Part shown: positions 1 through 64,000 of the stretch, in pieces
Numbering within the stretch: position 1 is the stretch's first letter
Layout: the number at the start of each line of letters is the position of its first letter
Source: a virus
Lineage: Duplodnaviria > Heunggongvirae > Uroviricota > Caudoviricetes
Reading direction: 5' to 3' (one strand)
Length of the DNA: 64,000 nucleotides
Virus record (IMG/VR): IMGVR_UViG_3300031993_000032
The notes under the pieces: model-generated
The model's input: only the letters and a program-made list of their open reading frames with translations
Databases searched by the model: none
What the model was told of the DNA's origin: nothing
Translations under genes and position numbers: made by a program

Positions 1-62
1 ACTGCCAGTCGTCCGGGAGGCTGCCAGCACGAAAAGGGCTGGTTGCCCAGCCCTGATTTAAT

Positions 63-779
63 TTATTTTTTCGATTTCTTTGTAGACTTCCGTTTCTTCT
101 TGAAGCCGTACTCTTTAGCCATTTCGATAAAGGCGTCGTCGTCCATATCAATGACTACTGGAGCTTCCGGAATTTCGCTCAGGTCGTCTTCTTCGATATA
201 CCAGTCGCAGAGATTCGACTGCATTTCGTCGAGGTCGCCAGAATCTGCGTTGAATCCCAGCTCGTTCAGCTTGTCAGTCAGAGCTTCGGCCACCTTGGAA
301 TCGGTGTCGATACTTTCTTGCTCGTGGCAGCCACTCCCTTCGATACCGTCGAAGCTCCACCATTCAGAGTTACCGCATTCCCAGCCGAACGCCGAGAAGG
401 TCAGCGTGGGGAACATCTCAGTAATTGCGTAGTAGAACTCGATCGGGGCGCACCACGCAGTGCTGAAGCTGTAGACGGCTTCCAGCGACTTGCCGTCGAA
501 GCACTCGCTGGTTTCGACAGACACATCGTCGTCGCCGACATCCCACTTACATCCCCAGTGGTCGCAGCACCAGCGATACCAGTTGAACACGGTTTCACAG
601 TGGTTCTCTCTGCCGTCCTGGTAGTTGGGGTCTTTCTCGTCCATAGGCACGAGCGAATTGAACGACAGTGGAGCAGATTCGCCCTTGTCGTTCGCAGGGC
701 CACGAGCCTTCTGCATAAAAAGTTCGACATCGGCCTTCGAGCCGGTAACGGTTAAAACATTTGAACACCAGTTTGGCAT
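63..779 (-). CDS. hypothetical acidic protein (MPNWCSN N-terminus, Trp/Cys-rich core, acidic lysine-tailed C-terminus)
   Basis: ORF 63..905 trimmed to ATG at 779. CCAAGGAG RBS 8 nt upstream. Cassette lies upstream. Confidence 0.6.
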   Translation of the reverse strand: MPNWCSNVLTVTGSKADVELFMQKARGPANDKGESAPLSFNSLVPMDEKDPNYQDGRENHCETVFNWYRWCCDHWGCKWDVGDDDVSVETSECFDGKSLEAVYSFSTAWCAPIEFYYAITEMFPTLTFSAFGWECGNSEWWSFDGIEGSGCHEQESIDTDSKVAEALTDKLNELGFNADSGDLDEMQSNLCDWYIEEDDLSEIPEAPVVIDMDDDAFIEMAKEYGFKKKRKSTKKSKK

Positions 780-817
780 AATCAACTCCTTGGTTTTGGT
801 TTGTGTAGAAAAAATAT

Positions 818-852
818 CCCGGCGAGGCAGTCCCGCCGGGTAAGCGTCAGTC
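818..852 (-). promoter_or_regulatory. cassette instance 1 (hairpin CCCGGCG-GGACTGCCT-CGCCGGG plus GACTGA)
   Basis: Read directly from the sequence. One of about 34 copies, listed in findings. Confidence 0.6.
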
Positions 853-1515
853 TTCGACGTGGTGAGTTTCCCAGTATTCTCTGGCGTAGTCGTCAGAAGC
901 GTCACGGTCGAACGGAGAACCGTCGATCGGCGTACCGGAGAAGCCTGTAGAACATTCAGAAATAAATTCTTCTACGTCCTTGGCGCACGTCGTCTGGTAG
1001 AACTCGGCTATCTTGGTTCGACCGACGTATTCGGCGATACGTTCGTTCTTGATAGTGATTTCGCTGTCCCAGATTTCGTCGACAAAATCATCCAGAAGTT
1101 CTGCGCCGTACCACTTGGCGACCATGGCGTCGCAGTCGTCCTGAGCCAGTTGCAGCTCACGCTTTTTCTTGCCGGTATAGAAGTATCCGTCCACCCAGCG
1201 TTCAGCGATAGCCTCGACGATGTCGCAGCGAGCTTCCATTCGTTCTGGATGGTCGTCACGATCGGTTTCGTCGTCGGTTTCCATCAGAGGGCCGAAGTCC
1301 AGATTCTCCTGAAGCATACGGATCATTACCGCTTCCTTCAGGTCGCGTTCCTTCTGGTTTTCTTGGCTGGGATAGACGGCAGTGTCGTCGTCTACAGCCA
1401 GTTCAGGATTGTCGTTCAGAACATCTTCTTCCGTCGCCTCGTAGCCTTGGGCACAGAGAAGGCTGGTCAGATGGTTTTCTTTACAGGACTTGATGAGTTG
1501 TTCTCTTGAAAGCAT
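847..1515 (-). CDS. hypothetical acidic protein
   Basis: ORF track. AAGGAG RBS. Cassette upstream. Confidence 0.6.
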   Translation of the reverse strand: MLSREQLIKSCKENHLTSLLCAQGYEATEEDVLNDNPELAVDDDTAVYPSQENQKERDLKEAVMIRMLQENLDFGPLMETDDETDRDDHPERMEARCDIVEAIAERWVDGYFYTGKKKRELQLAQDDCDAMVAKWYGAELLDDFVDEIWDSEITIKNERIAEYVGRTKIAEFYQTTCAKDVEEFISECSTGFSGTPIDGSPFDRDASDDYAREYWETHHVED

Positions 1516-1582
1516 TTTAAATCTCCTTGGGTTGTATAGGATAAATAACCCGGCGAGGCAGTCCCGCCGGGTAATGACCAGT

Positions 1583-2026
1583 CTATTTAATGGTCAACGT
1601 CTTGATACGGAGCCAGTACTCAGGACCGAATTCATCCATAGAGAAGTATTCCGCACCGTTGTTCAGAAGCTCCTTGGCTTCTTCACGGTCAGGCTCTTCT
1701 TCGTCGACGTGGATGACGTTAATCTCGGAAGCGTATTCGATAGCGGCAATAGCCTTCTTCGCCAGCTCTTCCTGAGCTTTCTTCTGGTCGAAGAACAGTT
1801 GGATAGTCGGGTCGTTGTCCTGATAGTCTTCAGGCTCCGGCGATTCGACGAGAGCGTACACGGCCTTGGGCAGTGCAGCGACGAACTTCTCGGCGAGTTC
1901 CTTGAGGTCGGTAAAGTAGTTCTCGACCTTGTAGGCGTCGTCGAGGTTATTGGTAGAATAGTCAATGGAGTCTTTGCCCTTCTTGACCAGTTCGTTGACC
2001 TGTTTGATGAATTCTTCCGGTTTCAT
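1583..2026 (-). CDS. hypothetical acidic protein
   Basis: ORF track. AAGGAG RBS. Cassette upstream. Confidence 0.6.
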   Translation of the reverse strand: MKPEEFIKQVNELVKKGKDSIDYSTNNLDDAYKVENYFTDLKELAEKFVAALPKAVYALVESPEPEDYQDNDPTIQLFFDQKKAQEELAKKAIAAIEYASEINVIHVDEEEPDREEAKELLNNGAEYFSMDEFGPEYWLRIKTLTIK

Positions 2027-2063
2027 ATTGAATCTCCTTGGGTTGTGTATAAAGAAAATAAAA

Positions 2064-2096
2064 CACGGTGGCAGTCCCGCAGGGCTGCCGCCAGTG
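2064..2096 (-). promoter_or_regulatory. cassette instance 3 (hairpin GGCAG-T-CCC-GCA-GGG-CTGCC)
   Basis: Read directly from the sequence. Confidence 0.6.
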
Positions 2097-2606
2097 CTAC
2101 ACTTCGTCGATGTCTTCGATAACAGCGTCTACGCCGTCCACATCAGCAGTCTGATATGTTTCGTAGGCTTGTTCTTCGAGCTTTTCACGAGCTTCGTCTT
2201 CGTCGTAAGCTTCGCACTCGACGTAAATGCAGTAGTTGATGCTAGCAGTTGCACTGTACTTCTTGGGCAGCCAGTATTCCTTGAACCACTTCTTGGGGTT
2301 CTTCAGGATGTCGGCAGCCGGTTCATCACATTCAAGGCATTCAGAACCTTTGTCAATGTTAATGCAGTCCACTTTACCTTTCAGAATAGTAATGCACAGG
2401 TCACGACCAGACTTTTTGTGATCGAACAACACATTTTCATAAGTCATATTGTCGATCTTGCGGACTTCGGTTTCCGTGTATGTAAATTCCGTGTCCACGT
2501 CAAATGTTTTCAGCTTGGCTTTAGTAACACACTTGACCAGAAAGTCGTGTGCGGCCTTGAAAGCTGCGTTCTGATTGTCAGTGTATTTGGAAACGAGTGT
2601 ATTCAT
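2097..2606 (-). CDS. hypothetical protein
   Basis: ORF track. CAGGAG RBS. Cassette upstream. Confidence 0.6.
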   Translation of the reverse strand: MNTLVSKYTDNQNAAFKAAHDFLVKCVTKAKLKTFDVDTEFTYTETEVRKIDNMTYENVLFDHKKSGRDLCITILKGKVDCINIDKGSECLECDEPAADILKNPKKWFKEYWLPKKYSATASINYCIYVECEAYDEDEAREKLEEQAYETYQTADVDGVDAVIEDIDEV

Positions 2607-2673
2607 GATTAACTCCTGGGTTTGTATAGGGAAAATAACCCGGCGAGGCAGTCCCGCCGGGCCTGATCCAGTC

Positions 2674-3090
2674 TTACTTCTTCTGGCGCAGCTTCAGCAT
2701 ATCGCCGTCGAACGTGTGGCACGTCCTCGGAATGTCGTACATGACGACGTTGCTCACCTTGTCGCCGTGGATACAGCTGCGAATCATCCACCACTTGCCA
2801 CAGTCAGCGCAGCTGCCCTCGCTGACGATGTACGGATTGAGGCCGATGTGCAGCTCTCCGTTATAGCCACCGTACTCGACCTTGTCGTTCCAGTCGATCG
2901 AGTTGGGCTTGCCGCCGCAGAACGGACATACCAGACCGTCATCGTGCTGCTTCACGGCGATCTGGCAGATCCAGACATCCTCGCCGCAGCTGATCGCCTG
3001 TTCAGTAATCATCTTGCGCTTGCCGTAGAACTTGTTGCGGTAGGTTCCCCAACTCTTGTTGATTTCTTGCGATGTCTTGATAATTCCCAT
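2674..3090 (-). CDS. Cys-rich putative zinc-ribbon protein (CPFCGG...CADCG)
   Basis: ORF 2674..3348 trimmed to Met87, which follows a CCAAGGAG RBS. The cassette lies inside the discarded 5' extension. Confidence 0.55.
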   Translation of the reverse strand: MGIIKTSQEINKSWGTYRNKFYGKRKMITEQAISCGEDVWICQIAVKQHDDGLVCPFCGGKPNSIDWNDKVEYGGYNGELHIGLNPYIVSEGSCADCGKWWMIRSCIHGDKVSNVVMYDIPRTCHTFDGDMLKLRQKK

Positions 3091-3156
3091 ATGAACTCCT
3101 TGGTTTATTGTGTGTAACGGAAATAACCCGGCAGGGCAGTCCCGTGCCGGGTCGAT

Positions 3157-3335
3157 CAGTCCCACGAGATAACCTTTCCGTCGTAGCGAAAGCCGTTGCC
3201 TTGGGAGGCAATGTCCTTCGCCGCTTCGGAATACTTCTCCGGAACCGTAAAAGATTTGATGTGCTTGTAGAACGCCTTTGACACCCACGTGTAGAGGATG
3301 ACCTTCTGGCGTTCGATTTCGTCTTGCTTGCTCAT
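3157..3335 (-). CDS. small 59-aa ORF (MSKQDEIERQK...)
   Basis: Below the ORF-track size cut-off. ATG sits 3 nt after the stop of the upstream gene. Ends in the GACTGA element of the next cassette. Confidence 0.35.
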
Positions 3336-3338
3336 AGG

Positions 3339-3686
3339 CTACCACCATGCCCAGAACGCCGCAGTGTCCCCTTCATGCATCGTGCCCAGAACCTCGCTGG
3401 CATCGTCATAGACTTGCTGCACGTCTCTGAAATACCACTCGTCATAGTCAGTACTGCCAAAGAAGAACCCACTCTGGGTAGGCAGCAGTTCTTCTGCCTT
3501 GTCGTGGTTCTCCAGGACAGTCTTGCAGCGTTCGACGAGGTCGGTCATGTCTTCGACGGACAGATCCACGGACTCGCAGTCTTCGAGTTCGCGATCCAGC
3601 TTCGATTCGACAAACGGAATCAGGAAGTTGACCTTGCGGAAATACTTTTCGCAAGTTTTAGATTTGATAGTGATATCCAGACCCAT
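3339..3686 (-). CDS. hypothetical protein
   Basis: ORF track. AAGGAG RBS. Cassette upstream. Confidence 0.6.
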   Translation of the reverse strand: MGLDITIKSKTCEKYFRKVNFLIPFVESKLDRELEDCESVDLSVEDMTDLVERCKTVLENHDKAEELLPTQSGFFFGSTDYDEWYFRDVQQVYDDASEVLGTMHEGDTAAFWAWW

Positions 3687-3767
3687 GATGATTCTCCTTG
3701 GTTAAGGATTGTATAAAGAAAATAAAATAATGCAGCAGTCCCGCAGGGCTGCCGCCAGTTTTACGAC

Positions 3768-4238
3768 CTAGCCGAACTTGACTACTTGCGACCAGTTGGC
3801 TTCGGATTTGTACTTCTTGACAAACTCCTTGTACTTTGGCGTCCGCTGGTACAGACTGCCGAAGTCGATCGCCCACGCAAAGCCGTCGATACTGTCGTAG
3901 TGGTCTTCTGGGTCGTTGTAGACCAGATAGAGCGACAAGCCGGTGGCTTTCTTGAACTCCTTGTGAATCTTGTTACGCTGCTTGCAGAGCTTCTTGAACA
4001 TCGCTTCGGCTTCTTCGCCGTAGGAGTCGTCGTCGAACAGCCCTTGACCGTTACCGTCACGTGACCAGTCAAGCTCGTCGTTGACAAATTCTTCACGACC
4101 ACAGTCGTCGAGAACGCCGTCGATCTTGAAGAATTCCTTGATAGTGTCGATGTGTTCCTTGGCCAGATCGCCGAGAACCTTGTTTACTGCGTCGTCCGAA
4201 ATTACATAGTGAACTGTTACACATGCGCCCATTGACAT
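3768..4238 (-). CDS. hypothetical acidic protein
   Basis: ORF 3768..4487 trimmed to Met84, which follows an AAGGAG RBS. Confidence 0.55.
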   Translation of the reverse strand: MSMGACVTVHYVISDDAVNKVLGDLAKEHIDTIKEFFKIDGVLDDCGREEFVNDELDWSRDGNGQGLFDDDSYGEEAEAMFKKLCKQRNKIHKEFKKATGLSLYLVYNDPEDHYDSIDGFAWAIDFGSLYQRTPKYKEFVKKYKSEANWSQVVKFG

Positions 4239-4321
4239 AGTTGATCTCCTTGGTTGATTGTTGATGGGTTTGTATGGGTTAAATAAAGGGAAGCAGCAGT
4301 CCCGCAGGGCTGCCGCCAGTA

Positions 4322-4372
4322 TTAGCCGGATACACGCTTCTTGGAAGGCTTCTTGATAATTTTCTTGGGCAT
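4322..4372 (-). CDS. 16-aa basic micropeptide MPKKIIKKPSKKRVSG (paralog family member a)
   Basis: GGAGG RBS. ATG overlaps the upstream stop (TGATG). Two paralogs at 13056 and 19321. Confidence 0.3.
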   Translation of the reverse strand: MPKKIIKKPSKKRVSG

Positions 4373-4572
4373 CAGACGGCCTCCACGTCGGTGATTTCGA
4401 ATGTAGAATCCGGATATTCACAGTACAGATAGTCATGCTGGTCACGGAGAGCAGCGAACAGTGTATCAAAGTCGGCATCGTCAACATCAGACTGCACCGA
4501 AACGGTGCAGTATTCTGTGTCCAGATACTCGCCTTCCTTCGTGATATAGATAGTGAGTTCGAGTTCCTTCAC
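4372..4572 (-). CDS. hypothetical acidic protein (GTG start)
   Basis: ORF track. TAGGAGG RBS 6 nt before GTG. Confidence 0.45.
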   Translation of the reverse strand: MKELELTIYITKEGEYLDTEYCTVSVQSDVDDADFDTLFAALRDQHDYLYCEYPDSTFEITDVEAV

Positions 4573-4581
4573 GGCAGCCTC

Positions 4582-4920
4582 CTACGGAACGATGAACCAA
4601 GTCAGCTGGACTGCCGATTCTTGGACGTAAATTTCTGCAACTGGTTCCGTGCTGTTCGGCTCGGTGGCTGTCTTGATGTAGTAGAAGTCGGTATCGTCTT
4701 CGCAAACATTGTCGAGTACATCATTATTGTCAACACTGCGATACTCGCCGTCGGCAATCGGGTCAAATTCGACATCCAGTTCCTTGAGATTCTTCGACAC
4801 GAGCAGCTTAATTGCCTTGTTCGCTTCGTCGATGTAGTCTACGGTAATGACTTTTACGTTCTGGGGAACCACGCTAACGAAGCCGTTGTTTTCGCCTTGC
4901 ATAATCTGAACTACGTTCAT
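4582..4920 (-). CDS. hypothetical protein
   Basis: ORF track. AAGGAG RBS. Cassette upstream. Confidence 0.6.
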   Translation of the reverse strand: MNVVQIMQGENNGFVSVVPQNVKVITVDYIDEANKAIKLLVSKNLKELDVEFDPIADGEYRSVDNNDVLDNVCEDDTDFYYIKTATEPNSTEPVAEIYVQESAVQLTWFIVP

Positions 4921-4992
4921 ATGAACTCCTTGGTTGTTGGTTGTATAAAGAAAATAAAATGGATAGGCAGTCCCGGAGGAGCTGCCCCAGTC

Positions 4993-5562
4993 CTAAACGA
5001 CCATCAGCGGATAGTCCTCGTGACGGCGAGGCGCAAATATCCAGCTGGACAAGCGCATGTACGGCCAGCTTACCCCTTGCGGCGTGCAGTAGACCTTGCC
5101 ACGCTTTACAGACTTCACGTCGAACGTGTCGCCAGCTTTGAACTTGGTTCCGTTGTTCAGCTCGAAATCACGCTTGGCTGCGATAACCGACCCTGGCTGG
5201 ATGGCCTTCAGCTCCTTGGACGCACGCTCTGCCCGCTCGCAGCTCAACAGCCAGTCGGCCTCGTACTTCTCGGCGATGATACCACGCTTGTCGAGCTCAC
5301 GGCGAAGCCAGCGAGCCGCAGCGAGGTTGATATCATAGGGACCCGACGACACTTCGATGTCCTTGTAGCCGTACTCACGCTTGCCGAACTTGTGTACCAT
5401 CACGTCCACGAGGAACGGACGGTCATTGGCAACGTCCAGACACTTAAGGAAGCTGCCGCACCAGCCGAACGTCTTAACTCGACCAGAACGAGCCATGTCT
5501 TCTTCATATTCACGGCGAAGCACCGTAGGCGTAGTCCATTTCCAGCAACTTGTCCATCCCAT
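4993..5562 (-). CDS. hypothetical protein
   Basis: ORF track. AAGGAG RBS. Cassette upstream. Confidence 0.6.
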   Translation of the reverse strand: MGWTSCWKWTTPTVLRREYEEDMARSGRVKTFGWCGSFLKCLDVANDRPFLVDVMVHKFGKREYGYKDIEVSSGPYDINLAAARWLRRELDKRGIIAEKYEADWLLSCERAERASKELKAIQPGSVIAAKRDFELNNGTKFKAGDTFDVKSVKRGKVYCTPQGVSWPYMRLSSWIFAPRRHEDYPLMVV

Positions 5563-5600
5563 ATCAAACTCCTTGGTTGAGGTTCACTAATAAAATATAA

Positions 5601-5634
5601 CTTTCTGGCAGTCCCGTGTCAATACCACCAGTCA
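5601..5634 (-). promoter_or_regulatory. cassette instance 9 (loop variant TCCCGTGTCAATAC)
   Basis: Read directly from the sequence. The same loop variant recurs at 8569, 10909 and 14213 with compensating stems. Confidence 0.55.
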
Positions 5635-5649
5635 ACTAGTTATATTTTA

Positions 5650-5677
5650 AACGAAAAAAGGGTCTTACAACCCTTTG
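5650..5677 (-). terminator. intrinsic terminator (AAAGGGTCTTACAACCCTTT + T-run on the minus strand)
   Basis: Read directly from the sequence. Confidence 0.6.
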
Positions 5678-6411
5678 ATATACACTCCACGGATACCGTA
5701 GTCAACCCAGTACGGAGCTGACTCCTTCTGGTCTGCAAAAAATTTTTCAATGGCGTCATACTGCGACTTGCGACCAGTGATAAAGAACGACACCACTGCG
5801 TAATCGTCGTTGTCGGAGTCCGTAGTACAAGAAATTTCCTTGTCCTTGCCCCATTCGTTAAACGACTTTTTGAGCTTGGCAGCGTAGTCCCACAATTCAG
5901 TTTCACGCGACAGTGACGACCAGACACTGTAGCCGAACGTCACCTTGTAGTCAAGGTAGTTCGGATAGTTCTTCACGAGAAGAATCGGCAGCGCGGTACC
6001 CTTGTCCTGATCATACTTCGACGTCGACATATAGGTGGTGCCGACGTCCACCTTGAACGCCTTGCCAATGCCGTTCGCACACCAGTAGTTCTGGTGATCC
6101 CCCATCGTGACCAATTCCCACGGGCCTCTGTAACCGTGGTTAGTATATTCACGAGTGCCCTTCGGTGCCACGGCGAGGAACTGGTTGACGACGTCCTTGT
6201 CGTCGTTCAGACGCTTCACTTCGACTGGCATCATGATATGCCAGTTAGTGTCCTTGAGCTTTTCGGTCACAGTAGCCACGGCGTTCTGAGAATACAGCGT
6301 GTGCGTACTGAAACGAGTGTCAGCACCAGCGAGGCTCTTGTCGTTGACCCAGCGCACGGTGAGCGAACCGAGCTTAAATTCCTTGTCACAATTGATAGTC
6401 AGTCTTTTCAT
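5665..6411 (-). CDS. hypothetical protein (248 aa)
   Basis: ORF 5665..6534 trimmed to Met42 after an AAGGAG RBS. Intrinsic terminator downstream at about 5650-5677. Confidence 0.6.
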   Translation of the reverse strand: MKRLTINCDKEFKLGSLTVRWVNDKSLAGADTRFSTHTLYSQNAVATVTEKLKDTNWHIMMPVEVKRLNDDKDVVNQFLAVAPKGTREYTNHGYRGPWELVTMGDHQNYWCANGIGKAFKVDVGTTYMSTSKYDQDKGTALPILLVKNYPNYLDYKVTFGYSVWSSLSRETELWDYAAKLKKSFNEWGKDKEISCTTDSDNDDYAVVSFFITGRKSQYDAIEKFFADQKESAPYWVDYGIRGVYIKGL

Positions 6412-6574
6412 AAATAACTCCTTGGTTGTATAAGGGCAATAACCCGGCGAGACAGTCCCGCCAGGTATCTGCCAGTCGTCCGATCCGGACAGCAAGCAGA
6501 AAAAGGCGGCCAGGGTCTCCCCCAGCCGCCTCACCTCAACAACAAATTTTAATCGTCCCAGTCAAGCTGTGCAA

Positions 6575-6901
6575 TTATTCGGCCTCCTTTACGGTTACGG
6601 TGTAGCTGTTGCCATCGAAGTCGACCAATTCCCAGTCGCCCAGGAATTCGTCTTCCACATCCGTGTGGCTGACTTCTGAGTACAGACCGTCGGCGTTGCG
6701 CTTGAACAGAACTGCTTCAGTCCATGCTGGTTCTTCGTCGCCGCATCCGACGCACTTTACATCAACGATGTACATACCGTCAAGGAACGATACCGATTCG
6801 GTGTGGACTTCTTCGTCGTCCATGTGTCCAGGTTCAGCGAGCGCCTTCTTGATAAATGCGCTGCGTTCCTTGGAAATCTCGATAGTTGCTGTGTAATCCA
6901 T
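6575..6901 (-). CDS. hypothetical protein
   Basis: ORF track. AAGGAG RBS. The tRNA-like element lies directly upstream. Confidence 0.6.
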   Translation of the reverse strand: MDYTATIEISKERSAFIKKALAEPGHMDDEEVHTESVSFLDGMYIVDVKCVGCGDEEPAWTEAVLFKRNADGLYSEVSHTDVEDEFLGDWELVDFDGNSYTVTVKEAE

Positions 6902-6928
6902 GATGAACTCCTTGGTTGTTAAAAATAG

Positions 6929-7054
6929 CGGTCTGGGTAGGACTCGAACCTACATCCTGCGCCCGTATGGAGCCGTTGTCGCTGCTCTTTACTAGTGTAC
7001 AGCTAGTCTATTTTCCCGCCGAAGCCGTCGCCTCGACTTTTAAGCTACCAGACC
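6929..7054 (-). ncRNA. tRNA-like element, 126 nt: canonical T-arm (GTAGG-TTCGAGT-CCTAC), 7-bp acceptor stem (GGTCTGG/CCAGACC), plausible D-arm, no encoded CCA; anticodon region atypical and over-long
   Basis: Read by eye on the minus strand. Perfect 7-bp acceptor complement 126 nt apart. T-loop matches T-Psi-C-R-A. Confidence 0.4.
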
Positions 7055-7102
7055 AATGGTGTAATGATCCGGCGGAGCAGTCCCGCCGGACCGGGTTCAG
7101 TG

Positions 7103-7333
7103 TTACTTCTTGAACTTCTCGTTGTTCTTGGCTCTGATGTCCTTCACACGAGCGATTACCTTCTTGCCGGCCTTCTCGGTCTGGTCAAGTGCGGCTTCCG
7201 TCGCATTGTCTGCGGCGTCACGCACGAGCTCCGTTCCGGCCTTTTTGACAGAAGCCTTCGAAGAATCCGAAGCGAACATATAGAGGCCAGCAAGAACGCC
7301 AGCGAGAAAAATGGCAGCAAGAAATTTAAACAT
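7103..7333 (-). CDS. small membrane protein (76 aa)
   Basis: ORF 7103..7507 trimmed to Met59 after an AAGGAG RBS. Hydrophobic N-terminus. Confidence 0.5.
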   Translation of the reverse strand: MFKFLAAIFLAGVLAGLYMFASDSSKASVKKAGTELVRDAADNATEAALDQTEKAGKKVIARVKDIRAKNNEKFKK

Positions 7334-7419
7334 GGTTGTTTCTCCTTGTGGTTGATTGTTTGCATAAATGGAATAGGAAGAAGGGGCAGTCCCGTAGGAC
7401 TGCCCCCAGTCCACCTCAA

Positions 7420-7794
7420 CTAGACTTCTGTAGGCTTGAAGCTGGCTTCGTCGTGTACCTTGATACCGATGAACAGATAGCCGCCGCCCGCACCGTTGGA
7501 ACGCCATTCCGTGTCGTCGTCAGACTCGCCCACACGGCAGTACTCCATGCCTTGGTCTACTGGCGGCGTGTCCCTCGCGTAGACGTACTTGTCCACGACT
7601 TCCATGACCGCCTTCACGTCTGGATAGCCATCATCGTCTTCGTACCACTTCGCCCAGTCAGCGACGAACAGCGTTTCGCCCTTGGCGTTGGTTCCGATTT
7701 CTTCGAGACTCGAATCGTGCTGGGCGAGAATCGTTCTGATTTCGTCGGCAGCCTTGCGGCCAGCAACAATTTTAACTTCACTGTAGTATCCCAT
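7420..7794 (-). CDS. hypothetical acidic protein
   Basis: ORF track. AAGGAG RBS. Confidence 0.6.
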   Translation of the reverse strand: MGYYSEVKIVAGRKAADEIRTILAQHDSSLEEIGTNAKGETLFVADWAKWYEDDDGYPDVKAVMEVVDKYVYARDTPPVDQGMEYCRVGESDDDTEWRSNGAGGGYLFIGIKVHDEASFKPTEV

Positions 7795-7934
7795 TGTTTA
7801 ACTCCTTGGTTGAGGTTTGTATAAATGTAATAGGACGGTCCGGCAGCCCCGCGGCCGCTAGGCCAGTGTCTCAAGGAACTCGTCCATGTACTCCAGGTCA
7901 GTCTCGTTAGTGCAGCCGAAGCACAAATTATTTT

Positions 7935-8519
7935 TCAGTTTGCGAGCCACGCAAAGTCATACTTCTTTGGGGTAAGTCGACGACGGCGGTTCATCGTATG
8001 CGGTTCCCAGTTCCAGTTCTTGTGGTCGGTAAAGCAAGTGATGACCCTAGTGTCAAGGTTGTAGAACCATACATACTCGCAGAAGTCAAACTCACGGTGT
8101 CCATTCAGCGCCTCTTTGACAGATGTAGGCGCAGTCCTGTCCGTGTCATACGAGCCGATCTCCGTGGGGTCAAGGGCAATCGGCTTGTCGCCCTTCTTGA
8201 CCTGGGGGATGACTGGGAGATAGGCGGTCGGCTGCGGACGCATATAGATGTCCTCAAAGTCCGTGGGCCTGTTAGGGAACCGCTTGAGCCAGTTAGCCTT
8301 CAGGGCTTCGATGTATCCGTCCCAGTAGGACTGCGAGTAAAGGTGTTCGAGATAGAGATAATTGCCTTCGTCAATCGGAGCCATGGCGTTGTAAAGCTCT
8401 TCGATTTCAGAGTCGAGCATATCCTTGAGGGTCTGGCCGTGGTTGTCGCCGTCCCAGTGGAGGAAGCAGTAGCGGACTCGGCGGCCTTTTTGTAATGCGA
8501 GAATAGAACGTGTAGACAT
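7935..8519 (-). CDS. hypothetical protein (194 aa)
   Basis: ORF 7935..8582 trimmed to Met22 after a CAAGGAG RBS. Confidence 0.55.
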   Translation of the reverse strand: MSTRSILALQKGRRVRYCFLHWDGDNHGQTLKDMLDSEIEELYNAMAPIDEGNYLYLEHLYSQSYWDGYIEALKANWLKRFPNRPTDFEDIYMRPQPTAYLPVIPQVKKGDKPIALDPTEIGSYDTDRTAPTSVKEALNGHREFDFCEYVWFYNLDTRVITCFTDHKNWNWEPHTMNRRRRLTPKKYDFAWLAN

Positions 8520-8674
8520 TGTTGAACTCCTTGATTGAGGTTTGTATAAATATAATATAACTAAATGACAGTCCCGTGTCAATACTGTCAGTCAAAAAGT
8601 TATATTTTTGGATCGACCGCCGGTTCGGTAGATCCGAGAACAAATAAAAAAGTGCCCCATCTGGGGCACCGTTT

Positions 8675-9136
8675 TTACTGTTCCTCACACGAGGACATCT
8701 CGACGAATCTGGACGTGCCGTTCATTTCATCGTCGTCCATACTCTCAAACTTTGCCTTGGCTTCGTCTTCGCTGTTGGCCTTGATGTAGAGTTCCTTGCG
8801 GAATGTGATACGGAAGGTCTTGGCACCAGTGTCCTTGGAGCCGTCGCGAGTCACTTTGCCGCCCAGCAAATCGGCGAGCTCGTCGGCTGCGTCGCGGTTC
8901 GGCAGCGGAACGGTGTAGCGGTTCTCCTCGTAGTAGTCGCACCGTTCGTCGCCGCTCTCTACGGTGATGGTAAATTCTGGGTGGCCGTTGGCCATGCTGG
9001 AATCTACATCACCGTCATCGCCAGCGTAGTACTGGAGGAAGAAATTGGTGATATCTTCCGCTTCGAATTCTGCCTCGAAGTGTTCCAGCACTTCGTCGAT
9101 ACCGTAATATTCATGTACATGGGTGGTTGCGCTCAT
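8675..9136 (-). CDS. hypothetical acidic protein
   Basis: ORF track. AAGGAG RBS. Terminator downstream at 8646-8672. Confidence 0.6.
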   Translation of the reverse strand: MSATTHVHEYYGIDEVLEHFEAEFEAEDITNFFLQYYAGDDGDVDSSMANGHPEFTITVESGDERCDYYEENRYTVPLPNRDAADELADLLGGKVTRDGSKDTGAKTFRITFRKELYIKANSEDEAKAKFESMDDDEMNGTSRFVEMSSCEEQ

Positions 9137-9198
9137 AAGTAATCTCCTTGGCTGAGGTTTGTATAAAGGTAATAGTTCGGCGAGGCAGTCCCGCCGAG

Positions 9199-9558
9199 CT
9201 ACGACCAGTAGTGGAACATGCTGGTGTTTCCGTCTAGGATAGCCACGAAATGGTCTGCGGAACTGGCCGACGGCGATTCGGCGAGCTTGCCAGCGGCAAA
9301 GTCCTTCAATACATCATAGGCAAGCTCCTCGTCTGCGCTCTTGCCGTCATCGAGCAAGGCGATAGAGTTCCGTGTTCGGTCGAAAGCGATAGTAAAGTCC
9401 ACGACACGACCATCGGCTGTCGTTACCTTGACAAAGTCTTGAGAACCTTCCATTCCGTCGAGCACATCATCGACAGACAGCCCCTCGAACATCTCGCCGA
9501 GCTCATCGTAGTCAGTGCCGAACACCTTAAATACAAGTTGATTGTTTGGCGTCATCAT
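9199..9558 (-). CDS. hypothetical protein (119 aa)
   Basis: ORF 9199..9660 trimmed to the ATGATG that follows an AAGGAG RBS. Confidence 0.5.
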   Translation of the reverse strand: MMTPNNQLVFKVFGTDYDELGEMFEGLSVDDVLDGMEGSQDFVKVTTADGRVVDFTIAFDRTRNSIALLDDGKSADEELAYDVLKDFAAGKLAESPSASSADHFVAILDGNTSMFHYWS

Positions 9559-9631
9559 AAGAAACTCCTTGGTTGAGGTTTGTATAAAGGGAATAAGACG
9601 GCGAGGCAGTCCCGCCGACCGTTCGCCAGTC

Positions 9632-9970
9632 CTAGAAGGTGTACCGATATCCAAGTACACGGTTTCCGTGAACTACCAGCTGGAAAATGCAATTCTTGAG
9701 CTGACGAGGCAAGGTTACGTGTACGGCCTCGGCAAGTATGCTATTAGACTTTGAACGGCCTACAAATATTTCTCGGAGCTCGTCCCAGCAACGTTTCTTT
9801 TTGTTCCACTTGTAGAGAATAGTTTTTACCCAAGCGGCATCATTGTTTGTTTCCCATAATTTTTCATCAATACGGTCTCTGACGGCACACAGCTTGTTAG
9901 CTATCGTGTGAACGGCGGCGGCTCGTTTCGGCGGGAGCGTAGTAGTTTCGTTTTTGTAATAATCCTTCAT
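9632..9970 (-). CDS. hypothetical basic protein
   Basis: ORF track. AAGGAG RBS. Confidence 0.55.
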   Translation of the reverse strand: MKDYYKNETTTLPPKRAAAVHTIANKLCAVRDRIDEKLWETNNDAAWVKTILYKWNKKKRCWDELREIFVGRSKSNSILAEAVHVTLPRQLKNCIFQLVVHGNRVLGYRYTF

Positions 9971-10037
9971 AAGTAATCTCCTTGGTTGTATAAAGGGAAT
10001 AAGACGGCGAGGCAGTCCCGCCGTCGATGTTTCAGCC

Positions 10038-10442
10038 CTACACCCTCATCGTGTAGGAATCTTCGCACCAGCCCTCGATGTAAGCTGGATAGCCCTCGTG
10101 GGTTCCGTAAAAGAACTTGATGCCTCGCTCGTCTTGGTTGTCGGCGATAATCTCACGGCGGTGGGCCATAAGATACGCTCTGTCTTCCGCAGTAGCCAAA
10201 AGCCACTTGGAATCCTTCTCGCCCTCGTTCGCCGTCCACAGTGCGTGACCGTACTGTTCCTCGCCAGCGATTCGGACGGCCTGGATAGCGTCGGCTCGCT
10301 TCGTGAGGTCGAGCTTGTAAGTTTCGGCAGCCTTGCGGACTCTCTGTTCAAGTTCCTCGCCGTCGCCCATGCCCCAGTTCTGATACAGATACGCCAGCGT
10401 TTCGCCGTCGTGCTTCAGTCGGAAAATAAGTCTATCGCTCAT
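10038..10442 (-). CDS. hypothetical protein (135 aa)
   Basis: ORF 10038..10640 trimmed to Met67 after an AAGGAG RBS. Confidence 0.55.
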   Translation of the reverse strand: MSDRLIFRLKHDGETLAYLYQNWGMGDGEELEQRVRKAAETYKLDLTKRADAIQAVRIAGEEQYGHALWTANEGEKDSKWLLATAEDRAYLMAHRREIIADNQDERGIKFFYGTHEGYPAYIEGWCEDSYTMRV

Positions 10443-10473
10443 ATTGAATCTCCTTGGTTGTATAGAGTAGATA

Positions 10474-10866
10474 CTACTTCGAGGCAGTCCCGTGGGCTGC
10501 CTTCCAGTCGGTGATTGTAATCGTGAAGCACACACAAGTGGTCTTGGCTTCAGCTTCGGTGTCGGCGAGCATGAACAGGACGGAAGGGTCATGACCGCAC
10601 GCCACGATTGCGTTGGGGTAGGCGTTCGCGATGTTCTCACGCATGGACTTCAGACAAGCGATGATGTTCTCTGCGAGCACGGAATCAGAGCCGCACTTGC
10701 TAGGGTCTTCTGCGTTCACTGCGTCGGCAATGTCCTGGGCACGCTTGTGCGTTTTGTCGTTGTTCAAAAGAAATTCAGCGGTGTGCGACTGCATATAGTC
10801 ACGCACCCTATTGTATGCGGTTTGGTTAAGTTCCTTGACGAGCTTGCTATCAAAAGGCCAGTTCAT
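10474..10866 (-). CDS. hypothetical protein whose 3' end reads through the cassette hairpin
   Basis: ORF track. AAGGAG RBS. Confidence 0.55.
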   Translation of the reverse strand: MNWPFDSKLVKELNQTAYNRVRDYMQSHTAEFLLNNDKTHKRAQDIADAVNAEDPSKCGSDSVLAENIIACLKSMRENIANAYPNAIVACGHDPSVLFMLADTEAEAKTTCVCFTITITDWKAAHGTASK

Positions 10867-10977
10867 AATAACTCCTTGGTTAAGTCAGAAATAAAATATA
10901 ACATAAAGGCAGTCTCGTGTCAATACTGCCAGTCCGAGCACTATATTTTAAACAAAAAAGGGGCTTTCGCCCCTGGA

Positions 10978-11370
10978 TTAGTATTCTTTTACGGTTTCCC
11001 AAATGTCAGCTGTAATCCGCTGGCCGTCATCGGTTTCTACCGTCATCGTAGTGTAGTCGCCGTCATCATCGCCGTCGTCATCGCCGTCGTCTTCGCCGTT
11101 AGGCAAGTAGTCAATCTGATAGATAGTTTCGTAGTCGATTTCGTCGTGCAGCTTACCGTCATCGCTTGCATTCCAGCCACCGAACTGGTCAATGTAATTT
11201 TCGATGTCGTCGCACATCGCCTTGCGAGCCTTTTTCAGAGTGTTAAATACTTTCGGCTCATTGACATCGCTTTCACCGTGGCGGTCGTGCCAGTCGCAGA
11301 CCAGTACATAGACGGTTTTGCCGAGAACAGCTTCGGCTTCGATTAACTTGACATTTTTCTTCTGTGCCAT
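10978..11370 (-). CDS. hypothetical acidic protein with (D/G)D repeats
   Basis: ORF track. GGAG RBS. Terminator downstream at 10945-10975. Confidence 0.55.
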   Translation of the reverse strand: MAQKKNVKLIEAEAVLGKTVYVLVCDWHDRHGESDVNEPKVFNTLKKARKAMCDDIENYIDQFGGWNASDDGKLHDEIDYETIYQIDYLPNGEDDGDDDGDDDGDYTTMTVETDDGQRITADIWETVKEY

Positions 11371-11437
11371 ATCGGTACTCCGTGTTGAGGTTTGTATAAA
11401 GGGAATAGGACGACGGTGCAGTCCCGTCGACTGGTTA

Positions 11438-11740
11438 TCAGTCGATAATCCGTACTCGGTTCTCTACACGCCAAGTAATCGTATTCGGCTTGTCTGCTGT
11501 TTCCCAAAAGGTAAACGACGCAGTCGGATTATCGTTCAGTTCAAAGCTCATTTTGCATGTTTGCTTGCTGTCTACATGACGTTGAGTAAGGTCTTTAATG
11601 TCGTCCCAAATCTGCTGGATAATAGCATTTTTATCCTCACTGTAATAAGTCGGCCCCCATTGGGCGGCTGATACATTACCATACTGAATCTGACGGACAA
11701 GTTCAAATGCTGGTACGAGTGTATGATCTTTGTTTGCCAT
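11438..11740 (-). CDS. hypothetical protein
   Basis: ORF track. AAGGAG RBS. Confidence 0.55.
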   Translation of the reverse strand: MANKDHTLVPAFELVRQIQYGNVSAAQWGPTYYSEDKNAIIQQIWDDIKDLTQRHVDSKQTCKMSFELNDNPTASFTFWETADKPNTITWRVENRVRIID

Positions 11741-11862
11741 AATGAATCTCCTTGGTTGAGGTTTGTATAATCATAATGCACCGTCGAGGCAGTCCCGCAG
11801 AGAGACTGCCAGTATCCGGATCGCTGCATAAAGGAAACAGTCCCCATAAGGGGACCTGGTTC

Positions 11863-12192
11863 CTACTTGTTGCGAGCTTTCTTTGCATTGGGGATAGGGT
11901 CTTTGCCAGTATACTTCCACTGGCTAGACGAATACGACCAGTACAGACGACCTTCCGCGTCTTCATGCAGCGTACACGACGCAATAATTTCGTAGGTCTT
12001 CGGCACACGATAGTACAGATTCACGTCCCACTTCTTAAGGTCGCAAATGTCTACATTGCGTTCCTTGGCGAGGGCGACGACTTCTGCATAGGTCGCACCA
12101 GCGAAGCTCAAAGAAATTCTGTTACCCCATTCGTCTGGAGAACCAGCGGAATAAATAGAAAGGTTGTAATAGTTTTTTGTCTTCTTTGCCAT
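11863..12192 (-). CDS. hypothetical protein (109 aa)
   Basis: ORF 11863..12231 trimmed to Met14 after an AAGGAG RBS. Confidence 0.55.
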   Translation of the reverse strand: MAKKTKNYYNLSIYSAGSPDEWGNRISLSFAGATYAEVVALAKERNVDICDLKKWDVNLYYRVPKTYEIIASCTLHEDAEGRLYWSYSSSQWKYTGKDPIPNAKKARNK

Positions 12193-12358
12193 AGTAGGCT
12201 CCTTGTTAGTGGTTGAGGTTTGTATAGTCATAATACACCGTCGAGGCAGTCCCGCACAGTTACTGCCAGTCTTCCGGATCGAATCCGCTGGAAAAAGTGA
12301 CGCCGCCAGTCACCCAGCGGCGTCGCCCAACACGCCAGCCCACCACGGCTGGCACCAC

Positions 12359-12700
12359 CTACATCCACTCTTCGCCGTGAACCTTGCGGAGCTCGCCCAG
12401 CGTGCTCTTGAGAGGCTTCACGCTGATGTCACGCTCGATGGTCAACCCCAGTGGCAGCTTGAGGCTCTCCAGCTCGTCGATGCTGATAGAGCCCAGTTCC
12501 AGACCGTAGCCCAACGTGGCTGCACCGAACACGATGCGACCGTCGTCGTAGCTGTCATCTTCCAGCACGTACCACGTACCAGCACCAGTAGGGTTAAAGA
12601 AGCGTGCGATAACCTTCTTGTCGTCCAGTTCCACGTTCTCGGTAGAGCCATACGGCGTATTCTTGATTGCTTCTTCGATTTCCTTGGTAATCAGCTTCAT
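12359..12700 (-). CDS. hypothetical protein
   Basis: ORF track. AAGGAG RBS. Double-hairpin terminator downstream at 12285-12350. Confidence 0.6.
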   Translation of the reverse strand: MKLITKEIEEAIKNTPYGSTENVELDDKKVIARFFNPTGAGTWYVLEDDSYDDGRIVFGAATLGYGLELGSISIDELESLKLPLGLTIERDISVKPLKSTLGELRKVHGEEWM

Positions 12701-12784
12701 AAGAGCTCCTTGGTTGAGGTTTGTATAGTCAGAATACTCCGGCGAGGCAGTCCCGTCGGAGTCCAGCCAGTCGCTGTCGGCAGA

Positions 12785-13054
12785 CTAGCCCAGCCTCATG
12801 TAGATATCAAGGAATGCGTTTGCTGCGCACACGAGCTCGCTGATGGTCGTCACCTTTCCGGATGCCAGCAGCTTTCGACGGTTCGCCGTCAGATCGACGA
12901 GGTGGATGCGGTACTTGGTCTTGTCCTTGGTGAGCGTCGTACGGATCTCACGGTTATCGAGGGCACGCTTCGACGGTATCGCCTTGTGACAGACGTATTT
13001 GTCCTTCTCCTCATGGAAGTAGATGTTAAATGGTCCGATGTCCGATTCTTGCAT
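12785..13054 (-). CDS. hypothetical basic protein
   Basis: ORF track. Its RBS (GTAGGAGG) is formed by the last codons of the micropeptide immediately upstream. Confidence 0.55.
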   Translation of the reverse strand: MQESDIGPFNIYFHEEKDKYVCHKAIPSKRALDNREIRTTLTKDKTKYRIHLVDLTANRRKLLASGKVTTISELVCAANAFLDIYMRLG

Positions 13055-13055
13055 A

Positions 13056-13112
13056 TTAGCCTCCTACGCGCTTCTTGGACGGTTTGACGATTCTGCTCTG
13101 ATTCTTGGCCAT
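13056..13112 (-). CDS. 18-aa basic micropeptide MAKNQSRIVKPSKKRVGG (paralog b)
   Basis: ORF 13056..13250 trimmed to Met47. TAAGGAGA RBS. Terminator and a candidate promoter lie upstream. Confidence 0.35.
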   Translation of the reverse strand: MAKNQSRIVKPSKKRVGG

Positions 13113-13198
13113 TTGTGTCTCCTTATTATATATTGGTTGATTTGATTGCTTTGTAAAATATAAAAAGATGGGCGGCGACACCGTCGCCCATTTCTGTA

Positions 13199-13840
13199 TT
13201 AGTCGCAGTGGTCGAAGGACTTGCTTCTGCCGTCCCACGGATAGCACCACATGAAATTTCTATAGCGGAGCACTGCGGAGCCGTTGCCATCTGGGTCGAC
13301 CTTGATGGTGCGCTGTCCGTAAACAAAGCCGTCTGTGTCTACGAACCGTTCGCCGTCATATAAATTGCTATGATTCTCGAACTCGTCCAGCGGCACCGTA
13401 GTTCCAGAGAACATGTCGTCGTGCTTTTCCATCTGTTCCAGTATGCGGAGCGTCACGAACTGCTTAGTACGCTTGATGACCTTGAAGAAGGTCACCATAG
13501 CCATCGTAGCGCCCCAGCAGCTGTAGTAGATGTCGCCGACTTGGATGTCGCTCGCACTCGTGGGCGTGTGTGTGACGACGGCGTAGCCTGGATTCTCCTT
13601 GATGTAGGTGGCGACTGCTTCCTTTGTCGCTCTGATGTTCTTCGACCACGTGCCGAGAATGAACTCGTCGTCACTGTAGTACAAGTGCATCTTGTTGAGC
13701 TCTGCGTCGGTAGGGTCCTGGTCGTTGAGCTTCATAACGGCCTTTTTGATGCGCTTTTCTGCGACAGCCATCGACTGACGCATAATCATCATCTGTTCGA
13801 ACGTGGGCTTGGTTTCAATGAACTGGTCAACGGTCATCAT
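13199..13840 (-). CDS. hypothetical protein (213 aa)
   Basis: ORF track. AAGGAG RBS. Confidence 0.6.
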   Translation of the reverse strand: MMTVDQFIETKPTFEQMMIMRQSMAVAEKRIKKAVMKLNDQDPTDAELNKMHLYYSDDEFILGTWSKNIRATKEAVATYIKENPGYAVVTHTPTSASDIQVGDIYYSCWGATMAMVTFFKVIKRTKQFVTLRILEQMEKHDDMFSGTTVPLDEFENHSNLYDGERFVDTDGFVYGQRTIKVDPDGNGSAVLRYRNFMWCYPWDGRSKSFDHCD

Positions 13841-13911
13841 AGGTAACTCCTTGTTGCGGTTTGTATAATGGGAATAGATCGGCGAGGCAGTCCCGCCGAT
13901 CGATATCCAGT

Positions 13912-14166
13912 CTATACCAAGATTTCTATGTCGTCGGCGTCAGACTCTTTGTAAGCGTCCTTTACCGTCTGTGGGATATTGTCGTCGTCGGTGAGCCAGC
14001 AGCCAGGCAAATAAGAGTCGCCGCCACCTAACGCAATATCGCCACGGTTTATCTTGGTCTTTATCGGCGAGCTGTCGCCGTTGACGACCATCAAAAGTTC
14101 CTTTTCCGTGAGTTCCACGGTGGCGCTCAATCTGAACGTGATTGCATATTTTTTCTTGCGAGCCAT
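13912..14166 (-). CDS. hypothetical protein
   Basis: ORF track. AAGGAG RBS. Confidence 0.55.
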   Translation of the reverse strand: MARKKKYAITFRLSATVELTEKELLMVVNGDSSPIKTKINRGDIALGGGDSYLPGCWLTDDDNIPQTVKDAYKESDADDIEILV

Positions 14167-14283
14167 AAGTAATTCTCCTTGGTTTGTTCAAAGATAAAAT
14201 ATAACTAAATAACAGTCCCGTGTCAATACTGTCAGTCGATTTAGTTAATTTATAAACACGAAAAGGGGTTTGCGCCCCTAATT

Positions 14284-14730
14284 CTAGTGTTCCAGCGGGT
14301 CGTAGTCACGACCGTCATAGCAAATCACATACTCACCGATGGCGTAGATAACCGATTCCTTCAGCCCCTTGGTAGGCTTGGTCTTGTAGGTACGGCACTC
14401 GGTGACTTCCTTGATATGGTGGTCTACCACCTTACGCACACGGCGTTCGGAACGCCAACCGACAATGCCCACGAGCACGGCGTTGCAGCAGTAGCTATCA
14501 GGGTAGCTCAGGAAGTCGCCGTACTTCTTGTCTACCGTCTTGTAGAACCGGTCACGGCGGAGCTTGGTCAGGTTGTCCGTAGAGTCCACCTTGACCGTGA
14601 TGCCGTCACTACCGCTATGGTCACGTGTGTACGGAATCTGACGCATCCACCAATTCTTGAAGTCCGTTTCGGCATATCCAGGACGGAACTTAATCTTGTA
14701 CACTTCTTTTGCACTAACGTAATGACCCAT
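14284..14730 (-). CDS. hypothetical protein
   Basis: ORF track. AAGGAG RBS. Terminator downstream at 14250-14280. Confidence 0.6.
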   Translation of the reverse strand: MGHYVSAKEVYKIKFRPGYAETDFKNWWMRQIPYTRDHSGSDGITVKVDSTDNLTKLRRDRFYKTVDKKYGDFLSYPDSYCCNAVLVGIVGWRSERRVRKVVDHHIKEVTECRTYKTKPTKGLKESVIYAIGEYVICYDGRDYDPLEH

Positions 14731-14800
14731 ATTAACTCCTTAGTTGATTGTTGTTGGGGTTTGTATAGAAGGAATAGGACTGCTGGGCAGTCCCGTCCCT

Positions 14801-15244
14801 TTATTCCCAGTCGCCCAGCTTCTTTGCGAGCTGTCTGACCTTACCAATATCTCGGTCAATTTCAAAGGGGAACATCTGCGTATCTCTGTGCTCCCAGTCC
14901 CTCGGATAGCGTCGCAAGAATTCCCACATTTGTGCCACGTACTTGCCATACGGCTGTTCAATGCCCTTGATGCATTCTTCCATCGTGACTTTAAACGAAT
15001 CCAGCGGAAGCCTCTTGAGCGTGCGGAGCATAGCACCGCACTCCACAAAGAAGTCCAGCACCTTGTTCGCCTTGACCTTGTCGGCTTTGCCGTATGTACA
15101 ACAGTAATTATCTCGCATGCGGTTGCGTGTTGCGTTCACGTTCCATTCGTTTTGAAAAATCTTGTGCTCACGCTTGAAAATCTCATTCGAGTGGAATTCT
15201 TCACGGTGCTGCGGTATGTTGATGGTTTGTGTTACGAAAAACAT
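14801..15244 (-). CDS. hypothetical protein
   Basis: ORF track. AAGGAG RBS. Confidence 0.6.
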   Translation of the reverse strand: MFFVTQTINIPQHREEFHSNEIFKREHKIFQNEWNVNATRNRMRDNYCCTYGKADKVKANKVLDFFVECGAMLRTLKRLPLDSFKVTMEECIKGIEQPYGKYVAQMWEFLRRYPRDWEHRDTQMFPFEIDRDIGKVRQLAKKLGDWE

Positions 15245-15370
15245 GGTTAACTCCTTGTTGAGGTTACATAAAAATAATAAGACGCCGGAGCAGTCCCGCT
15301 GTCCAGTAGCCAGTCCGGCATGTCTGTGTAAAAGGAAATAGGGGACGGACGGGCGTCCGCCCCCAAGGAG

Positions 15371-15616
15371 CTAGATAGTAAAGCCCAATTCAAGCACCTT
15401 GCTCGTGGAGTTGTCTGAGTTGACTGCCAGCACACGCACAACAGAGTGCGGTGGAAGCCCCACATACTCGGCCACGGCCTTGTCAATGACCTTGCCAGTA
15501 ATTAAATCGTCAAGCTCGGCAAGCGGATAGTCAAATACAGTGCCGCCGGCAAGCCCACTGCCTTCAATGAAATTGTATGCGGCTTTGGAAAGGTTGATAA
15601 AGGTCTTCTGTAACAT
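15371..15616 (-). CDS. hypothetical protein
   Basis: ORF track. AAGGAG RBS. Confidence 0.55.
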   Translation of the reverse strand: MLQKTFINLSKAAYNFIEGSGLAGGTVFDYPLAELDDLITGKVIDKAVAEYVGLPPHSVVRVLAVNSDNSTSKVLELGFTI

Positions 15617-15683
15617 ATTCTAGCTCCTTGTTTGTATAGAATAAATATAACATACTGGCAGTCCCGTGAGGGAACAGCCAGTC

Positions 15684-15770
15684 TGTGGATAAAGTGTGAA
15701 TAATGTGGAATAAATTGTTTAGATCTTGTGGATAACTTGTTAATAAATATGTTGATATACTGTTAATAAA
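15684..15770. promoter_or_regulatory. DnaA-box cluster: 2 perfect TGTGGATAA (15684-15692, 15727-15735) plus 2 near-perfect boxes and a TGTTAATAAA direct repeat, in AT-rich DNA
   Basis: Read directly from the sequence. The consensus TTATCCACA/TGTGGATAA is established knowledge. Confidence 0.55.
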
Positions 15771-15798
15771 ACGTCAAAAGGGGATTTCGCCCCTTAAG

Positions 15799-16395
15799 TT
15801 ATCCTTTCTTTTGTGATTCTTCCCAGCGATTGAGAGCCGCACGACAAGCATCAGTTCCGTCGCCGCACCACTCTTCCAGATAGTCCCAGCCAGTAGAACC
15901 GATTCTGTTCTGGTATCTATCCAGATAGAATCCGCACATACCACCGAAGCAAGACAGCGTCGCCACAGCGGAATGAACCTTATGCTTGACCGTCTCCGTT
16001 TCCAGAGGGTCGTCGCCCTCAATGTCTTCAAGCGACTCACGACCCATCAGCACTCGGCAGCCGTAGTCGAAGAGGTCTTGTTCGTCGGTCGGACGACCGT
16101 CGCCGTCGCCAACCTTCTTAAGCGTCGCCTCGTTGCAGCACTTCGCCAGAGGCACGAGGAACAGTTCCACTTCGACCTTACCCTTGCAGCTCTTGTAGCC
16201 ACACAGACCGTAGAGGTCATCTGCATCCACCACGAGCTTGAACTCGACTGGCTTCTCGTCATCACCCAGATAGCACTTGTATGTAGACTTCGACCACAGC
16301 AACCAGCGAGAGCCGTCATTATAAGTGTTCTCCACGTGGTCATCGAGCTTGAAGTCGTCAATTACGGTGGACACATTTCCAAATTCGTATTTCAT
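15799..16395 (-). CDS. hypothetical Cys-rich acidic protein
   Basis: ORF track. AAGGAG RBS. Terminator downstream at 15775-15800. Confidence 0.6.
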   Translation of the reverse strand: MKYEFGNVSTVIDDFKLDDHVENTYNDGSRWLLWSKSTYKCYLGDDEKPVEFKLVVDADDLYGLCGYKSCKGKVEVELFLVPLAKCCNEATLKKVGDGDGRPTDEQDLFDYGCRVLMGRESLEDIEGDDPLETETVKHKVHSAVATLSCFGGMCGFYLDRYQNRIGSTGWDYLEEWCGDGTDACRAALNRWEESQKKG

Positions 16396-16520
16396 AGTAG
16401 CTCCTTGTTAGGTTTGTTTCTGTTACATAATCATAATACTCTGGATAGGCAGTCCCGTCACGATGCTGCCAGTCGCTACATATATGATCGATCGATACAG
16501 CCGGTTTGTAAAACGACAAA

Positions 16521-16551
16521 TAAAAAAGGGGCTTTCGCCCCTTTAAATTTC
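16521..16551. terminator. bidirectional intrinsic terminator AAAAAAGGGGCTTTCGCCCCTTTAAA
   Basis: Read directly from the sequence. Near-identical GGGGCTTTCGCCCC hairpins at 10945, 17265 and 21150. Confidence 0.6.
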
Positions 16552-17139
16552 CTCGCCGTCAAGCTTTATTATGTCATTGCAGAGCCAAGGAATTTCTTGA
16601 ATGACTCTTGCATAGACGGACACATTTATATTGCCCTCGTATTCTACGCCCTCAAGATACTTCTCCAGCATATATTCAATGCTTTGAGGTTGTTCCCTAT
16701 TATACTTCTCGTTGGCGTTGTTATTCGCCTCAAATACTTCGATGACAGCGTTCTCCAGCGTCGCCTTGATGGCCTCATAGATACCGTCAGCGGACACGAG
16801 GTCAGCCGTCGCCGTCGAATCGCCGTCGCCTGGGTCGGAGCAGCTTGGGTCAGACCAGCAGATAGTCGGCGCTTCATACCAGCCGTTGACCTCGACCGTG
16901 CCGATTTCAGCACACTCACACTCGCCCAGCAGAGAGGACAAGTCAGTGAGGACAGCCTTAAGCTCCTCTTCCGTGCCGTAGGGCTTGTAGCGTTCCAACA
17001 GCTCGTCATTGAACTGGACATTGACATAACCGTCGCCACCGTCACACTCTGCGCTTACCAGAGAGGCTTTGGCGTCGAACCCTTCGACAAATTTCAGATA
17101 CAGCGTGTTCTCTTCGTGGGTGTATTCTCTTCTTGACAT
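16543..17139 (-). CDS. hypothetical acidic protein
   Basis: ORF track. AAGGAG RBS. Bidirectional terminator at 16521-16551. Confidence 0.6.
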   Translation of the reverse strand: MSRREYTHEENTLYLKFVEGFDAKASLVSAECDGGDGYVNVQFNDELLERYKPYGTEEELKAVLTDLSSLLGECECAEIGTVEVNGWYEAPTICWSDPSCSDPGDGDSTATADLVSADGIYEAIKATLENAVIEVFEANNNANEKYNREQPQSIEYMLEKYLEGVEYEGNINVSVYARVIQEIPWLCNDIIKLDGEEI

Positions 17140-17288
17140 AGGTCATTCTCCTTGTGAGTGGTGGTGTTACATAGATACAATACCTGTCGAGGACAGTCCC
17201 GTCATGAGGCTGCCAGTCTTGGATATATTATCGCATAATCCTGGGAATTTGTCAATAGGAACATAAAAAAAGGGGCTTTCGCCCCAGT

Positions 17289-17438
17289 TTAACGGTGCCT
17301 GACACTATCAAGGAGCGCAAGCATATTGAACATCTGATGACCACGGAGAAAACCAAGTCTCGTGTCATTGTCCAGTGCTTGATATTCACTGATGGTCATG
17401 CCGTGCTGTTCTTTCAGATACTGTTCAAAGTTAGTCAT
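17289..17438 (-). CDS. small 49-aa ORF
   Basis: Below the ORF-track cut-off. AAGGGGA RBS. Tightly packed with two neighbouring small ORFs. Confidence 0.3.
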   Translation of the reverse strand: MTNFEQYLKEQHGMTISEYQALDNDTRLGFLRGHQMFNMLALLDSVRHR

Positions 17439-17450
17439 AGTATTATCCCC

Positions 17451-17594
17451 TTACCAGCCGTAAACCAAAGTTGCTTTGCCGAAGTGGGGCTGCAACGGTT
17501 TCTTTTGAACTTCTTTCTTTACGGTGTCGCTCACGGTTACGGTGACCGTGACGCGCTTACCGTCTACATTCATTTTGGTCGTCTGCGTAGCCAT
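17451..17594 (-). CDS. small 47-aa ORF
   Basis: AGGAGA RBS. Confidence 0.3.
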   Translation of the reverse strand: MATQTTKMNVDGKRVTVTVTVSDTVKKEVQKKPLQPHFGKATLVYGW

Positions 17595-17603
17595 AATTTT
17601 CTC

Positions 17604-17780
17604 CTAGCAGTCATAGCTCTTGTCTAACCCATAGATACTGGTCAGAACTCTGTTAGCGATTTCACGAGGCGTCTTGCCAGCATTGAACAGTCGCTTTGCA
17701 AAGGCGAAGTCGTCTCTCCCAAGATACTTGAAGCCAGCCAGCGAGCAGACCATCTTGACTTCTTTCCAAACCTTTAACAT
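17604..17780 (-). CDS. small 58-aa ORF
   Basis: CCAAGGAG RBS. Confidence 0.3.
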   Translation of the reverse strand: MLKVWKEVKMVCSLAGFKYLGRDDFAFAKRLFNAGKTPREIANRVLTSIYGLDKSYDC

Positions 17781-17819
17781 GTCATCTCCTTGGTTATGGG
17801 TGAAGGGAAAAGAAGAGCG

Positions 17820-18107
17820 TTACACGCTCTTCTTGAAGTCGGCGGCGATAGCGTCGCACATTGCGTCAAATTCAGCCTTGACTTCGTCGGCGTTCATCTC
17901 GTTCTTGGGAGCGAAGCCTGGAGTCGGCGAGCGGCTGTCAATGTTCAGCGTGTGTTCGCCAGCGACGAGCGACTTGAACTGTCCGTTGACGGAACTCACG
18001 GTAGTGTCAACGCCTACCATAAATTTGCACTGCTTGTTGGTGTCGCTGTTGAGCACGCAGATAGCGTACATATTGGCACGGAACGGCATGACTTGAATCT
18101 GGTACAT
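17820..18107 (-). CDS. hypothetical protein
   Basis: ORF track. AAGGAG RBS. Confidence 0.5.
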   Translation of the reverse strand: MYQIQVMPFRANMYAICVLNSDTNKQCKFMVGVDTTVSSVNGQFKSLVAGEHTLNIDSRSPTPGFAPKNEMNADEVKAEFDAMCDAIAADFKKSV

Positions 18108-18189
18108 TGGATAACTCCTTTTTTAATTTTGTTTGTTTGTATAGGATAAATAGGGGAACGGTGCAGTCCCGTTCCCCTTGGGTCAGTCG

Positions 18190-18525
18190 TTAGGCAATTG
18201 CCGCCTGGTATTTTTCCAACACGACATTTTCAATGTGTTCACGGAGCGCTCTCGTCGTAGGGTTCACGACGGTTCTGAACTCTTCGCCCTTATAGAAGGG
18301 GTCTACTGGGTAGCCGACAAATAATCCGTTCTCTCCGTCCATGATACGGAGCCCACGGATTACAAGCGAGTCATTCAGAACAACTTGTGCGACACCCTTG
18401 ATGTGTCCTAGGGTTGCCCCATCGCTGAACGGAAAAACTTGTACCGCAGTTACCACCATATCATAATGGGGCTTTTCAGATTCTTTTACTTCGTCCATAG
18501 TAGGAACTTTCTTTTTCGTAACCAT
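18190..18525 (-). CDS. spoVG: SpoVG-family protein
   Basis: Recognised the SpoVG signature by eye (VQVFPFSDGATLGHIKGVAQVVLNDSLVIRGLRIMDGENGLFVGYP). AGGAGA RBS. Confidence 0.65.
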   Translation of the reverse strand: MVTKKKVPTMDEVKESEKPHYDMVVTAVQVFPFSDGATLGHIKGVAQVVLNDSLVIRGLRIMDGENGLFVGYPVDPFYKGEEFRTVVNPTTRALREHIENVVLEKYQAAIA

Positions 18526-18658
18526 ATCGCTATCTCCTGGTTGATTGTTTCATATATAATAAATATCCTGGCAAGGCACGCCCGTCCGCACACTGTCAGT
18601 CCCTGGTGCCTGGAAAAGAAAATAAAAAGGTCTAGGGAATAATCCCTAGACCTTGCTC

Positions 18659-19147
18659 TTAAAAGAACCGCAATACGATTTCTCCGTTCGGCTTTCTGAC
18701 GATTTCGCCTATGACCTTTTCCTTCGGCTCGGTCTTGGGTGGAACCTTGACCGCAGTCGGCTTGACAGTCTGCACCGCTACGATGGGTGGGTCGCTCTCC
18801 GGTACGTGGTGCGGTGCGGAGCCACCACCGAAGCCCAACCCAGCCACGTAGACCATACCGCTGTGGGTCTGTCTGCGGTCATCGTCTGCGAGGACGATGG
18901 GCTTGGGGCGTCCGTTGGAGCCCCTCACGATGACCACGTCCGTGGGGTTCGGATGAGCCGTAGCCTGGATGAACTCGCCCATATCGGCATCGTCCATCTG
19001 CACGAGCACCTTGATGAGTGCTTCGTCAGTCGGATTCAGTGCCGTTGTCGGCTTGGGGAAGGTTGGCTTGTTGTACTTGCGGTTGCGTGTGTATCGCTTC
19101 TTGCCCTTGCTATAAGAGCCTTTAGGTGTTCCGAATCCCATAGTCAT
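18659..19147 (-). CDS. hypothetical protein, basic N-terminus, Pro-rich
   Basis: ORF track. AAGGAG RBS. The start is probably Met3. Confidence 0.5.
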   Translation of the reverse strand: MTMGFGTPKGSYSKGKKRYTRNRKYNKPTFPKPTTALNPTDEALIKVLVQMDDADMGEFIQATAHPNPTDVVIVRGSNGRPKPIVLADDDRRQTHSGMVYVAGLGFGGGSAPHHVPESDPPIVAVQTVKPTAVKVPPKTEPKEKVIGEIVRKPNGEIVLRFF

Positions 19148-19320
19148 CTCCTTGGTAATGGTTCAACTTCGTTACATAGACAGAATACACCTGGAGTGCA
19201 GTCCCGTAGCAATCATGCCAGTCGACCGCCCTGGTTCCGGATCACCGCTTCCTGGCGAGCCTTCGCCACCATGTCCCAGTAACTGGGGACAGTTTCAGAA
19301 AAACTATTTGCACTCTCATG

Positions 19321-19377
19321 TTACTTGCTCACTCTTTTGGTCGTTCGTGTGGTTACGATTCGATTTGATTTAGCCAT
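19321..19377 (-). CDS. 18-aa basic micropeptide MAKSNRIVTTRTTKRVSK (paralog c)
   Basis: AAGGAA RBS. Terminator hairpin upstream. Confidence 0.3.
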   Translation of the reverse strand: MAKSNRIVTTRTTKRVSK

Positions 19378-19509
19378 GGATGAATTCCTTTTTATAAAAT
19401 TGTGGGCTACTCGACGGCGTAGCCCATGCCGTTTTTATTTATTGTAGTGTGGCACTACACGCCACAACTACGGCGAATACGAGCGCCATAGCTATGATGT
19501 TGTGCCACT

Positions 19510-19791
19510 TCATTCTTTTAATTCCTTCGCCACGGCTTCAGCTGCTTCGACGGCTTTTTCTTTTGCCTTCTGTGTCACTGCTGCGGCGGCGTCAGAAGCT
19601 TTTTCTTTGGCGGCGTCAGCGGCTTCGGTAGCCTTCGCCTTCGCCGTGTCCGCTGCATTATCCAGCGCCGACTTTACGAAGTCTTTTGTAGCCGTCTTCA
19701 TAGCTTCGCCACTCTGCTTTACTTTTTCGTCGCATGCGGTGACCATAAAGGTGACCAGCACGATACCAGCGATAGATGCAATCTTTTTCAT
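19510..19791 (-). CDS. small lipoprotein (signal peptide + lipobox VTAC), Ala/Lys-rich
   Basis: ORF track. AAGGAAAA RBS. Confidence 0.6.
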   Translation of the reverse strand: MKKIASIAGIVLVTFMVTACDEKVKQSGEAMKTATKDFVKSALDNAADTAKAKATEAADAAKEKASDAAAAVTQKAKEKAVEAAEAVAKELKE

Positions 19792-19858
19792 TTTTATTTT
19801 CCTTTTTGGTTGAGAGTGAAAGGGGAGCGACCACCCAGCCGCTCCCCTAGGTTGATGG

Positions 19859-20023
19859 TTAGTGAATTTTTGACAGCAACGTGTTCACTATCAAAAGATA
19901 TATTACAAACACGCCACAGAAACCGACCACCGTCGGCAACGGCTTCGCACCGCTGAAAACCTTTACCGTGGTCAAGAGTGCCGCTATGGCAATAAGAATA
20001 AGTTTAATGCTGATTCCTTCCAT
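19859..20023 (-). CDS. small 54-aa hydrophobic (TM) peptide
   Basis: AAGAGGA RBS. Not in the ORF track. Confidence 0.35.
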   Translation of the reverse strand: MEGISIKLILIAIAALLTTVKVFSGAKPLPTVVGFCGVFVIYLLIVNTLLSKIH

Positions 20024-20073
20024 AATGTCCTCTTTAGTTAAGGTGAAAAAGTAAAGGGCTTACGCCCTTTACT

Positions 20074-21030
20074 TTATTTTTTGCTAGTGTAGATATAGTT
20101 TGCAGCCTTAATTGCAGCTCGACAAGCTTTTTCTACCATATTCTTATCGCTTCTGAGTGCCCTAGCCCATTCCTTCACGTAGGCTGCGCTCTGTTCGTCG
20201 CACTGTGGAGTATCAAATCCGTTATCGTGCATAATCGCACAAGAGCAAATTTCTGCTATCAATTCCTCGAAAGAATAAGAATTTTTGTCCATACGGTTCG
20301 CCAATTCCCTATTCAGTCGCTTGGAATGTCCAGTGCTATGTGCCAATTCGTGGAATACGTCAGAATAGTAGGCATTAGAATTTTTATAGCTATTCATAGG
20401 CGGTACGTGAATCTTATCCAAACTCGGAGAATATGCTGGAGTAGTATTCACGTGGTCAATGACCATACTCTCACGAGCTTGATAGTCCACAATAATCTTT
20501 TCTGCATCCGCAATCGGATTATTATGGTGTTCCTCGGCCTTTTTCGCAAACTTTAAAGGACAGTCTACCTCTCGGCCTACCTGCCATACAGTAGACGCTT
20601 TCAAGATAGGGAAATGCCCCTTAATAGGTTCACCATTTTCGTCGAGGCGAGGCTTTCCGTCCTCATCCTTCTTTGTGTACTCTACCATACTGTAGAAGTA
20701 CACTCGATGACCCTTGACCACTTTGCCGTTCTCGTCACGCTTGAAAGCTCCCCACACGGAACCATCCTTCACGTTCGTATGGTTGCGTTCGGCTACGCCG
20801 TTCACTGTGACGAACTCGCCTTCGGTGCATCCACCTAAAGCCAGCATCAGCGTGTTAAGGAACGAATATGACTTACCGTCGCTCTTGAGGAATCCGCTTT
20901 CGGTACGGTTCCACTGTTCACGCCACGGAACGCATCCCTTATCCAAACAAGCCAAAAACTTGTCCGTAATGTCCGCCATAATCTCGGCGGATACCTCGCT
21001 TGAGGTCTTTTTTGTTTTCGTGTATGCCAT
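20074..21030 (-). CDS. ardC: ArdC-like antirestriction protein (N-terminal ssDNA-binding domain + C-terminal HExxH zincin)
   Basis: CVPWREQW...SYSFLNTLML in the N-terminal domain. HELAHSTGH...NYI in the C-terminal domain. ACGGAGA RBS. The ORF-track TTG start trimmed to ATG. Confidence 0.7.
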   Translation of the reverse strand: MAYTKTKKTSSEVSAEIMADITDKFLACLDKGCVPWREQWNRTESGFLKSDGKSYSFLNTLMLALGGCTEGEFVTVNGVAERNHTNVKDGSVWGAFKRDENGKVVKGHRVYFYSMVEYTKKDEDGKPRLDENGEPIKGHFPILKASTVWQVGREVDCPLKFAKKAEEHHNNPIADAEKIIVDYQARESMVIDHVNTTPAYSPSLDKIHVPPMNSYKNSNAYYSDVFHELAHSTGHSKRLNRELANRMDKNSYSFEELIAEICSCAIMHDNGFDTPQCDEQSAAYVKEWARALRSDKNMVEKACRAAIKAANYIYTSKK

Positions 21031-21167
21031 AATCAATTCTCCGTTGAGTGGTGTTCCGTAAGCCCCATCGGCTTACATAATCTTAATAATCCCACGAGGC
21101 AGTCCCGTAGGCAGTGTGCCAGTCTGTCGCCGTATACGGCACACAATTGGGGCTTTCGCCCCTTTGT

Positions 21168-21494
21168 CTAAAAGTCTAAGCTCTCTATGAGTCCAAAAAA
21201 TAGCTCATCAATATAGGCCGTCTTATTTTCATTTGGTATATGGTCTAAGTCAAGTGTACGCCGTCCATCGGACGCATATACGTAATTTTCGCCATATTCC
21301 AAGTATATTTTGCGGTTATCCTTGAAATATTCATATGTGCGTGAGCCGTCTTTATGGTACGATATAATGACGGCGTGACGTTCACCAGCTACACAAGAGA
21401 TATTTTCCTCGCCAGCGTATTCTTCGCAAATTGGCAAATCATTTGCCAAAGACATAGCTCCGAGAGTCAAAATTGTTAAAATTTGTTTACGCAT
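21168..21494 (-). CDS. secreted protein (signal peptide)
   Basis: ORF 21168..21506 trimmed to Met5. Confidence 0.5.
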   Translation of the reverse strand: MRKQILTILTLGAMSLANDLPICEEYAGEENISCVAGERHAVIISYHKDGSRTYEYFKDNRKIYLEYGENYVYASDGRRTLDLDHIPNENKTAYIDELFFGLIESLDF

Positions 21495-21702
21495 TGCTTG
21501 CTCCAAGGTTTAAGGTTTAACATAGATTTTTAAAAACATTTGATGCAGTCCCGTATCAACTGTATCAGTCACAGACACACTAAATCAAATAAAAAGGCGG
21601 AGCACCTGGGGTAAGGTGCTCCGCCGTCCCGTCCACCACTACGGAGCATAACTGTTTACCACCTAAGTGATAAAAGGTTATGCCCCCTATTGGGGGCGAA
21701 TT

Positions 21703-22530
21703 TTAATTATTTTCGGCTTCTTGGGCTTCAGCGAGCTTGGCAAGCTTTTCGTAATAATTATCACGAATCTTTGCAAGTTCAGCCAAATCCCAATCTTCGT
21801 CGGTTGTGAACTTAATCGGTTCGCCCTTGATGGTGACCACCGCATTTTCAATTTTTATATTCTGATACGGAGCCGAAGCCATCGTCAGCGTCTTGCCGTC
21901 TGGGCCAAGCTTGTCAGAACCATCTTCGTTTTTCTGAATAATTTCATAGCCGTCTTTGTCGGTTATGGTATAGTCAGTGTTCAGACCGCAAAGCTTGTTA
22001 AAAACTTTTGTGTCCTTGATGACTTGACAAATTTCTTCTTTCTTGACATTCTTGCCGTCAGCCGTCCAAATCGTCTTCGGCGTGCCAGCTCGATATGCCA
22101 CGAAATACATTGTGCTGAGGTCATCTTTCACATAGATAAGTTCGGAGTAGACTGGGAACATACCACGATTCTTGATAGCCTTGGTATACGTCCCTTCTAC
22201 TCCGCCACGCTTCATAATGGCTTCGTTCTTGCGGACATAGTTGAGCTTGGCTCCCAAAGTCACCACATAGTCGCTTGTCTTATGGACGACCTTGAAGGGG
22301 TTAGGCGTGCCCTTGGCGAGCGGAGCGACACCAGCCTTCGCCAAATTGGCGTTGAAAGTGTCAATACGCTTCTGAAGGTCAGAGTCGGTCAACCCTTGTT
22401 CCTTGTCAGCCTTGGAAAGCGACGGCATACGAGCCTTCTGCACACATTCCACATCAGCGTCATAGTGGAAGGACGCAAACGAGTTAGAGAGCTTCTTGAG
22501 AAGCTCAAGGTTCAGTTTCTTGATAGCCAT
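21703..22530 (-). CDS. hypothetical protein (275 aa)
   Basis: ORF 21703..22542 trimmed to Met5 after a TGGAG RBS. Last gene of the cassette-driven array. Confidence 0.55.
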   Translation of the reverse strand: MAIKKLNLELLKKLSNSFASFHYDADVECVQKARMPSLSKADKEQGLTDSDLQKRIDTFNANLAKAGVAPLAKGTPNPFKVVHKTSDYVVTLGAKLNYVRKNEAIMKRGGVEGTYTKAIKNRGMFPVYSELIYVKDDLSTMYFVAYRAGTPKTIWTADGKNVKKEEICQVIKDTKVFNKLCGLNTDYTITDKDGYEIIQKNEDGSDKLGPDGKTLTMASAPYQNIKIENAVVTIKGEPIKFTTDEDWDLAELAKIRDNYYEKLAKLAEAQEAENN

Positions 22531-22700
22531 AATAGACTCCATTGGATAGTGGTGGTGGTGGTGCGGTTATGCCCTAACCGCTAGGTTGTAAGCCCCATTG
22601 GCTTACATAGCTATCATAGGACGGCGAGTCAGTCCCGTGCAAGTTCTGCCAGTCCGAAACGCCGTAAGGGGTTCTGTAGGGGAATAGGTTGCCGAGTGTT

Positions 22701-22745
22701 AGCCTAGGCTACCTAGGTTACCCTAGGCTAAGTTAGCCCAGGCTA
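22701..22745. repeat. tandem CCTAGG(C/T)TA repeats
   Basis: Read directly from the sequence. Confidence 0.6.
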
Positions 22746-22843
22746 AAACGCCGTAGGGCACAATTGGGCACTCTAATTTGGTTCTTGTTTACCAGGGGGC
22801 CCTGCGGGCCCACTCGTGACTCCGCACACTCGCTCCCAACCAG

Positions 22844-22892
22844 TCCAGACGAGTCCCAACCATCCCAACCATCCCAACCAGTCCAGACGAGT
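22844..22892. repeat. two 21-bp direct repeats TCCCAACCAGTCCAGACGAGT flanking CCCAACCAT x2 (iteron-like)
   Basis: Read directly from the sequence. Confidence 0.6.
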
Positions 22893-23027
22893 GCGATCCA
22901 GTACAGACCATTCCTATCCATAGCTAGGGGTCTAGGATAAAGTCTGTCCATTTAATGATTATTTTCCAAGGTACGAAAAGTAAATTTTTCTTTACAAATG
23001 GCGGGTGGTATCCTATTTCGAACCGAT

Positions 23028-23064
23028 ATGGGGTACCTGGGTGGTAGGGGGTATGGGGTACCTG
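23028..23064. repeat. direct repeat ATGGGGTACCTGG x2
   Basis: Read directly from the sequence. Confidence 0.55.
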
Positions 23065-23118
23065 GGGGACTATTTTATACATGGTTCCCTTCTACCCTAC
23101 CCGTCATTTCCTATATGT

Positions 23119-23195
23119 GCCCATGTCCCGATTTTGAAAAATTTTGCCTGGGGCAAACTGGTTCCTATATAGGGAAATTTTTGCTATATTTTTAG
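23119..23195. repeat. about 75-bp direct repeat, copy A (copy B at 23783-23876); copy B has an inserted -35 region
   Basis: Read directly from the sequence. Confidence 0.6.
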
Positions 23196-23256
23196 ATACG
23201 ATAAAGAGAAATAGCATCCACCTTGTCCCCTATGATCGAATAGATGACAGCCTGAT

Positions 23257-23745
23257 ATGAATGTGAGATCGTCGATATATATTCTATCGTTTCTGCTAGC
23301 AGCAACCAGCATAATTCGCGGGATACGAGAACGGTTTCGGTTTGCCGTACGGAACAGTTCTGGTGCCGGACAAATAGACGTACGCCATTACATAGAAATT
23401 AGTCGTTTGGACCGGATGTATTTTATAATACGGAACTGTACTGGAGAATGCTACATACATCCGACGTCGCTATACATTCCGTTCGTTCCGGGGATAGACC
23501 GCGCTCTAGGCAAGATCGGTAGCCAGCTTCGGTTTATCTACAGTGAAGAGATGGACGGATTTCATATATACTTGACGACGTTGAGAGTTAACGGATGCCC
23601 CGAAGACCGTTCGAACATAACTGAGTTCTGTAAGAGACACGGTATACGCAGACGTCGAGTCGAAGAAATAATGGTCAGCATGCAGCGCAGATATGTACAA
23701 TGCTTGGTTGAGCGTGGATTCATCCCTAGCGACGCTACTTTTTGA
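23257..23745 (+). CDS. membrane-anchored protein, paralog family member 1 (N-terminal TM + basic patch)
   Basis: ORF track. GC-rich. No clear RBS. Confidence 0.45.
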   Translation: MNVRSSIYILSFLLAATSIIRGIRERFRFAVRNSSGAGQIDVRHYIEISRLDRMYFIIRNCTGECYIHPTSLYIPFVPGIDRALGKIGSQLRFIYSEEMDGFHIYLTTLRVNGCPEDRSNITEFCKRHGIRRRRVEEIMVSMQRRYVQCLVERGFIPSDATF

Positions 23746-23782
23746 TAGAGACCGATACTCGGTCGGCCTTTTCCCATGGAAG

Positions 23783-23876
23783 CCCATGCCCCGATTTTGA
23801 AAAATTTTGCCTGGGGTGCAAAATGGTTCATATATAGGGGAAATTTGCTGTTATTTGGTCATTTTGCTATATTTGG
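23783..23876. repeat. about 75-bp direct repeat copy B, carrying the promoter TTGCTG-N17-TATATT-N9-ATG for gene 23883
   Basis: Read directly from the sequence. Confidence 0.6.
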
Positions 23877-23882
23877 GGCACA

Positions 23883-24308
23883 ATGGACAGAATTACTGGG
23901 TACATATATCCTTTATTGGCTTTTGGGATAGCCGGTATAGGTGCATGGCGATCCATAGGGGATCGGATGCGTAATTCTCGCCGTACTGACATAAAGGGGA
24001 TATTCGACAAGGGGAATCTCCGTCGTGGTGATCTGGTGCCCTTACGGTTCGAGATGTGGCGGGTAGGGATGAAGTTCCGTCACGGGAAGTGGCGGATGAG
24101 GACTGAGGACTACTATACGGAGACTCGGCTTTACTTGCCGTATGCGGTATACAGGGCTATTGGTAGAGTGAATATGCAGTCCATATTCCTATCGACTTGC
24201 GTACTGTACGTGAGCGACTACTGGATATCGATAACGGACTCGTTGCCTACGAAGGCTATCGACATGGTGAGCGGCGGCATAGTGGCGGAGCTAGTATCTA
24301 GTCCTTAA
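23883..24308 (+). CDS. membrane-anchored protein, paralog family member 2
   Basis: ORF track. Promoter 23845-23873 with ATG 9 nt after the -10. Confidence 0.5.
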   Translation: MDRITGYIYPLLAFGIAGIGAWRSIGDRMRNSRRTDIKGIFDKGNLRRGDLVPLRFEMWRVGMKFRHGKWRMRTEDYYTETRLYLPYAVYRAIGRVNMQSIFLSTCVLYVSDYWISITDSLPTKAIDMVSGGIVAELVSSP

Positions 24309-24356
24309 ATCCATGTATAAATGTATAGGAACATATAAATAAAATAAATTTGAAAC

Positions 24357-25837
24357 TATATAAACTTACTTATGAATTGAAGTTAGTAGGATTTCTTCAG
24401 TTCTAAGAAAGAGTTTAGATGCCCTGAAGACGCTAAATCCTACACTAAGTGTCTTCGGGGCATTTCCTATTATATGATTACGACCGCCCAGAAAATAATG
24501 CTTATCGTAGACAAGAAGACTGCAAGTACGTTGAATCGTGCATGCGGTTGTGCTCGCTACGCATACAACTGGGCTAGGGACACCTGGTTTGCCAAGAAGG
24601 CTGCTGGCCATAAATCGGTGACGTGCGCGGAACTACGCAAAGAGTTCAACGAACAAAAGACTGATTGGATGTACGAGAGTCCCAAAGGCTCTATGGACCA
24701 AGCTATTAAGAACTTCGTTCTCGCCAAGAAACGGCATTACGAGAATCTTGAACTGTTCGGATTTCCCAAGCGTAAGAAATACAAGTCTAAGCGGTCATTC
24801 TACATAGAGAACGACAAGGCGAGGATAGTCGATCCTACTCGTGTCAAGTTGCCGTTAATCAAGCTTCCAGTCAGACTGGCGGAGCCAGTGCGGCTAGAAT
24901 GCCTATCTGGTAAGATAAACAACTTCGTTGTATCTAAGGGAAGCAACGACCGTTGGTACATCTCGATTTCCTATACTTACGATGACACTAATAGTTTGTA
25001 TGGAACTGGTGAGAATGGCCTTGTCGGTATAGACATAGGAGTTAAGACGCTGATGCAGTTATCGACAGGGGAATGCGTCGCCAATGAGCATATCAACAAG
25101 ACGCATTGCAAGCGACTTAGACGATATCAGAGGATGATGTCCCGCCGTAAGTATAATTCTACGCATTACAAGGACATCAAGAAGACTTTCAACAAGCAGA
25201 ATGCTTATATCAAGAACTTCAGAAAGGACTTGATACACAAGGCGACGACAGAGATTGTCAAGCACAATATGGTTGTCGCCATAGAGGACTTGAACGTCAA
25301 GGGAATGATGTCCAATCATAAGTTGGCGTCGGCGATTTCGGACTGCGGATTCGGCATGATCCGTAGGTTCCTTGAATACAAAAGTGCCAAGTACGGAACA
25401 TTACTTTTGAAGGTGAACCGATGGTTCCCATCCAGCAAAACTTGTTCCGGGTGTGGACATACGAAAGAAAAACTTTCATTGTCCGAACGAGAGTTCATCT
25501 GTGAGGAATGCGGACTGGTTATCGACCGAGATACTAACGCCGCAATCAATATCCTTGCAGAAGCCTTGTTCAATGAACTATATAAGAGATTCAATACCGA
25601 CATTGCCCGTCGGAAATTCACGCCAGCGGACTTGGTAGCTCTGGCCTCATCCCTTTCGGGATCTGGTGAACCTACCGAGGTCGATGCTCATTGCTTACTT
25701 ACCAGAGATGGTAGGGCGGCTATGGTGGACGATTTCTTCAATCGTCTATGGAATCAAGTTGCTATCGCAACCGTAAATCGCTATATTTAAGTCATAGACA
25801 ATTCCGTCTATACTTTTATATACATTTTATGAGGCAG
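24357..25837 (+). mobile_element. IS200/IS605-family element carrying only tnpB (copy 1); the left-end hairpin co-varies with copy 3
   Basis: Ends mapped by aligning this copy to the one at 56125-57591. About 90 percent protein identity between the two tnpB genes. Confidence 0.65.
24474..25790 (+). CDS. tnpB: TnpB (OrfB_IS605) RNA-guided nuclease-like protein, 438 aa
   Basis: RuvC motifs and a C-terminal CxxC...CxxC zinc finger (CSGCGH...CEECG...DRDTNAAINI). Confidence 0.85.
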   Translation: MITTAQKIMLIVDKKTASTLNRACGCARYAYNWARDTWFAKKAAGHKSVTCAELRKEFNEQKTDWMYESPKGSMDQAIKNFVLAKKRHYENLELFGFPKRKKYKSKRSFYIENDKARIVDPTRVKLPLIKLPVRLAEPVRLECLSGKINNFVVSKGSNDRWYISISYTYDDTNSLYGTGENGLVGIDIGVKTLMQLSTGECVANEHINKTHCKRLRRYQRMMSRRKYNSTHYKDIKKTFNKQNAYIKNFRKDLIHKATTEIVKHNMVVAIEDLNVKGMMSNHKLASAISDCGFGMIRRFLEYKSAKYGTLLLKVNRWFPSSKTCSGCGHTKEKLSLSEREFICEECGLVIDRDTNAAINILAEALFNELYKRFNTDIARRKFTPADLVALASSLSGSGEPTEVDAHCLLTRDGRAAMVDDFFNRLWNQVAIATVNRYI

Positions 25838-25845
25838 TACGTCCG

Positions 25846-26343
25846 GTGAGGCTGTTGATACCGATAATAGCGTTCTTGCTGTCCGGCATAGGGATATTCC
25901 GTTCCATACGTAGACGTGTGAGGTTCGTCATGAATCCGGGCTACAGGGGCTGGATCGACACCGACAGCATACCGCCACATAGGCTTGACGCCATGTACTT
26001 CTGCGTGGAGTACCTCGGAGTGAAGCACTACACGTTCACGAGGATGTACATGCCGAGGTGGATAGGGGACGTGTACATGGACAAGGTACGGTTCCGCATA
26101 AGGGACAACTACCGTACGGAGCTGAAGGGAGGCCGGATGTACGTGGAGTACGACGTTCCGAGGTGCGTGACGGTAGAGTGCAACGGCTACACGATGATCC
26201 GCGAGGAGCACCAGCTCGACACGTTCCTGAGGAAGAGCGGGGTACGGCAGCAGACCTTGATAGCGGTGATGAACGACTACAGGCGTACCATGTACCGTGA
26301 GCTGGTGAAGGACGGCATGATGAAGGAGAGCGACCTCAAGTGA
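25846..26343 (+). CDS. membrane-anchored protein, paralog 3 (GTG start immediately after the IS right end)
   Basis: ORF track. The GAGG in the IS terminal sequence lies 10 nt upstream of the GTG. Confidence 0.5.
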   Translation: MRLLIPIIAFLLSGIGIFRSIRRRVRFVMNPGYRGWIDTDSIPPHRLDAMYFCVEYLGVKHYTFTRMYMPRWIGDVYMDKVRFRIRDNYRTELKGGRMYVEYDVPRCVTVECNGYTMIREEHQLDTFLRKSGVRQQTLIAVMNDYRRTMYRELVKDGMMKESDLK

Positions 26344-26798
26344 AAAGATTTCTTTACATAGTGTACGGGCTGTTTGCTGCGGGTGCTGTACGGAAGTTCT
26401 GGAAGGACGTCGGTAAGCACCGGGAGTTCAAGGTGATGTGCAACCGGTACGACATGCGGAGCAGCTGGTTCAATGTGAAGCTGGTGTACGTGAGGGACAC
26501 TCTGATAGGGAGCAGCCGGATCGACGGCGGCAACGTGAAGCTTCGGCACTACATCGTGAGCGGGTACTTCCGTCGGTTCCGCTGCCGTGGTGCGAGCAGC
26601 AACGTCGACGTGATGTGCGAGCTAAGGAAGGCGATGGACATATATATCAAGAGGCACGGCGGACTTGCGAAGGGGATCGACTACAGTCTGGCACCGATGC
26701 CCGCCTACGTGGGCGGCGTGGAGTACCGTGGGAACAAGGGTCTTGAGGACTTCGACCTGGTCAAGGAAGCCTTCTACGGCATACCGAGGGAACTATGA
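26340..26798 (+). CDS. membrane-anchored protein, paralog 4
   Basis: ORF track. Start overlaps the upstream stop. Confidence 0.5.
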   Translation: MKRFLYIVYGLFAAGAVRKFWKDVGKHREFKVMCNRYDMRSSWFNVKLVYVRDTLIGSSRIDGGNVKLRHYIVSGYFRRFRCRGASSNVDVMCELRKAMDIYIKRHGGLAKGIDYSLAPMPAYVGGVEYRGNKGLEDFDLVKEAFYGIPREL

Positions 26799-27262
26799 GG
26801 TCGTTGCCGTGGCTGTTCTACATACTGGCCGGGGTTCTGGCGATAAGGGACTTCCTTGGGAAGGTGACCTCGCACATGAAGTTCCACACGCTTCTGAGGT
26901 CGTTCGGCAACGGCTACAGCAGCGTGGTGGCCGAGATCCATTACTGCGTGACTTACGACTACGTTGACGGATCGGGTCTGACCAAGCACTGCATAGAGAC
27001 CGTGAGGAGCGATCGTCAAAGGCTGTTCCGCATAAAGGGAGACTGGAGTCCGGAGACCGTGCTGCAGCTGGTCGAGTGCGAGCTTGTCCGACGGATCAAG
27101 CCCCGGTTCGACCTAGTCCATTCCGTGAGGGTACAACAGGCGACAAACATATCGGAATGGCATACACCGGTTTCCAAGGTGAAGTACGTGTCCGATGCGG
27201 TGAGGGACGAGATGCTGCGTATCGAGTTCGTGTTCATGGGGCTGCCGAGGAATGTCGGATGA
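26795..27262 (+). CDS. membrane-anchored protein, paralog 5
   Basis: ORF track. Start overlaps the upstream stop. Confidence 0.5.
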   Translation: MRSLPWLFYILAGVLAIRDFLGKVTSHMKFHTLLRSFGNGYSSVVAEIHYCVTYDYVDGSGLTKHCIETVRSDRQRLFRIKGDWSPETVLQLVECELVRRIKPRFDLVHSVRVQQATNISEWHTPVSKVKYVSDAVRDEMLRIEFVFMGLPRNVG

Positions 27263-27738
27263 GGTACTGGAAGGAGATAGCTTACTGTATCGCCGGGATA
27301 CTTGCGGTATGGCGGATGTCGAAGCTGAGCACGATCGACTTCATGCGCACGTACCACTGGAGAGGCGGAGTATGGTGGTTCCGGGTTGCGCTGATGTTCC
27401 GCAGTGGGGACGGAGGATTCCTGTACCGAATAAGGAAGTTCCGTGTGGCTCACATAATGTCTGCTGTCGGCGCATCCAACCACATCAAGGCGATGCTGCC
27501 CAAGGAACTGATCGAGGGTATCGACCGCAGCAGCGTATGGATCTGTATGGCCGATACCAACCAGGATCTGACCATGGACGACCTATACGACTTCTACGGT
27601 CTCGGCGACAAGGAAGCGTTCATGGCGAGTCTTGACTCACACGAAAGGTGGCTAGTCAACGAGGTCGGCAAGGCGTTCGACGAGCTTCCGGAGAAAATCG
27701 AGGTCAAGCAGCCGATACACCTTTTCCACAGGAACTAG
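27259..27738 (+). CDS. membrane-anchored protein, paralog 6
   Basis: ORF 27076..27738 trimmed to Met62 (ATGA overlap with the upstream gene). Confidence 0.5.
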   Translation: MRYWKEIAYCIAGILAVWRMSKLSTIDFMRTYHWRGGVWWFRVALMFRSGDGGFLYRIRKFRVAHIMSAVGASNHIKAMLPKELIEGIDRSSVWICMADTNQDLTMDDLYDFYGLGDKEAFMASLDSHERWLVNEVGKAFDELPEKIEVKQPIHLFHRN

Positions 27739-27740
27739 AA

Positions 27741-28268
27741 ATGATTAGGGCGATAGGTTTCGTATTTTATTCCGTATTTGCCGTGCTTGCCTTCAAGCGA
27801 ATGGTTAGGAACATCCGACAGTTCCGCAGCAACTACATATCCAAGCGTACATGCAGTCCGCACGTGGTCAAGGTACACGTCCGTCTTCTGGTGACCGTGG
27901 CAAGGACTGCGTACATACTTAGCGAGCGAACGATCCTCATACAGGCGTTCCCCAAGATCGCAAACTTCAATATCGTGATCGACGATGAGTTCCGCAAGAA
28001 GACGTCGAGGTTCGTTCTGGAGAAGCTCTGCCGGATATACAACGTTCGGTTCGGAGACCACTACGAGTTCCGTTGCTACATTTCCGCATATACAAGGAAG
28101 TGCGAGGACGACACTGCCGTGATTGCGACCGCACTTAAGGCCATGCACCACACGAAGGAGGCTTTCTTGCTCAAGTACCCTAAGTACCGTGCGGATATCG
28201 AGAGGATCGTGGACTGGTTCGAACACGAGTCGCTTTCCGACCCGGTGACGATGGAGAAGATGCCATGA
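27741..28268 (+). CDS. membrane-anchored protein, paralog 7
   Basis: ORF 27648..28268 trimmed to Met32. Confidence 0.5.
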   Translation: MIRAIGFVFYSVFAVLAFKRMVRNIRQFRSNYISKRTCSPHVVKVHVRLLVTVARTAYILSERTILIQAFPKIANFNIVIDDEFRKKTSRFVLEKLCRIYNVRFGDHYEFRCYISAYTRKCEDDTAVIATALKAMHHTKEAFLLKYPKYRADIERIVDWFEHESLSDPVTMEKMP

Positions 28269-28789
28269 AGCTCTTGAACCTATTCTATGCAGTGTGTGCG
28301 CTCCGTGCGGCATGCCGTGTAATTTCCCACATCAAGGGGAACCATGCACGCATGGTCAAGGCGTCGCACAAGGCAGTCCATATGAATGCGCACATGTTCG
28401 TGTACGCAGAGTACTACGGATACCATATCCTTGGGCACAAGGACATTTCCATAACGAGCTATCTTACACGGCATGCGTATCATTTCGGCAAGGACGAACT
28501 CATCAAGTTCAACATGGACTGGCTATGGCAGCAGATCAACTTGACAAAGCCGTGCTATAATTCGTCACGCTACACGACAGCCGTATATATCGACGGCGAT
28601 CCGGAAGGCGTACGGTGCGAAAAGCAGTTTTACAATGCCGTCAGGCGTAGGTGGCCGTACCAGTCAGCCGATGCGATGGTTCGCCATTATCCGGAACTGA
28701 AGACGGAGATTAATCAGATCATGTACTGGTTCAACCGTTTCGACCCGGTATCCAAATCGCTACGGATGTGCGATCTTGATAGGCTATAA
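28265..28789 (+). CDS. membrane-anchored protein, paralog 8
   Basis: ORF track. Bidirectional terminator at 28793-28822. Confidence 0.5.
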   Translation: MKLLNLFYAVCALRAACRVISHIKGNHARMVKASHKAVHMNAHMFVYAEYYGYHILGHKDISITSYLTRHAYHFGKDELIKFNMDWLWQQINLTKPCYNSSRYTTAVYIDGDPEGVRCEKQFYNAVRRRWPYQSADAMVRHYPELKTEINQIMYWFNRFDPVSKSLRMCDLDRL

Positions 28790-28843
28790 GAAAAAGGCGA
28801 CCGATTTCTCGGTCGTCTTTTGGTATGTCGGCAAAGAAACCTC

Positions 28844-29680
28844 TTAGACCTGGACGAAGGTAGGGATCTCGTCGAAGGTATCCTTGAACTTCGGAATCCT
28901 GGTCTGCTTTACCATTGCGTTCCATGCGAGCACCACGTTGCAGTACTTGATGCTTTCACGGATGTTGGTCTTGGCGTTGCGGAAGAGCCACTTGCGGAGA
29001 GCGTTGACGTATTCGTCCGGATGGGTGTCCTCGCTGATTGCGCCGGTGATGAAGCTTTCGACGCTGTCCCAGTCGTAGCCGAGGTCGTTGATGAGGTAGT
29101 ACATGACGGAACCGGCGGTTCTTGGAGTCAGCATGCGGTTGGCATGTGTCAGAGGATAGACAGTGGAAATGATGCGCTGGTACATTTCGGAGTGTGCATG
29201 GTATTCCTCGGTCACCTCGGTGTTGGTCATGGGGATGAGCTCGACGTTCTTGAAGGTGTTGTTGCGGATCAAATGGACGCCGTGGATGATGCTGGCGATC
29301 TGGGTATTGTACTTCACGCCTTCGATCTGCAGAGCCTGAGCTGCGTTACGAGAGTGGCCGCAGTTGATGGTGGTGAAGGTCTTGCGGTCGATGTTCTTGA
29401 TCACGCTGGTGGCGAACGGGGTATTGGCCTTGATGCAAGCGTGGAGACGGTGCTGACCGTCGATGACGCCGCCGTCCTTGTCGAGGACGATGGTCTCGCC
29501 GTTGAGCATCCAGCCACGGTTCGCCATAATCTTGGCGAAGCGTGTCACCCATTTCTGGTTGATGCGGCGGTTCGTGATACCGAGCATTTCGGTCTTCTTG
29601 AGCATGGCGGAGGCCATTGCCGGGGTAATGTTCATCAAGCAGTGCTTGGGCTTTTCGTGAGTTTCGATTTCTCTTGTCAT
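28844..29680 (-). CDS. ParB-like nuclease-domain (ParB/Srx fold, DGQHRL motif) protein
   Basis: IVLDKDGGVIDGQHRL motif. RBS AAAAGGAA. Promoter TTGACA-N17-TATATT at 29717-29745. Confidence 0.65.
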   Translation of the reverse strand: MTREIETHEKPKHCLMNITPAMASAMLKKTEMLGITNRRINQKWVTRFAKIMANRGWMLNGETIVLDKDGGVIDGQHRLHACIKANTPFATSVIKNIDRKTFTTINCGHSRNAAQALQIEGVKYNTQIASIIHGVHLIRNNTFKNVELIPMTNTEVTEEYHAHSEMYQRIISTVYPLTHANRMLTPRTAGSVMYYLINDLGYDWDSVESFITGAISEDTHPDEYVNALRKWLFRNAKTNIRESIKYCNVVLAWNAMVKQTRIPKFKDTFDEIPTFVQV

Positions 29681-29716
29681 GGTAAATTCCTTTTAGGATA
29701 AGATGTTTGTATTCAG

Positions 29717-29745
29717 AATATAGTAAATAAAACAAACCGTGTCAA
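29717..29745 (-). promoter_or_regulatory. sigma-70-type promoter TTGACA-N17-TATATT
   Basis: Read directly from the sequence. Confidence 0.6.
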
Positions 29746-29784
29746 CGAATGTCGGCACGGTTTAATTTTATTTTTCCTCACGTA

Positions 29785-29976
29785 TTAGCGGTTGTACCAA
29801 TGGACAAATTTGTAGTCACGGTTGATAATGCCCTCGGTGATTTGCGATGGATAGACACGAAGCGCATCAAGGTCTTCGTGTGTTGTTCTGGAGTTGCTGT
29901 AGTAGCCATACCCATCGTAATCAATGAGGCATCCGCTCTGGCAATCCTCGATAAATTCGTCCAGCTCTAACACCAT
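29785..29976 (-). CDS. hypothetical 63-aa protein
   Basis: ORF 29785..30069 trimmed to the ATG 1 nt after the upstream stop. Confidence 0.4.
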   Translation of the reverse strand: MVLELDEFIEDCQSGCLIDYDGYGYYSNSRTTHEDLDALRVYPSQITEGIINRDYKFVHWYNR

Positions 29977-29977
29977 A

Positions 29978-30265
29978 TTACACGTCTTTATATTCCCATT
30001 TACCATCGATTTCGACAGCTCGTAGGAACTGCAAGTCCATAATAGCACCTTTAGACAGAACGGTATCAAGCGTTGTTTCTATGATTGCGTAATCCCGATG
30101 ATTCTCGGTGTCTTCAAGGTGGTTGATTACCGTCGACTGCGAATCGCCTGTATATCTGTTAACCAGTGCGTTCCACTCGTTGATGGACAGACGGTCGCAC
30201 AAGTACTTACCCTCGATGTAAAGTCTAATTCTCTGGTTTGGTACGGTCACCTTCTGATTAGTCAT
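29978..30265 (-). CDS. hypothetical 95-aa protein
   Basis: ORF 29978..30322 trimmed to Met20 after a CGAGGAG RBS. Confidence 0.5.
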   Translation of the reverse strand: MTNQKVTVPNQRIRLYIEGKYLCDRLSINEWNALVNRYTGDSQSTVINHLEDTENHRDYAIIETTLDTVLSKGAIMDLQFLRAVEIDGKWEYKDV

Positions 30266-30401
30266 TTTGTTTAAACTCCTCGTTATGGAAGGTTTCCCAG
30301 ATGTCCCACCGCTTGCCTCCAAGCATGTCGCACTCCTGGTAAACCAGCTCGACTGGACGTAGGCTCAACAGAAAGTCGATAATGCGATCAACTATCTTCA
30401 C
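30258..30401 (-). CDS. small 47-aa ORF (GTG start)
   Basis: AGAAGG RBS. Translationally coupled to its neighbours. Not in the ORF track. Confidence 0.3.
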   Translation of the reverse strand: MKIVDRIIDFLLSLRPVELVYQECDMLGGKRWDIWETFHNEEFKQND

Positions 30402-30413
30402 GGTAAACCTTCT

Positions 30414-30551
30414 TTACGTTCTGTGTCGAGGTTTCTTTTTCTCAAATACCGCGTCGTAGGCTTCGTCGATAGCCTTTTCCACCTCAAGTGATACATTAAG
30501 GCGGCAGCCCAGCTTTTCAGCGCACGTTCTCAACTTTTGCATCACTGGCAT
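30414..30551 (-). CDS. small 45-aa ORF
   Basis: ATG 4 nt after the stop of the upstream gene. Confidence 0.3.
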   Translation of the reverse strand: MPVMQKLRTCAEKLGCRLNVSLEVEKAIDEAYDAVFEKKKPRHRT

Positions 30552-30555
30552 AGCA

Positions 30556-31653
30556 TCACCGAGTATGTTCAGGGAACTGGTTCAGTACGTAATTGTGCCC
30601 TAACGCACTAGACTCCGCCATTACCTTGCTGAGAAATTCCTTGATAGCCTTCTCGTCCTTCTCGGCGGTATCGTCCATGTGGGTGTCGATACGGTCGCAA
30701 CGCTTGCAGAATTCCTCGTAGCTCCATACCTTAATGATCGGACCGTACTTGCCGATGAATTCTTGCTTTCCGCCGTTGGAGGCGAAGCAAGACTCGCTGA
30801 TATTGGGATTGTACATCGGAGTTACGTAATTGCATTCGTGTCTGTACATGACGTTCAGACCGTTTGCGAATGCGTAACGTACGTACCGCTTGTACAAGGT
30901 CATTCTTGGCATGTCACCAAGGATTCTCGTATAAATGATGAACTCGGTTGGATTCACGGAGATTTTTTCCGGGAACGTGGAGAGTTCGGAACATTCCATG
31001 AAGTTGGACGAAATTACCGGATTCTTTGCCTGGTAATATCCATTGAAATACTGGCCGAACCGTCCCGAGTATGTCTGAATAACGGCACCAGAATGCATCG
31101 ACCCAAGTCCACGCTGGATACAGATATGAATGTTGCTAATCGCACATTCTACTTTGTCACGCAGTTTCTCGACCTTATGACGCCACGGCATCTGACCGTC
31201 CAGCTGTACGAAAATGACTGTATTTAACCAGCCTAGATTTGAAGTCTTGTTACGCAGCGATTCGAAAACAGATGACGGCGAGAATAGCAACTTGTCACCG
31301 ATTTCATTGGAGTCTCCCCAGTTGGAACGTACCGGCTCGTTCAGCTCGTCATAATGCAACGTAGCGGACGAAATCTGTGCGGCGAGAAACAGCTTCTTGT
31401 CATAATCTTCAATGATACATGCCCCGTCAAGCCGTGCAGTGTACTGCGTAGACTCGATGTAGAACCGTTTGTACGGTCGGATACGGAACAAGCGCTTCAC
31501 GCCTCGAATGATATTACGTGCGATCAAATCTTGCTGGATATGCAAGAATTCCTTGGAGTCAACGTCCCACGAATAGAACATCAATTCGTCCAATTCTCTT
31601 GGAGTCTGGTGTGTTGGCGGAGGCGGTGAAGGTAATGCTGATCTTCTGATCAT
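30556..31653 (-). CDS. hypothetical protein (365 aa), possibly enzymatic
   Basis: ORF track. AAGGAAAA RBS. No family recognised. Confidence 0.55.
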   Translation of the reverse strand: MIRRSALPSPPPPTHQTPRELDELMFYSWDVDSKEFLHIQQDLIARNIIRGVKRLFRIRPYKRFYIESTQYTARLDGACIIEDYDKKLFLAAQISSATLHYDELNEPVRSNWGDSNEIGDKLLFSPSSVFESLRNKTSNLGWLNTVIFVQLDGQMPWRHKVEKLRDKVECAISNIHICIQRGLGSMHSGAVIQTYSGRFGQYFNGYYQAKNPVISSNFMECSELSTFPEKISVNPTEFIIYTRILGDMPRMTLYKRYVRYAFANGLNVMYRHECNYVTPMYNPNISESCFASNGGKQEFIGKYGPIIKVWSYEEFCKRCDRIDTHMDDTAEKDEKAIKEFLSKVMAESSALGHNYVLNQFPEHTR

Positions 31654-31664
31654 GATATTTTCCT

Positions 31665-32753
31665 TTATACAAGTTGTGCAGCGAGGTCTCCGAAGGCGTC
31701 AAAGAAACCGTTCGGATAGAATTCGAATTCGCCGTTCTGGTCGATGTTGATTTTCTGGTTACCATACATCATGTAGTAGCCACGGACACCAAGTGTCCGG
31801 ATCTGCAGCTTCACGTCATACAGCGCAGTGATATTCTTGATACAGCCGACATATCGTCCTTGAGGGTCGAACAGATCGACTTGCGGATCGAGGTCGTTGT
31901 GGATGACTATCGGAGAGAACCGATATTCTTCTCGCTTCTTGGGAGTAACTGTATGCTTGCTACGGCGAATGTCATAGATGACCTTCTGGATAGCGATAGG
32001 TGCGGTCGTATATCCATCAAGCAACGTGTGTGACTGTAGATATTCTTGCACCGGCGTAATTGAGTAAGCCAAGCGTTCGTTCATTTCTTCGATAGTCTTG
32101 TCGCTATAGTCGCGTTTCAGACAGTCATGAATCAAGTACCACTCGTCATTGGCATTAGCTCTCCAGAGACAGTCCCTATGGTAGTCCCACAGTGCGTCAT
32201 GGATGTCGCTTCGGATATCTTCCTGGTGTTCTACAAAGCCTACAAAGCAGTCTGAATGCACTTCCGGAAATTCCACGCCGTTTGCGGATCCGGTTCCGTA
32301 CGCAAGACGGTAGTAGACAGTGTCGAATACTCCGTCGGTAATCACTTTCATGATGTCGGAATAAGCCGCATGGAGCATAACACGGAAATAGCACTTGCCA
32401 CCGACATGACGGGTGCATTCAATGTTGTATGCAAAGAAATAAGGCTGGTATTGATCCTTGTCTGTCGGATGGAAATCATGGGAACAGTGGTTTGCCACTG
32501 TAACCTTGATGTCCTTGCATTTCCAGTGTTTCAGCTCGGCGATGATTCTCGGCATGAGCTTCTTGTACGGCTTGACATGCGTATTGACGAGTCGCCATAC
32601 TTCAGCCAGTGCGGGGCCTTCTATACGGGCACCTTGAGCAAGTTCAGTAGCCTTAGCTTCTACTTCGTCAAGTAGTTCCGTCTTGATGCATTCCGGTCGC
32701 TCTGAGGCGATCTGACGCAACTGTCGGAAAAGGTGGGCTACGGTCGTATTCAT
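31665..32753 (-). CDS. hypothetical protein (362 aa) sharing a C-terminal domain of about 90 aa with the 33246..34124 product
   Basis: ORF 31665..32900 (TTG) trimmed to Met50. ATGA overlap with the upstream gene. The paralogous C-terminal stretch is GYY.M..Q.I.ID..G..E.YP..FFD. Confidence 0.5.
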   Translation of the reverse strand: MNTTVAHLFRQLRQIASERPECIKTELLDEVEAKATELAQGARIEGPALAEVWRLVNTHVKPYKKLMPRIIAELKHWKCKDIKVTVANHCSHDFHPTDKDQYQPYFFAYNIECTRHVGGKCYFRVMLHAAYSDIMKVITDGVFDTVYYRLAYGTGSANGVEFPEVHSDCFVGFVEHQEDIRSDIHDALWDYHRDCLWRANANDEWYLIHDCLKRDYSDKTIEEMNERLAYSITPVQEYLQSHTLLDGYTTAPIAIQKVIYDIRRSKHTVTPKKREEYRFSPIVIHNDLDPQVDLFDPQGRYVGCIKNITALYDVKLQIRTLGVRGYYMMYGNQKINIDQNGEFEFYPNGFFDAFGDLAAQLV

Positions 32754-33268
32754 TTGTGCATTTCCTTGTCGGCGTAGTCCTTGAGGGCTTCGTTCTGAAC
32801 GTTCCTCAATCGGCGAGTGATTGAACTCACAGCGCTCTCGATCATGGAGCTCGCCTTCCTTGCGGTAATCACCTTGGCACGCATGATGTCGCCAACGCAA
32901 TGATTATCCATGTCCTTCTTGCTTGTGAAGCGGATTGTTTGAACGGTATCGTTATAATCATCGCCTTTCTTGGCATGACCCATATAGACGAGTCGAGAGA
33001 ACTGCAGAAAGTACCTATTATTGCCGTCCCATTTTTTTGCACCGACGACTTTTCCGAGACGGAAATAGTTATCTCCGTCGATTTCGTCGCAAGGATCCCA
33101 GCCAGGGATAACGACCCACTTGTCCATGATACGGCGGAGCTTTCCGTTGATGTCGGCCAGCATCACTCGGTCACGGATTTTATTTTGTTCGTCATACAAC
33201 TTGTCGATGGTCGTCTCGATTTCTTCGAGCCTATTCAAATCTTCTTCATGCGTTGTATTCGTCATCAT
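32750..33268 (-). CDS. hypothetical protein (172 aa)
   Basis: ORF track. AGAGG RBS. Confidence 0.55.
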   Translation of the reverse strand: MMTNTTHEEDLNRLEEIETTIDKLYDEQNKIRDRVMLADINGKLRRIMDKWVVIPGWDPCDEIDGDNYFRLGKVVGAKKWDGNNRYFLQFSRLVYMGHAKKGDDYNDTVQTIRFTSKKDMDNHCVGDIMRAKVITARKASSMIESAVSSITRRLRNVQNEALKDYADKEMHK

Positions 33269-34124
33269 TTACCTCTGGGTTGATTGGTTGCGGATAGATT
33301 TCTGCGAGTTTCGATTGGAATAGTGACTGGACTTCGGTATCGGTGGACAGCAAGTCGCCAGCTGCAGTGATAACGGTATCAAAGAAATTTATCGGATATT
33401 CTTCGATATTTCCGTAGCGGTCGATATCGATGCGCTGCCCGTCGAACATGAAGTAGTAGCCAGCCAAACGCTGCAGACCGATCTGCCTACGGACATCCTC
33501 GAATGCCGTGTCGTTCTTGACTTCGCCTACCTTGAATCCGTCCGGATTGTACAAGGTTGTTGGCTTGTCGAGGTCATTACGCACAATGACCTTCATCCTT
33601 GCCGGATTGATGAACTTGATACGGTCAAGGTCGATCTCGTGCTCTACGGTGTCGTCGATCAGTACGTTAAACTTGTTGGTATCGTCGACACCCCACTTCC
33701 ATACAGTAGGCTTGTTCAGCCCATACGAACCGAATCCGCCTGGTTGCAGCAACGTATCTCGGTCGAACGCAAAATCAGAACACTGGCCGATCAACGTGTC
33801 GACCGCATCTTCCTTGACGAAGATAGTGCCACGGTGCTCCTTGTCGACCCCAATCCTCTTGTACAAGTTATCTACAAGCCCAAGCTCGATTTCGGAACGG
33901 TGTACCCATCCCCAAGTATAGATATTCACCTTGTAATGGTGTCCGTCGTGCTTGTGGATATATTCCTTGATATTATCACATTGGTGGTTCAGAAAATTCG
34001 CATTGAACAAGTCGTCAATAAGCGTTCCCTCGATATCTACATAGATCTCGATATCGGCTTCCTTCTTGCGTTTCATTGGAGTCGTATTGATTACTGGTTC
34101 TTCGTGATGTACAGGATAAGTCAT
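33246..34124 (-). CDS. hypothetical protein with a weak HAD-like N-terminal motif (VDIEGTL) and the C-terminal domain shared with 31665..32753
   Basis: ORF trimmed to Met26, which sits 6 nt after the TATATT of promoter 34131-34159. Confidence 0.5.
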   Translation of the reverse strand: MTYPVHHEEPVINTTPMKRKKEADIEIYVDIEGTLIDDLFNANFLNHQCDNIKEYIHKHDGHHYKVNIYTWGWVHRSEIELGLVDNLYKRIGVDKEHRGTIFVKEDAVDTLIGQCSDFAFDRDTLLQPGGFGSYGLNKPTVWKWGVDDTNKFNVLIDDTVEHEIDLDRIKFINPARMKVIVRNDLDKPTTLYNPDGFKVGEVKNDTAFEDVRRQIGLQRLAGYYFMFDGQRIDIDRYGNIEEYPINFFDTVITAAGDLLSTDTEVQSLFQSKLAEIYPQPINPEVNDDEYNA

Positions 34125-34130
34125 GTACAA

Positions 34131-34159
34131 AATATAGTAAATACTCTGATGAGTGTCAA
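34131..34159 (-). promoter_or_regulatory. sigma-70-type promoter TTGACA-N17-TATATT with the ATG 6 nt downstream (leaderless)
   Basis: Read directly from the sequence. Confidence 0.6.
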
Positions 34160-34222
34160 CGCAGAAAGGCCAGCCTTGCGGCTGGCCTTGTTGTATCAAC
34201 AGAGGTAAATTTTAACGAACTA

Positions 34223-35848
34223 TTATTCCCAAGGGAGCTTGCGGTCAGACTTCGGCTGAGCCTTCTTGACGTTGTTTACAACGGTCTTGAGCTGTTCAGC
34301 GGTCATCTTGGGTGCAGCCTTCGGTTCTTCGGCCTTGGGAGCTTCGGCAGCCTTCGGTGCTTCGTTCACGACAGTACACTGGCACGGTTCTGCCTTGTTG
34401 GAACCTACTCCAGCAAGCTTGGCACCGAACATGGAGCTGAGCACGTTCGGAAGATTGATGCCAAGGGATTCGGTGAGACCGTTGGACATCTTGGTAAGAG
34501 TGCTGATAAGGTTGCCAGTGAGATTTTCTGGGCCGTGTTCGCCATACATGACGAGGCTTCCGATCTTTTCCCACGGCTTGGCGAGAGATTCTGCCATGTG
34601 CGGCAACTGTTCGAAGTACTTTTCGAGAGCCTTGAGCTGCATTTCTTGACGAGCAGCTTCGCCGTACTTCTGCATTGCTTCTGCCTTCTGGTCGAGGGCA
34701 GCGGCTTCTGCAAGACCCTTTGCCTTGATGGCATCAGCCTCAGCTTCACCACGAGCACGGATAGCTTCAGCGTCGTTGAATGCACGAGTCTTTTCGGCTT
34801 CGGAAATCTGCTTGATGGCTTCTGCTTCTTGAGTCTTTGCGAAGAGCTTTGCTTCGGCATCCTTGTTCTGGCGGTAGAGGTCAGCTTCAGAGTTCTGGAT
34901 CTGGGCTTGACGGTTAGCTTCGGCCTTCTTCTGGATTTCAGCTTCGAGTTCTTTCTGCTTCACAGTGACCATGCGTTCACGGATTTCGGCTTCCTTTTCT
35001 TGGCGAGCGCATTCCGCTTCTGCAGCCTTGATATTAATGGTCTTCTGCTGTTCTTGCTTCTGGATTTCGTATGCGGCGTCTGCTTCGGCCTTTTTGGTGT
35101 CGGCTTGACGCTTAAGGTCAGCCTTCTTCACTTCGAGGTCATTCTGCTTCTGGGCGATTTCGAGGTCAGCAGCGACCTTAGCATCGTTGGCTTCCTTTGC
35201 AGCCTTGGATTCGGCGATGCTAATATCACGGTCGGAATTAGCTTTAGAGATCGCCGCAGCCTTACGAATAGCGGATGTCTTGTCTACACCGAGGTCTTTG
35301 ATGACGCCCTTGTCGTCAACAAAGTTCTGGATGTTGAAAGTCTGGATTTCCAAGCCGAGTTTCTTGAGGTCTGGGTCAGCATTTTCACGAACGAGATCAG
35401 ACACACCCTTACGGTCATTGACAAGCTTGACGAGTTCCATCTGGCCGACAATTTCACGCATGTTGCCTTCCAGGATGTCCTTGATGTTGCTTGCAATGTT
35501 TTCTGTAGAGTTATTCAAGAAGTTCTGGGCAGATGCTTCCAAAAGTTTTTCATCATCAGACACCTTCACTGTCACGACGGCATCGACGTCAACGTTGATG
35601 TAGTCGCTTGTCGGAATTGCCTTGGTCTTCACGTCGATGGGGAAGAGCTTCAAGCTAAGCTTGTCGGCTCGTTCCAAGAACGGAATCTTGAATCCGGCAT
35701 GGCCGATGACGGTGCGGCGCTTGCGGAAACCGGAAATGATGATGACTTCGTCGGGTGCGGCCTTGATATAGGACACGCAGAAGAGGATAATGAGGAAGAG
35801 CACGACGACTGCAATTCCACCATAGAGCAGAATACTGGAAAGATCCAT
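34223..35848 (-). CDS. flotillin-like SPFH/band-7 protein (N-terminal TM, SPFH domain, long EA/KA-rich coiled-coil)
   Basis: Domain architecture recognised by eye. AAGGAAA RBS. Confidence 0.75.
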   Translation of the reverse strand: MDLSSILLYGGIAVVVLFLIILFCVSYIKAAPDEVIIISGFRKRRTVIGHAGFKIPFLERADKLSLKLFPIDVKTKAIPTSDYINVDVDAVVTVKVSDDEKLLEASAQNFLNNSTENIASNIKDILEGNMREIVGQMELVKLVNDRKGVSDLVRENADPDLKKLGLEIQTFNIQNFVDDKGVIKDLGVDKTSAIRKAAAISKANSDRDISIAESKAAKEANDAKVAADLEIAQKQNDLEVKKADLKRQADTKKAEADAAYEIQKQEQQKTINIKAAEAECARQEKEAEIRERMVTVKQKELEAEIQKKAEANRQAQIQNSEADLYRQNKDAEAKLFAKTQEAEAIKQISEAEKTRAFNDAEAIRARGEAEADAIKAKGLAEAAALDQKAEAMQKYGEAARQEMQLKALEKYFEQLPHMAESLAKPWEKIGSLVMYGEHGPENLTGNLISTLTKMSNGLTESLGINLPNVLSSMFGAKLAGVGSNKAEPCQCTVVNEAPKAAEAPKAEEPKAAPKMTAEQLKTVVNNVKKAQPKSDRKLPWE

Positions 35849-35863
35849 GTTACTGTTTCCTTG

Positions 35864-36274
35864 TTATTGTTGATTGTTTCTGATGTCTACATCGCCAGAC
35901 ACGGTACTCACCGATCCAGCGACGCTACCTCTGACATCGACATCCCCAGAGACTGCGGATACCGAGCCACTTACATCGCCGTGGATTTCGATGTCGCCAG
36001 ACGTCGTACTGACGTTGCCGACATTTCCGTTCACGACAATGTTCGGAAGATTTTGTACGGACTTGAGATTGCCAACGATGTTGATCCCAGCGATACGGCT
36101 ACCGCATTCGATGCGCTGACCGCCGATGATCACCACATTGTCCGATTCTAATGTGATATCACCTTGTACGTGGAAATCTTCGGAATCGTTCACGGAGACC
36201 ATTACGTTTCCGTTGGCGTCCTTGAGCGTGACGGAACTTTTACCGTCAAGTCCTTTTGCAATTTGTACATTCAT
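35864..36274 (-). CDS. bactofilin-like (DUF583-type beta-helical GxV repeat) protein
   Basis: Repeats GDVSGSVSAVSGDVDVRGSVAGSV. TAATG overlap with the upstream gene. Confidence 0.55.
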   Translation of the reverse strand: MNVQIAKGLDGKSSVTLKDANGNVMVSVNDSEDFHVQGDITLESDNVVIIGGQRIECGSRIAGINIVGNLKSVQNLPNIVVNGNVGNVSTTSGDIEIHGDVSGSVSAVSGDVDVRGSVAGSVSTVSGDVDIRNNQQ

Positions 36275-37065
36275 TACCAGTCCCTCACTGAACCGTTAAG
36301 CCATTCATTTGGCGCAACTACGAAGAATACTACTGCGATGATAATAATTAACGAGAAGCATATCCAGAAATACAGTACGCCATGTTCTCTGATGTAGTAA
36401 TCGATCGCACCGTCAAGTGGAACTCCGTCCGCCCACATCGAATCGTTGATTCGGTGGTTGACCGCATTCGTGTACATCGTTCCGGTGTAAGTCAAGTTAC
36501 GACCGTAGTACACGTAGCGTTGGCGATTCGACATCAATGCGTCCCATAGCCCAGTCTTCTTGATGGGAATCGTTTCGATATAATGTTCCCTAGGCAACGC
36601 AGGGAATTCCGAATAATAGAACCGCTTGCCAAGGAAGTCCACATGGTTGACACTGAAATGGTCAGTCTTCATGACGTCCCACGTCCAGTATGTCTCCGTA
36701 TGGCAATGACGGTTCTTTCCCTCGCCAGAGCAGACAGTACGATGGTGCTTTCTGTATTCCTCCAAGTCACGAGTAAGTGTCATGTAGTGTCCGATACCGT
36801 CGTCGGTAACGAACTCGACTGCGCTTACAGTTCCATATGCCAGCATGTGGCCAGCATCTGTTTTGAAGGCATAGTTAAATTGCGTTGAGTCGGAGACATG
36901 TACTGCGTGATAGAACTTCACGTTGTACTCGTCCTGGGCTTGTGCGATTTTGTTGGCAATGATGCAGCCCAAGATAATGGCCAGCAACACGCCGACAAGC
37001 GACACGAAAAACTCACGGACGGTCAGATCCCAGCTACCGCCATCAAATAGCGTACGAGAACTCAT
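36274..37065 (-). CDS. membrane protein (N- and C-terminal TM, Cys-containing extracytoplasmic domain), LemA partner
   Basis: ORF track. TAATG coupling to lemA. Confidence 0.55.
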   Translation of the reverse strand: MSSRTLFDGGSWDLTVREFFVSLVGVLLAIILGCIIANKIAQAQDEYNVKFYHAVHVSDSTQFNYAFKTDAGHMLAYGTVSAVEFVTDDGIGHYMTLTRDLEEYRKHHRTVCSGEGKNRHCHTETYWTWDVMKTDHFSVNHVDFLGKRFYYSEFPALPREHYIETIPIKKTGLWDALMSNRQRYVYYGRNLTYTGTMYTNAVNHRINDSMWADGVPLDGAIDYYIREHGVLYFWICFSLIIIIAVVFFVVAPNEWLNGSVRDW

Positions 37066-37640
37066 TAGTCTTTCTGATCCTTTTTCTTCTTCAAGAGACC
37101 AGTAGGCGCATCAACCGGAGCATTTGCAAACTCCAAGAAGTCGTATTTCTGTGCAACGTAGCCAAGGATAGACAAGCAGAAACGAGCCGGGAATCCACGC
37201 ACGTAAGCATTGTAGTTGCCTACCATGGTGTTGTAGTCGTTTCTGTGCGAAGCGATACGATTTTCGGTCATGGCGAGTTCCGTCATGTACCGGTCGTAAT
37301 TCTCGATAGAACGGAGCTGCGGATAGCGTTCGACCACGCCCTGGATGTATGCGGACGCATTCACGTTGCCCTTGCCGCCTTCCGGTGTACGAGCCTTGGA
37401 GAGTTCGACGATCACTTGCGCTTCGTGCTCGTCATAGCTCATGACAGCTTCGGCCAAGTTGACCAAGAGTCCGGCACGGCGGTTGTATTCCGCATTGAGG
37501 TTGGAATTAGCACGTTCGACGAGCTGTTCCATCTGGATAGCACGGTTCTGGTAGTTCTGCACCATGAAGATGGATGCGACGATAGTGAGTGCAATGACGA
37601 CGACAAATCCGATTGCGCCGAGGATGATTGCTTTTGCCAT
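37065..37640 (-). CDS. lemA: LemA-family protein
   Basis: N-terminal TM, then YN..A..L.......VIVELSKARTPEGG.....TENRIA..R.DYN....YN...R.FP. AAAGGAAAA RBS. Confidence 0.75.
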   Translation of the reverse strand: MAKAIILGAIGFVVVIALTIVASIFMVQNYQNRAIQMEQLVERANSNLNAEYNRRAGLLVNLAEAVMSYDEHEAQVIVELSKARTPEGGKGNVNASAYIQGVVERYPQLRSIENYDRYMTELAMTENRIASHRNDYNTMVGNYNAYVRGFPARFCLSILGYVAQKYDFLEFANAPVDAPTGLLKKKKDQKD

Positions 37641-37658
37641 TTTGTTTTCCTTTGTTGA

Positions 37659-38915
37659 TTATTTGACAGTTTCAATTTTGTAAATAAGTGTGCTGTTACC
37701 CATCTTGATTTCAAGATGGTTAGGGAATGCCGCAGCAATCTTTGCGTATTCAGCTTCCAAGAGTTCGCTGGCCTTGATGCCGAATTCCTTGCCTTGAGCA
37801 ATCCCCATTGACTGCACGGTATCATTGATAGCCTTGCGGTCTGGTTCATTATCCTTCAGATAGCAAGCAGCCGGAAGCTGTTCCAGCCAAGCCCTTTCGC
37901 AATAATAGTCTCTCATGAGAGCAAGCAACAGCTCATACTCACCAGAAACGAAGTTCACCAGAGACGTCCAGTACTTGCCATCGTCCGGATTCCACGCATA
38001 CACGTTACCGTATGAACGGAGCCAGTTCCACAGCTTTCGTTCATCACGTGTAGGAACAAACGCTTCCAGATTGATTTCACTGGCAGCAGTGAAGCAGATT
38101 GCCGGGAACAAGTTATCCTTGGTCAGCAATTCGTCGCATTCGATCAGCTGACACTTGACTTCGTACGGATCCAGACCGTCAAATCCTTCGATATGCCGAA
38201 GCAAGCCGTTCCAAATCAACCTATCAATGAAGTCCGGAGTATCGGCATAGTCCTTCAGTTTCAAGAATTCGGCACGGATACGTTCATTTGACACGTTTTC
38301 CAGTCGTTCTGCATTTGCACTCATGGCGCATGCAGTCTTGTTTTCAATGCTATATTCGAAGTTCACGGCGAAACGAGCGCCACGGATCATGCGGAGCGCA
38401 TCTTCTTCGAATCGCTTGTCAGGATCGCCGACAGCACGGATAATCTTGTTCTTGATATCTTCGACACCGCCATGGTAGTCGATAATTTCGCCGTCCCACG
38501 CAAGGCCGAGCGCATTGATGGTAAAGTCACGTCGAGCTGTATCTTCTTCGAAAGACTCGGTAAGCGTAATAGAGTCTGGATGACGACCGTCGCTGTATTC
38601 ACCGTCAGTACGGAAATGGGTAACCTCGAAATAGATGCCATCCCACCAGACAAGAATGGTGCCGTGTTTTTCGCCGTTGTTGTCGCATGTCTTGAAGTAT
38701 GTCTTCAAGTTATCAAGCGGCATTGACGTGGCGATATCGATGTCATGGATATCCAGCTCGTCGGTCTGGCCGAGCTGGTAACGAACAATGTCACGGACAC
38801 AGCCGCCCACGAGATAAGCCTCAGACTTGTAGGGGCCCAACTCGGTAATCTTCTTGGCTAATGCCAGACCAGCCTTCAACTGATCGTTGTTAATGTCATC
38901 CAAATTGATTTTCAT
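37659..38915 (-). CDS. cca: tRNA nucleotidyltransferase (CCA-adding enzyme / poly(A) polymerase family, head+neck only, no HD domain)
   Basis: GGCVRD, DIHDIDIAT, TARRDFTINAL and FEEDALRMIRGARFA motifs. Leaderless promoter 38923-38951. Confidence 0.8.
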   Translation of the reverse strand: MKINLDDINNDQLKAGLALAKKITELGPYKSEAYLVGGCVRDIVRYQLGQTDELDIHDIDIATSMPLDNLKTYFKTCDNNGEKHGTILVWWDGIYFEVTHFRTDGEYSDGRHPDSITLTESFEEDTARRDFTINALGLAWDGEIIDYHGGVEDIKNKIIRAVGDPDKRFEEDALRMIRGARFAVNFEYSIENKTACAMSANAERLENVSNERIRAEFLKLKDYADTPDFIDRLIWNGLLRHIEGFDGLDPYEVKCQLIECDELLTKDNLFPAICFTAASEINLEAFVPTRDERKLWNWLRSYGNVYAWNPDDGKYWTSLVNFVSGEYELLLALMRDYYCERAWLEQLPAACYLKDNEPDRKAINDTVQSMGIAQGKEFGIKASELLEAEYAKIAAAFPNHLEIKMGNSTLIYKIETVK

Positions 38916-38922
38916 GTTTTAG

Positions 38923-38951
38923 AATATAGTAATAACACTCATATCCGTCAA
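38923..38951 (-). promoter_or_regulatory. sigma-70-type promoter TTGACG-N17-TATATT with the ATG 7 nt downstream
   Basis: Read directly from the sequence. Confidence 0.6.
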
Positions 38952-38986
38952 GCGACTTTTGATATAATTTATTAAATATGCGAGAA

Positions 38987-39163
38987 AAAATCTACATGGC
39001 AATCTACATAGCGTTCGTCGTAGGCGCTTGCCATCACGTGTACGCAATAATGAAGATCCGCTGGAAGGCGGCACTCACTCGCATGCAAAGGGGAATTACT
39101 CCCGCAGTTGGATACATCCTTGAAGCGATACACAAGTGGTTGAATTCAAAATAATGGAAAAGG
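38987..39163 (+). CDS. small 58-aa hydrophobic ORF from a divergent extended -10 promoter (TGATATAAT)
   Basis: Not in the ORF track. No SD. Near-leaderless. Confidence 0.25.
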
Positions 39164-39180
39164 CTGGTCAATGACCAGCC
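39150..39180. terminator. bidirectional terminator GGCTGGTCAATGACCAGCC
   Basis: Read directly from the sequence. Confidence 0.55.
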
Positions 39181-39185
39181 TTTCG

Positions 39186-39794
39186 TTAACCGTTGCGTTC
39201 CGTCGGATCAACACCGGGAACCGGACACAGCGAACCAGGGATAGTGTGCCAAGTTCCGTGCTGGATGCCGTCGGCGACAACGGTAAACTTTTCAGTCGGC
39301 TTGTTCTCGTTCGATACGAGGAACTCCAACTTACCGTCAACGTTCTTGACGTCGAAGATACGGTAATGAGCGTTGCCACGGATAGTACGGTTCAGCGGCG
39401 ACGCCTTGATGATAAAGGTCTTCTTGTTACGGTAACGGATGAACAGCGACGAACCGTGATGTAGTCCGATGAGGTAGTCTTCATCTTCGGATTCGCTTGC
39501 CTTTGCGTCGTCCTTTTCGATTTCCTTGATACCGTTAGCCAGAGATACATGAAGCTGGTTATCGTTCGGATCCACATAGCCAAAAGTAATCTTGTGCGGA
39601 TTTTCCGTAGACACATAGATACCGACTACGGTCACTTCGGTAGGTTCCGGATATGAATAGAACGTACCGTACAAGCGATACTTGAGTTCCTTCGAGCCCT
39701 TCGTTGCAGCTATGTCAAGAGTGTACTTATGGGCAACACCATGCACCGGGCATTCGATGTGCGGCAAGTCGATAGTTTGTGCTAAATTAATCAT
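39186..39794 (-). CDS. hypothetical protein (202 aa)
   Basis: ORF 39186..39884 trimmed to Met31 (ATGA overlap with the HD gene). Terminator at 39150-39180. Confidence 0.5.
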   Translation of the reverse strand: MINLAQTIDLPHIECPVHGVAHKYTLDIAATKGSKELKYRLYGTFYSYPEPTEVTVVGIYVSTENPHKITFGYVDPNDNQLHVSLANGIKEIEKDDAKASESEDEDYLIGLHHGSSLFIRYRNKKTFIIKASPLNRTIRGNAHYRIFDVKNVDGKLEFLVSNENKPTEKFTVVADGIQHGTWHTIPGSLCPVPGVDPTERNG

Positions 39795-40573
39795 ATGGAA
39801 CCTTTGTCCTTCATGCACCTCAGTGCAGCTTTTAGAATTGAGTCTTTCTTGAGACAGCCGCCGTTGATCTGAATCTTGTGGCAAGTCTCATACAGTTCAA
39901 ACTTCTTGTTGGCGTCAGCGATTTTCTCGACTTCCGGATTAGCAATCATGTCGTTCCATGTCACCAGATGGCTAGGCATCGGATGCGACATGCAGTAGAC
40001 CACGATAGGGTTAGAATTAATCTCTTCCATGTAGTCCATCGCCGGATTGCCTTCGGCATCGATGGTGCTGTTGGAATCAGCGACGGCAAGCTTGAACACA
40101 CGGTTGATCCACGGGTGCGACACGAATGACCAGCAAGCGAACTTCTGTTTCGCTTTCGGCAAGGCGTTCGCTTGCGTATGGTTCTCTACCATCCACAGCA
40201 CGATATCCTTTTCGTGCTTCTTGAATCCGAAACTGTCAAGTACAGCTTCGGCAAGCGGCAATCCGAGCTTTTCGTGACCGGCCATGTTCTTGCCGTTGTT
40301 CTTCGCTAGCGCATCCTTCTTGCCGATATCGTGCAGCAGAGCCGCAGTGACATCCAAGTAGTCGTGCTTGTCCTTGAGGATATTCTCGATGACCATCTTG
40401 GTATGAACCCACACGTCACCTTCATGGTGATAATTAACGTGTTCGCATCCGGCCATGTACTGATCGATGAAACCGAACAGAGGATTATACTTCCGTTCAC
40501 ATTCCAGCCGATCCACCACATCTGGTGCGGTCAATATGCTATGCACATTATTGTAGGTTTCCTCGATCGTCAT
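39791..40573 (-). CDS. HD-domain phosphohydrolase
   Basis: H..HHEGDVWVHT...LLHDIGK motif. AAGAGGA RBS. Confidence 0.7.
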   Translation of the reverse strand: MTIEETYNNVHSILTAPDVVDRLECERKYNPLFGFIDQYMAGCEHVNYHHEGDVWVHTKMVIENILKDKHDYLDVTAALLHDIGKKDALAKNNGKNMAGHEKLGLPLAEAVLDSFGFKKHEKDIVLWMVENHTQANALPKAKQKFACWSFVSHPWINRVFKLAVADSNSTIDAEGNPAMDYMEEINSNPIVVYCMSHPMPSHLVTWNDMIANPEVEKIADANKKFELYETCHKIQINGGCLKKDSILKAALRCMKDKGSI

Positions 40574-40742
40574 TGTTCCTCTTTAATATCTCACGCAATT
40601 TATGCGGCCACTGACTGATTGTTTTTTCAATCCGTTTGAGCCTTCTTTCGTTTCTAATATAGCAAATGATCTTAAATATGGCAAATCCATACACCGATAC
40701 AATAGCCAAAATCACCAGAATTAATAGAATGTTCCACACCAT
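40548..40742 (-). CDS. small 64-aa TM protein
   Basis: ORF track. ATG 7 nt after a TATATT -10 (40750-40755). Overlaps the second promoter 40656-40684. Confidence 0.35.
   Translation of the reverse strand: MVWNILLILVILAIVSVYGFAIFKIICYIRNERRLKRIEKTISQWPHKLREILKRNNDDRGNLQ
40656..40684 (-). promoter_or_regulatory. sigma-70-type promoter TTGCCA-N17-TATATT upstream of the HD gene
   Basis: Read directly from the sequence. Confidence 0.5.
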
Positions 40743-40868
40743 GGCGCGAAATATAGTAAAGATTTATAACAAACTAACTTATATTTTGTTTATTTTTGCC
40801 ACGGGTTGCCAAACATACACTCATTTGCTATATTACATGGAAACTTAATCTTTAACAAGGACTATTCA

Positions 40869-42215
40869 ATGGCAGTCAAAGTCTCCGAAAAAACGATTGC
40901 GAGGGCAAAGCAGCCTTGTCGCACCGTTTGCAAGCGTCGTGCTGTCGGCGTAACGGCAAACAAGCAGTATCAGCGCAAGAACAAAGACCAGTGGTTCGTC
41001 ACGCATCTCACCAAGACCGATACTTACAAGTTCGGCATGTGTCAAGCGGTCTTCCACAAGCATCCGAACGAACGTGCCTACTGGGAATTCAAGCTCCGTT
41101 CTGATGGCGTCGACCTGACTCCGTACTACGACGAAATCAACAAGGAACTCGATCACCTTTGCACACTCAAGTTTACTGAATGGGAACTCGAAGGCATTCG
41201 CCGTGTTATGCCTTGGCTGTCCGACGACTTCATCGAATGGCTTGCCGACTTCCAGCTCAAGCGCAAGTACATCCACGTCGACTATGATGCTACTCGCAAC
41301 GGCGGTCTCCACATCTGGGCTGAAGGCCCCGCAATCCAAGTTACCTGGTTTGAAATCTATGTTCTGAAGATTATCCAGAACCTCTTCTTCGACGATCTCG
41401 AAATCGACTGGGAAGAATCCAAGAAGACACTCAACGAATCTATCGCAAAGTGGAACGCAGCTCTCCGCCGTGGCGTCAAGTTCACGATCTCTGACTTCGG
41501 TGTCCGCCGTTCCGTGTCCGACGAATGGAACGAATACATGGTTCAGACCATGATCGACTTCTGCCCCGCTTTTGTGGGCACTTCCAACGTGTACCTTGCC
41601 ATCAAGCTAGGCTGCAAGGCTATTGGTACTTTTGCCCATGAAATGTACGCACTGTATCAAGGCATTGACGACATTCCGCTTCACCTTGTGCAGAAGAAAG
41701 TTCTCGAAGACTGGTCTGACGAATTCCGTGGCGACCTCGGTATTGCGCTTTCCGACAACTTTGGCTTCAATGCATTCTTGCGTGATTTCGATAAGTATTA
41801 CGCCAAGCTGTTCGACGGTTGCCGTCACGACTCTGGCGACCCGTATGTCTGGGGCGAAATGCTTATCGCTCACTACACCAAGAACGGCATCAATTCCAAG
41901 AGCAAGGTAGGCTGCTGGTCTGACAGCCTCAACTGCGACCAGTCCATCGCTATCGCCGAACGCTTCCACACTCGTATCAACGTGGCATTCGGTATCGGCG
42001 GCTTCCTCGCTTGCAAGGTGCTCCGCTTCAAGGGTGGCATCAAGCGTGACGCTCTCCGCATGATCATGAAGCTTGTCATGTCCAACGGCAAGTACGCCGT
42101 GAAGCTCTCCGACTCTCCGGGCAAGGTCAACTGTCCTGACCCGAAGGTGATTGAACGTGCGAAGGACGCATACCATTACGAACCAATTGCAGAAAACAAG
42201 GACGCTTTGGATTAA
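40869..42215 (+). CDS. pncB: nicotinate phosphoribosyltransferase
   Basis: Collinear matches to PncB: DTYKFGMCQAVFH, FGVRRSVS...FVGTSNVYLA, GIALSDNFGFNAFLRDF, CRHDSGDPYVWGE, VKLSDSPGKVNCPD. Trimmed to Met22 after AAGGA. Confidence 0.85.
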   Translation: MAVKVSEKTIARAKQPCRTVCKRRAVGVTANKQYQRKNKDQWFVTHLTKTDTYKFGMCQAVFHKHPNERAYWEFKLRSDGVDLTPYYDEINKELDHLCTLKFTEWELEGIRRVMPWLSDDFIEWLADFQLKRKYIHVDYDATRNGGLHIWAEGPAIQVTWFEIYVLKIIQNLFFDDLEIDWEESKKTLNESIAKWNAALRRGVKFTISDFGVRRSVSDEWNEYMVQTMIDFCPAFVGTSNVYLAIKLGCKAIGTFAHEMYALYQGIDDIPLHLVQKKVLEDWSDEFRGDLGIALSDNFGFNAFLRDFDKYYAKLFDGCRHDSGDPYVWGEMLIAHYTKNGINSKSKVGCWSDSLNCDQSIAIAERFHTRINVAFGIGGFLACKVLRFKGGIKRDALRMIMKLVMSNGKYAVKLSDSPGKVNCPDPKVIERAKDAYHYEPIAENKDALD

Positions 42216-42217
42216 AG

Positions 42218-42862
42218 ATGAAAGTACTCGAACTATTTGCTGGCGAACGTTGCATTGGCAAGGCATTTGAACGTGCTGGCCATGAGGTATATTCAGTAGA
42301 CTGGGACAAAATCCATCCAAATATCGACTGGTATACAGATATTTCTAAAGTGACTGCTCAAGATATCCTTGAACGGTTTGGGCATCCGGACGTTATTTGG
42401 ATGAGTCCGGATTGCACAACGTATTCAGTCGCCGCAATTTCTTATCATCGAACCAATGTAAATGGCGAATTGCAGCCAAAAACTGAATATGCAAAATTTT
42501 GTGATGCACTTAATGTGCATTGTAATGAACTGATTAAAGAGTTAAGTCCATCGTTATGGTTTAGGGAAAATCCACGAGGTGGCATGCGCAAAATGTCATT
42601 TGTTGCTGGATTGCCTAGATATACCGTAACATACTGTCAATACGGCGATACGAGGCAAAAGCCAACAGACATTTGGACCAACCATCCGAATCCTAATTTT
42701 TTGCCACCATGTAAACCGGGTTCACCTTGCCATGAAGCGGCCCCTCGTGGCAGCCGTACCGGTACTCAAGGACGTGCTGGCCATGTTATGCGGTCATTAA
42801 TTCCAGATAATCTATGCGATCATATCGTCAAAATTTGTGAAGAATATATGGGTGTCAAATGA
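42218..42862 (+). CDS. minimal C5-cytosine-methyltransferase-like protein (214 aa; motifs I LELFAG, IV SPDC, VI FRENP; no obvious TRD)
   Basis: Motif order read by eye. Sits between pncB and nadD. Confidence 0.4.
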   Translation: MKVLELFAGERCIGKAFERAGHEVYSVDWDKIHPNIDWYTDISKVTAQDILERFGHPDVIWMSPDCTTYSVAAISYHRTNVNGELQPKTEYAKFCDALNVHCNELIKELSPSLWFRENPRGGMRKMSFVAGLPRYTVTYCQYGDTRQKPTDIWTNHPNPNFLPPCKPGSPCHEAAPRGSRTGTQGRAGHVMRSLIPDNLCDHIVKICEEYMGVK

Positions 42863-43284
42863 AGAAGGTGTACATCTACGGCGGAGCATTCGACCCGGTA
42901 ACGACTGCGCACACCGCCATTATTACCGAACTGCTCAGCCGACTCAAGAAGGAACCTGATTCCCTCTTGTACATCTTGGTTAGTGACAACGATACGAAGA
43001 ATTACAAGGTCGAATGCGAAGACCGCATGGCGATGATCGTCCATACGGTCAATTCGCTCCACAGCTTGTATTCTGACACGTCCGATTCTCCGGCTGCATA
43101 CAATCAAGGCGAACCGTCCGAAATCTTCCACCGTGTGAAGATTGTCGACGAAGTGAGCCGTACAGCTGAAGCCCTGCAGAATCTCCGCAAGGATACCAGC
43201 TTGACTGATGCTACATTCACGCTGGTTCTCGGCACTGACGAATGGCAGTCGCTGTTGACCAAACAATGGGCTGTTAACAGCTAA
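42859..43284 (+). CDS. nadD: NadD-like nicotinate/nicotinamide mononucleotide adenylyltransferase, short (141 aa; lacks the C-terminal third of canonical NadD)
   Basis: GGAFDPVTTAH nucleotidyltransferase motif. LVLGTDEWQSL block. ATGA overlap with the upstream gene. Confidence 0.55.
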   Translation: MKKVYIYGGAFDPVTTAHTAIITELLSRLKKEPDSLLYILVSDNDTKNYKVECEDRMAMIVHTVNSLHSLYSDTSDSPAAYNQGEPSEIFHRVKIVDEVSRTAEALQNLRKDTSLTDATFTLVLGTDEWQSLLTKQWAVNS

Positions 43285-43439
43285 CCTAAATTCTACCGAA
43301 TTCTACTCAAATCTACTTAGAATTATAATCAATTTGATAAGATTTTATGTTGACAATCGGCATAAAATTTTGTACATGGTTATAAACTTGTGATATAAAG
43401 GTTCGATGAATTAGTGCAATTCTTCATTGAATCCAAGTA

Positions 43440-45260
43440 AGAAAACATTTATGATGGCTCGTTTGGAGTTGAATTGCACAATAAATTCCGAACGAGCCAT
43501 GTCTGTATTGTATGAGTAAGCACTGTTGGACATTGAAGGATAGGTACGAGTCGCATTTCTCCGCTGCGTTCTATCCTATGTATTTGTCCGACACCAAGCG
43601 TGCCGAAATCATCCATCGTGCCGAGGAAATCCGTTCTGTACGGAACGATATATCCGACGTGTTCTTCTCTGATATGCTCGGCTTCCAAGACATGAGCAAG
43701 TTTGATGCATACAAGTATTTCATTCCCATATTTAATACAAGACTATGTAGTCATTACTTGAAGACGGCAATCGAGGATGTGTGGAAGGCATACCAGTTAA
43801 GATTTGGTGCCATCCGAAAGAAGATTGAGTTCGTCAAGGTAGAAGAGCTTGTGCCGTCCTTCTACAAGATCAATTCTTATGGGCATAAAAAGGGCGAACT
43901 AAAATCCATAGAACGGCATACCAAGAAGACTGAACTATCGAAAGTACTGACCTGGCTTTCCAGATATGGAAAGGACGAATCCGTTTACTGGCTAGAATCC
44001 GTTATTCCTAATGCAGAAGAAACCAAGCAAAAGTTTTACCGCACTATACTGGATAAGATAAGGAAGTTCGGATTCGACCGCCTCATGCGGTTGGCCTTAT
44101 TCCGTAGGAAAGCTGTATATGCGAAGTATATCGCACGAGGGAAGATTACCTTTGAATCTCTCACATTCTCTGGCCGCAGTCGTATTAAGCGTCCTATCGT
44201 GGATGCCAGAAGGAACGATACCGGCAAGTTCGACTACTTCATCGAGATTTCTTGGGACTGGTTCAACCGGGCATACCATGGGCCTAGTGATCATACGCTG
44301 TGCATCCCGATCAAGTACAACAAGGCATATCACAAATCATTACAAAGATACTGCAATGGACCGGATACGTCCTATACAATCGTAATTCGCGGCAAAGACA
44401 TCCACGTAGTTCTTGCCCGTGACGGCTACCGTTACAAGAGCGATGAAAAAATTACCGAGGAGAATACGGTTGGTATAGACGTCAATTCCAAGCACAATAT
44501 GTTCGCCTTGAGTAACGGGGAGTTCATTCCGCATGACGAGGAAATGATTGCTGAACTAGAAGACGAACTGCTGAAAATTGATACCAAGCAGAAGAACTAC
44601 GATGCTAGGTTCAATGACGCTGAGGAGCATGACGCATTCAAGATTTCACGTAAGGACAAGAAACGAATAGAAGCAATCACAGTGAAGCTGAACGCATCCA
44701 ACAAGCGTAGAATAGCTGCAATGTGCAAGGATCTTGCTGAACGTGGATTCAAGCACATCGTGATGGAGAACCTTACCGGGTTTCAAGGAAGCAAACTCAA
44801 TGCCGATGACAAGAAAGGATTTAACCTCGGTAGGTTGCATCTACGTATAGGATTGTCCTCGTTAAAAGACGATGTAGAACATATATCGGCACATTATGGA
44901 CTGGGATTTTCACTCGTCCAGCCAGAATATACCTCGAAGATGTGCCCGGAATGCGGTGGAATAGATGACCGTAACCGTCAGACTCAGGAAGATTTCAAGT
45001 GTGTGTACTGCTTGCATACAGACAATGCAGACCACAACAGTGCGATTAACATCAAGTTCCGCCTTACCTCGACCGTGTTAAGAGGGAACTTGCTCGAAAG
45101 GGTAGGGGATAGCGGATATAGGTACTTTCAGCCAAAGAGCTTGTTCAGGTGGCAAGTAAGGAAGTGCCTAGAAAAATGTCGTTGCAATGGTCTGTTCAAA
45201 CGGACTATAGGAAATCACGAAAGACTTACCATAAGTAAGTTTGAGTAGATTTCAGTCAAC
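43440..45260 (+). mobile_element. second, distinct IS605-family tnpB element (approximate ends); left-end inverted repeat ATGGCTCGTT/AACGAGCCAT at 43452-43500
   Basis: TnpB ORF plus the left-end hairpin. The right end must lie within a few nt of the tnpB stop, because pncA homology resumes at about 45265. Confidence 0.45.
43512..45248 (+). CDS. tnpB: large TnpB-like protein (578 aa; RuvC-I VGIDVN, RuvC-II MENL, RuvC-III NADHNSAINI, zinc finger CPECGG...CVYC)
   Basis: Motifs read by eye. Confidence 0.8.
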   Translation: MSKHCWTLKDRYESHFSAAFYPMYLSDTKRAEIIHRAEEIRSVRNDISDVFFSDMLGFQDMSKFDAYKYFIPIFNTRLCSHYLKTAIEDVWKAYQLRFGAIRKKIEFVKVEELVPSFYKINSYGHKKGELKSIERHTKKTELSKVLTWLSRYGKDESVYWLESVIPNAEETKQKFYRTILDKIRKFGFDRLMRLALFRRKAVYAKYIARGKITFESLTFSGRSRIKRPIVDARRNDTGKFDYFIEISWDWFNRAYHGPSDHTLCIPIKYNKAYHKSLQRYCNGPDTSYTIVIRGKDIHVVLARDGYRYKSDEKITEENTVGIDVNSKHNMFALSNGEFIPHDEEMIAELEDELLKIDTKQKNYDARFNDAEEHDAFKISRKDKKRIEAITVKLNASNKRRIAAMCKDLAERGFKHIVMENLTGFQGSKLNADDKKGFNLGRLHLRIGLSSLKDDVEHISAHYGLGFSLVQPEYTSKMCPECGGIDDRNRQTQEDFKCVYCLHTDNADHNSAINIKFRLTSTVLRGNLLERVGDSGYRYFQPKSLFRWQVRKCLEKCRCNGLFKRTIGNHERLTISKFE

Positions 45261-45264
45261 GGCG

Positions 45265-45543
45265 AAGTACTTCCTCAGCGACGACGCTTTCAACGCCGAT
45301 GGTTCTCTCAAGAGCCAGGAAGAGCTCGCAAAGCTCGGCAAGGAACGCATTGGCCGTATCCGCCTCGTTGGTACTTGCACCGACATCTGCGTCATTTCCA
45401 ACGCAATGATCCTCCGTGCGATGTTCAAGGATACTCCTATCGAAATCGTGGAATACGCTTGTGCCGCTACTCCTGGAGCACAGGATGCAGCAATCCTCGT
45501 CATGGAACGTTGCGGATTCACGATTATCCGTGAAGCTGCCTAA
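45265..45543 (+). pseudogene. pncA: C-terminal fragment (about 90 aa) of a nicotinamidase/isochorismatase (PncA-like), 5'-truncated at the tnpB element
   Basis: RIRLVGTCTDICVISNA...VEYACAA matches the PncA catalytic-Cys region. The ORF begins inside the tnpB 3' end. No N-terminal half was found anywhere upstream. Confidence 0.5.
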
Positions 45544-45596
45544 TATTTGATTGGGATGGAAAGAAGGCTGGCCGATTGGCCAGCCTTTCTGCGTAT

Positions 45597-45944
45597 TTAA
45601 ACAAGCGATTTCTTCTTGTACAAGTTATATGCTTCAAGAACGGCTCGCCGCAGCGTCTTGTTCTGGATTGAAGTCGCTACGGCTTCTTGAAAGCTACCCG
45701 GTTCAACTTCAGTAAACTCGAACTGGTTGTTGAGGTCGTCCAATATGGCATGCTTGACAGTGATTTCGTCACCAGATGCCGTATCGCCGTCGGCTGACGT
45801 ATACATGAGCTGTCCGATTTCGCTAAGCGACAAAGTCCCCATCGGGACATCGTAGATCTTGATGTCGACGGCGTCGCCATTTGGCTCGGCAACTAGGCCA
45901 GTTTTGTCAATCATTCGGTTCGCTGTATCTAGCAATTTGTCCAT
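45597..45944 (-). CDS. hypothetical acidic protein
   Basis: ORF track. GAGGGGG RBS. Terminator at 45555-45590. Confidence 0.55.
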   Translation of the reverse strand: MDKLLDTANRMIDKTGLVAEPNGDAVDIKIYDVPMGTLSLSEIGQLMYTSADGDTASGDEITVKHAILDDLNNQFEFTEVEPGSFQEAVATSIQNKTLRRAVLEAYNLYKKKSLV

Positions 45945-45956
45945 ATGGCCCCCTCA

Positions 45957-47246
45957 TTAGTCCTCATCAAGGATTTTGTCAGTGTCCTGGTGTCGGTTAG
46001 ATTCGCTGGTTCCCTTTTTCTTTCGTCTGCGATCGAGCCAATCCTTTGCATCTTTAATAAAGTGAGACGATTCTATGTTCTTTTTCGGGTTCGCCGTCTG
46101 GTTCAATACACCTTCTTGGTTCCAGTTATTGATTGTATTGTTCAACCAGTTAAAATATCCCTTATCTTCTGGTTTATCGTTTGGCTTACTATTAGACGTA
46201 TTATCATTTGATTGATTATCGTCTGGTTTCTTTTTTGGACCCCAGTTCATATCGTCATCGTCTGGATCGTTCGACTCCTTAGACTTCTTCTCATCAGTCT
46301 TTGTATACAGGTCTACATAAGACGCCACCAAGTCTTGCACCTTTTCCTGGACATCATTGTCATAGACATCCGGAAAGTCTTCCATTGCCTTGTCGTAGTA
46401 CTCATCTACGAGTGCATCCTTACCTTCGTCGTCAAGTTCATCGGCATTTCTCTGGCAGTACAGCTGCAAGTCGTCCTTGTAGTTATCCTGGAAGTTCTTG
46501 CGGATCTTCCGGTACAGTGCCTTCGGGTCATCCTCGTCGGACGGAGTGTCTGGATTGTTCTTCTGGTCCTGCGGATTCTGCTGCTGCTGGTCCTGCGGAT
46601 TGTTCTCGTCCGGATTGCCCTGCTTATTCTGTTCTTCCTGGGCGTTCTGCTTCTCTTCCTTTGCCTTCTGTCTTGCTTCTTTTTGCTGCTGTTTCTTCAG
46701 TTGTTTCTCTTCATAATCCGGATCTAATACAGAATCCAGCAATTTACTAAGTTGCTTGTCAATGATATCAGATCGTGCCGTACTATAGGGCGAGTTTTTC
46801 TGTGCGGCAAAAGATCTTAAATCTTGTATCCCCACTAGTTTTTTAGCCATATTACCACTAGTTTTATGGTTAATGATAGACGATAAGTTAATAGAAATAT
46901 GCTTGTCATCCGTCATTTTAGCTGGCGGTTCCGTATCCAATAAAGGATCATTCATTACAATATAATTACCAGACTTGCCTAGCAGGAATTTGTGAGAATA
47001 CGTTTCTGGCCAATACGTAGCGCAGAATAACTTATAATTTAGTTTTTCTGACTTCTCCAAGTTTTCTCTGATCTTATCTGTAATCGTGCTAGACTTGAAC
47101 TTATCATTGGTTGCATCTGTCTGCGTAGCACCGGACGTGCCAGCAGCCGCCTTATCGGCTCCAGTATCCTCCGGGGTCGCCTTCTTATTTGCTTCCATCA
47201 GGGAATTGAAGGTTCTCAGGTCTTCGTCATAGTCAAAAAACTGCAT
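45957..47246 (-). CDS. low-complexity Q/N/D/K-rich protein (429 aa), possibly a virion or ejected protein
   Basis: ORF track. Candidate promoter TTGACA-N17-ATATGA overlaps the glf stop. Confidence 0.5.
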   Translation of the reverse strand: MQFFDYDEDLRTFNSLMEANKKATPEDTGADKAAAGTSGATQTDATNDKFKSSTITDKIRENLEKSEKLNYKLFCATYWPETYSHKFLLGKSGNYIVMNDPLLDTEPPAKMTDDKHISINLSSIINHKTSGNMAKKLVGIQDLRSFAAQKNSPYSTARSDIIDKQLSKLLDSVLDPDYEEKQLKKQQQKEARQKAKEEKQNAQEEQNKQGNPDENNPQDQQQQNPQDQKNNPDTPSDEDDPKALYRKIRKNFQDNYKDDLQLYCQRNADELDDEGKDALVDEYYDKAMEDFPDVYDNDVQEKVQDLVASYVDLYTKTDEKKSKESNDPDDDDMNWGPKKKPDDNQSNDNTSNSKPNDKPEDKGYFNWLNNTINNWNQEGVLNQTANPKKNIESSHFIKDAKDWLDRRRKKKGTSESNRHQDTDKILDED

Positions 47247-47280
47247 ACGATCTCGCTTTTGGTCATATGCAGTTTATACG

Positions 47281-48456
47281 TTATTTGTCAATGTAACGCC
47301 GTCCGATCTGCCTTGCGGCCAGGATACAATCATCCATGTCCATGTAGCTGTATGTGCCAAGTCGACCGACAAACTGAACATTAGTCGGCTGAGATTCATG
47401 GTGCTGTACGTATTTGGCATACAGCGCCTGATTAGCCTCGTCGTTGACCGGATAGTACGGTTCCATGCCCTTCTTCCATTCAGAGGAATACTCGTAGCTC
47501 ACGATAGAGCCCTTAGTACCGTCATGCGGGCAGAACCACTTGTGCTCAATAGAGCGAGTATATGGTACATCGGTCGACGTGTAATTGCATACCGGGCAGC
47601 CTTGTACATTATCCGACTTGAATTCCTTTTCCTTGAACTTGACCGAACGGTACTTGAGCGCACCGAACTTGTATCCATAAAACTCATCGATACCGCCAGA
47701 ATAAAAGACCCTTTTACCCTTGATACCAAGTTCAGCAAGCTTCTGATATGGCGTGTCCAGCATAATATCCAAGCGGATGTCATCATATTTGTTTACTTCA
47801 TTGAACATATTCTCAATGACGCTTGTATAACCGTCGTCTGGCATCAGCTGGTACGTATCATTGAAATAATTATTGTCGAACGTAAAACGCACGGGGAGAC
47901 GCTTGATGATGCTAGCCGGAAGGTCTTCGCACTTCCGACCCCACTGCTTCTCTGTGTAGCCCTTGACGAGTGTATTGAAGATGGTCGTGCCGACCATTGA
48001 GATGGCTTGTTCGGCAAGGTTCTTCGGTTCCTTGATACCAGCTGCGTCGATTTCCTTCTGGATAGCAGCCTTGATTTCATCCGGTGTCGTAAGTCCTGGG
48101 AACAACTGCACGAACGTATTCATGTTGAATGGCATGTTGTACATTCGTTTCGTTCCGTCTGGCTGTGTAAACACGGCGATCGGCTGGTTGATGAACGGAC
48201 TCCATTCTCCGAACTGCTGGATATAGGACGCAGCAAAGTCATTGGACGTATGGAAAATATGGGCACCGTACTTATGTACGTCAATTCCGTTCTTCTTTTC
48301 GGTGTAGCAGTTACCGCCTATATGGTTACGACGGTCGATGACGAGCATCTTGATATTAGCATCCCAGCGGCTATTGCTTGCGATGGTTTCTGCGATGGTA
48401 GCGTTGGTTAGACCAGCGCCGACAAATATAAAGTCGTAGTTCTTTATGTATTTCAT
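47281..48456 (-). CDS. glf: UDP-galactopyranose mutase
   Basis: FIFVGAGLTNATIAE..LVIDRRNHIGGNCYTE..GIDVHKYGAHIFHT matches Glf. ORF trimmed to Met112. TATATT 6 nt upstream of the ATG. Confidence 0.85.
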   Translation of the reverse strand: MKYIKNYDFIFVGAGLTNATIAETIASNSRWDANIKMLVIDRRNHIGGNCYTEKKNGIDVHKYGAHIFHTSNDFAASYIQQFGEWSPFINQPIAVFTQPDGTKRMYNMPFNMNTFVQLFPGLTTPDEIKAAIQKEIDAAGIKEPKNLAEQAISMVGTTIFNTLVKGYTEKQWGRKCEDLPASIIKRLPVRFTFDNNYFNDTYQLMPDDGYTSVIENMFNEVNKYDDIRLDIMLDTPYQKLAELGIKGKRVFYSGGIDEFYGYKFGALKYRSVKFKEKEFKSDNVQGCPVCNYTSTDVPYTRSIEHKWFCPHDGTKGSIVSYEYSSEWKKGMEPYYPVNDEANQALYAKYVQHHESQPTNVQFVGRLGTYSYMDMDDCILAARQIGRRYIDK

Positions 48457-48507
48457 GCAGTTAATATAGCAAAAAGAACTATAAACGGCTATAAAAGGAG
48501 GTTCGAC

Positions 48508-49482
48508 ATGACTCCAGAAACAATCGCTAGCCGTGAGGCCAAGTTTGCCAATACCTTGACGGATTCGTCCGGCAAGAAGTTCACCGCTGGAAACCCGATC
48601 GATATCGGTGACGGCTTCAGCATCATTCCCATCAATCCTGGGTTCAAGACCTATTTCTACCAGACACGTACGGTAAAGACGCAGATATGCCTCCATTTCA
48701 CCGTAGGCGTGATTACAGGCGACGTTGCGTCCTTGACAAAGGAGAACAACCACATGTCGGTTCCGTACGTCGTAGACCGCTGTGGACACATCTACAGGCT
48801 TTTCGATGACGCCTTCTGGTCATACCACCTCGGATCCACCGCTATTGGCGGAAATGCAGTAATGTCAAAGCAGTCCATCGGTATCGAGATATCGAACTAC
48901 GGGCCCCTTAAGGACAAGGAACAGAACGGAAACTATCTCGACGCATACGGAAACCTATACACCAAGGATCCGGTAAACGTCGACTTCGTTTCGTATCGTG
49001 GATATAACTGCTATGCAAAGATGACGTCGGTGCAGAAACAAGCTATTGCTCACTTGCTTAAGTATCTGTCGGAGAAGCACGATATTCCGCTTACCTTCAA
49101 GGAACTGATCGGAGACGTGTTTGAATCTGCAGAACAAGCAGTCGCCTACAAAGGCATCTTCTGTCACTCGAACGTGAGGAAGGACAAGTACGACATGCCT
49201 CCGGAATTCACCTTGCAAATCAAGGACGCTCTTGATGAAATGAACAAGGTTGAGGAACCAGTTGCTGTAGAACCAGAACCTACCGAGGAGCAGGAACCAG
49301 TCGTGGAAGATCCTCAACCGGAGACCGATTTCGTCAAGCGTGATTTCGTCGTCAAGGAAACCGAAGACGGCGACCCTTACGTCGCCGAAGTGGAATCAAG
49401 TGAACCAGCCGAGGAGCAAGTCCATTTGACATGGTTCGACAATTTTGTGAACTGGATCAAGTCACTGTTTAAGTCTCGGTAG
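48508..49482 (+). CDS. N-acetylmuramoyl-L-alanine amidase (Amidase_2/PGRP, T7-lysozyme-like) with acidic C-terminal extension; probable lysin
   Basis: ICLHFTVG, SIGIEISNYG and CHSNV...DMPPEF motifs. AAAGGAGG RBS. Confidence 0.75.
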   Translation: MTPETIASREAKFANTLTDSSGKKFTAGNPIDIGDGFSIIPINPGFKTYFYQTRTVKTQICLHFTVGVITGDVASLTKENNHMSVPYVVDRCGHIYRLFDDAFWSYHLGSTAIGGNAVMSKQSIGIEISNYGPLKDKEQNGNYLDAYGNLYTKDPVNVDFVSYRGYNCYAKMTSVQKQAIAHLLKYLSEKHDIPLTFKELIGDVFESAEQAVAYKGIFCHSNVRKDKYDMPPEFTLQIKDALDEMNKVEEPVAVEPEPTEEQEPVVEDPQPETDFVKRDFVVKETEDGDPYVAEVESSEPAEEQVHLTWFDNFVNWIKSLFKSR

Positions 49483-50359
49483 GCTCTTTTTCGTTCGCAT
49501 ACAGCACAGCATCTTCGCCACGGAAAATAACGTCCGTGGCGTTCTTGATATCGTCGATACCAGCGGCTGGACTGTTTAACGGCATGTAAATAGGATCCAG
49601 CTGATATGGAAGACTATTGCTCCACGAGGTGGCCAGTTTCACGTAGTATTCCTGGATTTCCGTACGGATACATGTATCAGGAATCTTCGCCGCCACTTCT
49701 GGTTTCAGCTTGCTGCGGTCGATGTCTACCGGCTTTTCCACGTTGACACGGTGATAGAACGTACCGTAGCGAGCTTCCATAGGATAGCCCTTCCAGTCGC
49801 TACCGATGATTTTGAGCTTTTCGTCCGTGTTCAGACCGTCGCATTTCTTGTGGCCGACCTTGTATCGAGCTGCAGAGCTTACGGCATTACGGACAGCATC
49901 ACGGTAACGGAAACGCAGCGCATTGACTGCTTCCCATTCATCCGGCACGTTGAATACACGGCAGTCGAACAGCGGTAAGCCAACCGTTGGAGTGTCTGGA
50001 TCGATGAACTTACTGAACCAATAGGTAGCGGTCGACGCAATGACGCTGTTCATCTTGGACAACTTACCACTCAAGAAAGCTTCCGTAGTCGGCTTGAACA
50101 GCAGAGTGATTTCATCGGACTGCACATAGGTCAAGATAGGGTCAAACGTCTCTGTCAGCTTCTTGGCGGTCTCTTGCATAGCCTTGACGAAACGATTGTC
50201 GAACGGCTTGTGTATCCGCTTGGTATAGGTATGGAACGCCTTGCCGTCCACACGAGCGATGAACGGCAGCGATGGGTCAATTTTGTGTTCGGTAAACTGG
50301 TGTTCGTATGCCTTGATACGGTCGCCAAGCTTCATAGTATCTGATTGTATTCTTTCCAT
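49469..50359 (-). CDS. thg1: Thg1-like tRNA-His guanylyltransferase (3'-5' nucleotidyltransferase) with about 90-aa C-terminal extension
   Basis: KLGDRIKAYE...FIARVDGKAFHTYTKRIHKPFDNRF...YVQSDEITLLF matches the Thg1 core. ATG 7 nt after promoter 50367-50395. Confidence 0.7.
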   Translation of the reverse strand: MERIQSDTMKLGDRIKAYEHQFTEHKIDPSLPFIARVDGKAFHTYTKRIHKPFDNRFVKAMQETAKKLTETFDPILTYVQSDEITLLFKPTTEAFLSGKLSKMNSVIASTATYWFSKFIDPDTPTVGLPLFDCRVFNVPDEWEAVNALRFRYRDAVRNAVSSAARYKVGHKKCDGLNTDEKLKIIGSDWKGYPMEARYGTFYHRVNVEKPVDIDRSKLKPEVAAKIPDTCIRTEIQEYYVKLATSWSNSLPYQLDPIYMPLNSPAAGIDDIKNATDVIFRGEDAVLYANEKEPTET

Positions 50360-50570
50360 ACTTGACAATATAGCAATTAAGAGTAAAATTGTCTACGATA
50401 AAAGCGAAATCCATCGCATTTGCGATGGATTGTCCTTTATGCTTGATTTTCCGTGAGTATTTCTTCTTGTCAAGAACCAGCCGAGTGCGAAGTGTCGCAC
50501 CGTTGCCAGTCCCGGCAATCCTTGCGGCCCGTTGGGTTCTCGTTTCCTTGATGTGTTCTATATTGCTCAT
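50277..50570 (-). CDS. small basic protein (97 aa) whose reading frame runs through the thg1 promoter and the first 90 nt of thg1
   Basis: ORF track. Promoter TTGACA-N16-TATATT at 50580-50607 with the ATG 9 nt downstream. Confidence 0.4.
   Translation of the reverse strand: MSNIEHIKETRTQRAARIAGTGNGATLRTRLVLDKKKYSRKIKHKGQSIANAMDFAFIVDNFTLNCYIVKYGKNTIRYYEAWRPYQGIRTPVYRTQN
50367..50395 (-). promoter_or_regulatory. sigma-70-type promoter TAGACA-N17-TATATT, leaderless
   Basis: Read directly from the sequence. Confidence 0.55.
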
Positions 50571-50609
50571 AATGTACCAAATATAGGAATTTAACTCTAT
50601 GTGTCAAGA

Positions 50610-53129
50610 CTATTTTTCATCGGTGTCTTTCTTGCCTTTCCATTTATCGAACCGATGCGATACCTCGTCGGAATAATGATACGGAGATTCTTCATCATCG
50701 TTATCCTCATCATCTTCCGACATACGTCCGCTAGCATCCAACTGCCTCATTTGATTATCATACGCAGCTAACGCCCTTTCGTCTTCTGGAAGGTCAGAAT
50801 AATTGCGGAGCTGGTTATTATCATCTACATACTGGCCATTGAACTCCTGGTTCACATCGATGTCCGGTGCGAGATACATGCGGCTTGTCTTGGTTCCCTT
50901 CGGAAGATTCGACAGCGGTTCTTGTGGCGCACTGGAATCATCATACAAAGACTTGACAATCTTGATAACAAGCGGGTCGATCTTATAAATGATGTTTCCT
51001 TCCTTATCAAGCTTCTCGGTAGCATTGTTTCGAATAGCTCTATGGATCGTCGAAGTGACCTGGTTTCCGGATGCGCCAAGATACCATTCTAGGAATTCTG
51101 GCGACAGTCGATCACCGTCCAATTCAATTTCAACCCAGTGATTATTAAACGAACATTCTGCGTGAACTTTATGGTCGTCCTTATACTTTGTAGTAATCCT
51201 ACCGCCACCAGTCGCAAGATATCCGTCGCCATAGATACTACATTCAGCTTCGATAGGCACTTGCTTGCCATCTTTCAGCGTAGTGATATTGTAGTAGAAG
51301 TCGCCGAAGTTCATCTTGGAATTGAAATTACTCTTATGGTCAGGACCATAACCAAATACACCAGGTCCAAACGTATTTACAAACGCATCACGTACGTCTA
51401 GCAAGAGCGATCCCACCGGAGAAGAACTCTGGAAGCGGAGCACCTTGGCTGTCTTTGCCAATGTGTTTTCTTTGTGCTGGATCACATTTTTCTTTAAGTT
51501 ATGCGGCAACGGGTTATCTACAGACCCAGTGCATACATGTACAATTTCCGCAGCCAACAGCTGGCCTAGATTACGGACTTCAGTTCCGTCATAAGAAAGA
51601 CTCTGCTTAAAGATCGAATTGTTGGACATTCGATATGCCTTTTTATTTGTAATCTGGCATAAAATTTTGACTTCTGATCCAGAACGCTCAATAAAGCATG
51701 CAACCGGAATAGTCATACTTGTCGTCTGCGAAATGATGTTGACATGCAATTCGCTTTCATATTCCGGCAATACGGTAAAGTAATACGAGGTCGAGGTATA
51801 GATATTGTCCAGAGGAAGCTTTGCACTCTTGTAGATGTCGTTGGTAAAGTATTTAACCGACTGTTCGATGTCGCAAGCAACCGCTGACAGTGAGATAAGT
51901 TCACGAACAATTTCCAAGGCACGCTCGATGTTGATTCGGTCGATTGTTTCAGTACCACCTCGACCAGAGTTATAGCTAAGGATTGCCGTTCTGGTATCAT
52001 CGCCAGACAGCACAATCAAGTCGTTCGCTGTCACCTTATTCTGGTCAGAAATATAGTTGACGTCGCCGTCCACGTATATCGCAGCAATCGTTCCCATCAT
52101 CGGGCATGAATAGGATATACAGAAACGTCTCTTGGTAGAACGAGTTACAGCGACCCTAACCTTCAGCGAATCCAGCGGATATATGTCATAGAAATCATCG
52201 ATACCATAGCCGATAACCGGTTCAGATTGCAATAGCTTTGAATCGCTGGCAATTTTGCTGTCCGCCGATTTGATCGGCATGTCACGCTGTTGCAAAGTAC
52301 CGACATATCCTAGTGCGATTCGGTGTTTTTCGGTGACTTGCTTATCGGTGGTTTCACGATCAACTATCGTACGGTCGTTTTCGACAATTGACCATCCTTC
52401 GACAATATCATTTATTTTGGAATAGACTGATTTTTCGTCGGTATCGTCAGCAGTCAGTGAATCCTTGGTTGATACATGGTCGGCATGCGTACTTAAACGA
52501 TGTTCGGTGCCAGTATTCAAATATCTGGCGATTGCAATTGCGTCATTTTCGAATATGATATGGTATAGCGGAACCATTTCGCCGGTTTCATAGGATACCA
52601 GGTCAACGGTCAAACGGTTAACCTTGGACAGCGGTTGGTTCAACGTAGCATTTTCATCAGACTGGTCAAGCTTTACTCGTTCTTTACCGTCGATAATACA
52701 CATGATATCCAACGGAGATGAAGTCGATGGATAGATCCGGTGGTATTCGTCACTACGTGCGCTATCATATACACAACCGACGTTCACGATTTGGTACAAT
52801 ATATGGCTTACCAAGTATTGGTAGGTCAGTAAAAGATTAGTCAACATTGATACACTACTGTCGTCCAACTGCATCGTTGCCATGTTCACTGTCAATCGGA
52901 TCTTACGTATGCCATTCGACAATATAATGAACATCTTGTCAGTCGATGCAGATTGCATCGTCTTAAGAATCCATTGATTCTTGTAACCAGCACCCACGGT
53001 AATTTTCGCTATATATTCAGTATGTGCCGCATTTTGCTGCAATTGATTCAACTTGACACCAATTGTCCTACATATAGGCAGCATGAATATATTGTTAAGC
53101 AACGTGCGGATTTGGAGATTGGTCAACAT
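50610..53129 (-). CDS. large hypothetical protein (839 aa), acidic C-terminus
   Basis: ORF track. Start uncertain: M1 has an AAGG RBS. Candidate promoter TTGACC-N17-TTAAAT at about 53190. Confidence 0.5.
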   Translation of the reverse strand: MLTNLQIRTLLNNIFMLPICRTIGVKLNQLQQNAAHTEYIAKITVGAGYKNQWILKTMQSASTDKMFIILSNGIRKIRLTVNMATMQLDDSSVSMLTNLLLTYQYLVSHILYQIVNVGCVYDSARSDEYHRIYPSTSSPLDIMCIIDGKERVKLDQSDENATLNQPLSKVNRLTVDLVSYETGEMVPLYHIIFENDAIAIARYLNTGTEHRLSTHADHVSTKDSLTADDTDEKSVYSKINDIVEGWSIVENDRTIVDRETTDKQVTEKHRIALGYVGTLQQRDMPIKSADSKIASDSKLLQSEPVIGYGIDDFYDIYPLDSLKVRVAVTRSTKRRFCISYSCPMMGTIAAIYVDGDVNYISDQNKVTANDLIVLSGDDTRTAILSYNSGRGGTETIDRINIERALEIVRELISLSAVACDIEQSVKYFTNDIYKSAKLPLDNIYTSTSYYFTVLPEYESELHVNIISQTTSMTIPVACFIERSGSEVKILCQITNKKAYRMSNNSIFKQSLSYDGTEVRNLGQLLAAEIVHVCTGSVDNPLPHNLKKNVIQHKENTLAKTAKVLRFQSSSPVGSLLLDVRDAFVNTFGPGVFGYGPDHKSNFNSKMNFGDFYYNITTLKDGKQVPIEAECSIYGDGYLATGGGRITTKYKDDHKVHAECSFNNHWVEIELDGDRLSPEFLEWYLGASGNQVTSTIHRAIRNNATEKLDKEGNIIYKIDPLVIKIVKSLYDDSSAPQEPLSNLPKGTKTSRMYLAPDIDVNQEFNGQYVDDNNQLRNYSDLPEDERALAAYDNQMRQLDASGRMSEDDEDNDDEESPYHYSDEVSHRFDKWKGKKDTDEK

Positions 53130-53226
53130 AGTATACCTTGTTTACTATATGCGCAGTTTATCATTTCATAACGGCATCGCATTTAAAAATTATATAAACT
53201 TAAGGTCAAATCGATGGAGCAATCCA

Positions 53227-55095
53227 ATGAATCTTTTTGACGAAAAACTTGCGGAATTCACTACGCCAGATAATGCGGTCTACTTGGAAGCCGTATCCCA
53301 CATGTACAAGGTCTTGTTCGAGGAACAGATCGACAACGCTCAAGAACAATCCACCGAGGAACCAGCTGCAGAAGATACCAAACAGCAGCCGGATGCCGAG
53401 GTTCGTCAACATTTGCTGGATATTGCCCAGAAGGTGTATGATGCTGGCGAACGACTCAAGAACGAAAAGGACATGAGGGACAACAGCAAGCCGTCCCTAA
53501 TCTCGTATTTCGTTAAGCCGGCAACGGAAGACCCGATCTATGACTCCGCCGACCAAACTAAGCAGAATCAATATGACACTTGGTCATTATTCAAGCACTG
53601 TCTTGAAACCCCAACCATGTCAAATTATGATCTGTTCAAGAACCTTTACAACATTGCTGCTCGTTTGATCCAGAATACAAAGATCGTAAACGACAAGACT
53701 TGGCAGCAGAATTTGAGAATCGGTAAAGTTCCCAATGCTCAAATTCAATCTGCTCTGAATTTCCGTGATAATTTGCTGAGCGAGTTTACACAGTATCTTG
53801 TTTCTCTGGCCAATGACCATAGCAGGGCTCCGTCGATGTTCAAGCGTCCGGCCAAGGACAAGAATGTCTATCTGGGTAACGACTTCTTCAATACGACGAC
53901 CAATACAACTGACGCCGCCGATACAGCTGCAGCTACACCTAACGGCAAGGCTCCGAAGACTGGCAAGAAAACCACTAAGGAAGAAAAGTCAGCCGCTCAA
54001 GAAGACGAAGTTCCGACCAACTTTATCGATGGTAGTTCCGTCAGCGCAGACGCCAATCACTTGATTATCTCCGCAGAAAACATGCCCCCACAAGATGCGA
54101 ATCGCATTATCAATTACCTGAATAATTCATTGAACGAATTGCTGCAGTCTAAGGGTAAAGCTCTTAGCCTTCGTCGTGAATCATTTGTCTTTGAGTATCA
54201 GCAAGGCACTGGTACTGGCGCTGGGTCAGACGCCGTGTCCGAAGATGATCTGCTCAATGACACCGGTTCAAGCAATGGTACGCTCAAGCTCTACATTGAC
54301 CAAAAATATACCGATGATCAGACCAACATGAATCTGTACAACATTTCCGAAGTTGCATTGTACTGCCTTTACATGGATGCTCGAATCAAGGATATCATCG
54401 CTGCCCCGATGAAGGTTGATGGTGCAAGCATTATTGTTCAAGACAACTACAATGGACGTGGCTTTATCAATAAGCTCGCAAAGCATTACGAAATTTCCGT
54501 ATATGACAAGGTGAACCTACCGGGTGTAAGCGAAATTGCTGGAATGTTGAACATGCCAGCCACCTCTGGTCTCGCACAGCAAATTGCCGCAGCTATCTAT
54601 AGCTATATTAGCGATACCTTCAATCCAAAACTCATTGCACAGTTTAATGGCGCTAATGAAGAAGAACTTCGCCAGTATAAGACAATTTTCAACAAGGCAA
54701 TTGCGAACGTTGTTGATATCATGAACCACAAGGGTTCTAATACCGAAGATAAGCTCCGTGGAAAGGTATCCAATGCTGGCGGCATTGACAAGGGCAAGGT
54801 TCTTGGAATTGTCGGCAACTCCGATGTCTTTACAAAGCTCTTGGCTGATATCCAAGCCAATTCGGCAAAGGATAGCGATCCGTCCGCAAACGCTATTCAA
54901 GATTACAATACCTTGGCAGCGAATGTGATCACGTATTGCCGTAATGATAACCAGAACAAGCGCATGGAAAATCACAACGAATACCGTGCATTCGTGAACG
55001 ATGACTTCACTCGTGACGAAGACGATATTGCTAATGAAGAGTTCCAGCAGTCTGACAACCAATCCAAGTTGGCTGGGTTTGCATCGGCTCGATAA
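53227..55095 (+). CDS. large N/Q/D/K-rich hypothetical protein (623 aa)
   Basis: ORF 53053..55095 trimmed to Met59 after an ATGGAG RBS. Terminator at 55108-55140. Confidence 0.55.
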   Translation: MNLFDEKLAEFTTPDNAVYLEAVSHMYKVLFEEQIDNAQEQSTEEPAAEDTKQQPDAEVRQHLLDIAQKVYDAGERLKNEKDMRDNSKPSLISYFVKPATEDPIYDSADQTKQNQYDTWSLFKHCLETPTMSNYDLFKNLYNIAARLIQNTKIVNDKTWQQNLRIGKVPNAQIQSALNFRDNLLSEFTQYLVSLANDHSRAPSMFKRPAKDKNVYLGNDFFNTTTNTTDAADTAAATPNGKAPKTGKKTTKEEKSAAQEDEVPTNFIDGSSVSADANHLIISAENMPPQDANRIINYLNNSLNELLQSKGKALSLRRESFVFEYQQGTGTGAGSDAVSEDDLLNDTGSSNGTLKLYIDQKYTDDQTNMNLYNISEVALYCLYMDARIKDIIAAPMKVDGASIIVQDNYNGRGFINKLAKHYEISVYDKVNLPGVSEIAGMLNMPATSGLAQQIAAAIYSYISDTFNPKLIAQFNGANEEELRQYKTIFNKAIANVVDIMNHKGSNTEDKLRGKVSNAGGIDKGKVLGIVGNSDVFTKLLADIQANSAKDSDPSANAIQDYNTLAANVITYCRNDNQNKRMENHNEYRAFVNDDFTRDEDDIANEEFQQSDNQSKLAGFASAR

Positions 55096-55107
55096 TTGAA
55101 ACATCCA

Positions 55108-55140
55108 TGAAACGAAACAAGCTCGATTCTGTCGAGCTTG
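55108..55140. terminator. terminator AACAAGCTCGATTCTGTCGAGCTTGTTTTTTATTT
   Basis: Read directly from the sequence. Confidence 0.6.
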
Positions 55141-55149
55141 TTTTTTATT

Positions 55150-55500
55150 TCACTTGTCATTGCTTACGATTACCGGATTGTGCCCAATAACTCGTACTTG
55201 CCGTAATTCCTTCAGACTGACATCTATCGATAAGTCAGACGTGGCATGCTTGTCGCCGCAGTAACCCTTGATATACCGATATGGCGTGGCCGTAAACGAT
55301 ATGATGTCTCCTGGAGACATACGAGCGAACGCATTGCACCATTTCACCCAGATATGATCGCATAGTACATGGTCTTGCTCGTCACGCAGCATAATGAGCA
55401 ACGCATTCCTATCCTTGCCGGATCGACCAGCACGGATGTAGGTCGCATTATACTTGTGAGGCGTCAGCGTAGCACCAAGATTCCTAATTCCATTCGTCAT
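55150..55500 (-). CDS. hypothetical protein
   Basis: ORF 55150..55608, start uncertain (Met37 chosen). Confidence 0.4.
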   Translation of the reverse strand: MTNGIRNLGATLTPHKYNATYIRAGRSGKDRNALLIMLRDEQDHVLCDHIWVKWCNAFARMSPGDIISFTATPYRYIKGYCGDKHATSDLSIDVSLKELRQVRVIGHNPVIVSNDK

Positions 55501-55669
55501 TGTCGGCGAGTTCACTGAGTCGACTGTAGGACTCGTCGCCGAATGACAGTTCTTGGGTTTCTTCGACATCTTCGGGCTCCTCAATAATAGATTCATCTTG
55601 CTCTTCAATGAGCTCGTTCTCGTTTTCAGCTTCCAGTTCGTTATACTCGATCGGTTTCTTCTTTGCCAT
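55484..55669 (-). CDS. small highly acidic protein (61 aa)
   Basis: ORF track. GAGGT RBS. Confidence 0.5.
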   Translation of the reverse strand: MAKKKPIEYNELEAENENELIEEQDESIIEEPEDVEETQELSFGDESYSRLSELADNDEWN

Positions 55670-56117
55670 TTTGCTTACCTCGTGCGTCGTCTCGCATAGC
55701 CGTCAGAATTGACGTTACGGTTTCATTCTTGTTTATCACTAGCAAAGAAACTAAGTATTCCAGATCGAAGACAAACAAGTACTTTCCGTTTTCTTCATAG
55801 GCAAATTCGTCTGTATCGGTAACATACTGCATACCGAAATCGGTCATTTCCTTCGACAAGGTAGCCATGAACTCCTTGTCATCGATCTTCGCCTTGACCG
55901 CCAGCGTATGGGCAACATTCTTCATCATTTCACCCATAATTGCCCGTACCTTGGCCAAGTCATACGTCTTGCTGACATCGTTGGTCAACCAAGGAACGCT
56001 GAACTCGATGTTCGGTTCGCACTCACGGTAGACCATCAAGTTACGGTCTTCGTCATAGTCGAACAAGTTATTCTCGAACAGCCGTATCACGCTGCTGCTA
56101 TTTATCATCGTCGCCAT
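55641..56117 (-). CDS. hypothetical protein (158 aa); its RBS is supplied by the IS right-end terminal sequence
   Basis: ORF track. GAGGCAGGA lies 11 nt upstream of the ATG. Confidence 0.5.
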   Translation of the reverse strand: MATMINSSSVIRLFENNLFDYDEDRNLMVYRECEPNIEFSVPWLTNDVSKTYDLAKVRAIMGEMMKNVAHTLAVKAKIDDKEFMATLSKEMTDFGMQYVTDTDEFAYEENGKYLFVFDLEYLVSLLVINKNETVTSILTAMRDDARGKQNGKEETDRV

Positions 56118-56124
56118 TTATATC

Positions 56125-57591
56125 CTGCCTCATAAAATGTATATAAAGGTATAGATGACCTAAATATAGCAATTTACGGTTGCGTTAGCAACTTGGTTCC
56201 ATAGACGATTAAAGAAATCGTCCACCATAGCCATCCTACCATCTCTGGTAAGTAGGCGATGAGCATCAACCTCGGTAGTTTCACCAGTTCCCGAAAGGGA
56301 AGAGGCCAGAGCTACCAAGTCCGCTGGTGTGAATTTCCGACGGGCAATGTCGGTATTAAAACGATTATTTAGTTCAATGAACAAGGCTTCGGCAAGGATA
56401 TTGATGGCGGCATTGGTATCCCTATCGATAACCAGACCACATTTCTCGCAGACATACTCTCGTTCGGACAATGAAAGTTTTTCTTTCACATGCCCACAAC
56501 CGGAACATTTCTTTGACGACGGGAAGAACCGTCCGACTTTTAAGAGCAATGTTCCGTACTTGGCACTCTTGTATTCTAGGAACCTACGAATCATGCCGAA
56601 TCCGCAGTCAGAAATGACCGACGCCAACTTGTGGTTGGTCATCATTCCCTTTACATTCAAGTCCTCTATGGCGACAACCATGTTATGCTTAACGATTTCT
56701 GTCGTCGCCTTGTGTATCAAGTCCTTTCTGAAGTTCTTGATATAGGTATTCGTCTTATTAAACGTCTTCTTGATATCCTTGTAATGTACTGAATTGTACT
56801 TCCGGCGGGACATCATCCTCTGATATCTCTTTAGTCGCTTATAATGCCTCTTGTTGATATGCTCGTTAGCGACACATTCGCCGGTAGACAGCTGCATCAG
56901 CGTCTTAACGCCCATATCTATGCCGACAAGACCGTTAACATCTGTTCCGTACAAACGTTGGGTGTCATCGTAAGTATAGGATATCGAGATGTACCAACGG
57001 TCGTTGCTTCCTTTGGATATAACGAAGTTGTTTATCTTACCGGATAGGCATTCGTACCGTACTGGCTCCGCCAGTCTGACTGGAAGCTTGATTAACGGCA
57101 ACTTGATATGAATAGGATCGACAATCCTAGCATGGTCGTTCTCTATGTAGAACGAACGCTTAGACTTGTATTTCTTTCGCTTGGGAAAGCCGAACAGATC
57201 TGGATTCTCGTAATGCCGTTTCTTGGCTAGAACGAAGTTCTTGATGGCTTGATTCATAGAGCCTTTGGGACTCTCGTACATCCAGTCAGTCTTTTGTTCG
57301 TTGAATTCCTTGCGGAGTTCCGCACACGTCACCGATTTCTGGCCAGCAGCTTTCTTGGCAAACCAGGTATCCCTAGCCCAGTTATATGCGTAGCGAGCAC
57401 AACCGCATGCTCGGTTCAATGCGCTTGCTGTCTTGCTATCGACTATCAACATTATTTTCTGGGCTGTACTTATCATACACACAAGAAATGCCCCGGTAAC
57501 GCCTATTGTGGTATTTAACGTTACCGGAGCACCGAAAACTCTTCAATTAGAACAAGAAATACCACTAACTTATTCTATAACGAAGTTTATA
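56125..57591 (-). mobile_element. IS200/IS605-family tnpB-only element, copy 3 (inverted relative to copy 1, about 10 percent diverged)
   Basis: Ends mapped by aligning this copy to 24357-25837. Compensatory left-end hairpin GCTCCGGTAACG/CGTTACCGGGGC versus GCCCTGAAGAC/GTCTTCGGGGC. Confidence 0.65.
56160..57476 (-). CDS. tnpB: TnpB (OrfB_IS605), 438 aa
   Basis: About 90 percent identical to the 24474..25790 product. Trimmed to the ATG matching the copy-1 start. Confidence 0.85.
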   Translation of the reverse strand: MISTAQKIMLIVDSKTASALNRACGCARYAYNWARDTWFAKKAAGQKSVTCAELRKEFNEQKTDWMYESPKGSMNQAIKNFVLAKKRHYENPDLFGFPKRKKYKSKRSFYIENDHARIVDPIHIKLPLIKLPVRLAEPVRYECLSGKINNFVISKGSNDRWYISISYTYDDTQRLYGTDVNGLVGIDMGVKTLMQLSTGECVANEHINKRHYKRLKRYQRMMSRRKYNSVHYKDIKKTFNKTNTYIKNFRKDLIHKATTEIVKHNMVVAIEDLNVKGMMTNHKLASVISDCGFGMIRRFLEYKSAKYGTLLLKVGRFFPSSKKCSGCGHVKEKLSLSEREYVCEKCGLVIDRDTNAAINILAEALFIELNNRFNTDIARRKFTPADLVALASSLSGTGETTEVDAHRLLTRDGRMAMVDDFFNRLWNQVANATVNCYI

Positions 57592-57672
57592 GCATTCGCA
57601 TCTTGAATTCATGCGGTGTTCATGAAAAGGCTGTTATTTTTTATTTACAATTCAATACATTCATATATTGTT

Positions 57673-58155
57673 TCAGCTACTAGATACAATCTCCAAATTG
57701 CTAAGTTCGTTCTCGATACGCTTTCCATCAAATATACATTCATCACGATTTTCACGCAAGGCAAGTTCCTTCGCCAGCGTACGGATATTCACCATCTGCG
57801 CCTTCATGTCGAACAAGTCCGGAACCTTCTTATTATATGCGTTTTCGTAATCGGTGCACAGCTTGCCCATAAGGGGCCCGTAGATACATTCGATTGACCG
57901 CGTGTACTGCCGGTGAAGCTCGTCGATCTTCTTCTCGAATGCACGCAGCTGGGCAGCAATCTTGATATAGCCAACAACAGAATTTTCATCCATTGTGTAG
58001 TGAACTCTTGGAAGATCAATTTTCACATCGGACTGAATCTCGTTGTCCGGCGTATCGTCGTTATCAAACTTCATGTCAAGCGAAATCGACAACGGCGTAA
58101 TCTTCTTCCGCTTTGCAGCACGGATCAGCTGCAGCAAGTCATTGTCATTTCTCAT
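57673..58155 (-). CDS. hypothetical protein (160 aa)
   Basis: ORF track. AAAGGAAG RBS. ATGA coupling to the sigma gene. Confidence 0.55.
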   Translation of the reverse strand: MRNDNDLLQLIRAAKRKKITPLSISLDMKFDNDDTPDNEIQSDVKIDLPRVHYTMDENSVVGYIKIAAQLRAFEKKIDELHRQYTRSIECIYGPLMGKLCTDYENAYNKKVPDLFDMKAQMVNIRTLAKELALRENRDECIFDGKRIENELSNLEIVSSS

Positions 58156-58892
58156 ACAGCTTCCTTTCGCAGATATTTAGCCTCTGCGACCATATTTTCG
58201 TATTGAGGGCTCTTGCGGATGCGGTTTAATGCTGCGTTACGAATCTGGCGAACTCGTTCGTGGGAGACATTCATGTCAGAACCAACGCTACGCAATGTTA
58301 CCGAATCGTCGCCATATACGAACAGACGGTTAAGCACTTCACGCTCATTGTCGCTGACCATCGACAAGAAACGTTCAGTCAACTTAGCATTCTCGTCATT
58401 TGCGGTTCCTTCTTCGGTATCTTCTCCGCTACGCAGCAGATCGCCGATGGAACGCTTTCCATCCAGCTTCATGTCAGTGGACAGCATCGCTACCGAAGCC
58501 TTGGTCGTGTCCTTGGATTTCAAGATATTTTCCGGTCGATGAATCAGAAGGCTTGCGAATGACGCCTTCTTCATTTCATTCAGTGCCTTTGCGGAGAAGT
58601 ATGTATAAAATGCCGTGCCACGGCTCGGATCGAATTCCTTGACTGCCTTGGGCAATCCGAACACTGCGGAATTCACCAATTCGTCAATCGTCAGGTTGTA
58701 TGCACTCGTAGACAGCTGTTTTGCCATCTTGTACAAGAACGGAATGTACTTGTAGATCAGCCGGGTGGTGGCAGCACGGTCACCTTCCTTGGCACGTTGG
58801 ATGTAGATCATTTCCACATCACGGTTTGGTATAGCTTGAATTGAACGACGATATTCGTCTCTGAACCTGTTACGAAGAACGGTTGATGTCAT
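58152..58892 (-). CDS. phage-encoded sigma-70-family RNA polymerase sigma factor (regions 2 and 4 present)
   Basis: Region 2: RLIYKYIPFLYKMAK...NSAVFGLPKAVKEFDPSRGTAFYTYFSAKALNEM. Region 4.2: SHERVRQIRNAALNRIRK. AACAGGA RBS. Confidence 0.8.
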   Translation of the reverse strand: MTSTVLRNRFRDEYRRSIQAIPNRDVEMIYIQRAKEGDRAATTRLIYKYIPFLYKMAKQLSTSAYNLTIDELVNSAVFGLPKAVKEFDPSRGTAFYTYFSAKALNEMKKASFASLLIHRPENILKSKDTTKASVAMLSTDMKLDGKRSIGDLLRSGEDTEEGTANDENAKLTERFLSMVSDNEREVLNRLFVYGDDSVTLRSVGSDMNVSHERVRQIRNAALNRIRKSPQYENMVAEAKYLRKEAV

Positions 58893-58917
58893 GTGTGTCC
58901 TGTTTATGGTGTGTTGG

Positions 58918-59193
58918 TTAATAAGAAAACGTATGTTCCCGATAGCTGGCGGTGTGCTTTTTCTTCGCTCGGATACGGTCGATCAAGATCGATGCGGCGC
59001 ATGCAACCGAGTCGTCCGCTTCCTTTGGTTCGGCTGTCAGCATCAGCTGCGCTTGCAAGTTCTGCAATGCATGGAAGACGGCCTCGTCGATGGTCTCGTC
59101 ATTATTCTCATAATACTTGCCCAAGTCCAGCTCTGCGTAAACCGTGTCGCCGTCCTTTACCGTCAATTTTTCTTCCGAGTGAGTAATAACCAT
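58918..59193 (-). CDS. hypothetical protein adjacent to the sigma gene (anti-sigma or modulator candidate)
   Basis: ORF track. TAATG coupling. Confidence 0.5.
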   Translation of the reverse strand: MVITHSEEKLTVKDGDTVYAELDLGKYYENNDETIDEAVFHALQNLQAQLMLTAEPKEADDSVACAASILIDRIRAKKKHTASYREHTFSY

Positions 59194-59456
59194 TAGAACA
59201 TCGCCTTGTAGAATTCCGGATCGCTGAGTGAACTCTGTACATTGCCTTCAATACGACCAGTCAGAACAACCTTGTTCATCATGTCGTCGACGTACTTGGT
59301 TTCTTCTGCGGACAGATGGATAACGTCGCACTTGTATGCGACAAACATCACCAGCAGCTTGTCATTAGGGTACTCGGCAACGATTCCGATATTCGTAGCT
59401 ACGCCAAGCAGCTCCTCGGTAAACCGTTCCCAGATGTCATCAACCATTCCGTACAT
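59193..59456 (-). CDS. hypothetical protein (87 aa)
   Basis: ORF 59193..59504 trimmed to Met17 after an AAGGAAG RBS. Confidence 0.45.
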   Translation of the reverse strand: MYGMVDDIWERFTEELLGVATNIGIVAEYPNDKLLVMFVAYKCDVIHLSAEETKYVDDMMNKVVLTGRIEGNVQSSLSDPEFYKAMF

Positions 59457-59727
59457 TCGCTTCTTCCTTAGGATCGAGATTAGTATATTCGATGTCGGTA
59501 ACATATCCCGGTGACGAGATTCCGAACTTGTCCGGATCCAGCCAGAGATGCCATACCGATATTTTCAAGTGTTCGTTCCGTGTATGCAGCCGGTATATTA
59601 CCTTGTTCATCTTGTGAGTGCGGTCTCGCTGTCCACGACTCGGAACAAATCCTTTCGATATTAAGAACTTGTTTAGTAAGCTGAACGGCTTGTCCATGAA
59701 CATCATAACGGATTCTCGATTCGTCAT
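59440..59727 (-). CDS. hypothetical basic protein
   Basis: ORF track. AGAGGGA RBS. ATGA coupling. Confidence 0.5.
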   Translation of the reverse strand: MTNRESVMMFMDKPFSLLNKFLISKGFVPSRGQRDRTHKMNKVIYRLHTRNEHLKISVWHLWLDPDKFGISSPGYVTDIEYTNLDPKEEANVRNG

Positions 59728-59960
59728 AGTCCCTCTACTAGTAGGTATTGTTTGAGTGCTTTAAGAGTGTCGACGGCAGCCTTCTTCTCGTACTGCAGCG
59801 CATCGGTGACCTGAGCCTCCACGATTGTCTCGTAGTTCTCGTAGCCATCGTCAAGAGCAACCCGTTCGTCCCTCAAGTGGAGCGCACGACCGTCTTGTAT
59901 GCTTTTCGTAAGAATTTCGACTTGATTATCTATGGTTTTAATTAGACTTTCGTCAGACAT
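59724..59960 (-). CDS. hypothetical acidic protein, first gene of the sigma operon
   Basis: ATG 6 nt after the TATATT of promoter 59967-59995. The TTG start given by the ORF track is discarded. Confidence 0.5.
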   Translation of the reverse strand: MSDESLIKTIDNQVEILTKSIQDGRALHLRDERVALDDGYENYETIVEAQVTDALQYEKKAAVDTLKALKQYLLVEGL

Positions 59961-59966
59961 ATTCAA

Positions 59967-59995
59967 AATATAGCAATTAATTTACTTGTTTGTAA
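59967..59995 (-). promoter_or_regulatory. sigma-70-type promoter TTACAA-N17-TATATT, leaderless, driving the sigma-factor operon
   Basis: Read directly from the sequence. Confidence 0.55.
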
Positions 59996-60075
59996 CAGGT
60001 TTATTAAATTTTACATGCAAAAAGACGGCGGTCTTTCGACCACCGTCCCAGGACACAAACCAACAAAAAACTCGA

Positions 60076-60231
60076 TTATTCTTCTGGTTCCATTTCGACA
60101 CCAAACTTTTGTTCAGCGGATGCACGCTTGGCAGTAACAAGGCGCACGATGGTAAGTCCGATGGACAGAATACCGACAATCGCCAAGGCGATCACAGACT
60201 TTTCTTTAATATCGATAAGTTTTTCTTTCAT
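60076..60231 (-). CDS. small TM peptide (51 aa)
   Basis: ORF trimmed to Met20 after an AGAGGAA RBS. Promoter TTGCCA-N17-TATATT at 60250-60278. Terminator at 60030-60060. Confidence 0.45.
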   Translation of the reverse strand: MKEKLIDIKEKSVIALAIVGILSIGLTIVRLVTAKRASAEQKFGVEMEPEE

Positions 60232-60290
60232 GATGAATTCCTCTATGTTTGATATTGAGAATATAGCAATATATCCACCGCTTGGCAAGA

Positions 60291-60530
60291 CTATTTTTTC
60301 TCGTCTTCCAAGGCTGCCTTCATGAACTCTTCCGCAGTAGCGTCAAGGGCTGGATTCCTCAATGTCATTACAATGTCCTCGACCACACGTCCAATAATAG
60401 CCTCCATCTGCGTAGCCAAGAACACTTCTACTGGGTCGTTACTGTTATTCGCAATAATTCCCATACGATTCAAGGTGGCATTAACTTCATCAAATACAAT
60501 AGATTTCCTAAGTTCTTCTTTCTGAGCCAT
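60291..60530 (-). CDS. hypothetical protein
   Basis: ORF track. Confidence 0.45.
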   Translation of the reverse strand: MAQKEELRKSIVFDEVNATLNRMGIIANNSNDPVEVFLATQMEAIIGRVVEDIVMTLRNPALDATAEEFMKAALEDEKK

Positions 60531-60535
60531 AATTA

Positions 60536-60862
60536 CTACTTGCTCCTGTCATTCCAGCCAACCACGATCTTGCCAGTATCCCCTTCACGAGTGGCAAATG
60601 CGTTGTGATTGTGCATGGCCGACATAATCAGTTCATCATTATCCGTATACGACTGGATAATTTCAAGTGCGGAAAACTTGTCCATCAAGGTAAGCTCGGT
60701 ATCCATCGGAATATCAACCGTCTCGAACTTCCTTATACGGATAGATCCGTCCGGATGATATTCCGTATACGTGGCGGTGGACATGTCGAATTCATCTCGC
60801 CATGTGCTGGACACGCACATCTGGTACAGCATGTTGTCGACGGTAAATTTCGGCTTATCCAT
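60536..60862 (-). CDS. hypothetical protein
   Basis: ORF track. TAATG coupling. Confidence 0.5.
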   Translation of the reverse strand: MDKPKFTVDNMLYQMCVSSTWRDEFDMSTATYTEYHPDGSIRIRKFETVDIPMDTELTLMDKFSALEIIQSYTDNDELIMSAMHNHNAFATREGDTGKIVVGWNDRSK

Positions 60863-61200
60863 TATCCAACCATCGCCTTGTAAAGTTCAAACATCGCCAC
60901 CACGGTTCCGTCATCTGATTCGAATCTCACGAAATCGTCGTGACTAGTCAGTACAGCCCCAGTTACTTCTTTGTACTGGTCGGACATTCTGGAGACTGCG
61001 GCTTTCTTCGTCGGATGGTAAGTCGTAATGGACTTTACGACGGTCTGTCCGTCCTCTATCGTCCTAACTTTCGATTCAAGAACATACGTAGCCTTGCAAG
61101 CCTTGACGTGCGCCATTGTCTGGGCAATCTTATCTACAGACTTGCTGGCTTCCGCTAATTCTCGCTTGACTGAATCTTTATTTTTTGACATCGCTAACAT
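60862..61200 (-). CDS. hypothetical protein (start may be Met4 at 61191)
   Basis: ORF track. Confidence 0.45.
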   Translation of the reverse strand: MLAMSKNKDSVKRELAEASKSVDKIAQTMAHVKACKATYVLESKVRTIEDGQTVVKSITTYHPTKKAAVSRMSDQYKEVTGAVLTSHDDFVRFESDDGTVVAMFELYKAMVG

Positions 61201-61480
61201 CCGTTGGTTTAGGTGAAATCAGACCAATATCGGTCAACCACTTGACGTAATTGCCTTGGAACGGGGTCAATTCGCCGTCCTTCATAGCCTTTCTTACACA
61301 TTGACACAAAGTACACAACGATCGTTCAAGTTCAATTCCCCTGGCAAAATCCGGATCATAGTTCAATCCGTCCTCGACCGATGCCTTGGCGTCCATTGCG
61401 TCCTCAAAGGTAGCTGACATGATGGCACGCATGAGACCATGCATCGTAATCGAGTCTAATCTGTCTAATGGCATACTCAT
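61178..61480 (-). CDS. hypothetical protein
   Basis: ATG 7 nt after the TATATT of promoter 61488-61516 (TTGCCG-N17-TATATT). Confidence 0.5.
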   Translation of the reverse strand: MSMPLDRLDSITMHGLMRAIMSATFEDAMDAKASVEDGLNYDPDFARGIELERSLCTLCQCVRKAMKDGELTPFQGNYVKWLTDIGLISPKPTDVSDVKK

Positions 61481-61487
61481 GGCTCAA

Positions 61488-61516
61488 AATATAGTAAACA
61501 ATGCTTTAAACGGCAA
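61488..61516 (-). promoter_or_regulatory. sigma-70-type promoter TTGCCG-N17-TATATT, leaderless
   Basis: Read directly from the sequence. Confidence 0.55.
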
Positions 61517-61566
61517 CAATCAAGGAAAAAGTTATAAACTCCGTGTAAATCAGTCTGGTTGTTAAT

Positions 61567-63597
61567 ATGACTAATCAAGAGCGTTTTCACTGGTTCGATG
61601 TATACCTAGAATCAATCGAAGGACTAAGTCCGTCCATCAAGAAACCCATTTCTCAGCTCGCTCGCTGCGTGTTCGAGGCTGAAACCGGAATCGACGTAAG
61701 TAATGCCCCAGTCGACGTTGCTGACATTCTGGGAATTCAAAATGTAATTGATACTATCAGCGATAGCATCGACAACAAGAAACCGCTTCCAAAAGATATC
61801 GTACAGCAGATCAACGACCTTACGTACGCCATCGACAAGCTCCAAAACTCCAACGACTTGAAGAACTTGGATACGTCTGCGGCTAAGGCTGCCATCAACA
61901 CATTCGCAAATACGAAGCCGATGATCGATAACCTCAATCGAGAACTGGCTGACCTCAAGCGTCAATATAGTGGACTAAACCGCAACATGGATCCGCAGAA
62001 GCTCCGGGAATTGAGCGAACAAGTAGCTACCATCAACAATACGAAACGTATGCTTGATGCCATCGGCAAGCCGTATGACCAGCTCAAGTCACACTTGGAT
62101 ATGCTTGATCAAGCAATCAACAATGCCAAGCATGATGAACGCAATCTCAACTATCGTCAGCATGAGTTCGACCAGTTTGTAAAGAACAAGGAGATCGACG
62201 ATCAGCGTATGGCAAGTAAACGCCAAGCTGCGCGTGATAACGCCAGCCAGGAAAAGGCGGCATCGGCTAATGCAGAAAAGGATATCAATACTTCTGCAAC
62301 ACCAAAAGCCGATATTTCAAAATTGTTCACCAAGCCGGAAGAAAAACTGTCTCCACAAGAACAAGCTCTAGTAGACATGAAGACCGCCATTACCGATGCC
62401 GTTAGCGCAAATGGCACTGCAAGCATAACTGAATTCCTTCCTTCTATCGACGAGTTCTTGACCAACGTAAAGAATTGTAGCGCCGGTAATTACGCTGATA
62501 TGGATAATCTTGATCAGCAAGGTCAAGCAATCAAGACACAGCTGGCTACCTTTATTGATACATGTAAGAAATACTTAGGCGACCAAGACTTCCAAGATGT
62601 ACTGCATAACGTAACTACAGAACAGCTTCGTAACAGCATTACAGAACACGGAATCGATATTAACGAGGCCGAGGATATTAATGAAGAGCTCGGCGAGATA
62701 AATGGACAAATTGATGTTATCAATCAGTCCATAGCTGGTCACATGGGTCAACTCAATGCAATGAAACGTGCAGCTCACATCAATGAATTTAAAGATGGCG
62801 TCAATGCCGATGAATTCGCTACAGAAAATGAGGATCTACTGAATGCTCTACAAGTAGATAAAGATACTCTGCGCCAGTATCAAGTAGAGACTAATAACTT
62901 GAACAATATCTTGCATGCATTCGACACTATCAAGGTGATCATGTCTGGTTGTGACTGGCTTGACAATGTTGCCCACCCTACAATCAAGAAGTTCCAAGCC
63001 AAGCGTGAGGCTGACCGCAACAACTATCTGTCCTCTCTCAAGACGACGCCAGAAACATTTGTAACCGATCTCCAAGATCGCCTCAATGCAATCATCACGG
63101 CAACCGCAGCTCAATCGGACAATATCCGTAATATGTACAAGGCGATTATCGGACAGAACCGTGATGCAAATCTCGGCACAAAGATGACCGTCAAGCGCAA
63201 GATCCACGACTGGGGTCTTAAAGTTGATACTTCGTTGTTCGTAACCGACAAGAATACCGGTAATTTCTTGTTCCGTGGCGAAGGCGTGAACATTCCGATC
63301 CGTATCGCTTACGAAATGGCTACCAATGGAGTCACTTTGTCTGGTAACGGCAATACCGTCGATCTGAATGAGCATGCCTCCATCAAGAACGGCGAAGCAT
63401 TCTCGGAACACTGGAAAATCCAGTTTACCCAAACAGAAGCTACCAAGTCTAGCGCAGACGGTGTGTCGATTACTGCTTCGTTTGACTCAGCAATCAACCA
63501 AGAAACCGTTCTCATGACTCGTGCAAGCATTGACGACATTATTCAGAACGCTTTCTATCAAGTGCTCAAGCTGCTGCCGAACGTCAAGCAGATCTAA
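61567..63597 (+). CDS. large coiled-coil-rich hypothetical protein (676 aa); candidate virion, scaffold or tape-measure-like protein
   Basis: ORF track. No SD. Strong terminator at 63620-63650. Confidence 0.55.
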   Translation: MTNQERFHWFDVYLESIEGLSPSIKKPISQLARCVFEAETGIDVSNAPVDVADILGIQNVIDTISDSIDNKKPLPKDIVQQINDLTYAIDKLQNSNDLKNLDTSAAKAAINTFANTKPMIDNLNRELADLKRQYSGLNRNMDPQKLRELSEQVATINNTKRMLDAIGKPYDQLKSHLDMLDQAINNAKHDERNLNYRQHEFDQFVKNKEIDDQRMASKRQAARDNASQEKAASANAEKDINTSATPKADISKLFTKPEEKLSPQEQALVDMKTAITDAVSANGTASITEFLPSIDEFLTNVKNCSAGNYADMDNLDQQGQAIKTQLATFIDTCKKYLGDQDFQDVLHNVTTEQLRNSITEHGIDINEAEDINEELGEINGQIDVINQSIAGHMGQLNAMKRAAHINEFKDGVNADEFATENEDLLNALQVDKDTLRQYQVETNNLNNILHAFDTIKVIMSGCDWLDNVAHPTIKKFQAKREADRNNYLSSLKTTPETFVTDLQDRLNAIITATAAQSDNIRNMYKAIIGQNRDANLGTKMTVKRKIHDWGLKVDTSLFVTDKNTGNFLFRGEGVNIPIRIAYEMATNGVTLSGNGNTVDLNEHASIKNGEAFSEHWKIQFTQTEATKSSADGVSITASFDSAINQETVLMTRASIDDIIQNAFYQVLKLLPNVKQI

Positions 63598-63619
63598 TTG
63601 GGCATCTAATACGAAATTA

Positions 63620-63650
63620 AGCTCACTCATGCCAAATGAGTGAGTTTTCT
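63620..63650. terminator. terminator GCTCACTCATGCCAAATGAGTGAG + T-run (also the 3' end of the fourth tnpB element)
   Basis: Read directly from the sequence. Confidence 0.6.
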
Positions 63651-63671
63651 TTTTGGTGAACTACGCACCGC

Positions 63672-64000
63672 CTAAAGGCGGTGAGCTTCGCGTTGTGTAT
63701 CATTGTTTCCCGCGCCTTTAACCGCAGTCCCTGCGGCGATTAATCTTTTCCCTTCAGAAAGGATGTTGATGGCGGCATTGACGTCACGGTCGTGAGACGT
63801 GCCGCACTGCGGGCACGTCCACGACCTTATTTTCAAGTCCTTGGTCAACGAATTCTTGAACCCACAGCAGTGACATAGCTGAGACGAGGGGAACCATCGT
63901 CCGACGCGGACGATGGTTCTGCCGTACCATTCAGCCTTGTACTGTAGTTTGTTCAGGAACATCCTCCAGGCTGTGTCATGCTCGGACTTCGCGTGGTCGC
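63672..64000 (-). CDS. tnpB: TnpB C-terminal part (fourth tnpB; gene continues beyond the window)
   Basis: VRVGRWFPSSQLCHCCG...CPQCG...DRDVNAAINI motifs. Reading frame stays open to the window edge. Terminal hairpin CACCGCC-TAAAG-GCGGTG spans the stop. Confidence 0.7.
   Translation of the reverse strand, partial: DHAKSEHDTAWRMFLNKLQYKAEWYGRTIVRVGRWFPSSQLCHCCGFKNSLTKDLKIRSWTCPQCGTSHDRDVNAAINILSEGKRLIAAGTAVKGAGNNDTQREAHRL

Follow-up and report, generated by a model that had tools for sequence, protein, structure and literature searches.

Four tnpA-less tnpB elements of three families in a giant-phage fragment, two of them between a ribosome-binding site and its start codon

Introduction

TnpB nucleases are recognized by an HTH/WED-REC region, a split RuvC domain with a D-E-D triad and a zinc-ribbon (TNB) domain. 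Elements of the IS200/IS605 family, including the IS1341 type, have an AT-rich target/TAM of 4 to 5 nt on the 5′ side of the left end, subterminal imperfect hairpins at both ends and a Y1 transposase. In IS607 elements, TnpA is a serine recombinase with an N-terminal HTH and a resolvase catalytic domain, encoded upstream of tnpB; neither terminal inverted repeats nor a target-site duplication occurs, and a 2-bp core is present in both the target and the transposon end. Published TAMs of the family are G-rich (AGGAG, GAGGG or TGGG; PMC11061315, PMC10690162). IStrons are group I introns fused to an IS, such that the element splices out of the host mRNA, and domesticated TnpBs of the TldR type have an inactivated RuvC site and have lost the transposon ends.

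Here, we analyzed a 64-kb fragment of a giant phage (the window, meaning the whole stretch of DNA), which contains four tnpB insertion elements, all lacking tnpA, that belong to three unrelated families. Copies 1 and 3 sit exactly between a neighboring gene's ribosome-binding site and its start codon, with a replacement site at their own right end. We put the probability of the whole reading (four elements in three families, with copies 1 and 3 inserted at Shine-Dalgarno sequences, homing and providing a substitute ribosome-binding site) at roughly 75%.

IS607 TnpBs with a RAGATH-18-derived guide RNA, such as ISFba1 (Ren et al. 2024, PMC11061315; PDB 8IAZ), have a serine-recombinase TnpA partner, as do relatives of copies 1 and 3. 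Their TAM, AGGAG (reported in 18 of 22 strains), is essentially identical to the HGGAG of copies 1 and 3; the sequence encoding their guide RNA covers the 3′ end of tnpB and the right end, as here, and tnpA is often lost or decayed. Elements with this published TAM may likewise have an AG core. The connection with ribosome-binding sites, including a substitute one at the right end, appears to be new: PMC11061315 makes no mention of such sites, nor of a systematic placement between Shine-Dalgarno and start codon with a substitute Shine-Dalgarno. Unlike the ISFba1 type, copies 1 and 3 have no RAGATH-18 match, and therefore their scaffold is a different, 245-nt fold. Their 438-aa TnpB scores lower against ISFba1 TnpB (8IAZ, 121 bits) than against ISDra2 TnpB (148 bits), and their lineage has so far been found solely in phage and metagenome contigs; a search of 185,579 species genomes of bacteria and archaea for the DNA pattern of the right end recovered no member.

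The ends follow the same logic as those of CboIStron and IS607 elements of Clostridia (Zedaveinyte et al., PMC10690162), in which the TAM TGGG is the recombinase target and the right end, TCGG, has the core dinucleotide in common with it but differs at position −3, so that self-cleavage is avoided. The corresponding pairs in the window are GGAG and GCAG for copies 1 and 3 and NGGG and ACGG for copy 2, although the core is AG in copies 1 and 3 rather than the GG of CboIStron. CboIStron and, as we propose, copies 1 and 3 each have an inbuilt means of limiting damage to the host gene that they interrupt. In CboIStron this is a group I intron splicing out of the mRNA, none of which was detected in the window elements, whereas in copies 1 and 3 it would be positional, consisting of insertion after the Shine-Dalgarno, a replacement Shine-Dalgarno and stop codons in the ends.

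Among solved structures, the best sequence match to the TnpB of copies 1 and 3 is ISDra2 TnpB of IS200/IS605 (E = 3.5e-42; Karvelis et al. 2021, PMC8612924; PDB 8BF8, 8H1J), which has the same domain order and catalytic motifs and an omega-RNA that overlaps the tnpB 3′ end. Copy 4 is probably a member of that family; the hallmarks of IS605, namely a Y1 transposase, TAMs rich in A and T (TTGAT) and a subterminal DNA hairpin at each end, are all missing from copies 1 to 3. In IS elements with outward expression signals, an element end gives signals to the adjacent gene (reviewed in PMC13565253), as proposed here, except that the signal here is a ribosome-binding site replacing one used as the insertion target. 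As with the free-standing homing endonucleases of T4-like phages (PMC13565253), a nuclease carried by a phage could cleave the allele lacking the element in a relative that infects the same cell, and could then spread through repair, but target recognition would be RNA guided here.

Results and Discussion

The four tnpB-type ORFs of the first-pass annotation are supported by Pfam for copies 1 to 3 and by tblastn and sequence for copy 4. Copies 1 and 3 match HTH_OrfB_IS605, OrfB_IS605 and Cas12f1-like_TNB, and GIDIG, AIEDLN and DRDTNAAINI of copy 1 align with the catalytic motifs of an ISDra2-like solved nuclease. Copy 2 (tnpB at 43512 to 45248, + strand, 578 aa) matches the TNB domain only; by eye, its translation contains GIDVN, VMENL and NADHNSAINI with CxxC pairs. 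The description of copies 1 and 3 as inverted and about 10 percent diverged is accurate: they form a 1,323-nt inverted repeat of 87% identity plus a 31-nt arm of 97%, and their TnpB proteins are 90.4% identical. We agree that tnpA is missing, as none lies beside any of the four elements and tblastn found no serine-recombinase tnpA homologue in the window, and for this reason present mobility of the window copies is putative. The elements had been described as IS1341-like and their density called unusual for a phage; the four represent three unrelated families, and tnpB as such is not rare, with homologues in 312 cultured-phage records. The features of copies 1 and 3 are as follows.

24287 to 24290, + strand: host GGAG at the left end of copy 1, Shine-Dalgarno core and TAM-like target (17 of 17 left junctions GGAG or GGAT)
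24291 to 25837, + strand: copy 1, tnpA-less IS607-family element, 1,547 nt (similarity to copy 3 and IMG/VR relatives L001 and L003)
24474 to 25790, + strand: tnpB of copy 1, 438 aa (Pfam; RuvC D/E/D motifs and zinc finger intact)
25832 to 25835, + strand: GAGG in the invariant terminus ATGAGGCAG, proposed substitute Shine-Dalgarno (invariant in 23 of 23 family members)
25838 to 25857, + strand: putative guide/target of copy 1, by position (length assumed 16 to 20 nt); covers GTG 25846 of the membrane-paralogue gene at 25846 to 26343
56105 to 56124, − strand: putative guide/target of copy 3; covers ATG 56117 to 56115 of the gene at 55641 to 56117
56125 to 57690, − strand: copy 3, tnpA-less IS607-family element, 1,566 nt, subtype B (both junctions set by the empty site in L014)
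56160 to 57476, − strand: copy 3 tnpB, 438 aa counted from the ATG that aligns to copy 1, in an ORF beginning at GTG 57482 (ORF list, Pfam)
57691 to 57694, − strand: host GGAG at the left end of copy 3, Shine-Dalgarno core and TAM (L014 compared with the window)

Similarity of copy 1 to copy 3, L001 and L003 extends from 24287 to 25837 and then stops abruptly; the presence of AG at both junctions leaves the boundaries of copy 1 accurate to ±2 nt. The right ends lie exactly where first placed, with similarity ceasing after ...TTTTATGAGGCAG at 25837 (copy 1) and 56125 (copy 3), and this sharp end recurs in 23 independent copies with the terminus AUGAGGCAG invariant. On the left, similarity between copies and relatives reaches the base following the flanking GGAG, and ends formerly set at 24357 and 57591 move 66 and 99 nt outward, to 24291 and 57690. 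The left end is only ~185 nt long, with an insert of ~31 nt in copy 3, and this indel separates two subtypes. The first-pass annotation had named a stop of similarity at the tnpB ORF borders as the outcome that would speak against it; the end alignment continues past those borders, so these are elements with defined ends and the test falls in its favor.

A syntenic relative (L014) keeps the empty site of copy 3 (..ACGGAG/GAACCCAATG..), the one empty site recovered. It reads ..CTTGACGGAG followed directly by GAACCCAATGGCAGTAATGA, versus ..CAATTTGGAG, the element and then GATATAAATGGCGACGATGA in the window, with no target duplication and AG at both junctions. Comparison of related phages, suggested earlier as a check for insertion polymorphism, revealed none within the population, where every contig encoding the exact neighbor proteins is occupied. 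We deduced TAMs from the flanking sequence of junctions in the copies-1/3 and copy-2 families. All 17 independent left junctions of the former abut GGAG or GGAT (two GGAT), and position −5 is A in 9, T in 5, C in 3 and never G, suggesting a TAM of about HGGAG; it adjoins the left end and not, as had been supposed, the right. The putative TAM coincides with the Shine-Dalgarno core.

Host GGAG lies directly 5′ of copies 1 and 3, with the neighbor's start codon 7 to 8 nt beyond the element; without copy 1, its site reads GGAG, 8 nt and GTG. The right-end GAGG precedes the start codon by 10 nt in both copies (GTG 25846 for copy 1; ATG 56117 for copy 3, with GAGG at 56130 to 56127), in line with the 10 to 11 nt claimed, and this spacing is longer than optimal. 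In TnpB systems, the guide corresponds to the sequence flanking the right end on its 3′ side (PMC10690162, PMC11061315). In copy 1, the guide-adjacent sequence is, as first noted, the 5′ end of the membrane-paralogue gene, for which independent gene callers likewise choose the start GTG 25846. Stop codons for an upstream ORF that formerly read through the Shine-Dalgarno come from the left end of the elements, and copy 1 has them in all three frames within 18 nt.

The comparative evidence strongly supports the earlier proposal of an outward ribosome-binding site. Counting a junction ORF if ATG or GTG opens at least 60 aa, or runs off the contig after at least 20 codons, a real ORF starts 3 to 9 nt past the element end at 15 of 24 right junctions (62%), compared with 13% at all GGAG sites of the same contigs (P = 2e-8). 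Offsets from end to start cluster at 5 to 9 nt, the canonical Shine-Dalgarno spacing for the original GGAG, and the L014 empty site points the same way. A recognizable Shine-Dalgarno precedes only about a third to a half of the long window ORFs.

In the mechanism we propose, a serine-recombinase TnpA acting in trans (such a TnpA occurs in 68%-identical relatives) would insert the element at GGAG by exchange across AG. TnpB and its omega-RNA would then cut unoccupied alleles at HGGAG plus the neighbor's translation-initiation region, and, with cutting timed to replication or co-infection, recombinational repair would copy the element in, giving homing or retention. The right-end GGCAG resembles the TAM but differs at position −3, which would protect the occupied site. 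The right-end GAGG would take over as the ribosome-binding site of the displaced gene, thereby making insertion within phage operons tolerable.

The same observations could, though we think it on balance unlikely, be a by-product: GGAG would be targeted since recombinase and TnpB recognize the motif, GAGGCAG would be kept as crossover site and omega-RNA 3′ end, and downstream genes would be translated poorly or by other means. GAGGCAG invariance could indeed stem entirely from TnpA or omega-RNA constraints, as it holds even in the 9 of 24 copies whose right junctions are not beside a start codon; the 10-nt spacing is suboptimal, and the copy-2 family right end has no Shine-Dalgarno-like motif. 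The TAM alone also predicts part of the adjacency (30% at AGGAG sites, 43% at AAGGAG sites). However, 62% still exceeds the AGGAG background (P = 1e-3), and insertion removes the downstream gene's only Shine-Dalgarno, yet the genes are intact. Furthermore, one relative (L020) keeps a 60-nt solo right-end remnant between a stop codon and the next ATG, exactly as an intergenic ribosome-binding-site region.

Both ends of copies 1 and 3 appear to encode structured RNA.

24374 to 24465, + strand: structured tnpB 5′ leader of copy 1 (MFE fold; hairpin 1 at 24374 to 24403, hairpin 2 at 24417 to 24465)
25593 to 25837, + strand: predicted omega-RNA scaffold of copy 1, 245 nt (RNAalifold; overlaps the last 66 tnpB codons and ends at the right end)
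56125 to 56357, − strand: predicted omega-RNA scaffold of copy 3, 233 nt, without the last small hairpin (alignment and fold)
57487 to 57577, − strand: structured tnpB 5′ leader of copy 3, two hairpins and loop-loop helix GTGGTATTT/AAATACCAC (MFE fold, covariation)

RNAalifold on 23 omega-RNA sequences gave 43 pairs, 24 with compensatory changes; the alignment of these sequences has 49 pairs in 11 helices, 26 with double changes. Cells are paired at 94.7%, versus 23 to 49% in slid controls, and the observed values were attained in 0 of 500 shuffles. Synonymous divergence between the two tnpB genes falls from 0.67 to 0.18 within the omega-RNA overlap. Sequence covariation thus argues for the anticipated omega-RNA, structured and running from the tnpB 3′ end to the right end in this family. 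Existing covariance models, through which it was to be predicted, did not find it: Rfam gave no omega-RNA match in the window, and RAGATH-18 was absent at the gathering threshold from the whole window and at E <= 10 or E <= 5 over the elements. There was also no Rfam match to a group I intron (Intron_gpI) or other ribozyme, and with a left end of this length an IStron was rejected.

The leader has 98.9% of cells paired, versus ~45% in slid controls, and compensatory changes at seven pairs, two within the loop-loop helix, which in copy 1 joins 24386 to 24394 with 24435 to 24443 (9 bp). Hairpin 1 occurs in both subtypes with its register shifted. The covariation first noticed at the left end, GCCCTGAAGAC/GTCTTCGGGGC versus GCTCCGGTAACG/CGTTACCGGGGC, is real and pairing is kept; the hairpin is part of this predicted two-hairpin fold. 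We rejected it as a terminal transposase hairpin, as it lies ~125 to 175 nt inside the element, in the tnpB 5′ leader.

Copy 2 and its surroundings differ from copies 1 and 3.

42859 to 43284, + strand: truncated cytidylyltransferase-like (NMNAT-like) gene (Pfam CTP_transf_like; last codons and stop from the copy 2 left end)
43271 to 45262, + strand: copy 2, IS607-like with GG core and the 578-aa tnpB (ends from 17 IMG/VR relatives)
45241 to 45543, + strand: isochorismatase/nicotinamidase-like 3′ remnant right of copy 2 (Pfam Isochorismatase, profile positions 107 to 171 of 175 only)

Among the 17 relatives, similarity begins at ~43266 to 43277 and ends at 45262; every left junction is preceded by NGGG, and the right ends have the sequence ..CAACGG(T). 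Copy 2 itself is flanked by the TAM TGGG (43267 to 43270) and ends in ..TTTCAGTCAACGG. In a related contig (L087), the NMNAT-like homologue is 398 aa and extends beyond the truncation point, the matching point reads TGGG/CGAAGTACTTCC, and two TGGG sites are separated by 1.1 kb of additional DNA. Copy 2 now has non-contiguous sequence on its two sides, 1.1 kb having been deleted between two TGGG sites. An element of a Twort-like phage, with a right end similar to that of the copy-2 family, contains a MerR-like remnant ORF.

The guide of copy 2 agrees with the intact L087 nicotinamidase gene at 19 of 20 positions, adjoining TGGG, which would fit a domesticated TnpB, like TldR, serving as an RNA-guided regulator or phage weapon, for instance, one that represses or cuts the translation-initiation regions of related phages. 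Such a role seems improbable to us. It would also agree with the loss of tnpA, the insertions fixed in all sampled contigs, the guides that cover start regions of neighbor genes and the strong purifying selection on tnpB of copies 1 and 3 (dN/dS of 0.088 between the two). However, the RuvC and zinc-finger motifs are intact, unlike those of TldR, full mobile ends are retained, copies of the family occupy many unrelated sites in different phages, and there are non-autonomous derivatives of ~450 nt with only the left end, omega-RNA and right end, a combination typical of active selfish elements. The copy-3 guide, moreover, does not match the L014 allele. We therefore rejected a TldR-type assignment and retain homing by an active nuclease as the preferred reading.

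Copies 1 and 3 are filed under IS607 because relatives (L016/L041 and L061) carry a Resolvase+HTH tnpA, which overlaps a tnpB of 68% identity, and share the right end of the family. On this basis, together with the G-rich flanks (HGGAG at 17 of 17 junctions, two of them GGAT; NGGG at 11 of 11 alignable copy-2-family junctions) and the core dinucleotide common to end and target, we place copies 1 to 3 in the IS607 family, copy 2 as an IS607-like element. The core is GG at both junctions of copy 2 (..ACGG after NGGG), whereas copies 1 and 3 depart from the GG termini of IS607 in ending in AG after GGAG. That copies 1 to 3 are IS1341-like tnpB-only elements (IS200/IS605, Y1) with the left hairpin as a transposase-recognized DNA hairpin, as first annotated, draws on the missing tnpA and the slightly closer match to ISDra2 TnpB than to ISFba1 TnpB but is very improbable, and was rejected, given the flanks, core and serine recombinase just described, the absence of the covarying hairpin from tnpA-containing relatives and its position beside the tnpB start, and the lack of a conserved right-end partner hairpin, the stretch concerned being absent from copy 3.

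The IS1341-like description does fit copy 4.

63656 to 64000, − strand: copy 4, right-hand portion of an IS605-like tnpB element truncated where the window ends (tblastn, sequence)

Copy 4 has a C-terminal TnpB fragment (63675 to 64000, −) and a right end ..GCGTAGTTCAC at 63656, and its relatives (L101 to L113) diverge right after GTAGTTCAC. The left ends of the relatives follow the AT-rich AGTTTAT and carry a subterminal hairpin, and therefore copy 4 is probably an IS200/IS605 element whose own left end lies beyond the window. It had been called partial; the window edge cuts it, and full-length relatives exist.

Four tnpB genes in a giant-phage window

Searches with tblastn and Pfam identified four TnpB-type genes in the window, and the four tnpB elements reported by the first-pass annotation are real:

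24474-25790, plus strand: tnpB of copy 1
43512-45248, plus strand: tnpB of copy 2 (578 aa; TNB domain only by Pfam)
56160-57476, minus strand: tnpB of copy 3
63675-64000, minus strand: C-terminal fragment of tnpB of copy 4, which continues beyond the window edge

Copies 1 (24291-25837, plus strand) and 3 (56125-57690, minus strand) are similar elements that share a 1323-nt inverted repeat with 87% identity and encode proteins that are 90.4% identical. Because dS between the two tnpB genes reaches 0.67 over codons 1 to 370 (dN/dS = 0.088), and because their left ends fall into two subtypes (A in copy 1 and B in copy 3), each with nearer relatives on other phage contigs, the two did not arise by recent duplication.

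The surrounding DNA looks like that of a giant phage, since relatives of the elements and of flanking genes sit on IMG/VR contigs of 105 to 355 kb. The window also encodes a sigma factor, tRNA-maturation enzymes, and NAD-salvage genes; the majority of its open reading frames (ORFs) had no PHROGs match, and no cultured phage matched copy 1 at the nucleotide level. The density of tnpB had been called unusual for a phage, but TnpB is common in phages, with homologues in 312 cultured-phage records. Contigs of related giant phages in IMG/VR (3300031993_000006, 3300012007_000009, 3300037512_000782, and 2061766007_004163) carry members of two to three of these tnpB families each, so several tnpB elements per genome are typical of this phage group; among these contigs, two copy-2-type elements lie approximately 1 kb apart.

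Ends and target site of copies 1 and 3

Right-end similarity ceases after ...TTTTATGAGGCAG at 25837 in copy 1 and 56125 in copy 3, exactly where the first-pass annotation had placed it. A pattern scan of viral and metagenome contigs found 23 independent copies with this terminus plus recognizable sequence upstream of it; of 45 metagenome hits, about half were chance matches and were dropped by eye. The same DNA pattern, run against 185,579 bacterial and archaeal species genomes, gave 12 hits, all chance matches at ordinary sequences resembling ribosome-binding sites (RBS), and no true family member. The left end had been drawn too short: similarity among copies 1 and 3 and two relatives (L001 and L003) continues outward to the base following a flanking GGAG (24287-24290 and 57694-57691). 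At 17 independent left junctions, GGAG (15) or GGAT (2) directly precedes the element, and position -5 is A in nine, T in five, C in three, and G in none.

A syntenic 348-kb contig (L014) has the same three genes without the copy 3 element. Its sequence runs ..CTTGACGGAG directly into GAACCCAATGGCAGTAATGA, where the window reads ..CAATTTGGAG, 1566 nt of element, and then GATATAAATGGCGACGATGA; there is no duplication, and AG stands at either junction (GGAG and GGCAG). Since the empty site holds GGAG, this motif is host sequence; lying 7 nt ahead of the ATG, it is the Shine-Dalgarno (SD) core of the downstream gene. The copy 1 site, reconstructed without the element, reads GGAG, TACGTCCG, and GTG, and the upstream ORF would end there at a TGA overlapping the GTG, as expected of a typical coupled operon junction. 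Today, the upstream ORFs at both copies enter the left end and terminate after five codons; the first 18 nt of the copy 1 left end hold stops in all three frames, and only two of three frames stop that early in copy 3. The shared stretch upstream of copies 1 and 3 is the element left end, and homologous cargo genes were discounted there (BLASTP E = 1.7).

No empty site was recovered for copy 1, both flanking genes of which lack relatives in IMG/VR, and the protein downstream had no homologue among 5.8 billion proteins other than at 99% identity. Contigs encoding identical neighbor proteins showed no insertion polymorphism, all being occupied or broken inside the element. Several of these metagenome contigs (among L182, L183, L185, and L186) terminate within the omega-RNA/right-end region; element repeats evidently break assemblies, and insertion polymorphism may be hidden thereby.

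Affiliation with IS607

In relatives L016/L041 and L061, Pfam recognizes HTH_17 and Resolvase domains in a 209-aa ORF that extends over the start of a tnpB with 68% identity, which is followed by the same right end; the L061 element sits after AAGGAG and that of L016 after AAGGAT. This arrangement points to IS607 architecture, and three of the four elements had been wrongly assigned as IS1341-like. No serine-recombinase homologue is present in the 64-kb window, and a Pfam scan of flanking ORFs found no transposase. As in other IS607 systems, the target or TAM (the motif flanking the left end) and the right end have a common core dinucleotide and differ at position -3: GGAG versus GCAG here, and TGGG versus TCGG in CboIStron (PMC10690162). 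Unlike in described IS607 systems, the core in copies 1 and 3 is AG rather than GG, RAGATH-18 is not detected by Rfam, and TnpB has a better score with ISDra2 TnpB (148 bits) than with ISFba1 TnpB (8IAZ; 121 bits). A study that does not mention RBS measured AGGAG as the TAM in 18 of 22 IS607 TnpB strains (PMC11061315).

Relation to ribosome-binding sites

Of 24 independent right junctions, 15 have an ATG or GTG 3 to 9 nt past the element that begins an ORF (60 aa or longer, or running off the contig after at least 20 codons). Background adjacency on the same contigs is 13% for all GGAG sites (P = 2e-8), 30% for AGGAG (P = 1e-3), and 43% for AAGGAG. Offsets concentrate at 5 to 9 nt, the normal spacing for the original GGAG, which argues that the targets were working SD sites. 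Once the element is inserted, the original GGAG lies 1.5 kb from the gene start. The closest purine-rich motif is then the invariant GAGG at the right end, which stands 3 nt farther off than the original did, at 10 nt in both copy 1 and copy 3. The earlier proposal that the right end supplies an outward RBS to its neighbor is likely but unproven: start-codon adjacency is in part a direct result of the TAM being the SD, the invariance of GAGGCAG could also be owed to recombinase or RNA constraints, and the copy 2 family is without such a pattern. One contig (L020) retains just the last ~60 nt of a non-autonomous-type right end, located exactly between a stop codon and the following ATG.

An outward sigma-70-like site (TTGCTA, 17 nt, TGcTATATT) lies approximately 50 nt before the right end (25759-25787, plus strand; 56191-56163, minus strand) and is kept in the main subfamily; the element might also supply a promoter to its neighbor. 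When the elements were scanned for sigma-70 promoters and terminators, no more sites turned up than expected by chance.

Structured RNAs at both ends

The last ~245 nt (25593-25837 and 56357-56125) are conserved above the rest of tnpB, with dS down to 0.18. RNAalifold on 23 sequences from three subfamilies gave 43 pairs, 24 with compensatory changes; with one added hairpin, 94.7% of cells pair (23 to 49% in slid controls) and 26 pairs have double changes, values reached by no shuffle. The idea that the right ends encode omega-RNA, the guide RNA, is borne out by this covarying fold. Judged by position, the guide would be the flank after the right end, covering the start codon of the neighbor gene. 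Existing covariance models had been suggested as a check. Rfam, run with gathering thresholds over the full window and with permissive E-values over each element, yielded only chance snoRNA and miRNA hits; omega-RNA, RAGATH-18, group I introns, and small ribozymes were all absent from the hits.

IMG/VR contigs L018, L024, and L022/L023 carry three elements of ~450 nt made up solely of a left end, a right end, and an intervening omega-RNA-like region bearing an extra hairpin, situated after AGGAG or TGGAG. By this composition they are non-autonomous derivatives; no cognate tnpB was found for this subfamily. The 495-nt non-autonomous element of L022/L023 and the full tnpB element of L056 belong to different subfamilies and occupy the same position, 8 nt ahead of the ATG of homologous downstream genes (ATGATAGAACGTCGTTTACC...), a sign that a single site was used more than once or that one element replaced another.

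The left-end hairpin noticed at first is the second in a larger two-hairpin fold, given here for copy 1:

24374-24403: hairpin 1 of the leader
24417-24465: hairpin 2 of the leader

A 9-bp helix joins the two loops (GTAGGATTT/AAATCCTAC in subtype A and GTGGTATTT/AAATACCAC in subtype B). Pairing is 98.9%, compared with ~45% for slid controls. Double changes affect seven pairs and go back essentially to a single split, the one between the two subtypes. The fold, missing in tnpA-containing relatives, sits right ahead of the tnpB ATG, a start codon that lacks an SD. We speculate that the leader limits tnpB translation from read-through transcripts or marks a processing site. A hammerhead-like fold was rejected by eye, the CUGAUGA/GAAA core being missing, and there was no Rfam hit.

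Copies 2 and 4

Copy 2 has 17 relatives, with similarity extending from about 43266-43277 to 45262. All alignable left junctions in this family follow NGGG and right ends read ..CAACGG(T), consistent with IS607-like end logic and a GG core; IS607-like elements of Twort-like Staphylococcus phages have a similar right end. The right-end hairpins also co-vary, as judged by eye. A related contig, L087, has TGGG at both copy 2 flank points with 1.1 kb of extra DNA between them. This DNA codes for the remainder of a cytidylyltransferase-domain protein, 398 aa in full, and holds the 5' portion of an isochorismatase/nicotinamidase-like gene. Copy 2 therefore goes with the loss of DNA between two TGGG sites, a deletion that cut short two NAD-salvage genes. 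The guide inferred for copy 2 agrees with the intact gene of L087 in 19 of 20 positions, in a stretch adjoining TGGG.

The NAD-salvage cluster of the window (40806-45543) comprises NAPRTase, cytidylyltransferase/NMNAT-like, and isochorismatase/nicotinamidase-like genes, the last two truncated. An ORF at 42218-42862 (214 aa; weak C-5 DNA methylase hit) is missing in the otherwise collinear L087, where the NAPRTase gene overlaps the next gene directly, making 42226-42857 a one-gene indel.

Relatives of copy 4 with 76 to 96% identity part right after ..GCGTAGTTCAC (63656 in the window), and their left ends follow AGTTTAT and have a subterminal hairpin, features that mark copy 4 as IS605-like. It had been described as partial; the window merely ends within it.

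A possible operon-adapted lineage

AGGAG-TAM IS607 TnpBs are under development as genome editors. One reading of the phage copies, to which we assign a probability of 0.3, is a phage-borne IS607 lineage adapted to operons, in which the SD itself would be target and TAM and the right end would return a substitute SD to the displaced gene. The same ~30 nt of RNA would then have two competing roles, as omega-RNA 3' end plus guide and as the translation-initiation region of the neighbor, and TnpB binding or processing of the transcript would trade off against neighbor expression, analogous to the intron/guide conflict in IStrons. In co-infections, the nuclease could serve as an RNA-guided homing or exclusion weapon against the start regions of genes of rival phages.

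The phage copies suggest what the AGGAG TAM means, namely, a ribosome-binding site. By inserting directly behind an RBS and bringing along a spare RBS plus stop codons at its ends, a selfish element of 1.5 kb would be able to reside in tight phage operons at little cost, a second solution, beside IStron splicing, to hiding a transposon in a gene-dense genome. TnpB in phages and the AGGAG TAM are already known. What seems new is the combination of a lineage found only on phage and metagenome contigs, an AG core, SD-to-start insertion, a substitute SD and stops in the ends, an omega-RNA outside Rfam, and a kissing-loop leader RNA; a literature search found no account of the RBS link, an absence that is no proof of novelty. 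Also gained are an omega-RNA scaffold family outside Rfam, a compact structured leader RNA, and a natural example of how a phage NAD-salvage cluster lost genes in association with an IS.

Other features of the window

An intergenic repeat of 50 to 75 nt occurs in at least 22 copies between 780 and 22660 (e.g., 9141-9216 and 12703-12778). On the minus strand it comprises a hairpin with a conserved loop GGGACTGCC, followed by TTATTCCCTTTATACAAACC and AAGGAG, and it looks like a cassette of terminator or processing site, phage promoter, and RBS ahead of almost every gene in the block. Its plus-strand core includes GAGGCAG, identical to the 7 nt that end the tnpB elements. At 6929-7054 (minus strand), an Rfam tRNA match of 37.9 bits with two large insertions (48 and 18 nt) may be an interrupted or intron-bearing tRNA; ARAGORN found no tRNA in the window. 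A 47-nt direct repeat (23107-23153 and 23770-23816; 87% identity) upstream of two membrane-paralogue genes is probably a shared regulatory region, and the membrane paralogues (23257-23745, 23883-24308, 25846-26343, 26340-26798, 26795-27262, and others) have an N-terminal transmembrane helix in common.

Follow-up and report, generated by a model that had tools for sequence, protein, structure and literature searches.

In a stretch of 64,000 nucleotides of tailed-phage DNA (the window), nine ATG codons each lie a few nucleotides behind a promoter-like box, which raises the question of whether the corresponding genes are transcribed from the start codon itself and translated without a Shine-Dalgarno sequence. 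The window comes from the genome of a huge uncultured phage, of about the 350 kb class, and the closest relative retrieved was an IMG/VR contig of 348 kb. The initial annotation had predicted leaderless mRNAs from a family of near-consensus sigma-70 promoters. The nine sites it named are all present, on the minus strand except for the one at 23845, which is on the plus strand. In each, the sequence (T)T[A/G]CTATATT is followed 6–9 nt later by an ATG, opening a reading frame of 64 to 418 amino acids. The reading we favour, with a probability of roughly 0.8, is that sigma-70-type promoters start transcription at the AUG or 2–3 nt before it, giving a leaderless first cistron and internal cistrons led by AAGGAG.

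Frequency of the promoter-ATG arrangement

A box was counted as a hit when an ATG 6–9 nt after it opened a reading frame of at least 60 amino acids, and the counts were compared with expectation by a binomial test. TATATT gives 9 hits in 60 occurrences (1.09 expected, P 1.4e-6), CTATATT 9 in 23 (0.42 expected, P 1.4e-10) and T[AG]CTATATT 8 in 15 (0.27 expected, P 7e-11). For comparison, 14 further hexamers with the composition of TATATT give 0 to 4 hits each, the four belonging to ATATTT, which overlaps TATATT. The box-to-ATG distances form two histogram peaks, at 6–9 nt and at 27–37 nt. Exact TTGACA-N16-18-TATATT occurs seven times (0.07 expected); four of these are promoters of the "cassette" class (5594, 8554, 10895 and 14198), one (29717) is followed by a 36-nt leader with AAGGA, and only 34131 and 50580 combine the exact match with a leaderless arrangement. 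The best-scoring matches of an independent consensus scan are the promoter sites described here. Among 48 likely gene starts surveyed between 23 and 64 kb, no further starts adjacent to a TANNNT motif were found.

Promoter elements and start context

The -10 element matches at five of six positions everywhere and the spacer is 16–18 nt; for the -35 element, the term "near-consensus" is generous. Matches to TTGACA number 6, 5, 2, 5, 6, 4, 4, 3 and 3 of 6 for the sites at 34131, 38923, 40750, 50367, 50580, 59967, 61488, 48463 and 23845, respectively, so that six sites have four to six matches and three are poor, with two or three. A TGn extended -10 is present in four of the nine; among the sites with a weak -35, those at 48463 and 23845 have it, and that at 40750 does not. 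The sites thus show the sigma-70-type arrangement (-35 and -10 elements 17 ± 1 nt apart, or an extended -10 with TGn), and the -35 is kept in orthologs.

The distance from the -10 to the start codon is 6 or 7 nt in seven sites and 9 nt in two, where bacterial leaderless mRNAs have about 6–8 nt. The ATG had been placed at the expected +1 nucleotide throughout; this fits the seven sites with 6–7-nt gaps, while in the other two (50580 and 23845) the ATG is the tenth base after the -10 and the transcript probably carries a 2–3-nt leader rather than a 5'-terminal AUG. As had been noted, a Shine-Dalgarno sequence is absent: all nine starts are ATG, and no GGAG-type motif lies within the 6–9-nt gaps. 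A pyrimidine at -1 and an A at +1 are found in eight of nine sites, and it is from this context, together with the position of the -10, that we infer the ATG to be the transcription start. The first 45 nt of the leaderless genes fold slightly less stably than the same stretch of genes with a Shine-Dalgarno sequence (-2.9 versus -4.7 kcal/mol, one-sided P = 0.036).

All nine genes are preceded by an intergenic or terminator-containing region, as first genes would be. Terminator-like hairpins, at 39184–39158, at 50431–50408 and before 34159, are located just upstream of promoters. Many of the internal genes have AAGGA, GAGG or AGGAG, and several others are without a Shine-Dalgarno match in the scan.

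The nine loci and their relatives

In related metagenomic phage loci the layout is conserved as a -35 TTGACA or TTTACA, 17 nt, TATATT, 7 nt and ATG. The most extensive comparison is that of the gene for the CCA-adding enzyme (cca, 418 amino acids, ATG 38915–38913), whose promoter TTGACG-N17-(tac)TATATT (38923..38951, minus strand) ends 7 nt before the ATG and lies downstream of the terminator at 39184–39158. The operon order is cca, LemA, a 263-aa and a 136-aa gene and flotillin, and all four downstream cistrons have AAGGA or GAGG. In eight cca loci, with protein identities of 43–81% and GC contents of 29–50%, the -35, N17, TATATT, N7 and ATG are kept and the spacers diverge; in the alignment (A2), TT-AC, TATATT and ATG are invariant and there are no indels. 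Five other loci (L007, L008, L011, L014 and L015) have a leader with a Shine-Dalgarno sequence in front of this cca ATG instead. The 100-aa gene (ATG 61480–61478) has the promoter TTGCCG-N17-(tac)TATATT (61488..61516, minus strand) with a 7-nt gap. Its alignment over six loci (A5) is likewise free of indels, with TTG, TTTnCTATATT and C-ATG invariant and the spacers diverged, and there are synonymous changes in the codons for the conserved peptide M-x-x-PLDRLD.

For six more genes at least one conserved ortholog each was retrieved. The 292-aa gene (ATG 34124–34122) is the head of an operon extending to about 29978, with a terminator-like hairpin just upstream and the promoter TTGACA-N17-(tac)TATATT (34131..34159, minus strand) 6 nt before the ATG. 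The -35, -10 and ATG are kept in L004 and L006, with a gap of 7 nt, and in L003 the corresponding ATG lies inside an operon. The label "HAD-like", previously given to this gene, finds no Pfam support. The Thg1-like protein (296 amino acids, ATG 50359–50357) is preceded, after 7 nt, by TAGACA-N17-(tgc)TATATT (50367..50395, minus strand), with the hairpin 50431–50408 just upstream; gene callers pick the same ATG, and the spacing is identical in L004 and L121. A small basic protein (ATG 50570–50568, 97 amino acids here and 82 in relatives) follows TTGACA-N16-(tcc)TATATT (50580..50607, minus strand) with a gap of 9 nt. Compared with L004 and L121, its differences are codon-like, with 10 synonymous and 8 non-synonymous codons, including CGG to AGA. 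Its reading frame passes through the hairpin and the Thg1 promoter, and its 3' part is therefore uncertain.

The 78-aa gene (ATG 59960–59958) heads the operon that contains the sigma-70-family gene 58892–58152, and has the promoter GTTACA-N18-(tgc)TATATT (59967..59996, minus strand) with a 6-nt gap; in its orthologs the N-terminus is conserved and the gap is 6 nt (L105), 7 nt (L110) or 9 nt (L109). The gene for UDP-galactopyranose mutase (glf, 391 amino acids, ATG 48456–48454) has an extended -10, (tgc)TATATT, with a weak -35 TAGCCG (48463..48491, minus strand) and a 6-nt gap, within a 51-nt divergent region shared with an amidase gene; TATATT-N7-ATG is kept in L006 and L121. The 64-aa hydrophobic, membrane-like ORF (ATG 40742–40740), which overlaps an HD-domain gene, follows a -10 (tac)TATATT with the poor -35 GTTAGT (40750..40778, minus strand) after 7 nt, and TATATT-N7-ATG and the hydrophobic N-terminus are kept in L004 and L006. 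The least supported of the nine is the plus-strand site (23845..23873), an extended -10 (tgc)TATATT with a weak -35 TTGCTG, 9 nt before the ATG (23883–23885) of a 141-aa gene for which no orthologs were retrieved. The approximately 75 nt upstream of this site are a repeat of the region before 23257.

Use of the ATG as start codon

Transcription could begin as predicted and translation start at a downstream codon, the annotated ATGs remaining untranslated. Short reading frames of 64–100 amino acids are hard to verify, and some of the genes have further in-frame ATGs downstream. However, these downstream ATGs are not conserved and have no convincing Shine-Dalgarno sequence, while the proteins are conserved from codons 1–4 onwards, with synonymous substitutions already there, and M1 is invariant across 30 database gene calls. 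The Rossmann motif of the mutase begins at residue 12 counting from ATG 48456, the Thg1 domain starts near residue 13 (16 in the 299-aa query), and the orthologs with a Shine-Dalgarno leader share the same ATG. When downstream starts were checked in seven of the nine genes, five contained no in-frame start with a Shine-Dalgarno sequence before it; the other two, the 64-aa and 100-aa ORFs, gave three weak matches, which were judged spurious. We regard translation from a downstream codon as scarcely credible. N-terminal conservation, the orthologs with a Shine-Dalgarno leader and the domain positions point indirectly to the annotated ATGs as the start codons actually used. In a mechanically made list of reading frames, Thg1 and glf are extended upstream to TTG and GTG codons.

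Promoter class and initiation mode

It had been proposed that two initiation modes separate by promoter class, and that all cassette-driven genes carry CCAAGGAG. The latter is overstated: exact CCAAGGAG is found in 17 of 34 cassettes, AAGGAG in 27 and some GGAG-type Shine-Dalgarno sequence in 32, and what follows one of the cassettes is a tRNA-like gene, not a protein gene. The proposed separation holds in one direction, as no leaderless start belongs to the cassette class, but the T[A/G]CTATATT class also drives leadered genes with a Shine-Dalgarno sequence. About 14 promoters of this class lie outside cassettes, nine of them of the leaderless type, and about half have TGn. At least four clear leadered, Shine-Dalgarno-containing genes share the same -10. 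TTGACA-N17-tacTATATT (29717..29745, minus strand) precedes a 36-nt 5' UTR with AAGGA and ATG 29680. The other three are TTGCCA-N17-tgcTATATT: at 40806..40834 (plus strand), 34 nt with AAGGA before ATG 40869 of a nicotinate phosphoribosyltransferase-like gene; at 60260..60288 (minus strand), 28 nt with GAGG before ATG 60231; and at 40656..40684 (minus strand), inside the 64-aa ORF and 82 nt before ATG 40573 of the HD-domain gene. The promoter at 23185 (plus strand) has a 66-nt leader without a Shine-Dalgarno sequence.

These leadered genes also bear on whether TATATT is a -10 at all. It could be an AU-rich translation enhancer of the non-Shine-Dalgarno kind, S1-dependent or Bacteroidota-like, in longer, leadered transcripts. 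AU-rich sequence just 5' of starts can boost translation, and Bacteroidota, which initiate translation without Shine-Dalgarno sequences, are the predicted hosts of many gut jumbo phages with NAD-synthesis genes (PMC11662467). Yet the box has a conserved -35 exactly 17 nt upstream, several of the sites follow terminator-like hairpins, strong AAGGAG is present on internal genes, and the box also occurs 28–82 nt upstream of genes with a Shine-Dalgarno sequence, where it could not serve in ribosome binding. The Bacteroidota -7 motif TAnnTTTG is matched at a minority of sites, as judged by eye rather than by a formal motif scan. Such an enhancer is very unlikely. A Bacteroidota-type promoter (-7 TAnnTTTG and -33 TTTG, no Shine-Dalgarno sequence) was also considered and rejected: the -35 is TTGACA or TTTACA at 17 nt and AAGGAG is common. 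TATATTTG was read at only some sites, again by eye and not by a formal motif scan.

Alternatively, the promoters may be real but read by the phage's own sigma-70-family factor (58892–58152) or another phage factor, with CTATATT as its -10; the mRNAs would still be leaderless. Diverged phages, even at 29% GC, show no variation in TATATT or in the C or T before it, and the sigma gene has regions 2 and 4 and is kept in relatives at 54–94% identity. On the other hand, the -35 TTGACA, the 17-nt spacer and the optional TGn are classic primary-sigma architecture, and the operon of the sigma gene is itself headed by such a promoter, so at least that one must be read by a pre-existing holoenzyme. A phage factor as the reader of these promoters appears unlikely to us. 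The box is strictly TATATT and never TATAAT, with a C at -13, which could mean a phage-specific sigma.

In the preferred reading, operons outside the cassette region would be transcribed from sigma-70-type promoters with a TTGACA-like -35, a spacer of 17 ± 1 nt and the -10 (T)T[A/G]CTATATT. RNA polymerase would start at the A of the ATG, the seventh or eighth base after the -10, or, in the two cases with 9-nt gaps, 2–3 nt upstream of the ATG. Because polymerase would start at this A, the mRNA would have neither a 5' UTR nor a Shine-Dalgarno sequence, and ribosomes with initiator tRNA would bind the 5'-terminal AUG of the first cistron directly, as in established leaderless initiation. Downstream cistrons on the same transcripts would use ordinary AAGGA(G) sites. 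The reading in which +1 falls at the ATG or shortly before it and the first cistrons are leaderless, as first predicted from the promoters, is strongly supported by the comparison of related loci.

Comparison with known systems

The mRNA of lambda cI from PRM begins at the A of the AUG, has a sigma-70 promoter and is translated without a Shine-Dalgarno sequence (for a review, see PMC9031893). Like this and similar phage regulators, the operons in the window would have phage mRNA starting at the AUG, predicted here from sequence. Unlike those isolated regulatory genes, they amount to about nine operon heads in 40 kb, are kept across a phage clade, and include tRNA-repair, sugar-metabolism and sigma-factor operons.

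Leaderless architecture in bacteria concerns about one quarter to one half of operons (PMC6028130, PMC4007540, PMC3898074, PMC12340547). In the "group C" genomes of GeneMarkS-2, a Pribnow box lies 6–8 nt from the start of operon-first genes and the other genes have ribosome-binding sites (PMC6028130), and in Deinococcus a -10 motif adjoining reading frames has been shown by experiment to be the promoter for leaderless genes (PMC12340547). The window resembles group C, Deinococcus, Mycobacterium and other Actinobacteria in having the -10 at 6–8 nt before the first gene, no Shine-Dalgarno sequence there and ribosome-binding sites internally. It differs in belonging to a huge phage with a GC content of about 48% (as low as 29% in relatives), and in having a good -35, a fixed TATATT as opposed to a loose TANNNT, and only ATG starts.

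Among very large phages with many dedicated promoters, which the window resembles in these respects, experimental transcription maps revealed no leaderless transcripts in phiKZ and 5' UTRs of 26–491 nt in AR9 (PMC8244752, PMC5312081); leaderless expression can thus not be assumed from phage size alone. These phages have their own multisubunit polymerases and AT-rich promoters, whereas the promoters in the window are of the sigma-70 type. The gastrointestinal "NAD-jumbo phages" (PMC11662467) are similar as huge phages of gut or rumen type with genes for NAPRTase, NMN adenylyltransferase/Nudix and a PncA-like isochorismatase; such NAD-synthesis-type genes lie at 40869–43284 in the window and also occur in L004. 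The words promoter, leaderless, Shine-Dalgarno and sigma factor are absent from the text of that paper, and full-text searches of a literature collection turned up no account of leaderless expression in jumbo, huge or mega phages.

Implications

The leaderless layout is conserved among related phages, yet it is an already known mode of gene expression. Here it would be a conserved multi-operon strategy within one huge-phage lineage, and it allows the gene starts and operon heads of that poorly annotated lineage to be set correctly. It is also a caution that start prediction based on Shine-Dalgarno sequences can mis-call leaderless genes in phage metagenomes. Genes that are leaderless or Shine-Dalgarno-led at the same ATG, depending on lineage, are natural pairs for testing the costs and gains of leaderless initiation. 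A wider proposal, tentative and in our judgement rather less probable than its negation, is that a clade of huge gut or rumen phages (GC 29–50%) has fixed, right at the start codon, a lineage-specific promoter with the -10 CTATATT that a phage sigma may read. Translation of key tRNA-repair, sigma-factor and cell-envelope operons would then need no pairing of Shine-Dalgarno and anti-Shine-Dalgarno sequences, while the cassette class, with its strong Shine-Dalgarno leaders, would cover the remainder of the genome. If true, this would be a way to stay expressed whatever the initiation rules of the host, or during ribosome remodelling, and the switching of orthologs between leaderless and Shine-Dalgarno-led expression at one ATG would be an evolvable regulatory choice.

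Structure of the predicted leaderless-type promoter sites

All nine promoter sites listed in the initial annotation are present in the window. A pattern search, combined with a reading of each site, reveals the hexamer TATATT at all nine, mostly preceded by T-T-[A/G]-C and followed by an ATG that serves as the start codon of an open reading frame of 64–418 amino acids. Hexamer and ATG are separated by six nucleotides at 34131 (292-residue gene), 59967 (78-residue gene) and 48463 (glf, encoding UDP-galactopyranose mutase, GLF), by seven at 38923 (cca), 40750 (64-residue frame), 50367 (Thg1) and 61488 (100-residue gene), and by nine at 50580 (97-residue frame) and 23845 (141-residue gene); the last site is on the plus strand, the others on the minus strand. 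The "HAD-like" label formerly given to the 292-residue gene finds no support. Agreement of the -35 hexamers with TTGACA is 6 of 6 at 34131 and 50580, 5 at 38923 and 50367, 4 at 59967 and 61488, 3 at 48463 and 23845, and 2 at 40750, so the description of these promoters as near-consensus is accurate for the -10 box and the spacing, and only partly so for the -35 box. An extended -10 (TGn) is found at four of the nine sites; when -35 strength is set against TGn, the mean matches are 4.1 versus 4.8 of 6, too weak a difference to claim a trade-off. With a probability of about 0.8, the nine genes would be leaderless or nearly leaderless first cistrons.

The exact sequence TTGACA-N16-18-TATATT occurs seven times in the window, versus 0.07 expected. 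CTATATT is followed at 6–9 nucleotides by the ATG of a frame of at least 60 residues in 9 of 23 cases (0.42 expected, binomial P = 1.4e-10), and control hexamers of the same composition gave 0–4 such placements. The spacing between TATATT and the following real gene start peaks at 6–9 and at 27–37 nucleotides, as expected if some of the promoters are leaderless and others have ordinary leaders. Among 48 likely gene starts surveyed from 23 to 64 kb, no further leaderless-type start was seen. The first 45 nucleotides of the predicted leaderless genes are slightly less structured than those of genes led by a Shine-Dalgarno (SD) sequence (-2.9 versus -4.7 kcal/mol, P = 0.036). Several of the promoters are preceded by terminator-like hairpins, and AAGGA(G) is found on downstream cistrons.

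Gene content and relatives

The window encodes a CCA-adding enzyme, a Thg1-like protein, UDP-galactopyranose mutase, a NAPRTase-like protein, a flotillin/SPFH operon, a sigma-70-family protein, an anti-restriction protein homolog and three TnpB-type transposon genes (IS605 OrfB / Cas12f-like), while many reading frames are without a family match. In the syntenic close relative L004, genes for amidase_2, NMNAT/Nudix and isochorismatase occupy positions matching the window, the family labels being those of L004. The NAD-salvage genes of the window resemble those of gastrointestinal "NAD-jumbo phages" (PMC11662467).

A megablast search of 23 kb against isolated phages gave no match, tblastn with cca against phages gave distant matches only (below 60% identity), and neither a cca scan of species-representative genomes nor single-protein IMG/VR scans with cca or the sigma protein gave any. 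Relatives were found in IMG/VR by a scan with a cca alignment and are located on viral contigs of 130–425 kb; together with the lack of a close isolate or species-genome match, this assigns the window to a huge uncultured phage. The closest relative, IMGVR_UViG_3300037512_000782 (348 kb, here L121), has cca 70% and Thg1 79% identical and contains the same cassette repeats. The host cannot be inferred from the TnpB genes, because their relatives in species-representative bacterial genomes reach at most 39% identity and are spread across many phyla.

Conservation of the promoters

The strongest evidence for the predicted promoters comes from comparing orthologous loci, fetched through the CCA enzyme for cca and through the neighbouring sigma gene for the 100-residue gene. 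In the eight cca loci (protein identity 43–81%, GC content 29% to 50%), TT-AC of the -35 box, TATATT and the ATG are invariant, with exactly 17 nucleotides between the hexamers, seven to the ATG and no indel; the spacers have diverged. In the six loci of the 100-residue gene (sigma gene 54–94% identical), TTG and TTTnCTATATT are invariant, followed by seven nucleotides ending in C-ATG. The arrangement is kept in at least one other phage for the 292-residue gene, Thg1, the 97- and 64-residue frames, glf and the 78-residue gene, leaving the 23845 site as the sole member without an ortholog.

Upstream of cca in the AT-rich relatives L010, L012, L013 and L016 (around 9960–10000), a TTTACA -35 box is located inside the loop of a GC-rich hairpin, followed by a T-run leading into the -10 box (for example cagggTTTACAaataaccctgtcttttTTATATT), an arrangement that resembles a terminator fused to a promoter. 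L121 (2715–2790) has a tandem duplication of the promoter that precedes the small basic-protein gene; the first copy, TTGACA...CTATATT-N9-ATG, opens a frame of only six codons.

Position of the start codons

Protein conservation begins at codons 1–4, where nucleotide differences are largely synonymous. The sequence PLDRLD, for instance, is encoded as CCA TTA GAC AGA TTA GAC, CCA CTT GAT AGA CTT GAT, CCT TTA GAC CGT TTA GAC and CCG CTA GAC CGA TTG GAC. In-frame ATGs further downstream are neither conserved nor preceded by a convincing SD sequence; three weak SD-like matches in the 64- and 100-residue frames were judged spurious. The M1 column of cca is invariant in 30 database gene calls, and gene callers picked the same ATG for Thg1, the domain of which begins at about residue 13 (residue 16 of a 299-residue query). 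The Rossmann motif of GLF begins at residue 12 of the proposed start. In five loci from other huge-phage lineages (L007, L008, L011, L014 and L015), a leader with GAGG or AAGGA is located ahead of the same cca ATG, and in L003, another relative, the ortholog of the 292-residue gene starts at the same ATG in an operon-internal position, with no promoter. The predicted start codon is constant, and only the route to it varies between lineages.

The 50580 region is 92% identical to L004, with a hairpin present and a folding z of -3.6. A non-coding RNA transcribed from this promoter was considered and rejected, given the codon-like substitutions (10 synonymous versus 8 non-synonymous codons, CGG to AGA included) and the absence of an Rfam match to the region; the frame is treated as that of a putative small basic protein. 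Within this conserved 97/82-residue frame, directly before the Thg1 promoter, a 10-base-pair hairpin with a T-run is located (50408–50431, minus strand), which has equivalents in L004 and L121; in L004 an A-T pair has undergone a compensatory change to G-C. A possible role is attenuation between the small-protein gene and Thg1. A CGGGACTG motif is also found in the same frame, within the loop of a predicted hairpin.

Cassette elements and initiation mode

The cassette, with 34 copies between 800 and 22660 (for example at 1566, 9614, 13895 and 21107, minus strand), is intergenic and precedes nearly every small gene. It consists of RCTGR, 11 nucleotides, CGGGACTG(CC), 11 nucleotides, TATT, five nucleotides, TAYRYAA, an AAGGAG-type SD sequence and the ATG. 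Its geometry is rigid: RCTGR starts exactly 16 nucleotides before CGGGACTG in every copy, with TATT at +11 in 27 and TAYRYAA at +20 in 28. Outside the window it is found almost exclusively in the 348-kb relative. The cassette is probably a phage-specific promoter with nnTATT as a -10-like box. Its GACTG boxes, located upstream with a separation of about two helical turns, suggest an activator or a phage sigma factor. Only about half of the copies have a hairpin flanking the GGGACTGCC loop; in a fixed-register test, 59% of cells paired.

In four variants (5594–5646, 8554–8606, 10895–10947 and 14198–14240, minus strand), TTGACA directly precedes CGGGACTG and TTATATT replaces the TATT box, making them perfect sigma-70 consensus promoters; they have a flanking inverted repeat, AATATAAC...GTTATATT, and are located downstream of a GC-rich terminator-like hairpin (AAAAGGGGCnnnGCCCCT). 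The cassette at 7085, which lacks an SD sequence, precedes a tRNA-like RNA (6929–7054, minus strand) that matches the Rfam tRNA family (37.9 bits; E = 7.8e-7 in a 231-nucleotide search, 2.2e-4 window-wide) and is not called by ARAGORN; 48 nucleotides are inserted in its D-loop region, and its anticodon region is enlarged. Its 5' end is nine nucleotides past the CATT box of the cassette, which suggests that the cassette is a promoter with its start site about 7–9 nucleotides after that box and that the tRNA-like RNA is nearly without a 5' leader.

The proposal that initiation mode separates by promoter class holds in one direction: leaderless starts occur only in the non-cassette class, and none were found in about 43 kb of cassette-rich DNA of the 348-kb relative. 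It fails in the other, as T[A/G]CTATATT promoters also drive leadered genes, with SD sequences at 29717, 40806–40834 (plus strand), 60260 and 40656, and with a 66-nucleotide leader without an SD match at 23185 (plus strand). The promoter at 29717, the first coordinate of the range given initially, is of the same promoter family, but its 36-nucleotide leader with AAGGA excludes it from the leaderless cases. The four exact TTGACA-N17-TATATT matches of the cassette region are leadered as well. Nor is CCAAGGAG carried by every cassette-driven gene, as had been stated: it is exact in 17 of the 34 cassettes, with AAGGAG in 27 and a GGAG-type SD sequence in 32.

Other promoter-like motifs

A third motif, (T/G)ATAAACT(G/C)C (TATAAACTGC), is located at 47269–47278 and 53153–53162 (minus strand) and 61533–61542 (plus strand), preceding 47246, 53129 and 61567; the three genes concerned are large (429, 839 and 676 residues), lack a family match and have the motif 15–25 nucleotides upstream of their ATGs. 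The motif is also found ahead of a 376-residue gene of L004 (at about 3630). It may represent a third type of promoter, with copies too few to call. Two TnpB genes carry near-identical TTGCTA-N17-TATATT sequences at their 3' ends (25759–25787, plus strand; 56163–56191, minus strand). These sequences are directed outwards from the element, facing the following gene (GTG at 25846 and ATG at 56117, respectively), and may be outward-reading promoters or may belong to the guide-RNA region of the element. An upstream segment of about 75 nucleotides (cccatgtcccgattttgaaaaattttgcctgggg...tatatagggaaat) is repeated at 23100–23190 and 23770–23873 (plus strand), ahead of two neighbouring genes whose paralogy is weak at best (35% identity over 31 residues); in the second copy, a 17-nucleotide insertion creates the -35/-10 spacing of the 23845 leaderless promoter.

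Mechanism and distribution

Primary-sigma holoenzymes usually start transcription 7–8 nucleotides past the last -10 base, preferring a purine after a pyrimidine. With gaps of six to seven nucleotides, the A of the ATG is the 7th–8th base past the -10 box, and at eight of the nine sites it is preceded by C or T; the seven sites with such gaps therefore predict a 5'-terminal AUG. At the two nine-nucleotide sites the 7th base is an A, and 3-nucleotide leaders (AUUAUG and ACAAUG) are predicted; transcriptome studies still count such leaders as leaderless. Judging from -10 position and base context, transcription would start on or near the A of the ATG, and the first cistron would be translated by 70S-type initiation. 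A Bacteroidota-type promoter with non-SD initiation, prompted by the NAD-jumbo-phage literature, was rejected on motifs.

TATATT-N6-8-ATG is found at several genes per 20 kb in the window's clade (L003–L006, L105–L110, L121), in a second clade of about 50% GC (L033, L034) and in the AT-rich clades L009, L010/L012, L013 and L016, and at none in the 20 kb surveyed of L007, L008, L014, L015 and L035. The distribution across lineages is patchy.

The leaderless mechanism itself is of a known kind, and single leaderless phage mRNAs, such as lambda cI, are known. The promoter-ATG layout of the window is that of the "group C" architecture of Actinobacteria and Deinococcus-Thermus, where a Pribnow box is located 6–8 nucleotides from the first gene of the operon and ribosome-binding sites are found elsewhere (PMC6028130), a pattern present in 25–50% of operons (PMC6028130, PMC4007540). 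Experiments in Deinococcus showed that the ORF-adjacent -10 motif acts as a promoter of leaderless genes, subject to a spacing requirement (PMC12340547). Jumbo phages with experimental data differ from the phage of the window: leaderless transcripts are absent in phiKZ, and AR9 has 5' untranslated regions of 26–491 nucleotides (PMC8244752, PMC5312081). Full-text searches of a literature collection returned no paper describing leaderless expression in jumbo, huge or mega phages. What would be new here is the conserved use of leaderless expression at multiple operons in a huge-phage lineage, together with natural pairs of leaderless and SD-led orthologs.

Follow-up and report, generated by a model that had tools for sequence, protein, structure and literature searches.

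Why would a phage place a gene resembling a CCA-adding tRNA nucleotidyltransferase at the head of a run of membrane-protein genes, and do these genes form one functional set? The question is raised by five genes called as ORFs on the minus strand (38915-34223) of a 64,000-nucleotide stretch of viral DNA (IMGVR_UViG_3300031993_000032), here called the window, which appears to be part of an accessory region of an uncultured rumen phage. No phage hallmark gene is found within the window, and its viral origin is taken from the IMG/VR classification of related contigs and from PHROG matches; relatives of the unit lie on viral contigs of 215-415 kb. The original prediction had taken phage-encoded flotillin, bactofilin, and LemA together for a previously undescribed phage module. 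We are highly confident in the gene identities and the operon layout, but the five genes are not conserved together, and their core, LemA with its partner, was already represented in PHROGs and is carried by cultured phages.

Table 1. Features of the five-gene unit and its flanks in the window.
Feature	Position	Strand	Description
Separate HD-domain gene	40573-39791	-	260 aa, PF01966
Upstream hairpin, predicted terminator	39184-39158	-	fold and conservation
Sigma-70-type promoter TTGACG-N17-TATATT	38951-38923	-	motif read in sequence
Gene 1	38915-37659	-	418 aa, predicted class II tRNA nucleotidyltransferase, CCA-adding type
Gene 2	37640-37065	-	191 aa, LemA family
Gene 3	37065-36274	-	263 aa, LemA partner, phrog_3886
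Gene 4	36274-35864	-	136 aa, predicted small beta-helix protein
Gene 5	35848-34223	-	541 aa, FloT-like flotillin
Downstream terminator-like hairpin	34188-34165	-	fold and conservation

Read directly from the sequence, the junctions run TAA, 18 nt, ATG between genes 1 and 2; TAATG with a 1-nt overlap between genes 2 and 3 and again between genes 3 and 4; and TAA, 15 nt, ATG between genes 4 and 5. These are the four values originally given, although listed there in a different order, and the single promoter predicted ahead of the five genes is also in place. Its -10 element ends 7 nt ahead of the gene 1 ATG, with no purine-rich Shine-Dalgarno sequence in between, so the operon mRNA is probably leaderless; an AGGA-type ribosome-binding sequence does precede gene 2. 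The window has 15 copies of the pattern TTG-N20-TATATT, where chance would give 0.59; two of the 15 fall at the ends of TnpB genes and probably do not serve as promoters, and at about five others a start codon likewise follows the -10 by 6-9 nt. The -35 of the operon promoter and its flank are kept in relatives L005 and L119, which are about 80% identical. In the same two relatives, the stem of the upstream hairpin (-18.9 kcal/mol, z -5.6) is maintained through changes on both arms, and this predicted terminator would close the preceding gene and insulate the operon. The unit ends in AGGCCAGCC-GCAA-GGCTGGCCT followed by TTTCT, a 9-bp stem (34188-34167) inside a fold of -22.3 kcal/mol (z -4.9) that is again kept in L005 and L119; its U-tract is weak, and a consensus terminator scan did not list it. 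The next promoter begins past this hairpin, at 34159. Scanning the unit for strong internal promoters or terminators found none. The transcription start and co-transcription of the five genes are predicted from the sequence, and the TAATG overlaps suggest that translation is coupled between genes 2 and 3 and between genes 3 and 4.

The tRNA nucleotidyltransferase head domain originally assigned to gene 1 is amply supported. The protein matches PF01743 (PolyA_pol head, 1e-29) and PF12627 (6e-9) in Pfam, phrog_2244 (1e-50), the CCA-adding enzymes 6ibp (5e-48) and 1miv (7e-42) in the PDB and, over its full length, the NCBIfam CCA model PRK13299/NF009814 (4e-69, at 233.6 bits, below the equivalog cut-off of 290), and its translation carries GGCVRD, ARRDF, and EEDALR, corresponding to the motifs GGxVRD, RRD, and EDxxR. 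Gene 1 is thus a predicted class II nucleotidyltransferase of the CCA-adding type without an HD domain, and hydropathy gives it no membrane segment. A separate gene farther upstream, predicted to be carried by an earlier transcript, is similar to the half of multifunctional CCA addition/repair enzymes that carries the HD phosphohydrolase (PF01966, 2e-5; NCBIfam PRK10885, 6e-8 over model positions 206-318; phrog_2244, 7e-6 in its C-terminal part) and is likely the functional partner of gene 1. In L045, from a distant gut-phage lineage, the CCA gene and the HD domain form a single fusion.

Gene 2 belongs to the LemA family, as first proposed, with matches to PF04011 (4e-23, 82.4 bits against a gathering cut-off of 26.2), phrog_1383 (6e-31), and the solved LemA structure 2ETD (9e-19), and it consists of a single N-terminal hydrophobic segment (residues 4-22 by hydropathy) and a helical-bundle domain. 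Published accounts disagree on how LemA is oriented in the membrane (PMC3905215). Gene 3, a member of phrog_3886 with two predicted hydrophobic segments, has a beta-rich domain set between two predicted transmembrane helices; no Pfam family covers it, and none of the 120 gene 3 homologues listed carries a Pfam domain. Phage homologues labeled "RING-type E3" prompted a comparison with the GIDE/MUL1-like domain (PF12483), a candidate we rejected, as 1 of 40 diverse members matches (E 0.029) and only the helix-beta domain-helix layout is alike.

When 99 gene 3 loci are clustered at 80% gene 3 identity into 27 lineages, gene 3 is immediately preceded by LemA in 26; a LemA ORF is missing from three loci, of which two are contig ends and the third keeps only a LemA remnant. 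LemA and gene 3 are therefore linked, as expected for the fixed LemA-partner membrane protein that had been proposed, and by gene order the conserved unit is this pair rather than the five genes. The usual LemA partner in bacteria is a TPM-domain protein; a Pfam scan of the genes neighboring the window's LemA gave no TPM match, the partner here being phrog_3886. Already represented in PHROGs, the pair is found in cultured phages of Enterococcus, Lysinibacillus, Latilactobacillus, and Lactococcus, including ORF23 (LemA) and ORF24 of the L. garvieae prophage PLg-TB25 (PMC5431838), and is equally common in ordinary 30-60 kb phages. In temperate phages, it belongs to the block read in the lytic direction and precedes the late activator and terminase. 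LemA with a fixed partner is widespread in phages and is the core of this operon's membrane set. Annotations of the cultured-phage pair vary, from "virion structural protein" and "putative repressor" to "RING-type E3 ubiquitin transferase" and "transmembrane protein 43."

The last gene encodes a flotillin, again in line with the original assignment. Gene 5 matches Band_7/SPFH (PF01145, 2e-22, 80.5 bits against a cut-off of 23.6, residues 30-205) and Flot (PF15975, 1e-9, 38.6 bits against 27) in Pfam, the NCBIfam FloT model NF058507 essentially throughout (6e-70, 6-475 of 477 model positions), and human flotillin-1 (7e-49) and flotillin-2 (1e-43). An N-terminal membrane anchor (residues 6-24, mean hydropathy 3.0) is followed by the SPFH domain, a coiled-coil flotillin domain rich in Ala, Glu, and Lys (residues 241-420 are 60-65% Ala/Glu/Lys/Gln), and a Pro/Lys/Ala-rich tail. 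FloT orthology in the strict sense was set aside, as the score of 236.7 falls far short of the 700-bit equivalog cut-off of NF058507; the protein is a flotillin nonetheless. Among the seven flanking genes scanned with Pfam, no NfeD/YqiJ-type partner appears at E<=0.01.

Gene 4 had been called bactofilin-like, a description that holds only in part. The protein, small, soluble, and built of repeats of about 17 residues (GSVSxVSGDVDV), is modeled as a compact right-handed beta-helix, its N-terminus MNVQIAKGLDGK at low confidence. It has no Pfam match itself, with no bactofilin (PF04519) hit at E<=1, and a sequence search of the PDB with the family profile found no bactofilin. Among its 48 homologues, 12 match DUF4097/Toastrack (PF13349, best 1.9e-21) and 14 match bactofilin weakly (best 1.8e-4), and precomputed tables give PF13349 for two homologues. 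The model fits bactofilin and solved DUF4097-type folds about equally, such that gene 4, as judged from profiles and model, is inseparable between the two.

What travels with the pair differs from lineage to lineage. The complete five-gene order occurs only in the window's clade, as does gene 4 within the unit, and the gene 4 family is also present in unrelated contexts. A flotillin gene follows LemA and gene 3 in just a single group of contigs from rumen phages, some of them larger than 300 kb, with the flotillin-bearing relatives on contigs of 250-415 kb; a second rumen clade in this group keeps the three genes adjacent, with flotillin and LemA 66-67% and gene 3 46% identical to those of the window. 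LemA and SPFH genes, together with gene 3, co-occur in that one group, and gene 4 joins them only in the window's clade. Many other phage flotillins stand alone, at about 18 further viral loci. Since the pair, flotillin, and the gene 4 family are each found apart, the four membrane-set proteins need not act together.

The CCA gene is found beside the pair in two lineages only, the window's clade and one distant gut-phage lineage, which share just 33% identity in the gene 3 protein; the gap to LemA is 18 nt in each, and the junction sequences are unrelated. Within the distant lineage, an RNA-repair cassette, RlaP with a CCA-HD fusion, precedes the pair in L045 and L061 and is missing in their close relative L048. 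Because such a cassette comes and goes among close relatives, the CCA gene most likely has a separate function and happens to be co-transcribed.

The surroundings of the pair offer some support for a role in counter-defense, as its recurrent neighbors are genes of counter-defense or salvage: NAD salvage, Tad3, and RNA repair. NAPRTase, NMNAT-like, and isochorismatase-like genes lie in the window, and NMNAT and PnuC genes beside the pair in Enterococcus phage EA1. A Tad3 anti-Thoeris domain (7e-34) directly follows gene 3 in a neighbor family of 28 gut-phage loci, and Tad3 is a ThsB inhibitor (PMC13402655). Other neighbors are a helicase, an ssDNA-binding protein, and a methylase, indicating that these are early or middle genes and not part of a lysis cassette. 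Such guilt by association carries little weight, since accessory regions contain many unrelated genes as well, and PADLOC defense-system models returned only noise (E2 0.009, Cas10 HD 6e-4). The LemA family is annotated in PHROGs as "virion structural protein," a label that, if correct, would suggest a different role.

Taken whole, and including the protective role, our preferred reading is a tentative one: a membrane-stabilizing counter-defense set and tRNA repair carried on one transcript. Gene 1, together with the upstream HD gene, would restore damaged tRNA 3' ends, as an independent cassette sharing the promoter by chance. Genes 2-5 would encode membrane-associated proteins around the conserved core of LemA and gene 3, which, their frames overlapping, are probably made in fixed proportion and probably assemble into a single complex within the cytoplasmic membrane of the host. 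The flotillin, gained in the window's lineage, would form an oligomeric cage over a membrane patch by analogy with solved SPFH assemblies, and the beta-helix protein, also gained, would serve as an adaptor or a short polymer beneath the membrane. Made alongside nucleotide, NAD, and tRNA salvage genes, the set would stabilize or reorganize the host membrane, keeping the cell intact and energized through a long infection and countering membrane-damaging abortive-infection effectors or premature lysis. Within this proposal, we infer complex formation, membrane orientation, expression timing, and the protective role.

A plainer account, which we consider somewhat doubtful, is that the genes have no joint function and are independently acquired accessory genes sharing a promoter only through the compactness of phage genomes. 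The solitary flotillins, the lack of flotillin beside the pair in most lineages, the gene 4 family in other contexts, the patchy CCA gene, and the restriction of the full order to one clade all fit it. It sits poorly with the near-universal linkage of LemA and gene 3, the adjacency of LemA, gene 3, and flotillin persisting down to 46% gene 3 identity, the apparent coupling through TAATG overlaps, and four downstream products that are all of membrane or membrane-proximal types. Far less plausible is that tRNA repair and the membrane set are truly connected in function, for instance through a repair site tethered to the membrane or a shared response to a single defense system; the CCA gene lies directly upstream of the pair with the same 18-nt gap in two diverged lineages, but its insertion or deletion between close relatives, the unrelated junctions, its absence from most lineages, and a CCA protein with no membrane segment all speak against such a tie.

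The membrane proteins might instead alter the inner membrane of the infected cell and thereby block DNA entry of later phages. Known exclusion proteins are small inner-membrane proteins, similar in kind to those here, and the latter are encoded among the early or middle genes of both lytic and temperate phages. We nonetheless regard superinfection exclusion as unlikely, given that no similarity to known exclusion proteins was seen (a SieB match in Pfam, at E 0.19 in 2 of 19 members, is noise) and that the temperate-phage pair lies in the lytic-direction block and not in a lysogenic-conversion position. Still less probable is that a MamQ-like LemA, the flotillin, and the beta-helix protein build an invagination, vesicle, or microdomain that serves replication or assembly in very large phages. 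Solved SPFH proteins are membrane-enclosing cages, and they are among the PDB entries matched by gene 5; the flotillin-bearing relatives are on large contigs. Of the LemA family, only MamQ has been linked to a process: magnetosome membranes do not form properly without it (PMC4902198). Against this, the pair is no rarer in ordinary 30-60 kb phages, and the neighborhood showed no genes for lipid metabolism or other compartment functions.

Comparison with known systems places each part of the operon. Gene 1 shares the head-domain motifs of class II CCA-adding enzymes and matches Bacillus-type CCA enzymes over its full length; as in E. coli Cca, an HD half is at hand, although in the window it is a separate gene on a separate predicted transcript. 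Gene 2 shares with MamQ the LemA fold and an N-terminal membrane helix (NCBIfam MamQ, 1e-16), but scores far under the MamQ cut-off (61 vs 250 bits), and the other magnetosome genes are absent here. The closest parallel to the core is the cultured-phage pair of Enterococcus phages of about 150 kb, such as EFDG1 and EA1 (gp122-123), Lysinibacillus LC76P1, Latilactobacillus TMW 1.46 P1, and L. garvieae PLg-TB25, in which phrog_1383 is followed by an abutting or overlapping phrog_3886 (LemA 38-42% and gene 3 27-32% identical to the window's) and, in EA1, NAD salvage genes lie alongside; these loci differ in having no flotillin, beta-helix, or CCA gene. Bacterial flotillin operons (B. subtilis floT/yuaG with yuaF, E. 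coli yqiK with yqiJ) encode the same anchored SPFH and coiled-coil architecture as gene 5, whereas the window's flotillin is phage-encoded and stands beside LemA, gene 3, and a beta-helix gene. Finally, Toastrack and Band-7/flotillin domains recur in bacterial membrane-stress systems of the Psp/Lia type, with a proposed role in complex assembly at the stressed membrane (PMC11237479). The window's unit lacks PspA, PspC, LiaF, and a regulator, and LemA is not named as part of these systems, but a sub-membrane Toastrack-like beta-helix, an SPFH/flotillin protein, and small membrane proteins are features that the two share, a likeness limited by gene 4 fitting Toastrack and bactofilin alike.

LemA and the product of the gene that follows it in the window, here called gene 3, form a nearly invariant cassette that is common in phages, unstudied, and extended in this genome by a rare phage flotillin, and we regard this as the real finding of the analysis. 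When the ORFs of 122 collected loci were searched with the window proteins, gene 3 was present in 99 loci, representing 27 lineages at 80% identity, with LemA immediately upstream in 26 of the 27; the LemA ORF was missing from three loci, two at contig ends and one with a LemA remnant only. Across IMG/VR, a scan with a closer alignment returned 459 stretches matching gene 3 in total. Cultured phages carry the pair as well, namely ~150 kb Enterococcus phages, Lysinibacillus LC76P1, Latilactobacillus TMW 1.46 P1 and L. garvieae PLg-TB25 (PMC5431838), and no function was found reported for it in any of these. Upstream of LemA, comparison locus L088 (5724-6857) and its group of nine loci, on contigs of ~170-216 kb, have an adenylosuccinate synthetase-like gene (GDEGKG, read by eye) that could be a PurZ-type enzyme of modified-adenine phages, and LemA is apparently split in this group.

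The original prediction assigned the five genes of the unit to a CCA-adding enzyme, LemA, a LemA partner, a bactofilin-like protein and a flotillin. The CCA enzyme (PF01743, 1e-29), LemA (PF04011, 4e-23) and flotillin (Band_7, 2e-22) assignments held, while gene 4 is a small beta-helix protein whose predicted fold resembles bactofilin and Toastrack/DUF4097 about equally. Gene 1 also matches NCBIfam PRK13299 over its full length (4e-69, with a score under the equivalog cut-off) and solved CCA-adding enzymes (5e-48), and is a predicted class II tRNA nucleotidyltransferase of the CCA-adding type. Gene 2 further matches PDB 2ETD (9e-19), consistent with its identification as LemA. Gene 5 adds a Flot match (1e-9), a match to the FloT model (6e-70, positions 6-475 of 477, far under the ortholog cut-off) and one to human flotillin-1 (7e-49), and its N-terminal anchor and coiled coil rich in Ala, Glu and Lys likewise fit a true flotillin. 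A 538-aa ORF antisense to the flotillin gene, at 34535-36151 (+), is taken to be a shadow of biased codon usage in the Ala/Glu-rich coiled coil rather than a gene, since all family matches lie on the minus strand.

Gene 3 belongs to no Pfam family and is instead a member of phrog_3886 (2e-42); its profile search returned 762 cluster representatives, with no Pfam domain among the matches listed. The predicted structure (pLDDT 71) places a beta-rich domain between two membrane helices, and matched no solved structure. A relationship to GIDE/MUL1, suggested in some GenBank annotations, could not be established when tested. Among viral predicted structures, Foldseek matched the model to ORFans of the giant eukaryotic viruses Satyrvirus, Klosneuvirus, Tupanvirus and Hyperionvirus (E 4e-9 to 9e-4, TM-scores 0.25-0.47), and the helix-beta domain-helix fold may thus extend beyond phages.

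Direct reading of the sequence bore out the five-gene arrangement that had been described, with junctions in gene order of TAA+18 nt+ATG, TAATG, TAATG and TAA+15 nt+ATG, and likewise the single promoter proposed ahead of gene 1. An AGGA-type purine-rich sequence precedes genes 2 and 5 and is lacking ahead of the gene 1 start. Stable hairpins flank the unit on both sides (z -5.6 and z -4.9), and these and the promoter are kept in relatives ~80% identical, in which both arms of the upstream hairpin stem have changed with pairing maintained. A promoter and terminator scan found no strong internal signal within the unit. We infer, with good support, that the five genes would share one transcript. 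A divergent 58-aa ORF, 38978-39154 (+), occupies the stretch that separates the operon promoter from the upstream terminator; it has a hydrophobic N-terminal half, a TGnTATAAT element ending 9 nt ahead of its ATG, and 65% protein identity in three comparison loci (L005, L118 and L119).

The window contains 15 copies of the wider pattern TTG-N20-TATATT, where 0.59 would be expected by chance. About five sites besides the operon promoter, among them the 34159 promoter of the next gene, have a start codon 6-9 nt past the -10, and leaderless transcripts, as the original prediction supposed for this operon, look like a recurrent trait of the genome rather than a peculiarity of the unit. Sites sharing the longer element TTGACACGGGACTG...TTATATT form a distinct subclass of the 15, perhaps a phage-specific class of promoter that carries an extra signal upstream or in the spacer. 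Two further sites among the 15, located where TnpB genes end, are probably no promoters; their near-identical copies of TTGCTA.CGCAACCGTAAAT.GCTATATT more likely belong to a transposon end or a guide RNA.

Features of the unit and of the surrounding window
Feature	Position	Strand	Remark
Gene 1 (CCA)	38915-37659	-	418 aa ORF
Gene 2 (LemA)	37640-37065	-	191 aa ORF
Gene 3 (LemA partner)	37065-36274	-	263 aa ORF
Gene 4 (small beta-helix protein)	36274-35864	-	136 aa ORF
Gene 5 (flotillin)	35848-34223	-	541 aa ORF
TTGACG-N17-TATATT promoter	38951-38923	-	-10 ends 7 nt ahead of gene 1 ATG
Promoters, start codon 6-9 nt past -10	34131-34159, 61488-61516, 50580-50607	-	
Promoter, start codon 6-9 nt past -10	23845-23873	+	
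Promoter-like element TTGACACGGGACTG...TTATATT	5594-5622, 8554-8582, 10895-10923, 14198-14226	-	longer shared element
Promoter-like element TTGACACGGGACTG...TTATATT	29717-29745		longer shared element
TTGCTA.CGCAACCGTAAAT.GCTATATT	25759-25787	+	TnpB gene 3' end
TTGCTA.CGCAACCGTAAAT.GCTATATT	56163-56191	-	TnpB gene 3' end
TnpB genes with this sequence at 3' end	24474-25790, 56160-57482		
Third TnpB-like gene	43512-45248		longer
Anti-restriction family	20074-21036	-	phrog_7245, 3e-45
NAPRTase	40869-42215	+	NAD salvage, 4e-55
Cytidylyltransferase-like gene	42859-43284	+	candidate NMN/NaMN adenylyltransferase; weak precomputed match
Short isochorismatase-like gene	45241-45543	+	candidate nicotinamidase; weak precomputed match
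Two genes after operon	33246-34124, 31665-32900	-	common C-terminal domain, ...GYY.M..GQ.I.ID..G..E.YPN.FFD

The proposal that all five genes make up one module linked to tRNA repair was not supported by comparison across loci, as the five-gene order is confined to the window's clade and the CCA gene appears separable from the membrane pair. Outside that clade, a CCA gene lies directly upstream of LemA-gene 3 in one distant lineage, comparison loci L045/L061, where gene 3 is 33% identical; there, an RlaP RNA-repair nucleotidyltransferase followed by a CCA-HD fusion forms a two-gene cassette (4991-7400) that is missing at the same position from the close relative L048. The CCA junction sequences of the window and of L045/L061 are unrelated, and the window encodes its HD half separately, upstream of CCA and on another transcript. 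From these comparisons we conclude that CCA would belong functionally with RNA-repair genes, as a movable neighbor of the membrane pair and no part of it.

Flotillin and gene 4 are likewise patchy in their distribution. Only in related rumen clades is gene 3 followed by flotillin; besides the window's own, a second such clade keeps LemA, gene 3 and flotillin together and lacks gene 4 and CCA (flotillin and LemA 66-67% identical to those of the window, gene 3 46%). Some 18 further viral flotillins, with 40-68% identity, are solitary with unrelated neighbors, and in phage isolate genomes flotillins were found in 9 of 50,697 records, a single one annotated as such. Relatives of gene 4 occur in unrelated phage contexts, judging by the neighborhoods of three distant homologs. 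Gene 4 relatives at 14312-14713 of locus L004 and at 3579-3902 of L061 also lie within 4-6 kb of, respectively, a stand-alone flotillin and a CCA-LemA-partner set, a recurrence that is loose and unquantified.

Two ENA assemblies and JGI sample 3300028832 also contain the window's contig, and its relatives among IMG/VR viral contigs measure 215-415 kb. We claim no host, because near-identical contigs were binned into mutually contradictory Fibrobacter, Prevotella and Clostridia rumen MAGs. A DNA-level comparison with phage records gave virtually nothing for the region (one match of 116 nt), and Pfam and PHROGs searches of the 20 longest other ORFs found no phage hallmark genes in the window, matching only three TnpB, UDP-galactopyranose mutase, NAPRTase and one anti-restriction family. 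This content, together with numerous ORFans and the NAD salvage genes, fits an accessory region in the genome of a very large phage. The anti-restriction gene is a predicted further counter-defence gene, and the salvage set, in which a TnpB-like gene separates the cytidylyltransferase-like and isochorismatase-like genes, may act in NAD-restoring counter-defence. The two genes after the operon form, with 12949-14184 of comparison locus L001, a small paralogous family without database annotation.

Salvage and counter-defence genes recur around LemA-gene 3: NAPRTase, NMNAT-like and nicotinamidase-like genes in the window, NMNAT and PnuC in Enterococcus phage EA1, and RNA-repair genes in L045. In 28 gut-phage loci the gene directly after gene 3 comes from one neighbor family, whose representative (locus L073, 8760-10052) carries a Pfam Tad3 domain (7e-34; type I Thoeris inhibitor) behind an N-terminal HAD-like segment, Tad3 being an inhibitor of ThsB (PMC13402655). 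Other neighbors encode a helicase, a ssDNA-binding protein and a methylase rather than lysis or structural proteins. Bacterial membrane-stress systems repeatedly make use of Toastrack and Band-7/flotillin domains (PMC11237479), and the sole LemA relative tied to a cellular process, MamQ, acts in magnetosome membrane formation (PMC4902198). Literature searches brought up no functional study of phage LemA, flotillin or SPFH proteins. A defence-system identity for the operon genes was considered and rejected, PADLOC giving only noise.

Gene families and neighborhoods together suggest, at low confidence, that genes 2-5 may be an accessory module acting on the membrane, its role being most likely protective. 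Rival readings are superinfection exclusion and remodeling of the membrane for the phage's own use, the latter with a parallel in MamQ; we place both behind protection, the reading to which the recurrent counter-defence neighbors point. The genes may also lack any joint function, as the independent distributions of CCA, gene 4 and flotillin would allow, a reading that sits poorly with the constancy of the LemA-gene 3 pair. A bolder conjecture, which we consider improbable, is that LemA and gene 3 would be a widespread, unrecognized phage device on the host cytoplasmic membrane, neutralizing membrane-disrupting immune effectors or reshaping the membrane in a MamQ-like manner, to which rumen phages with very large genomes would have added a cage of their own flotillin along with a scaffold of beta-helical protein; the outcome would be a bacterial membrane domain built by a virus.

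Membrane damage is the killing route of many bacterial defence effectors, and known phage counter-measures act mostly against nucleic acids, signaling molecules or NAD; to our knowledge, the ways in which phages shield or remodel the membrane of their host are little understood. The two-gene membrane cassette, often found beside anti-defence and salvage genes, is directly testable in Enterococcus phages, and phage flotillins would be a new case of a virus-supplied membrane-organizing scaffold. Should the genes prove functionally unrelated, the outcome is a cleaner annotation of the accessory region. We regard the window's unit as a variant built from known families.
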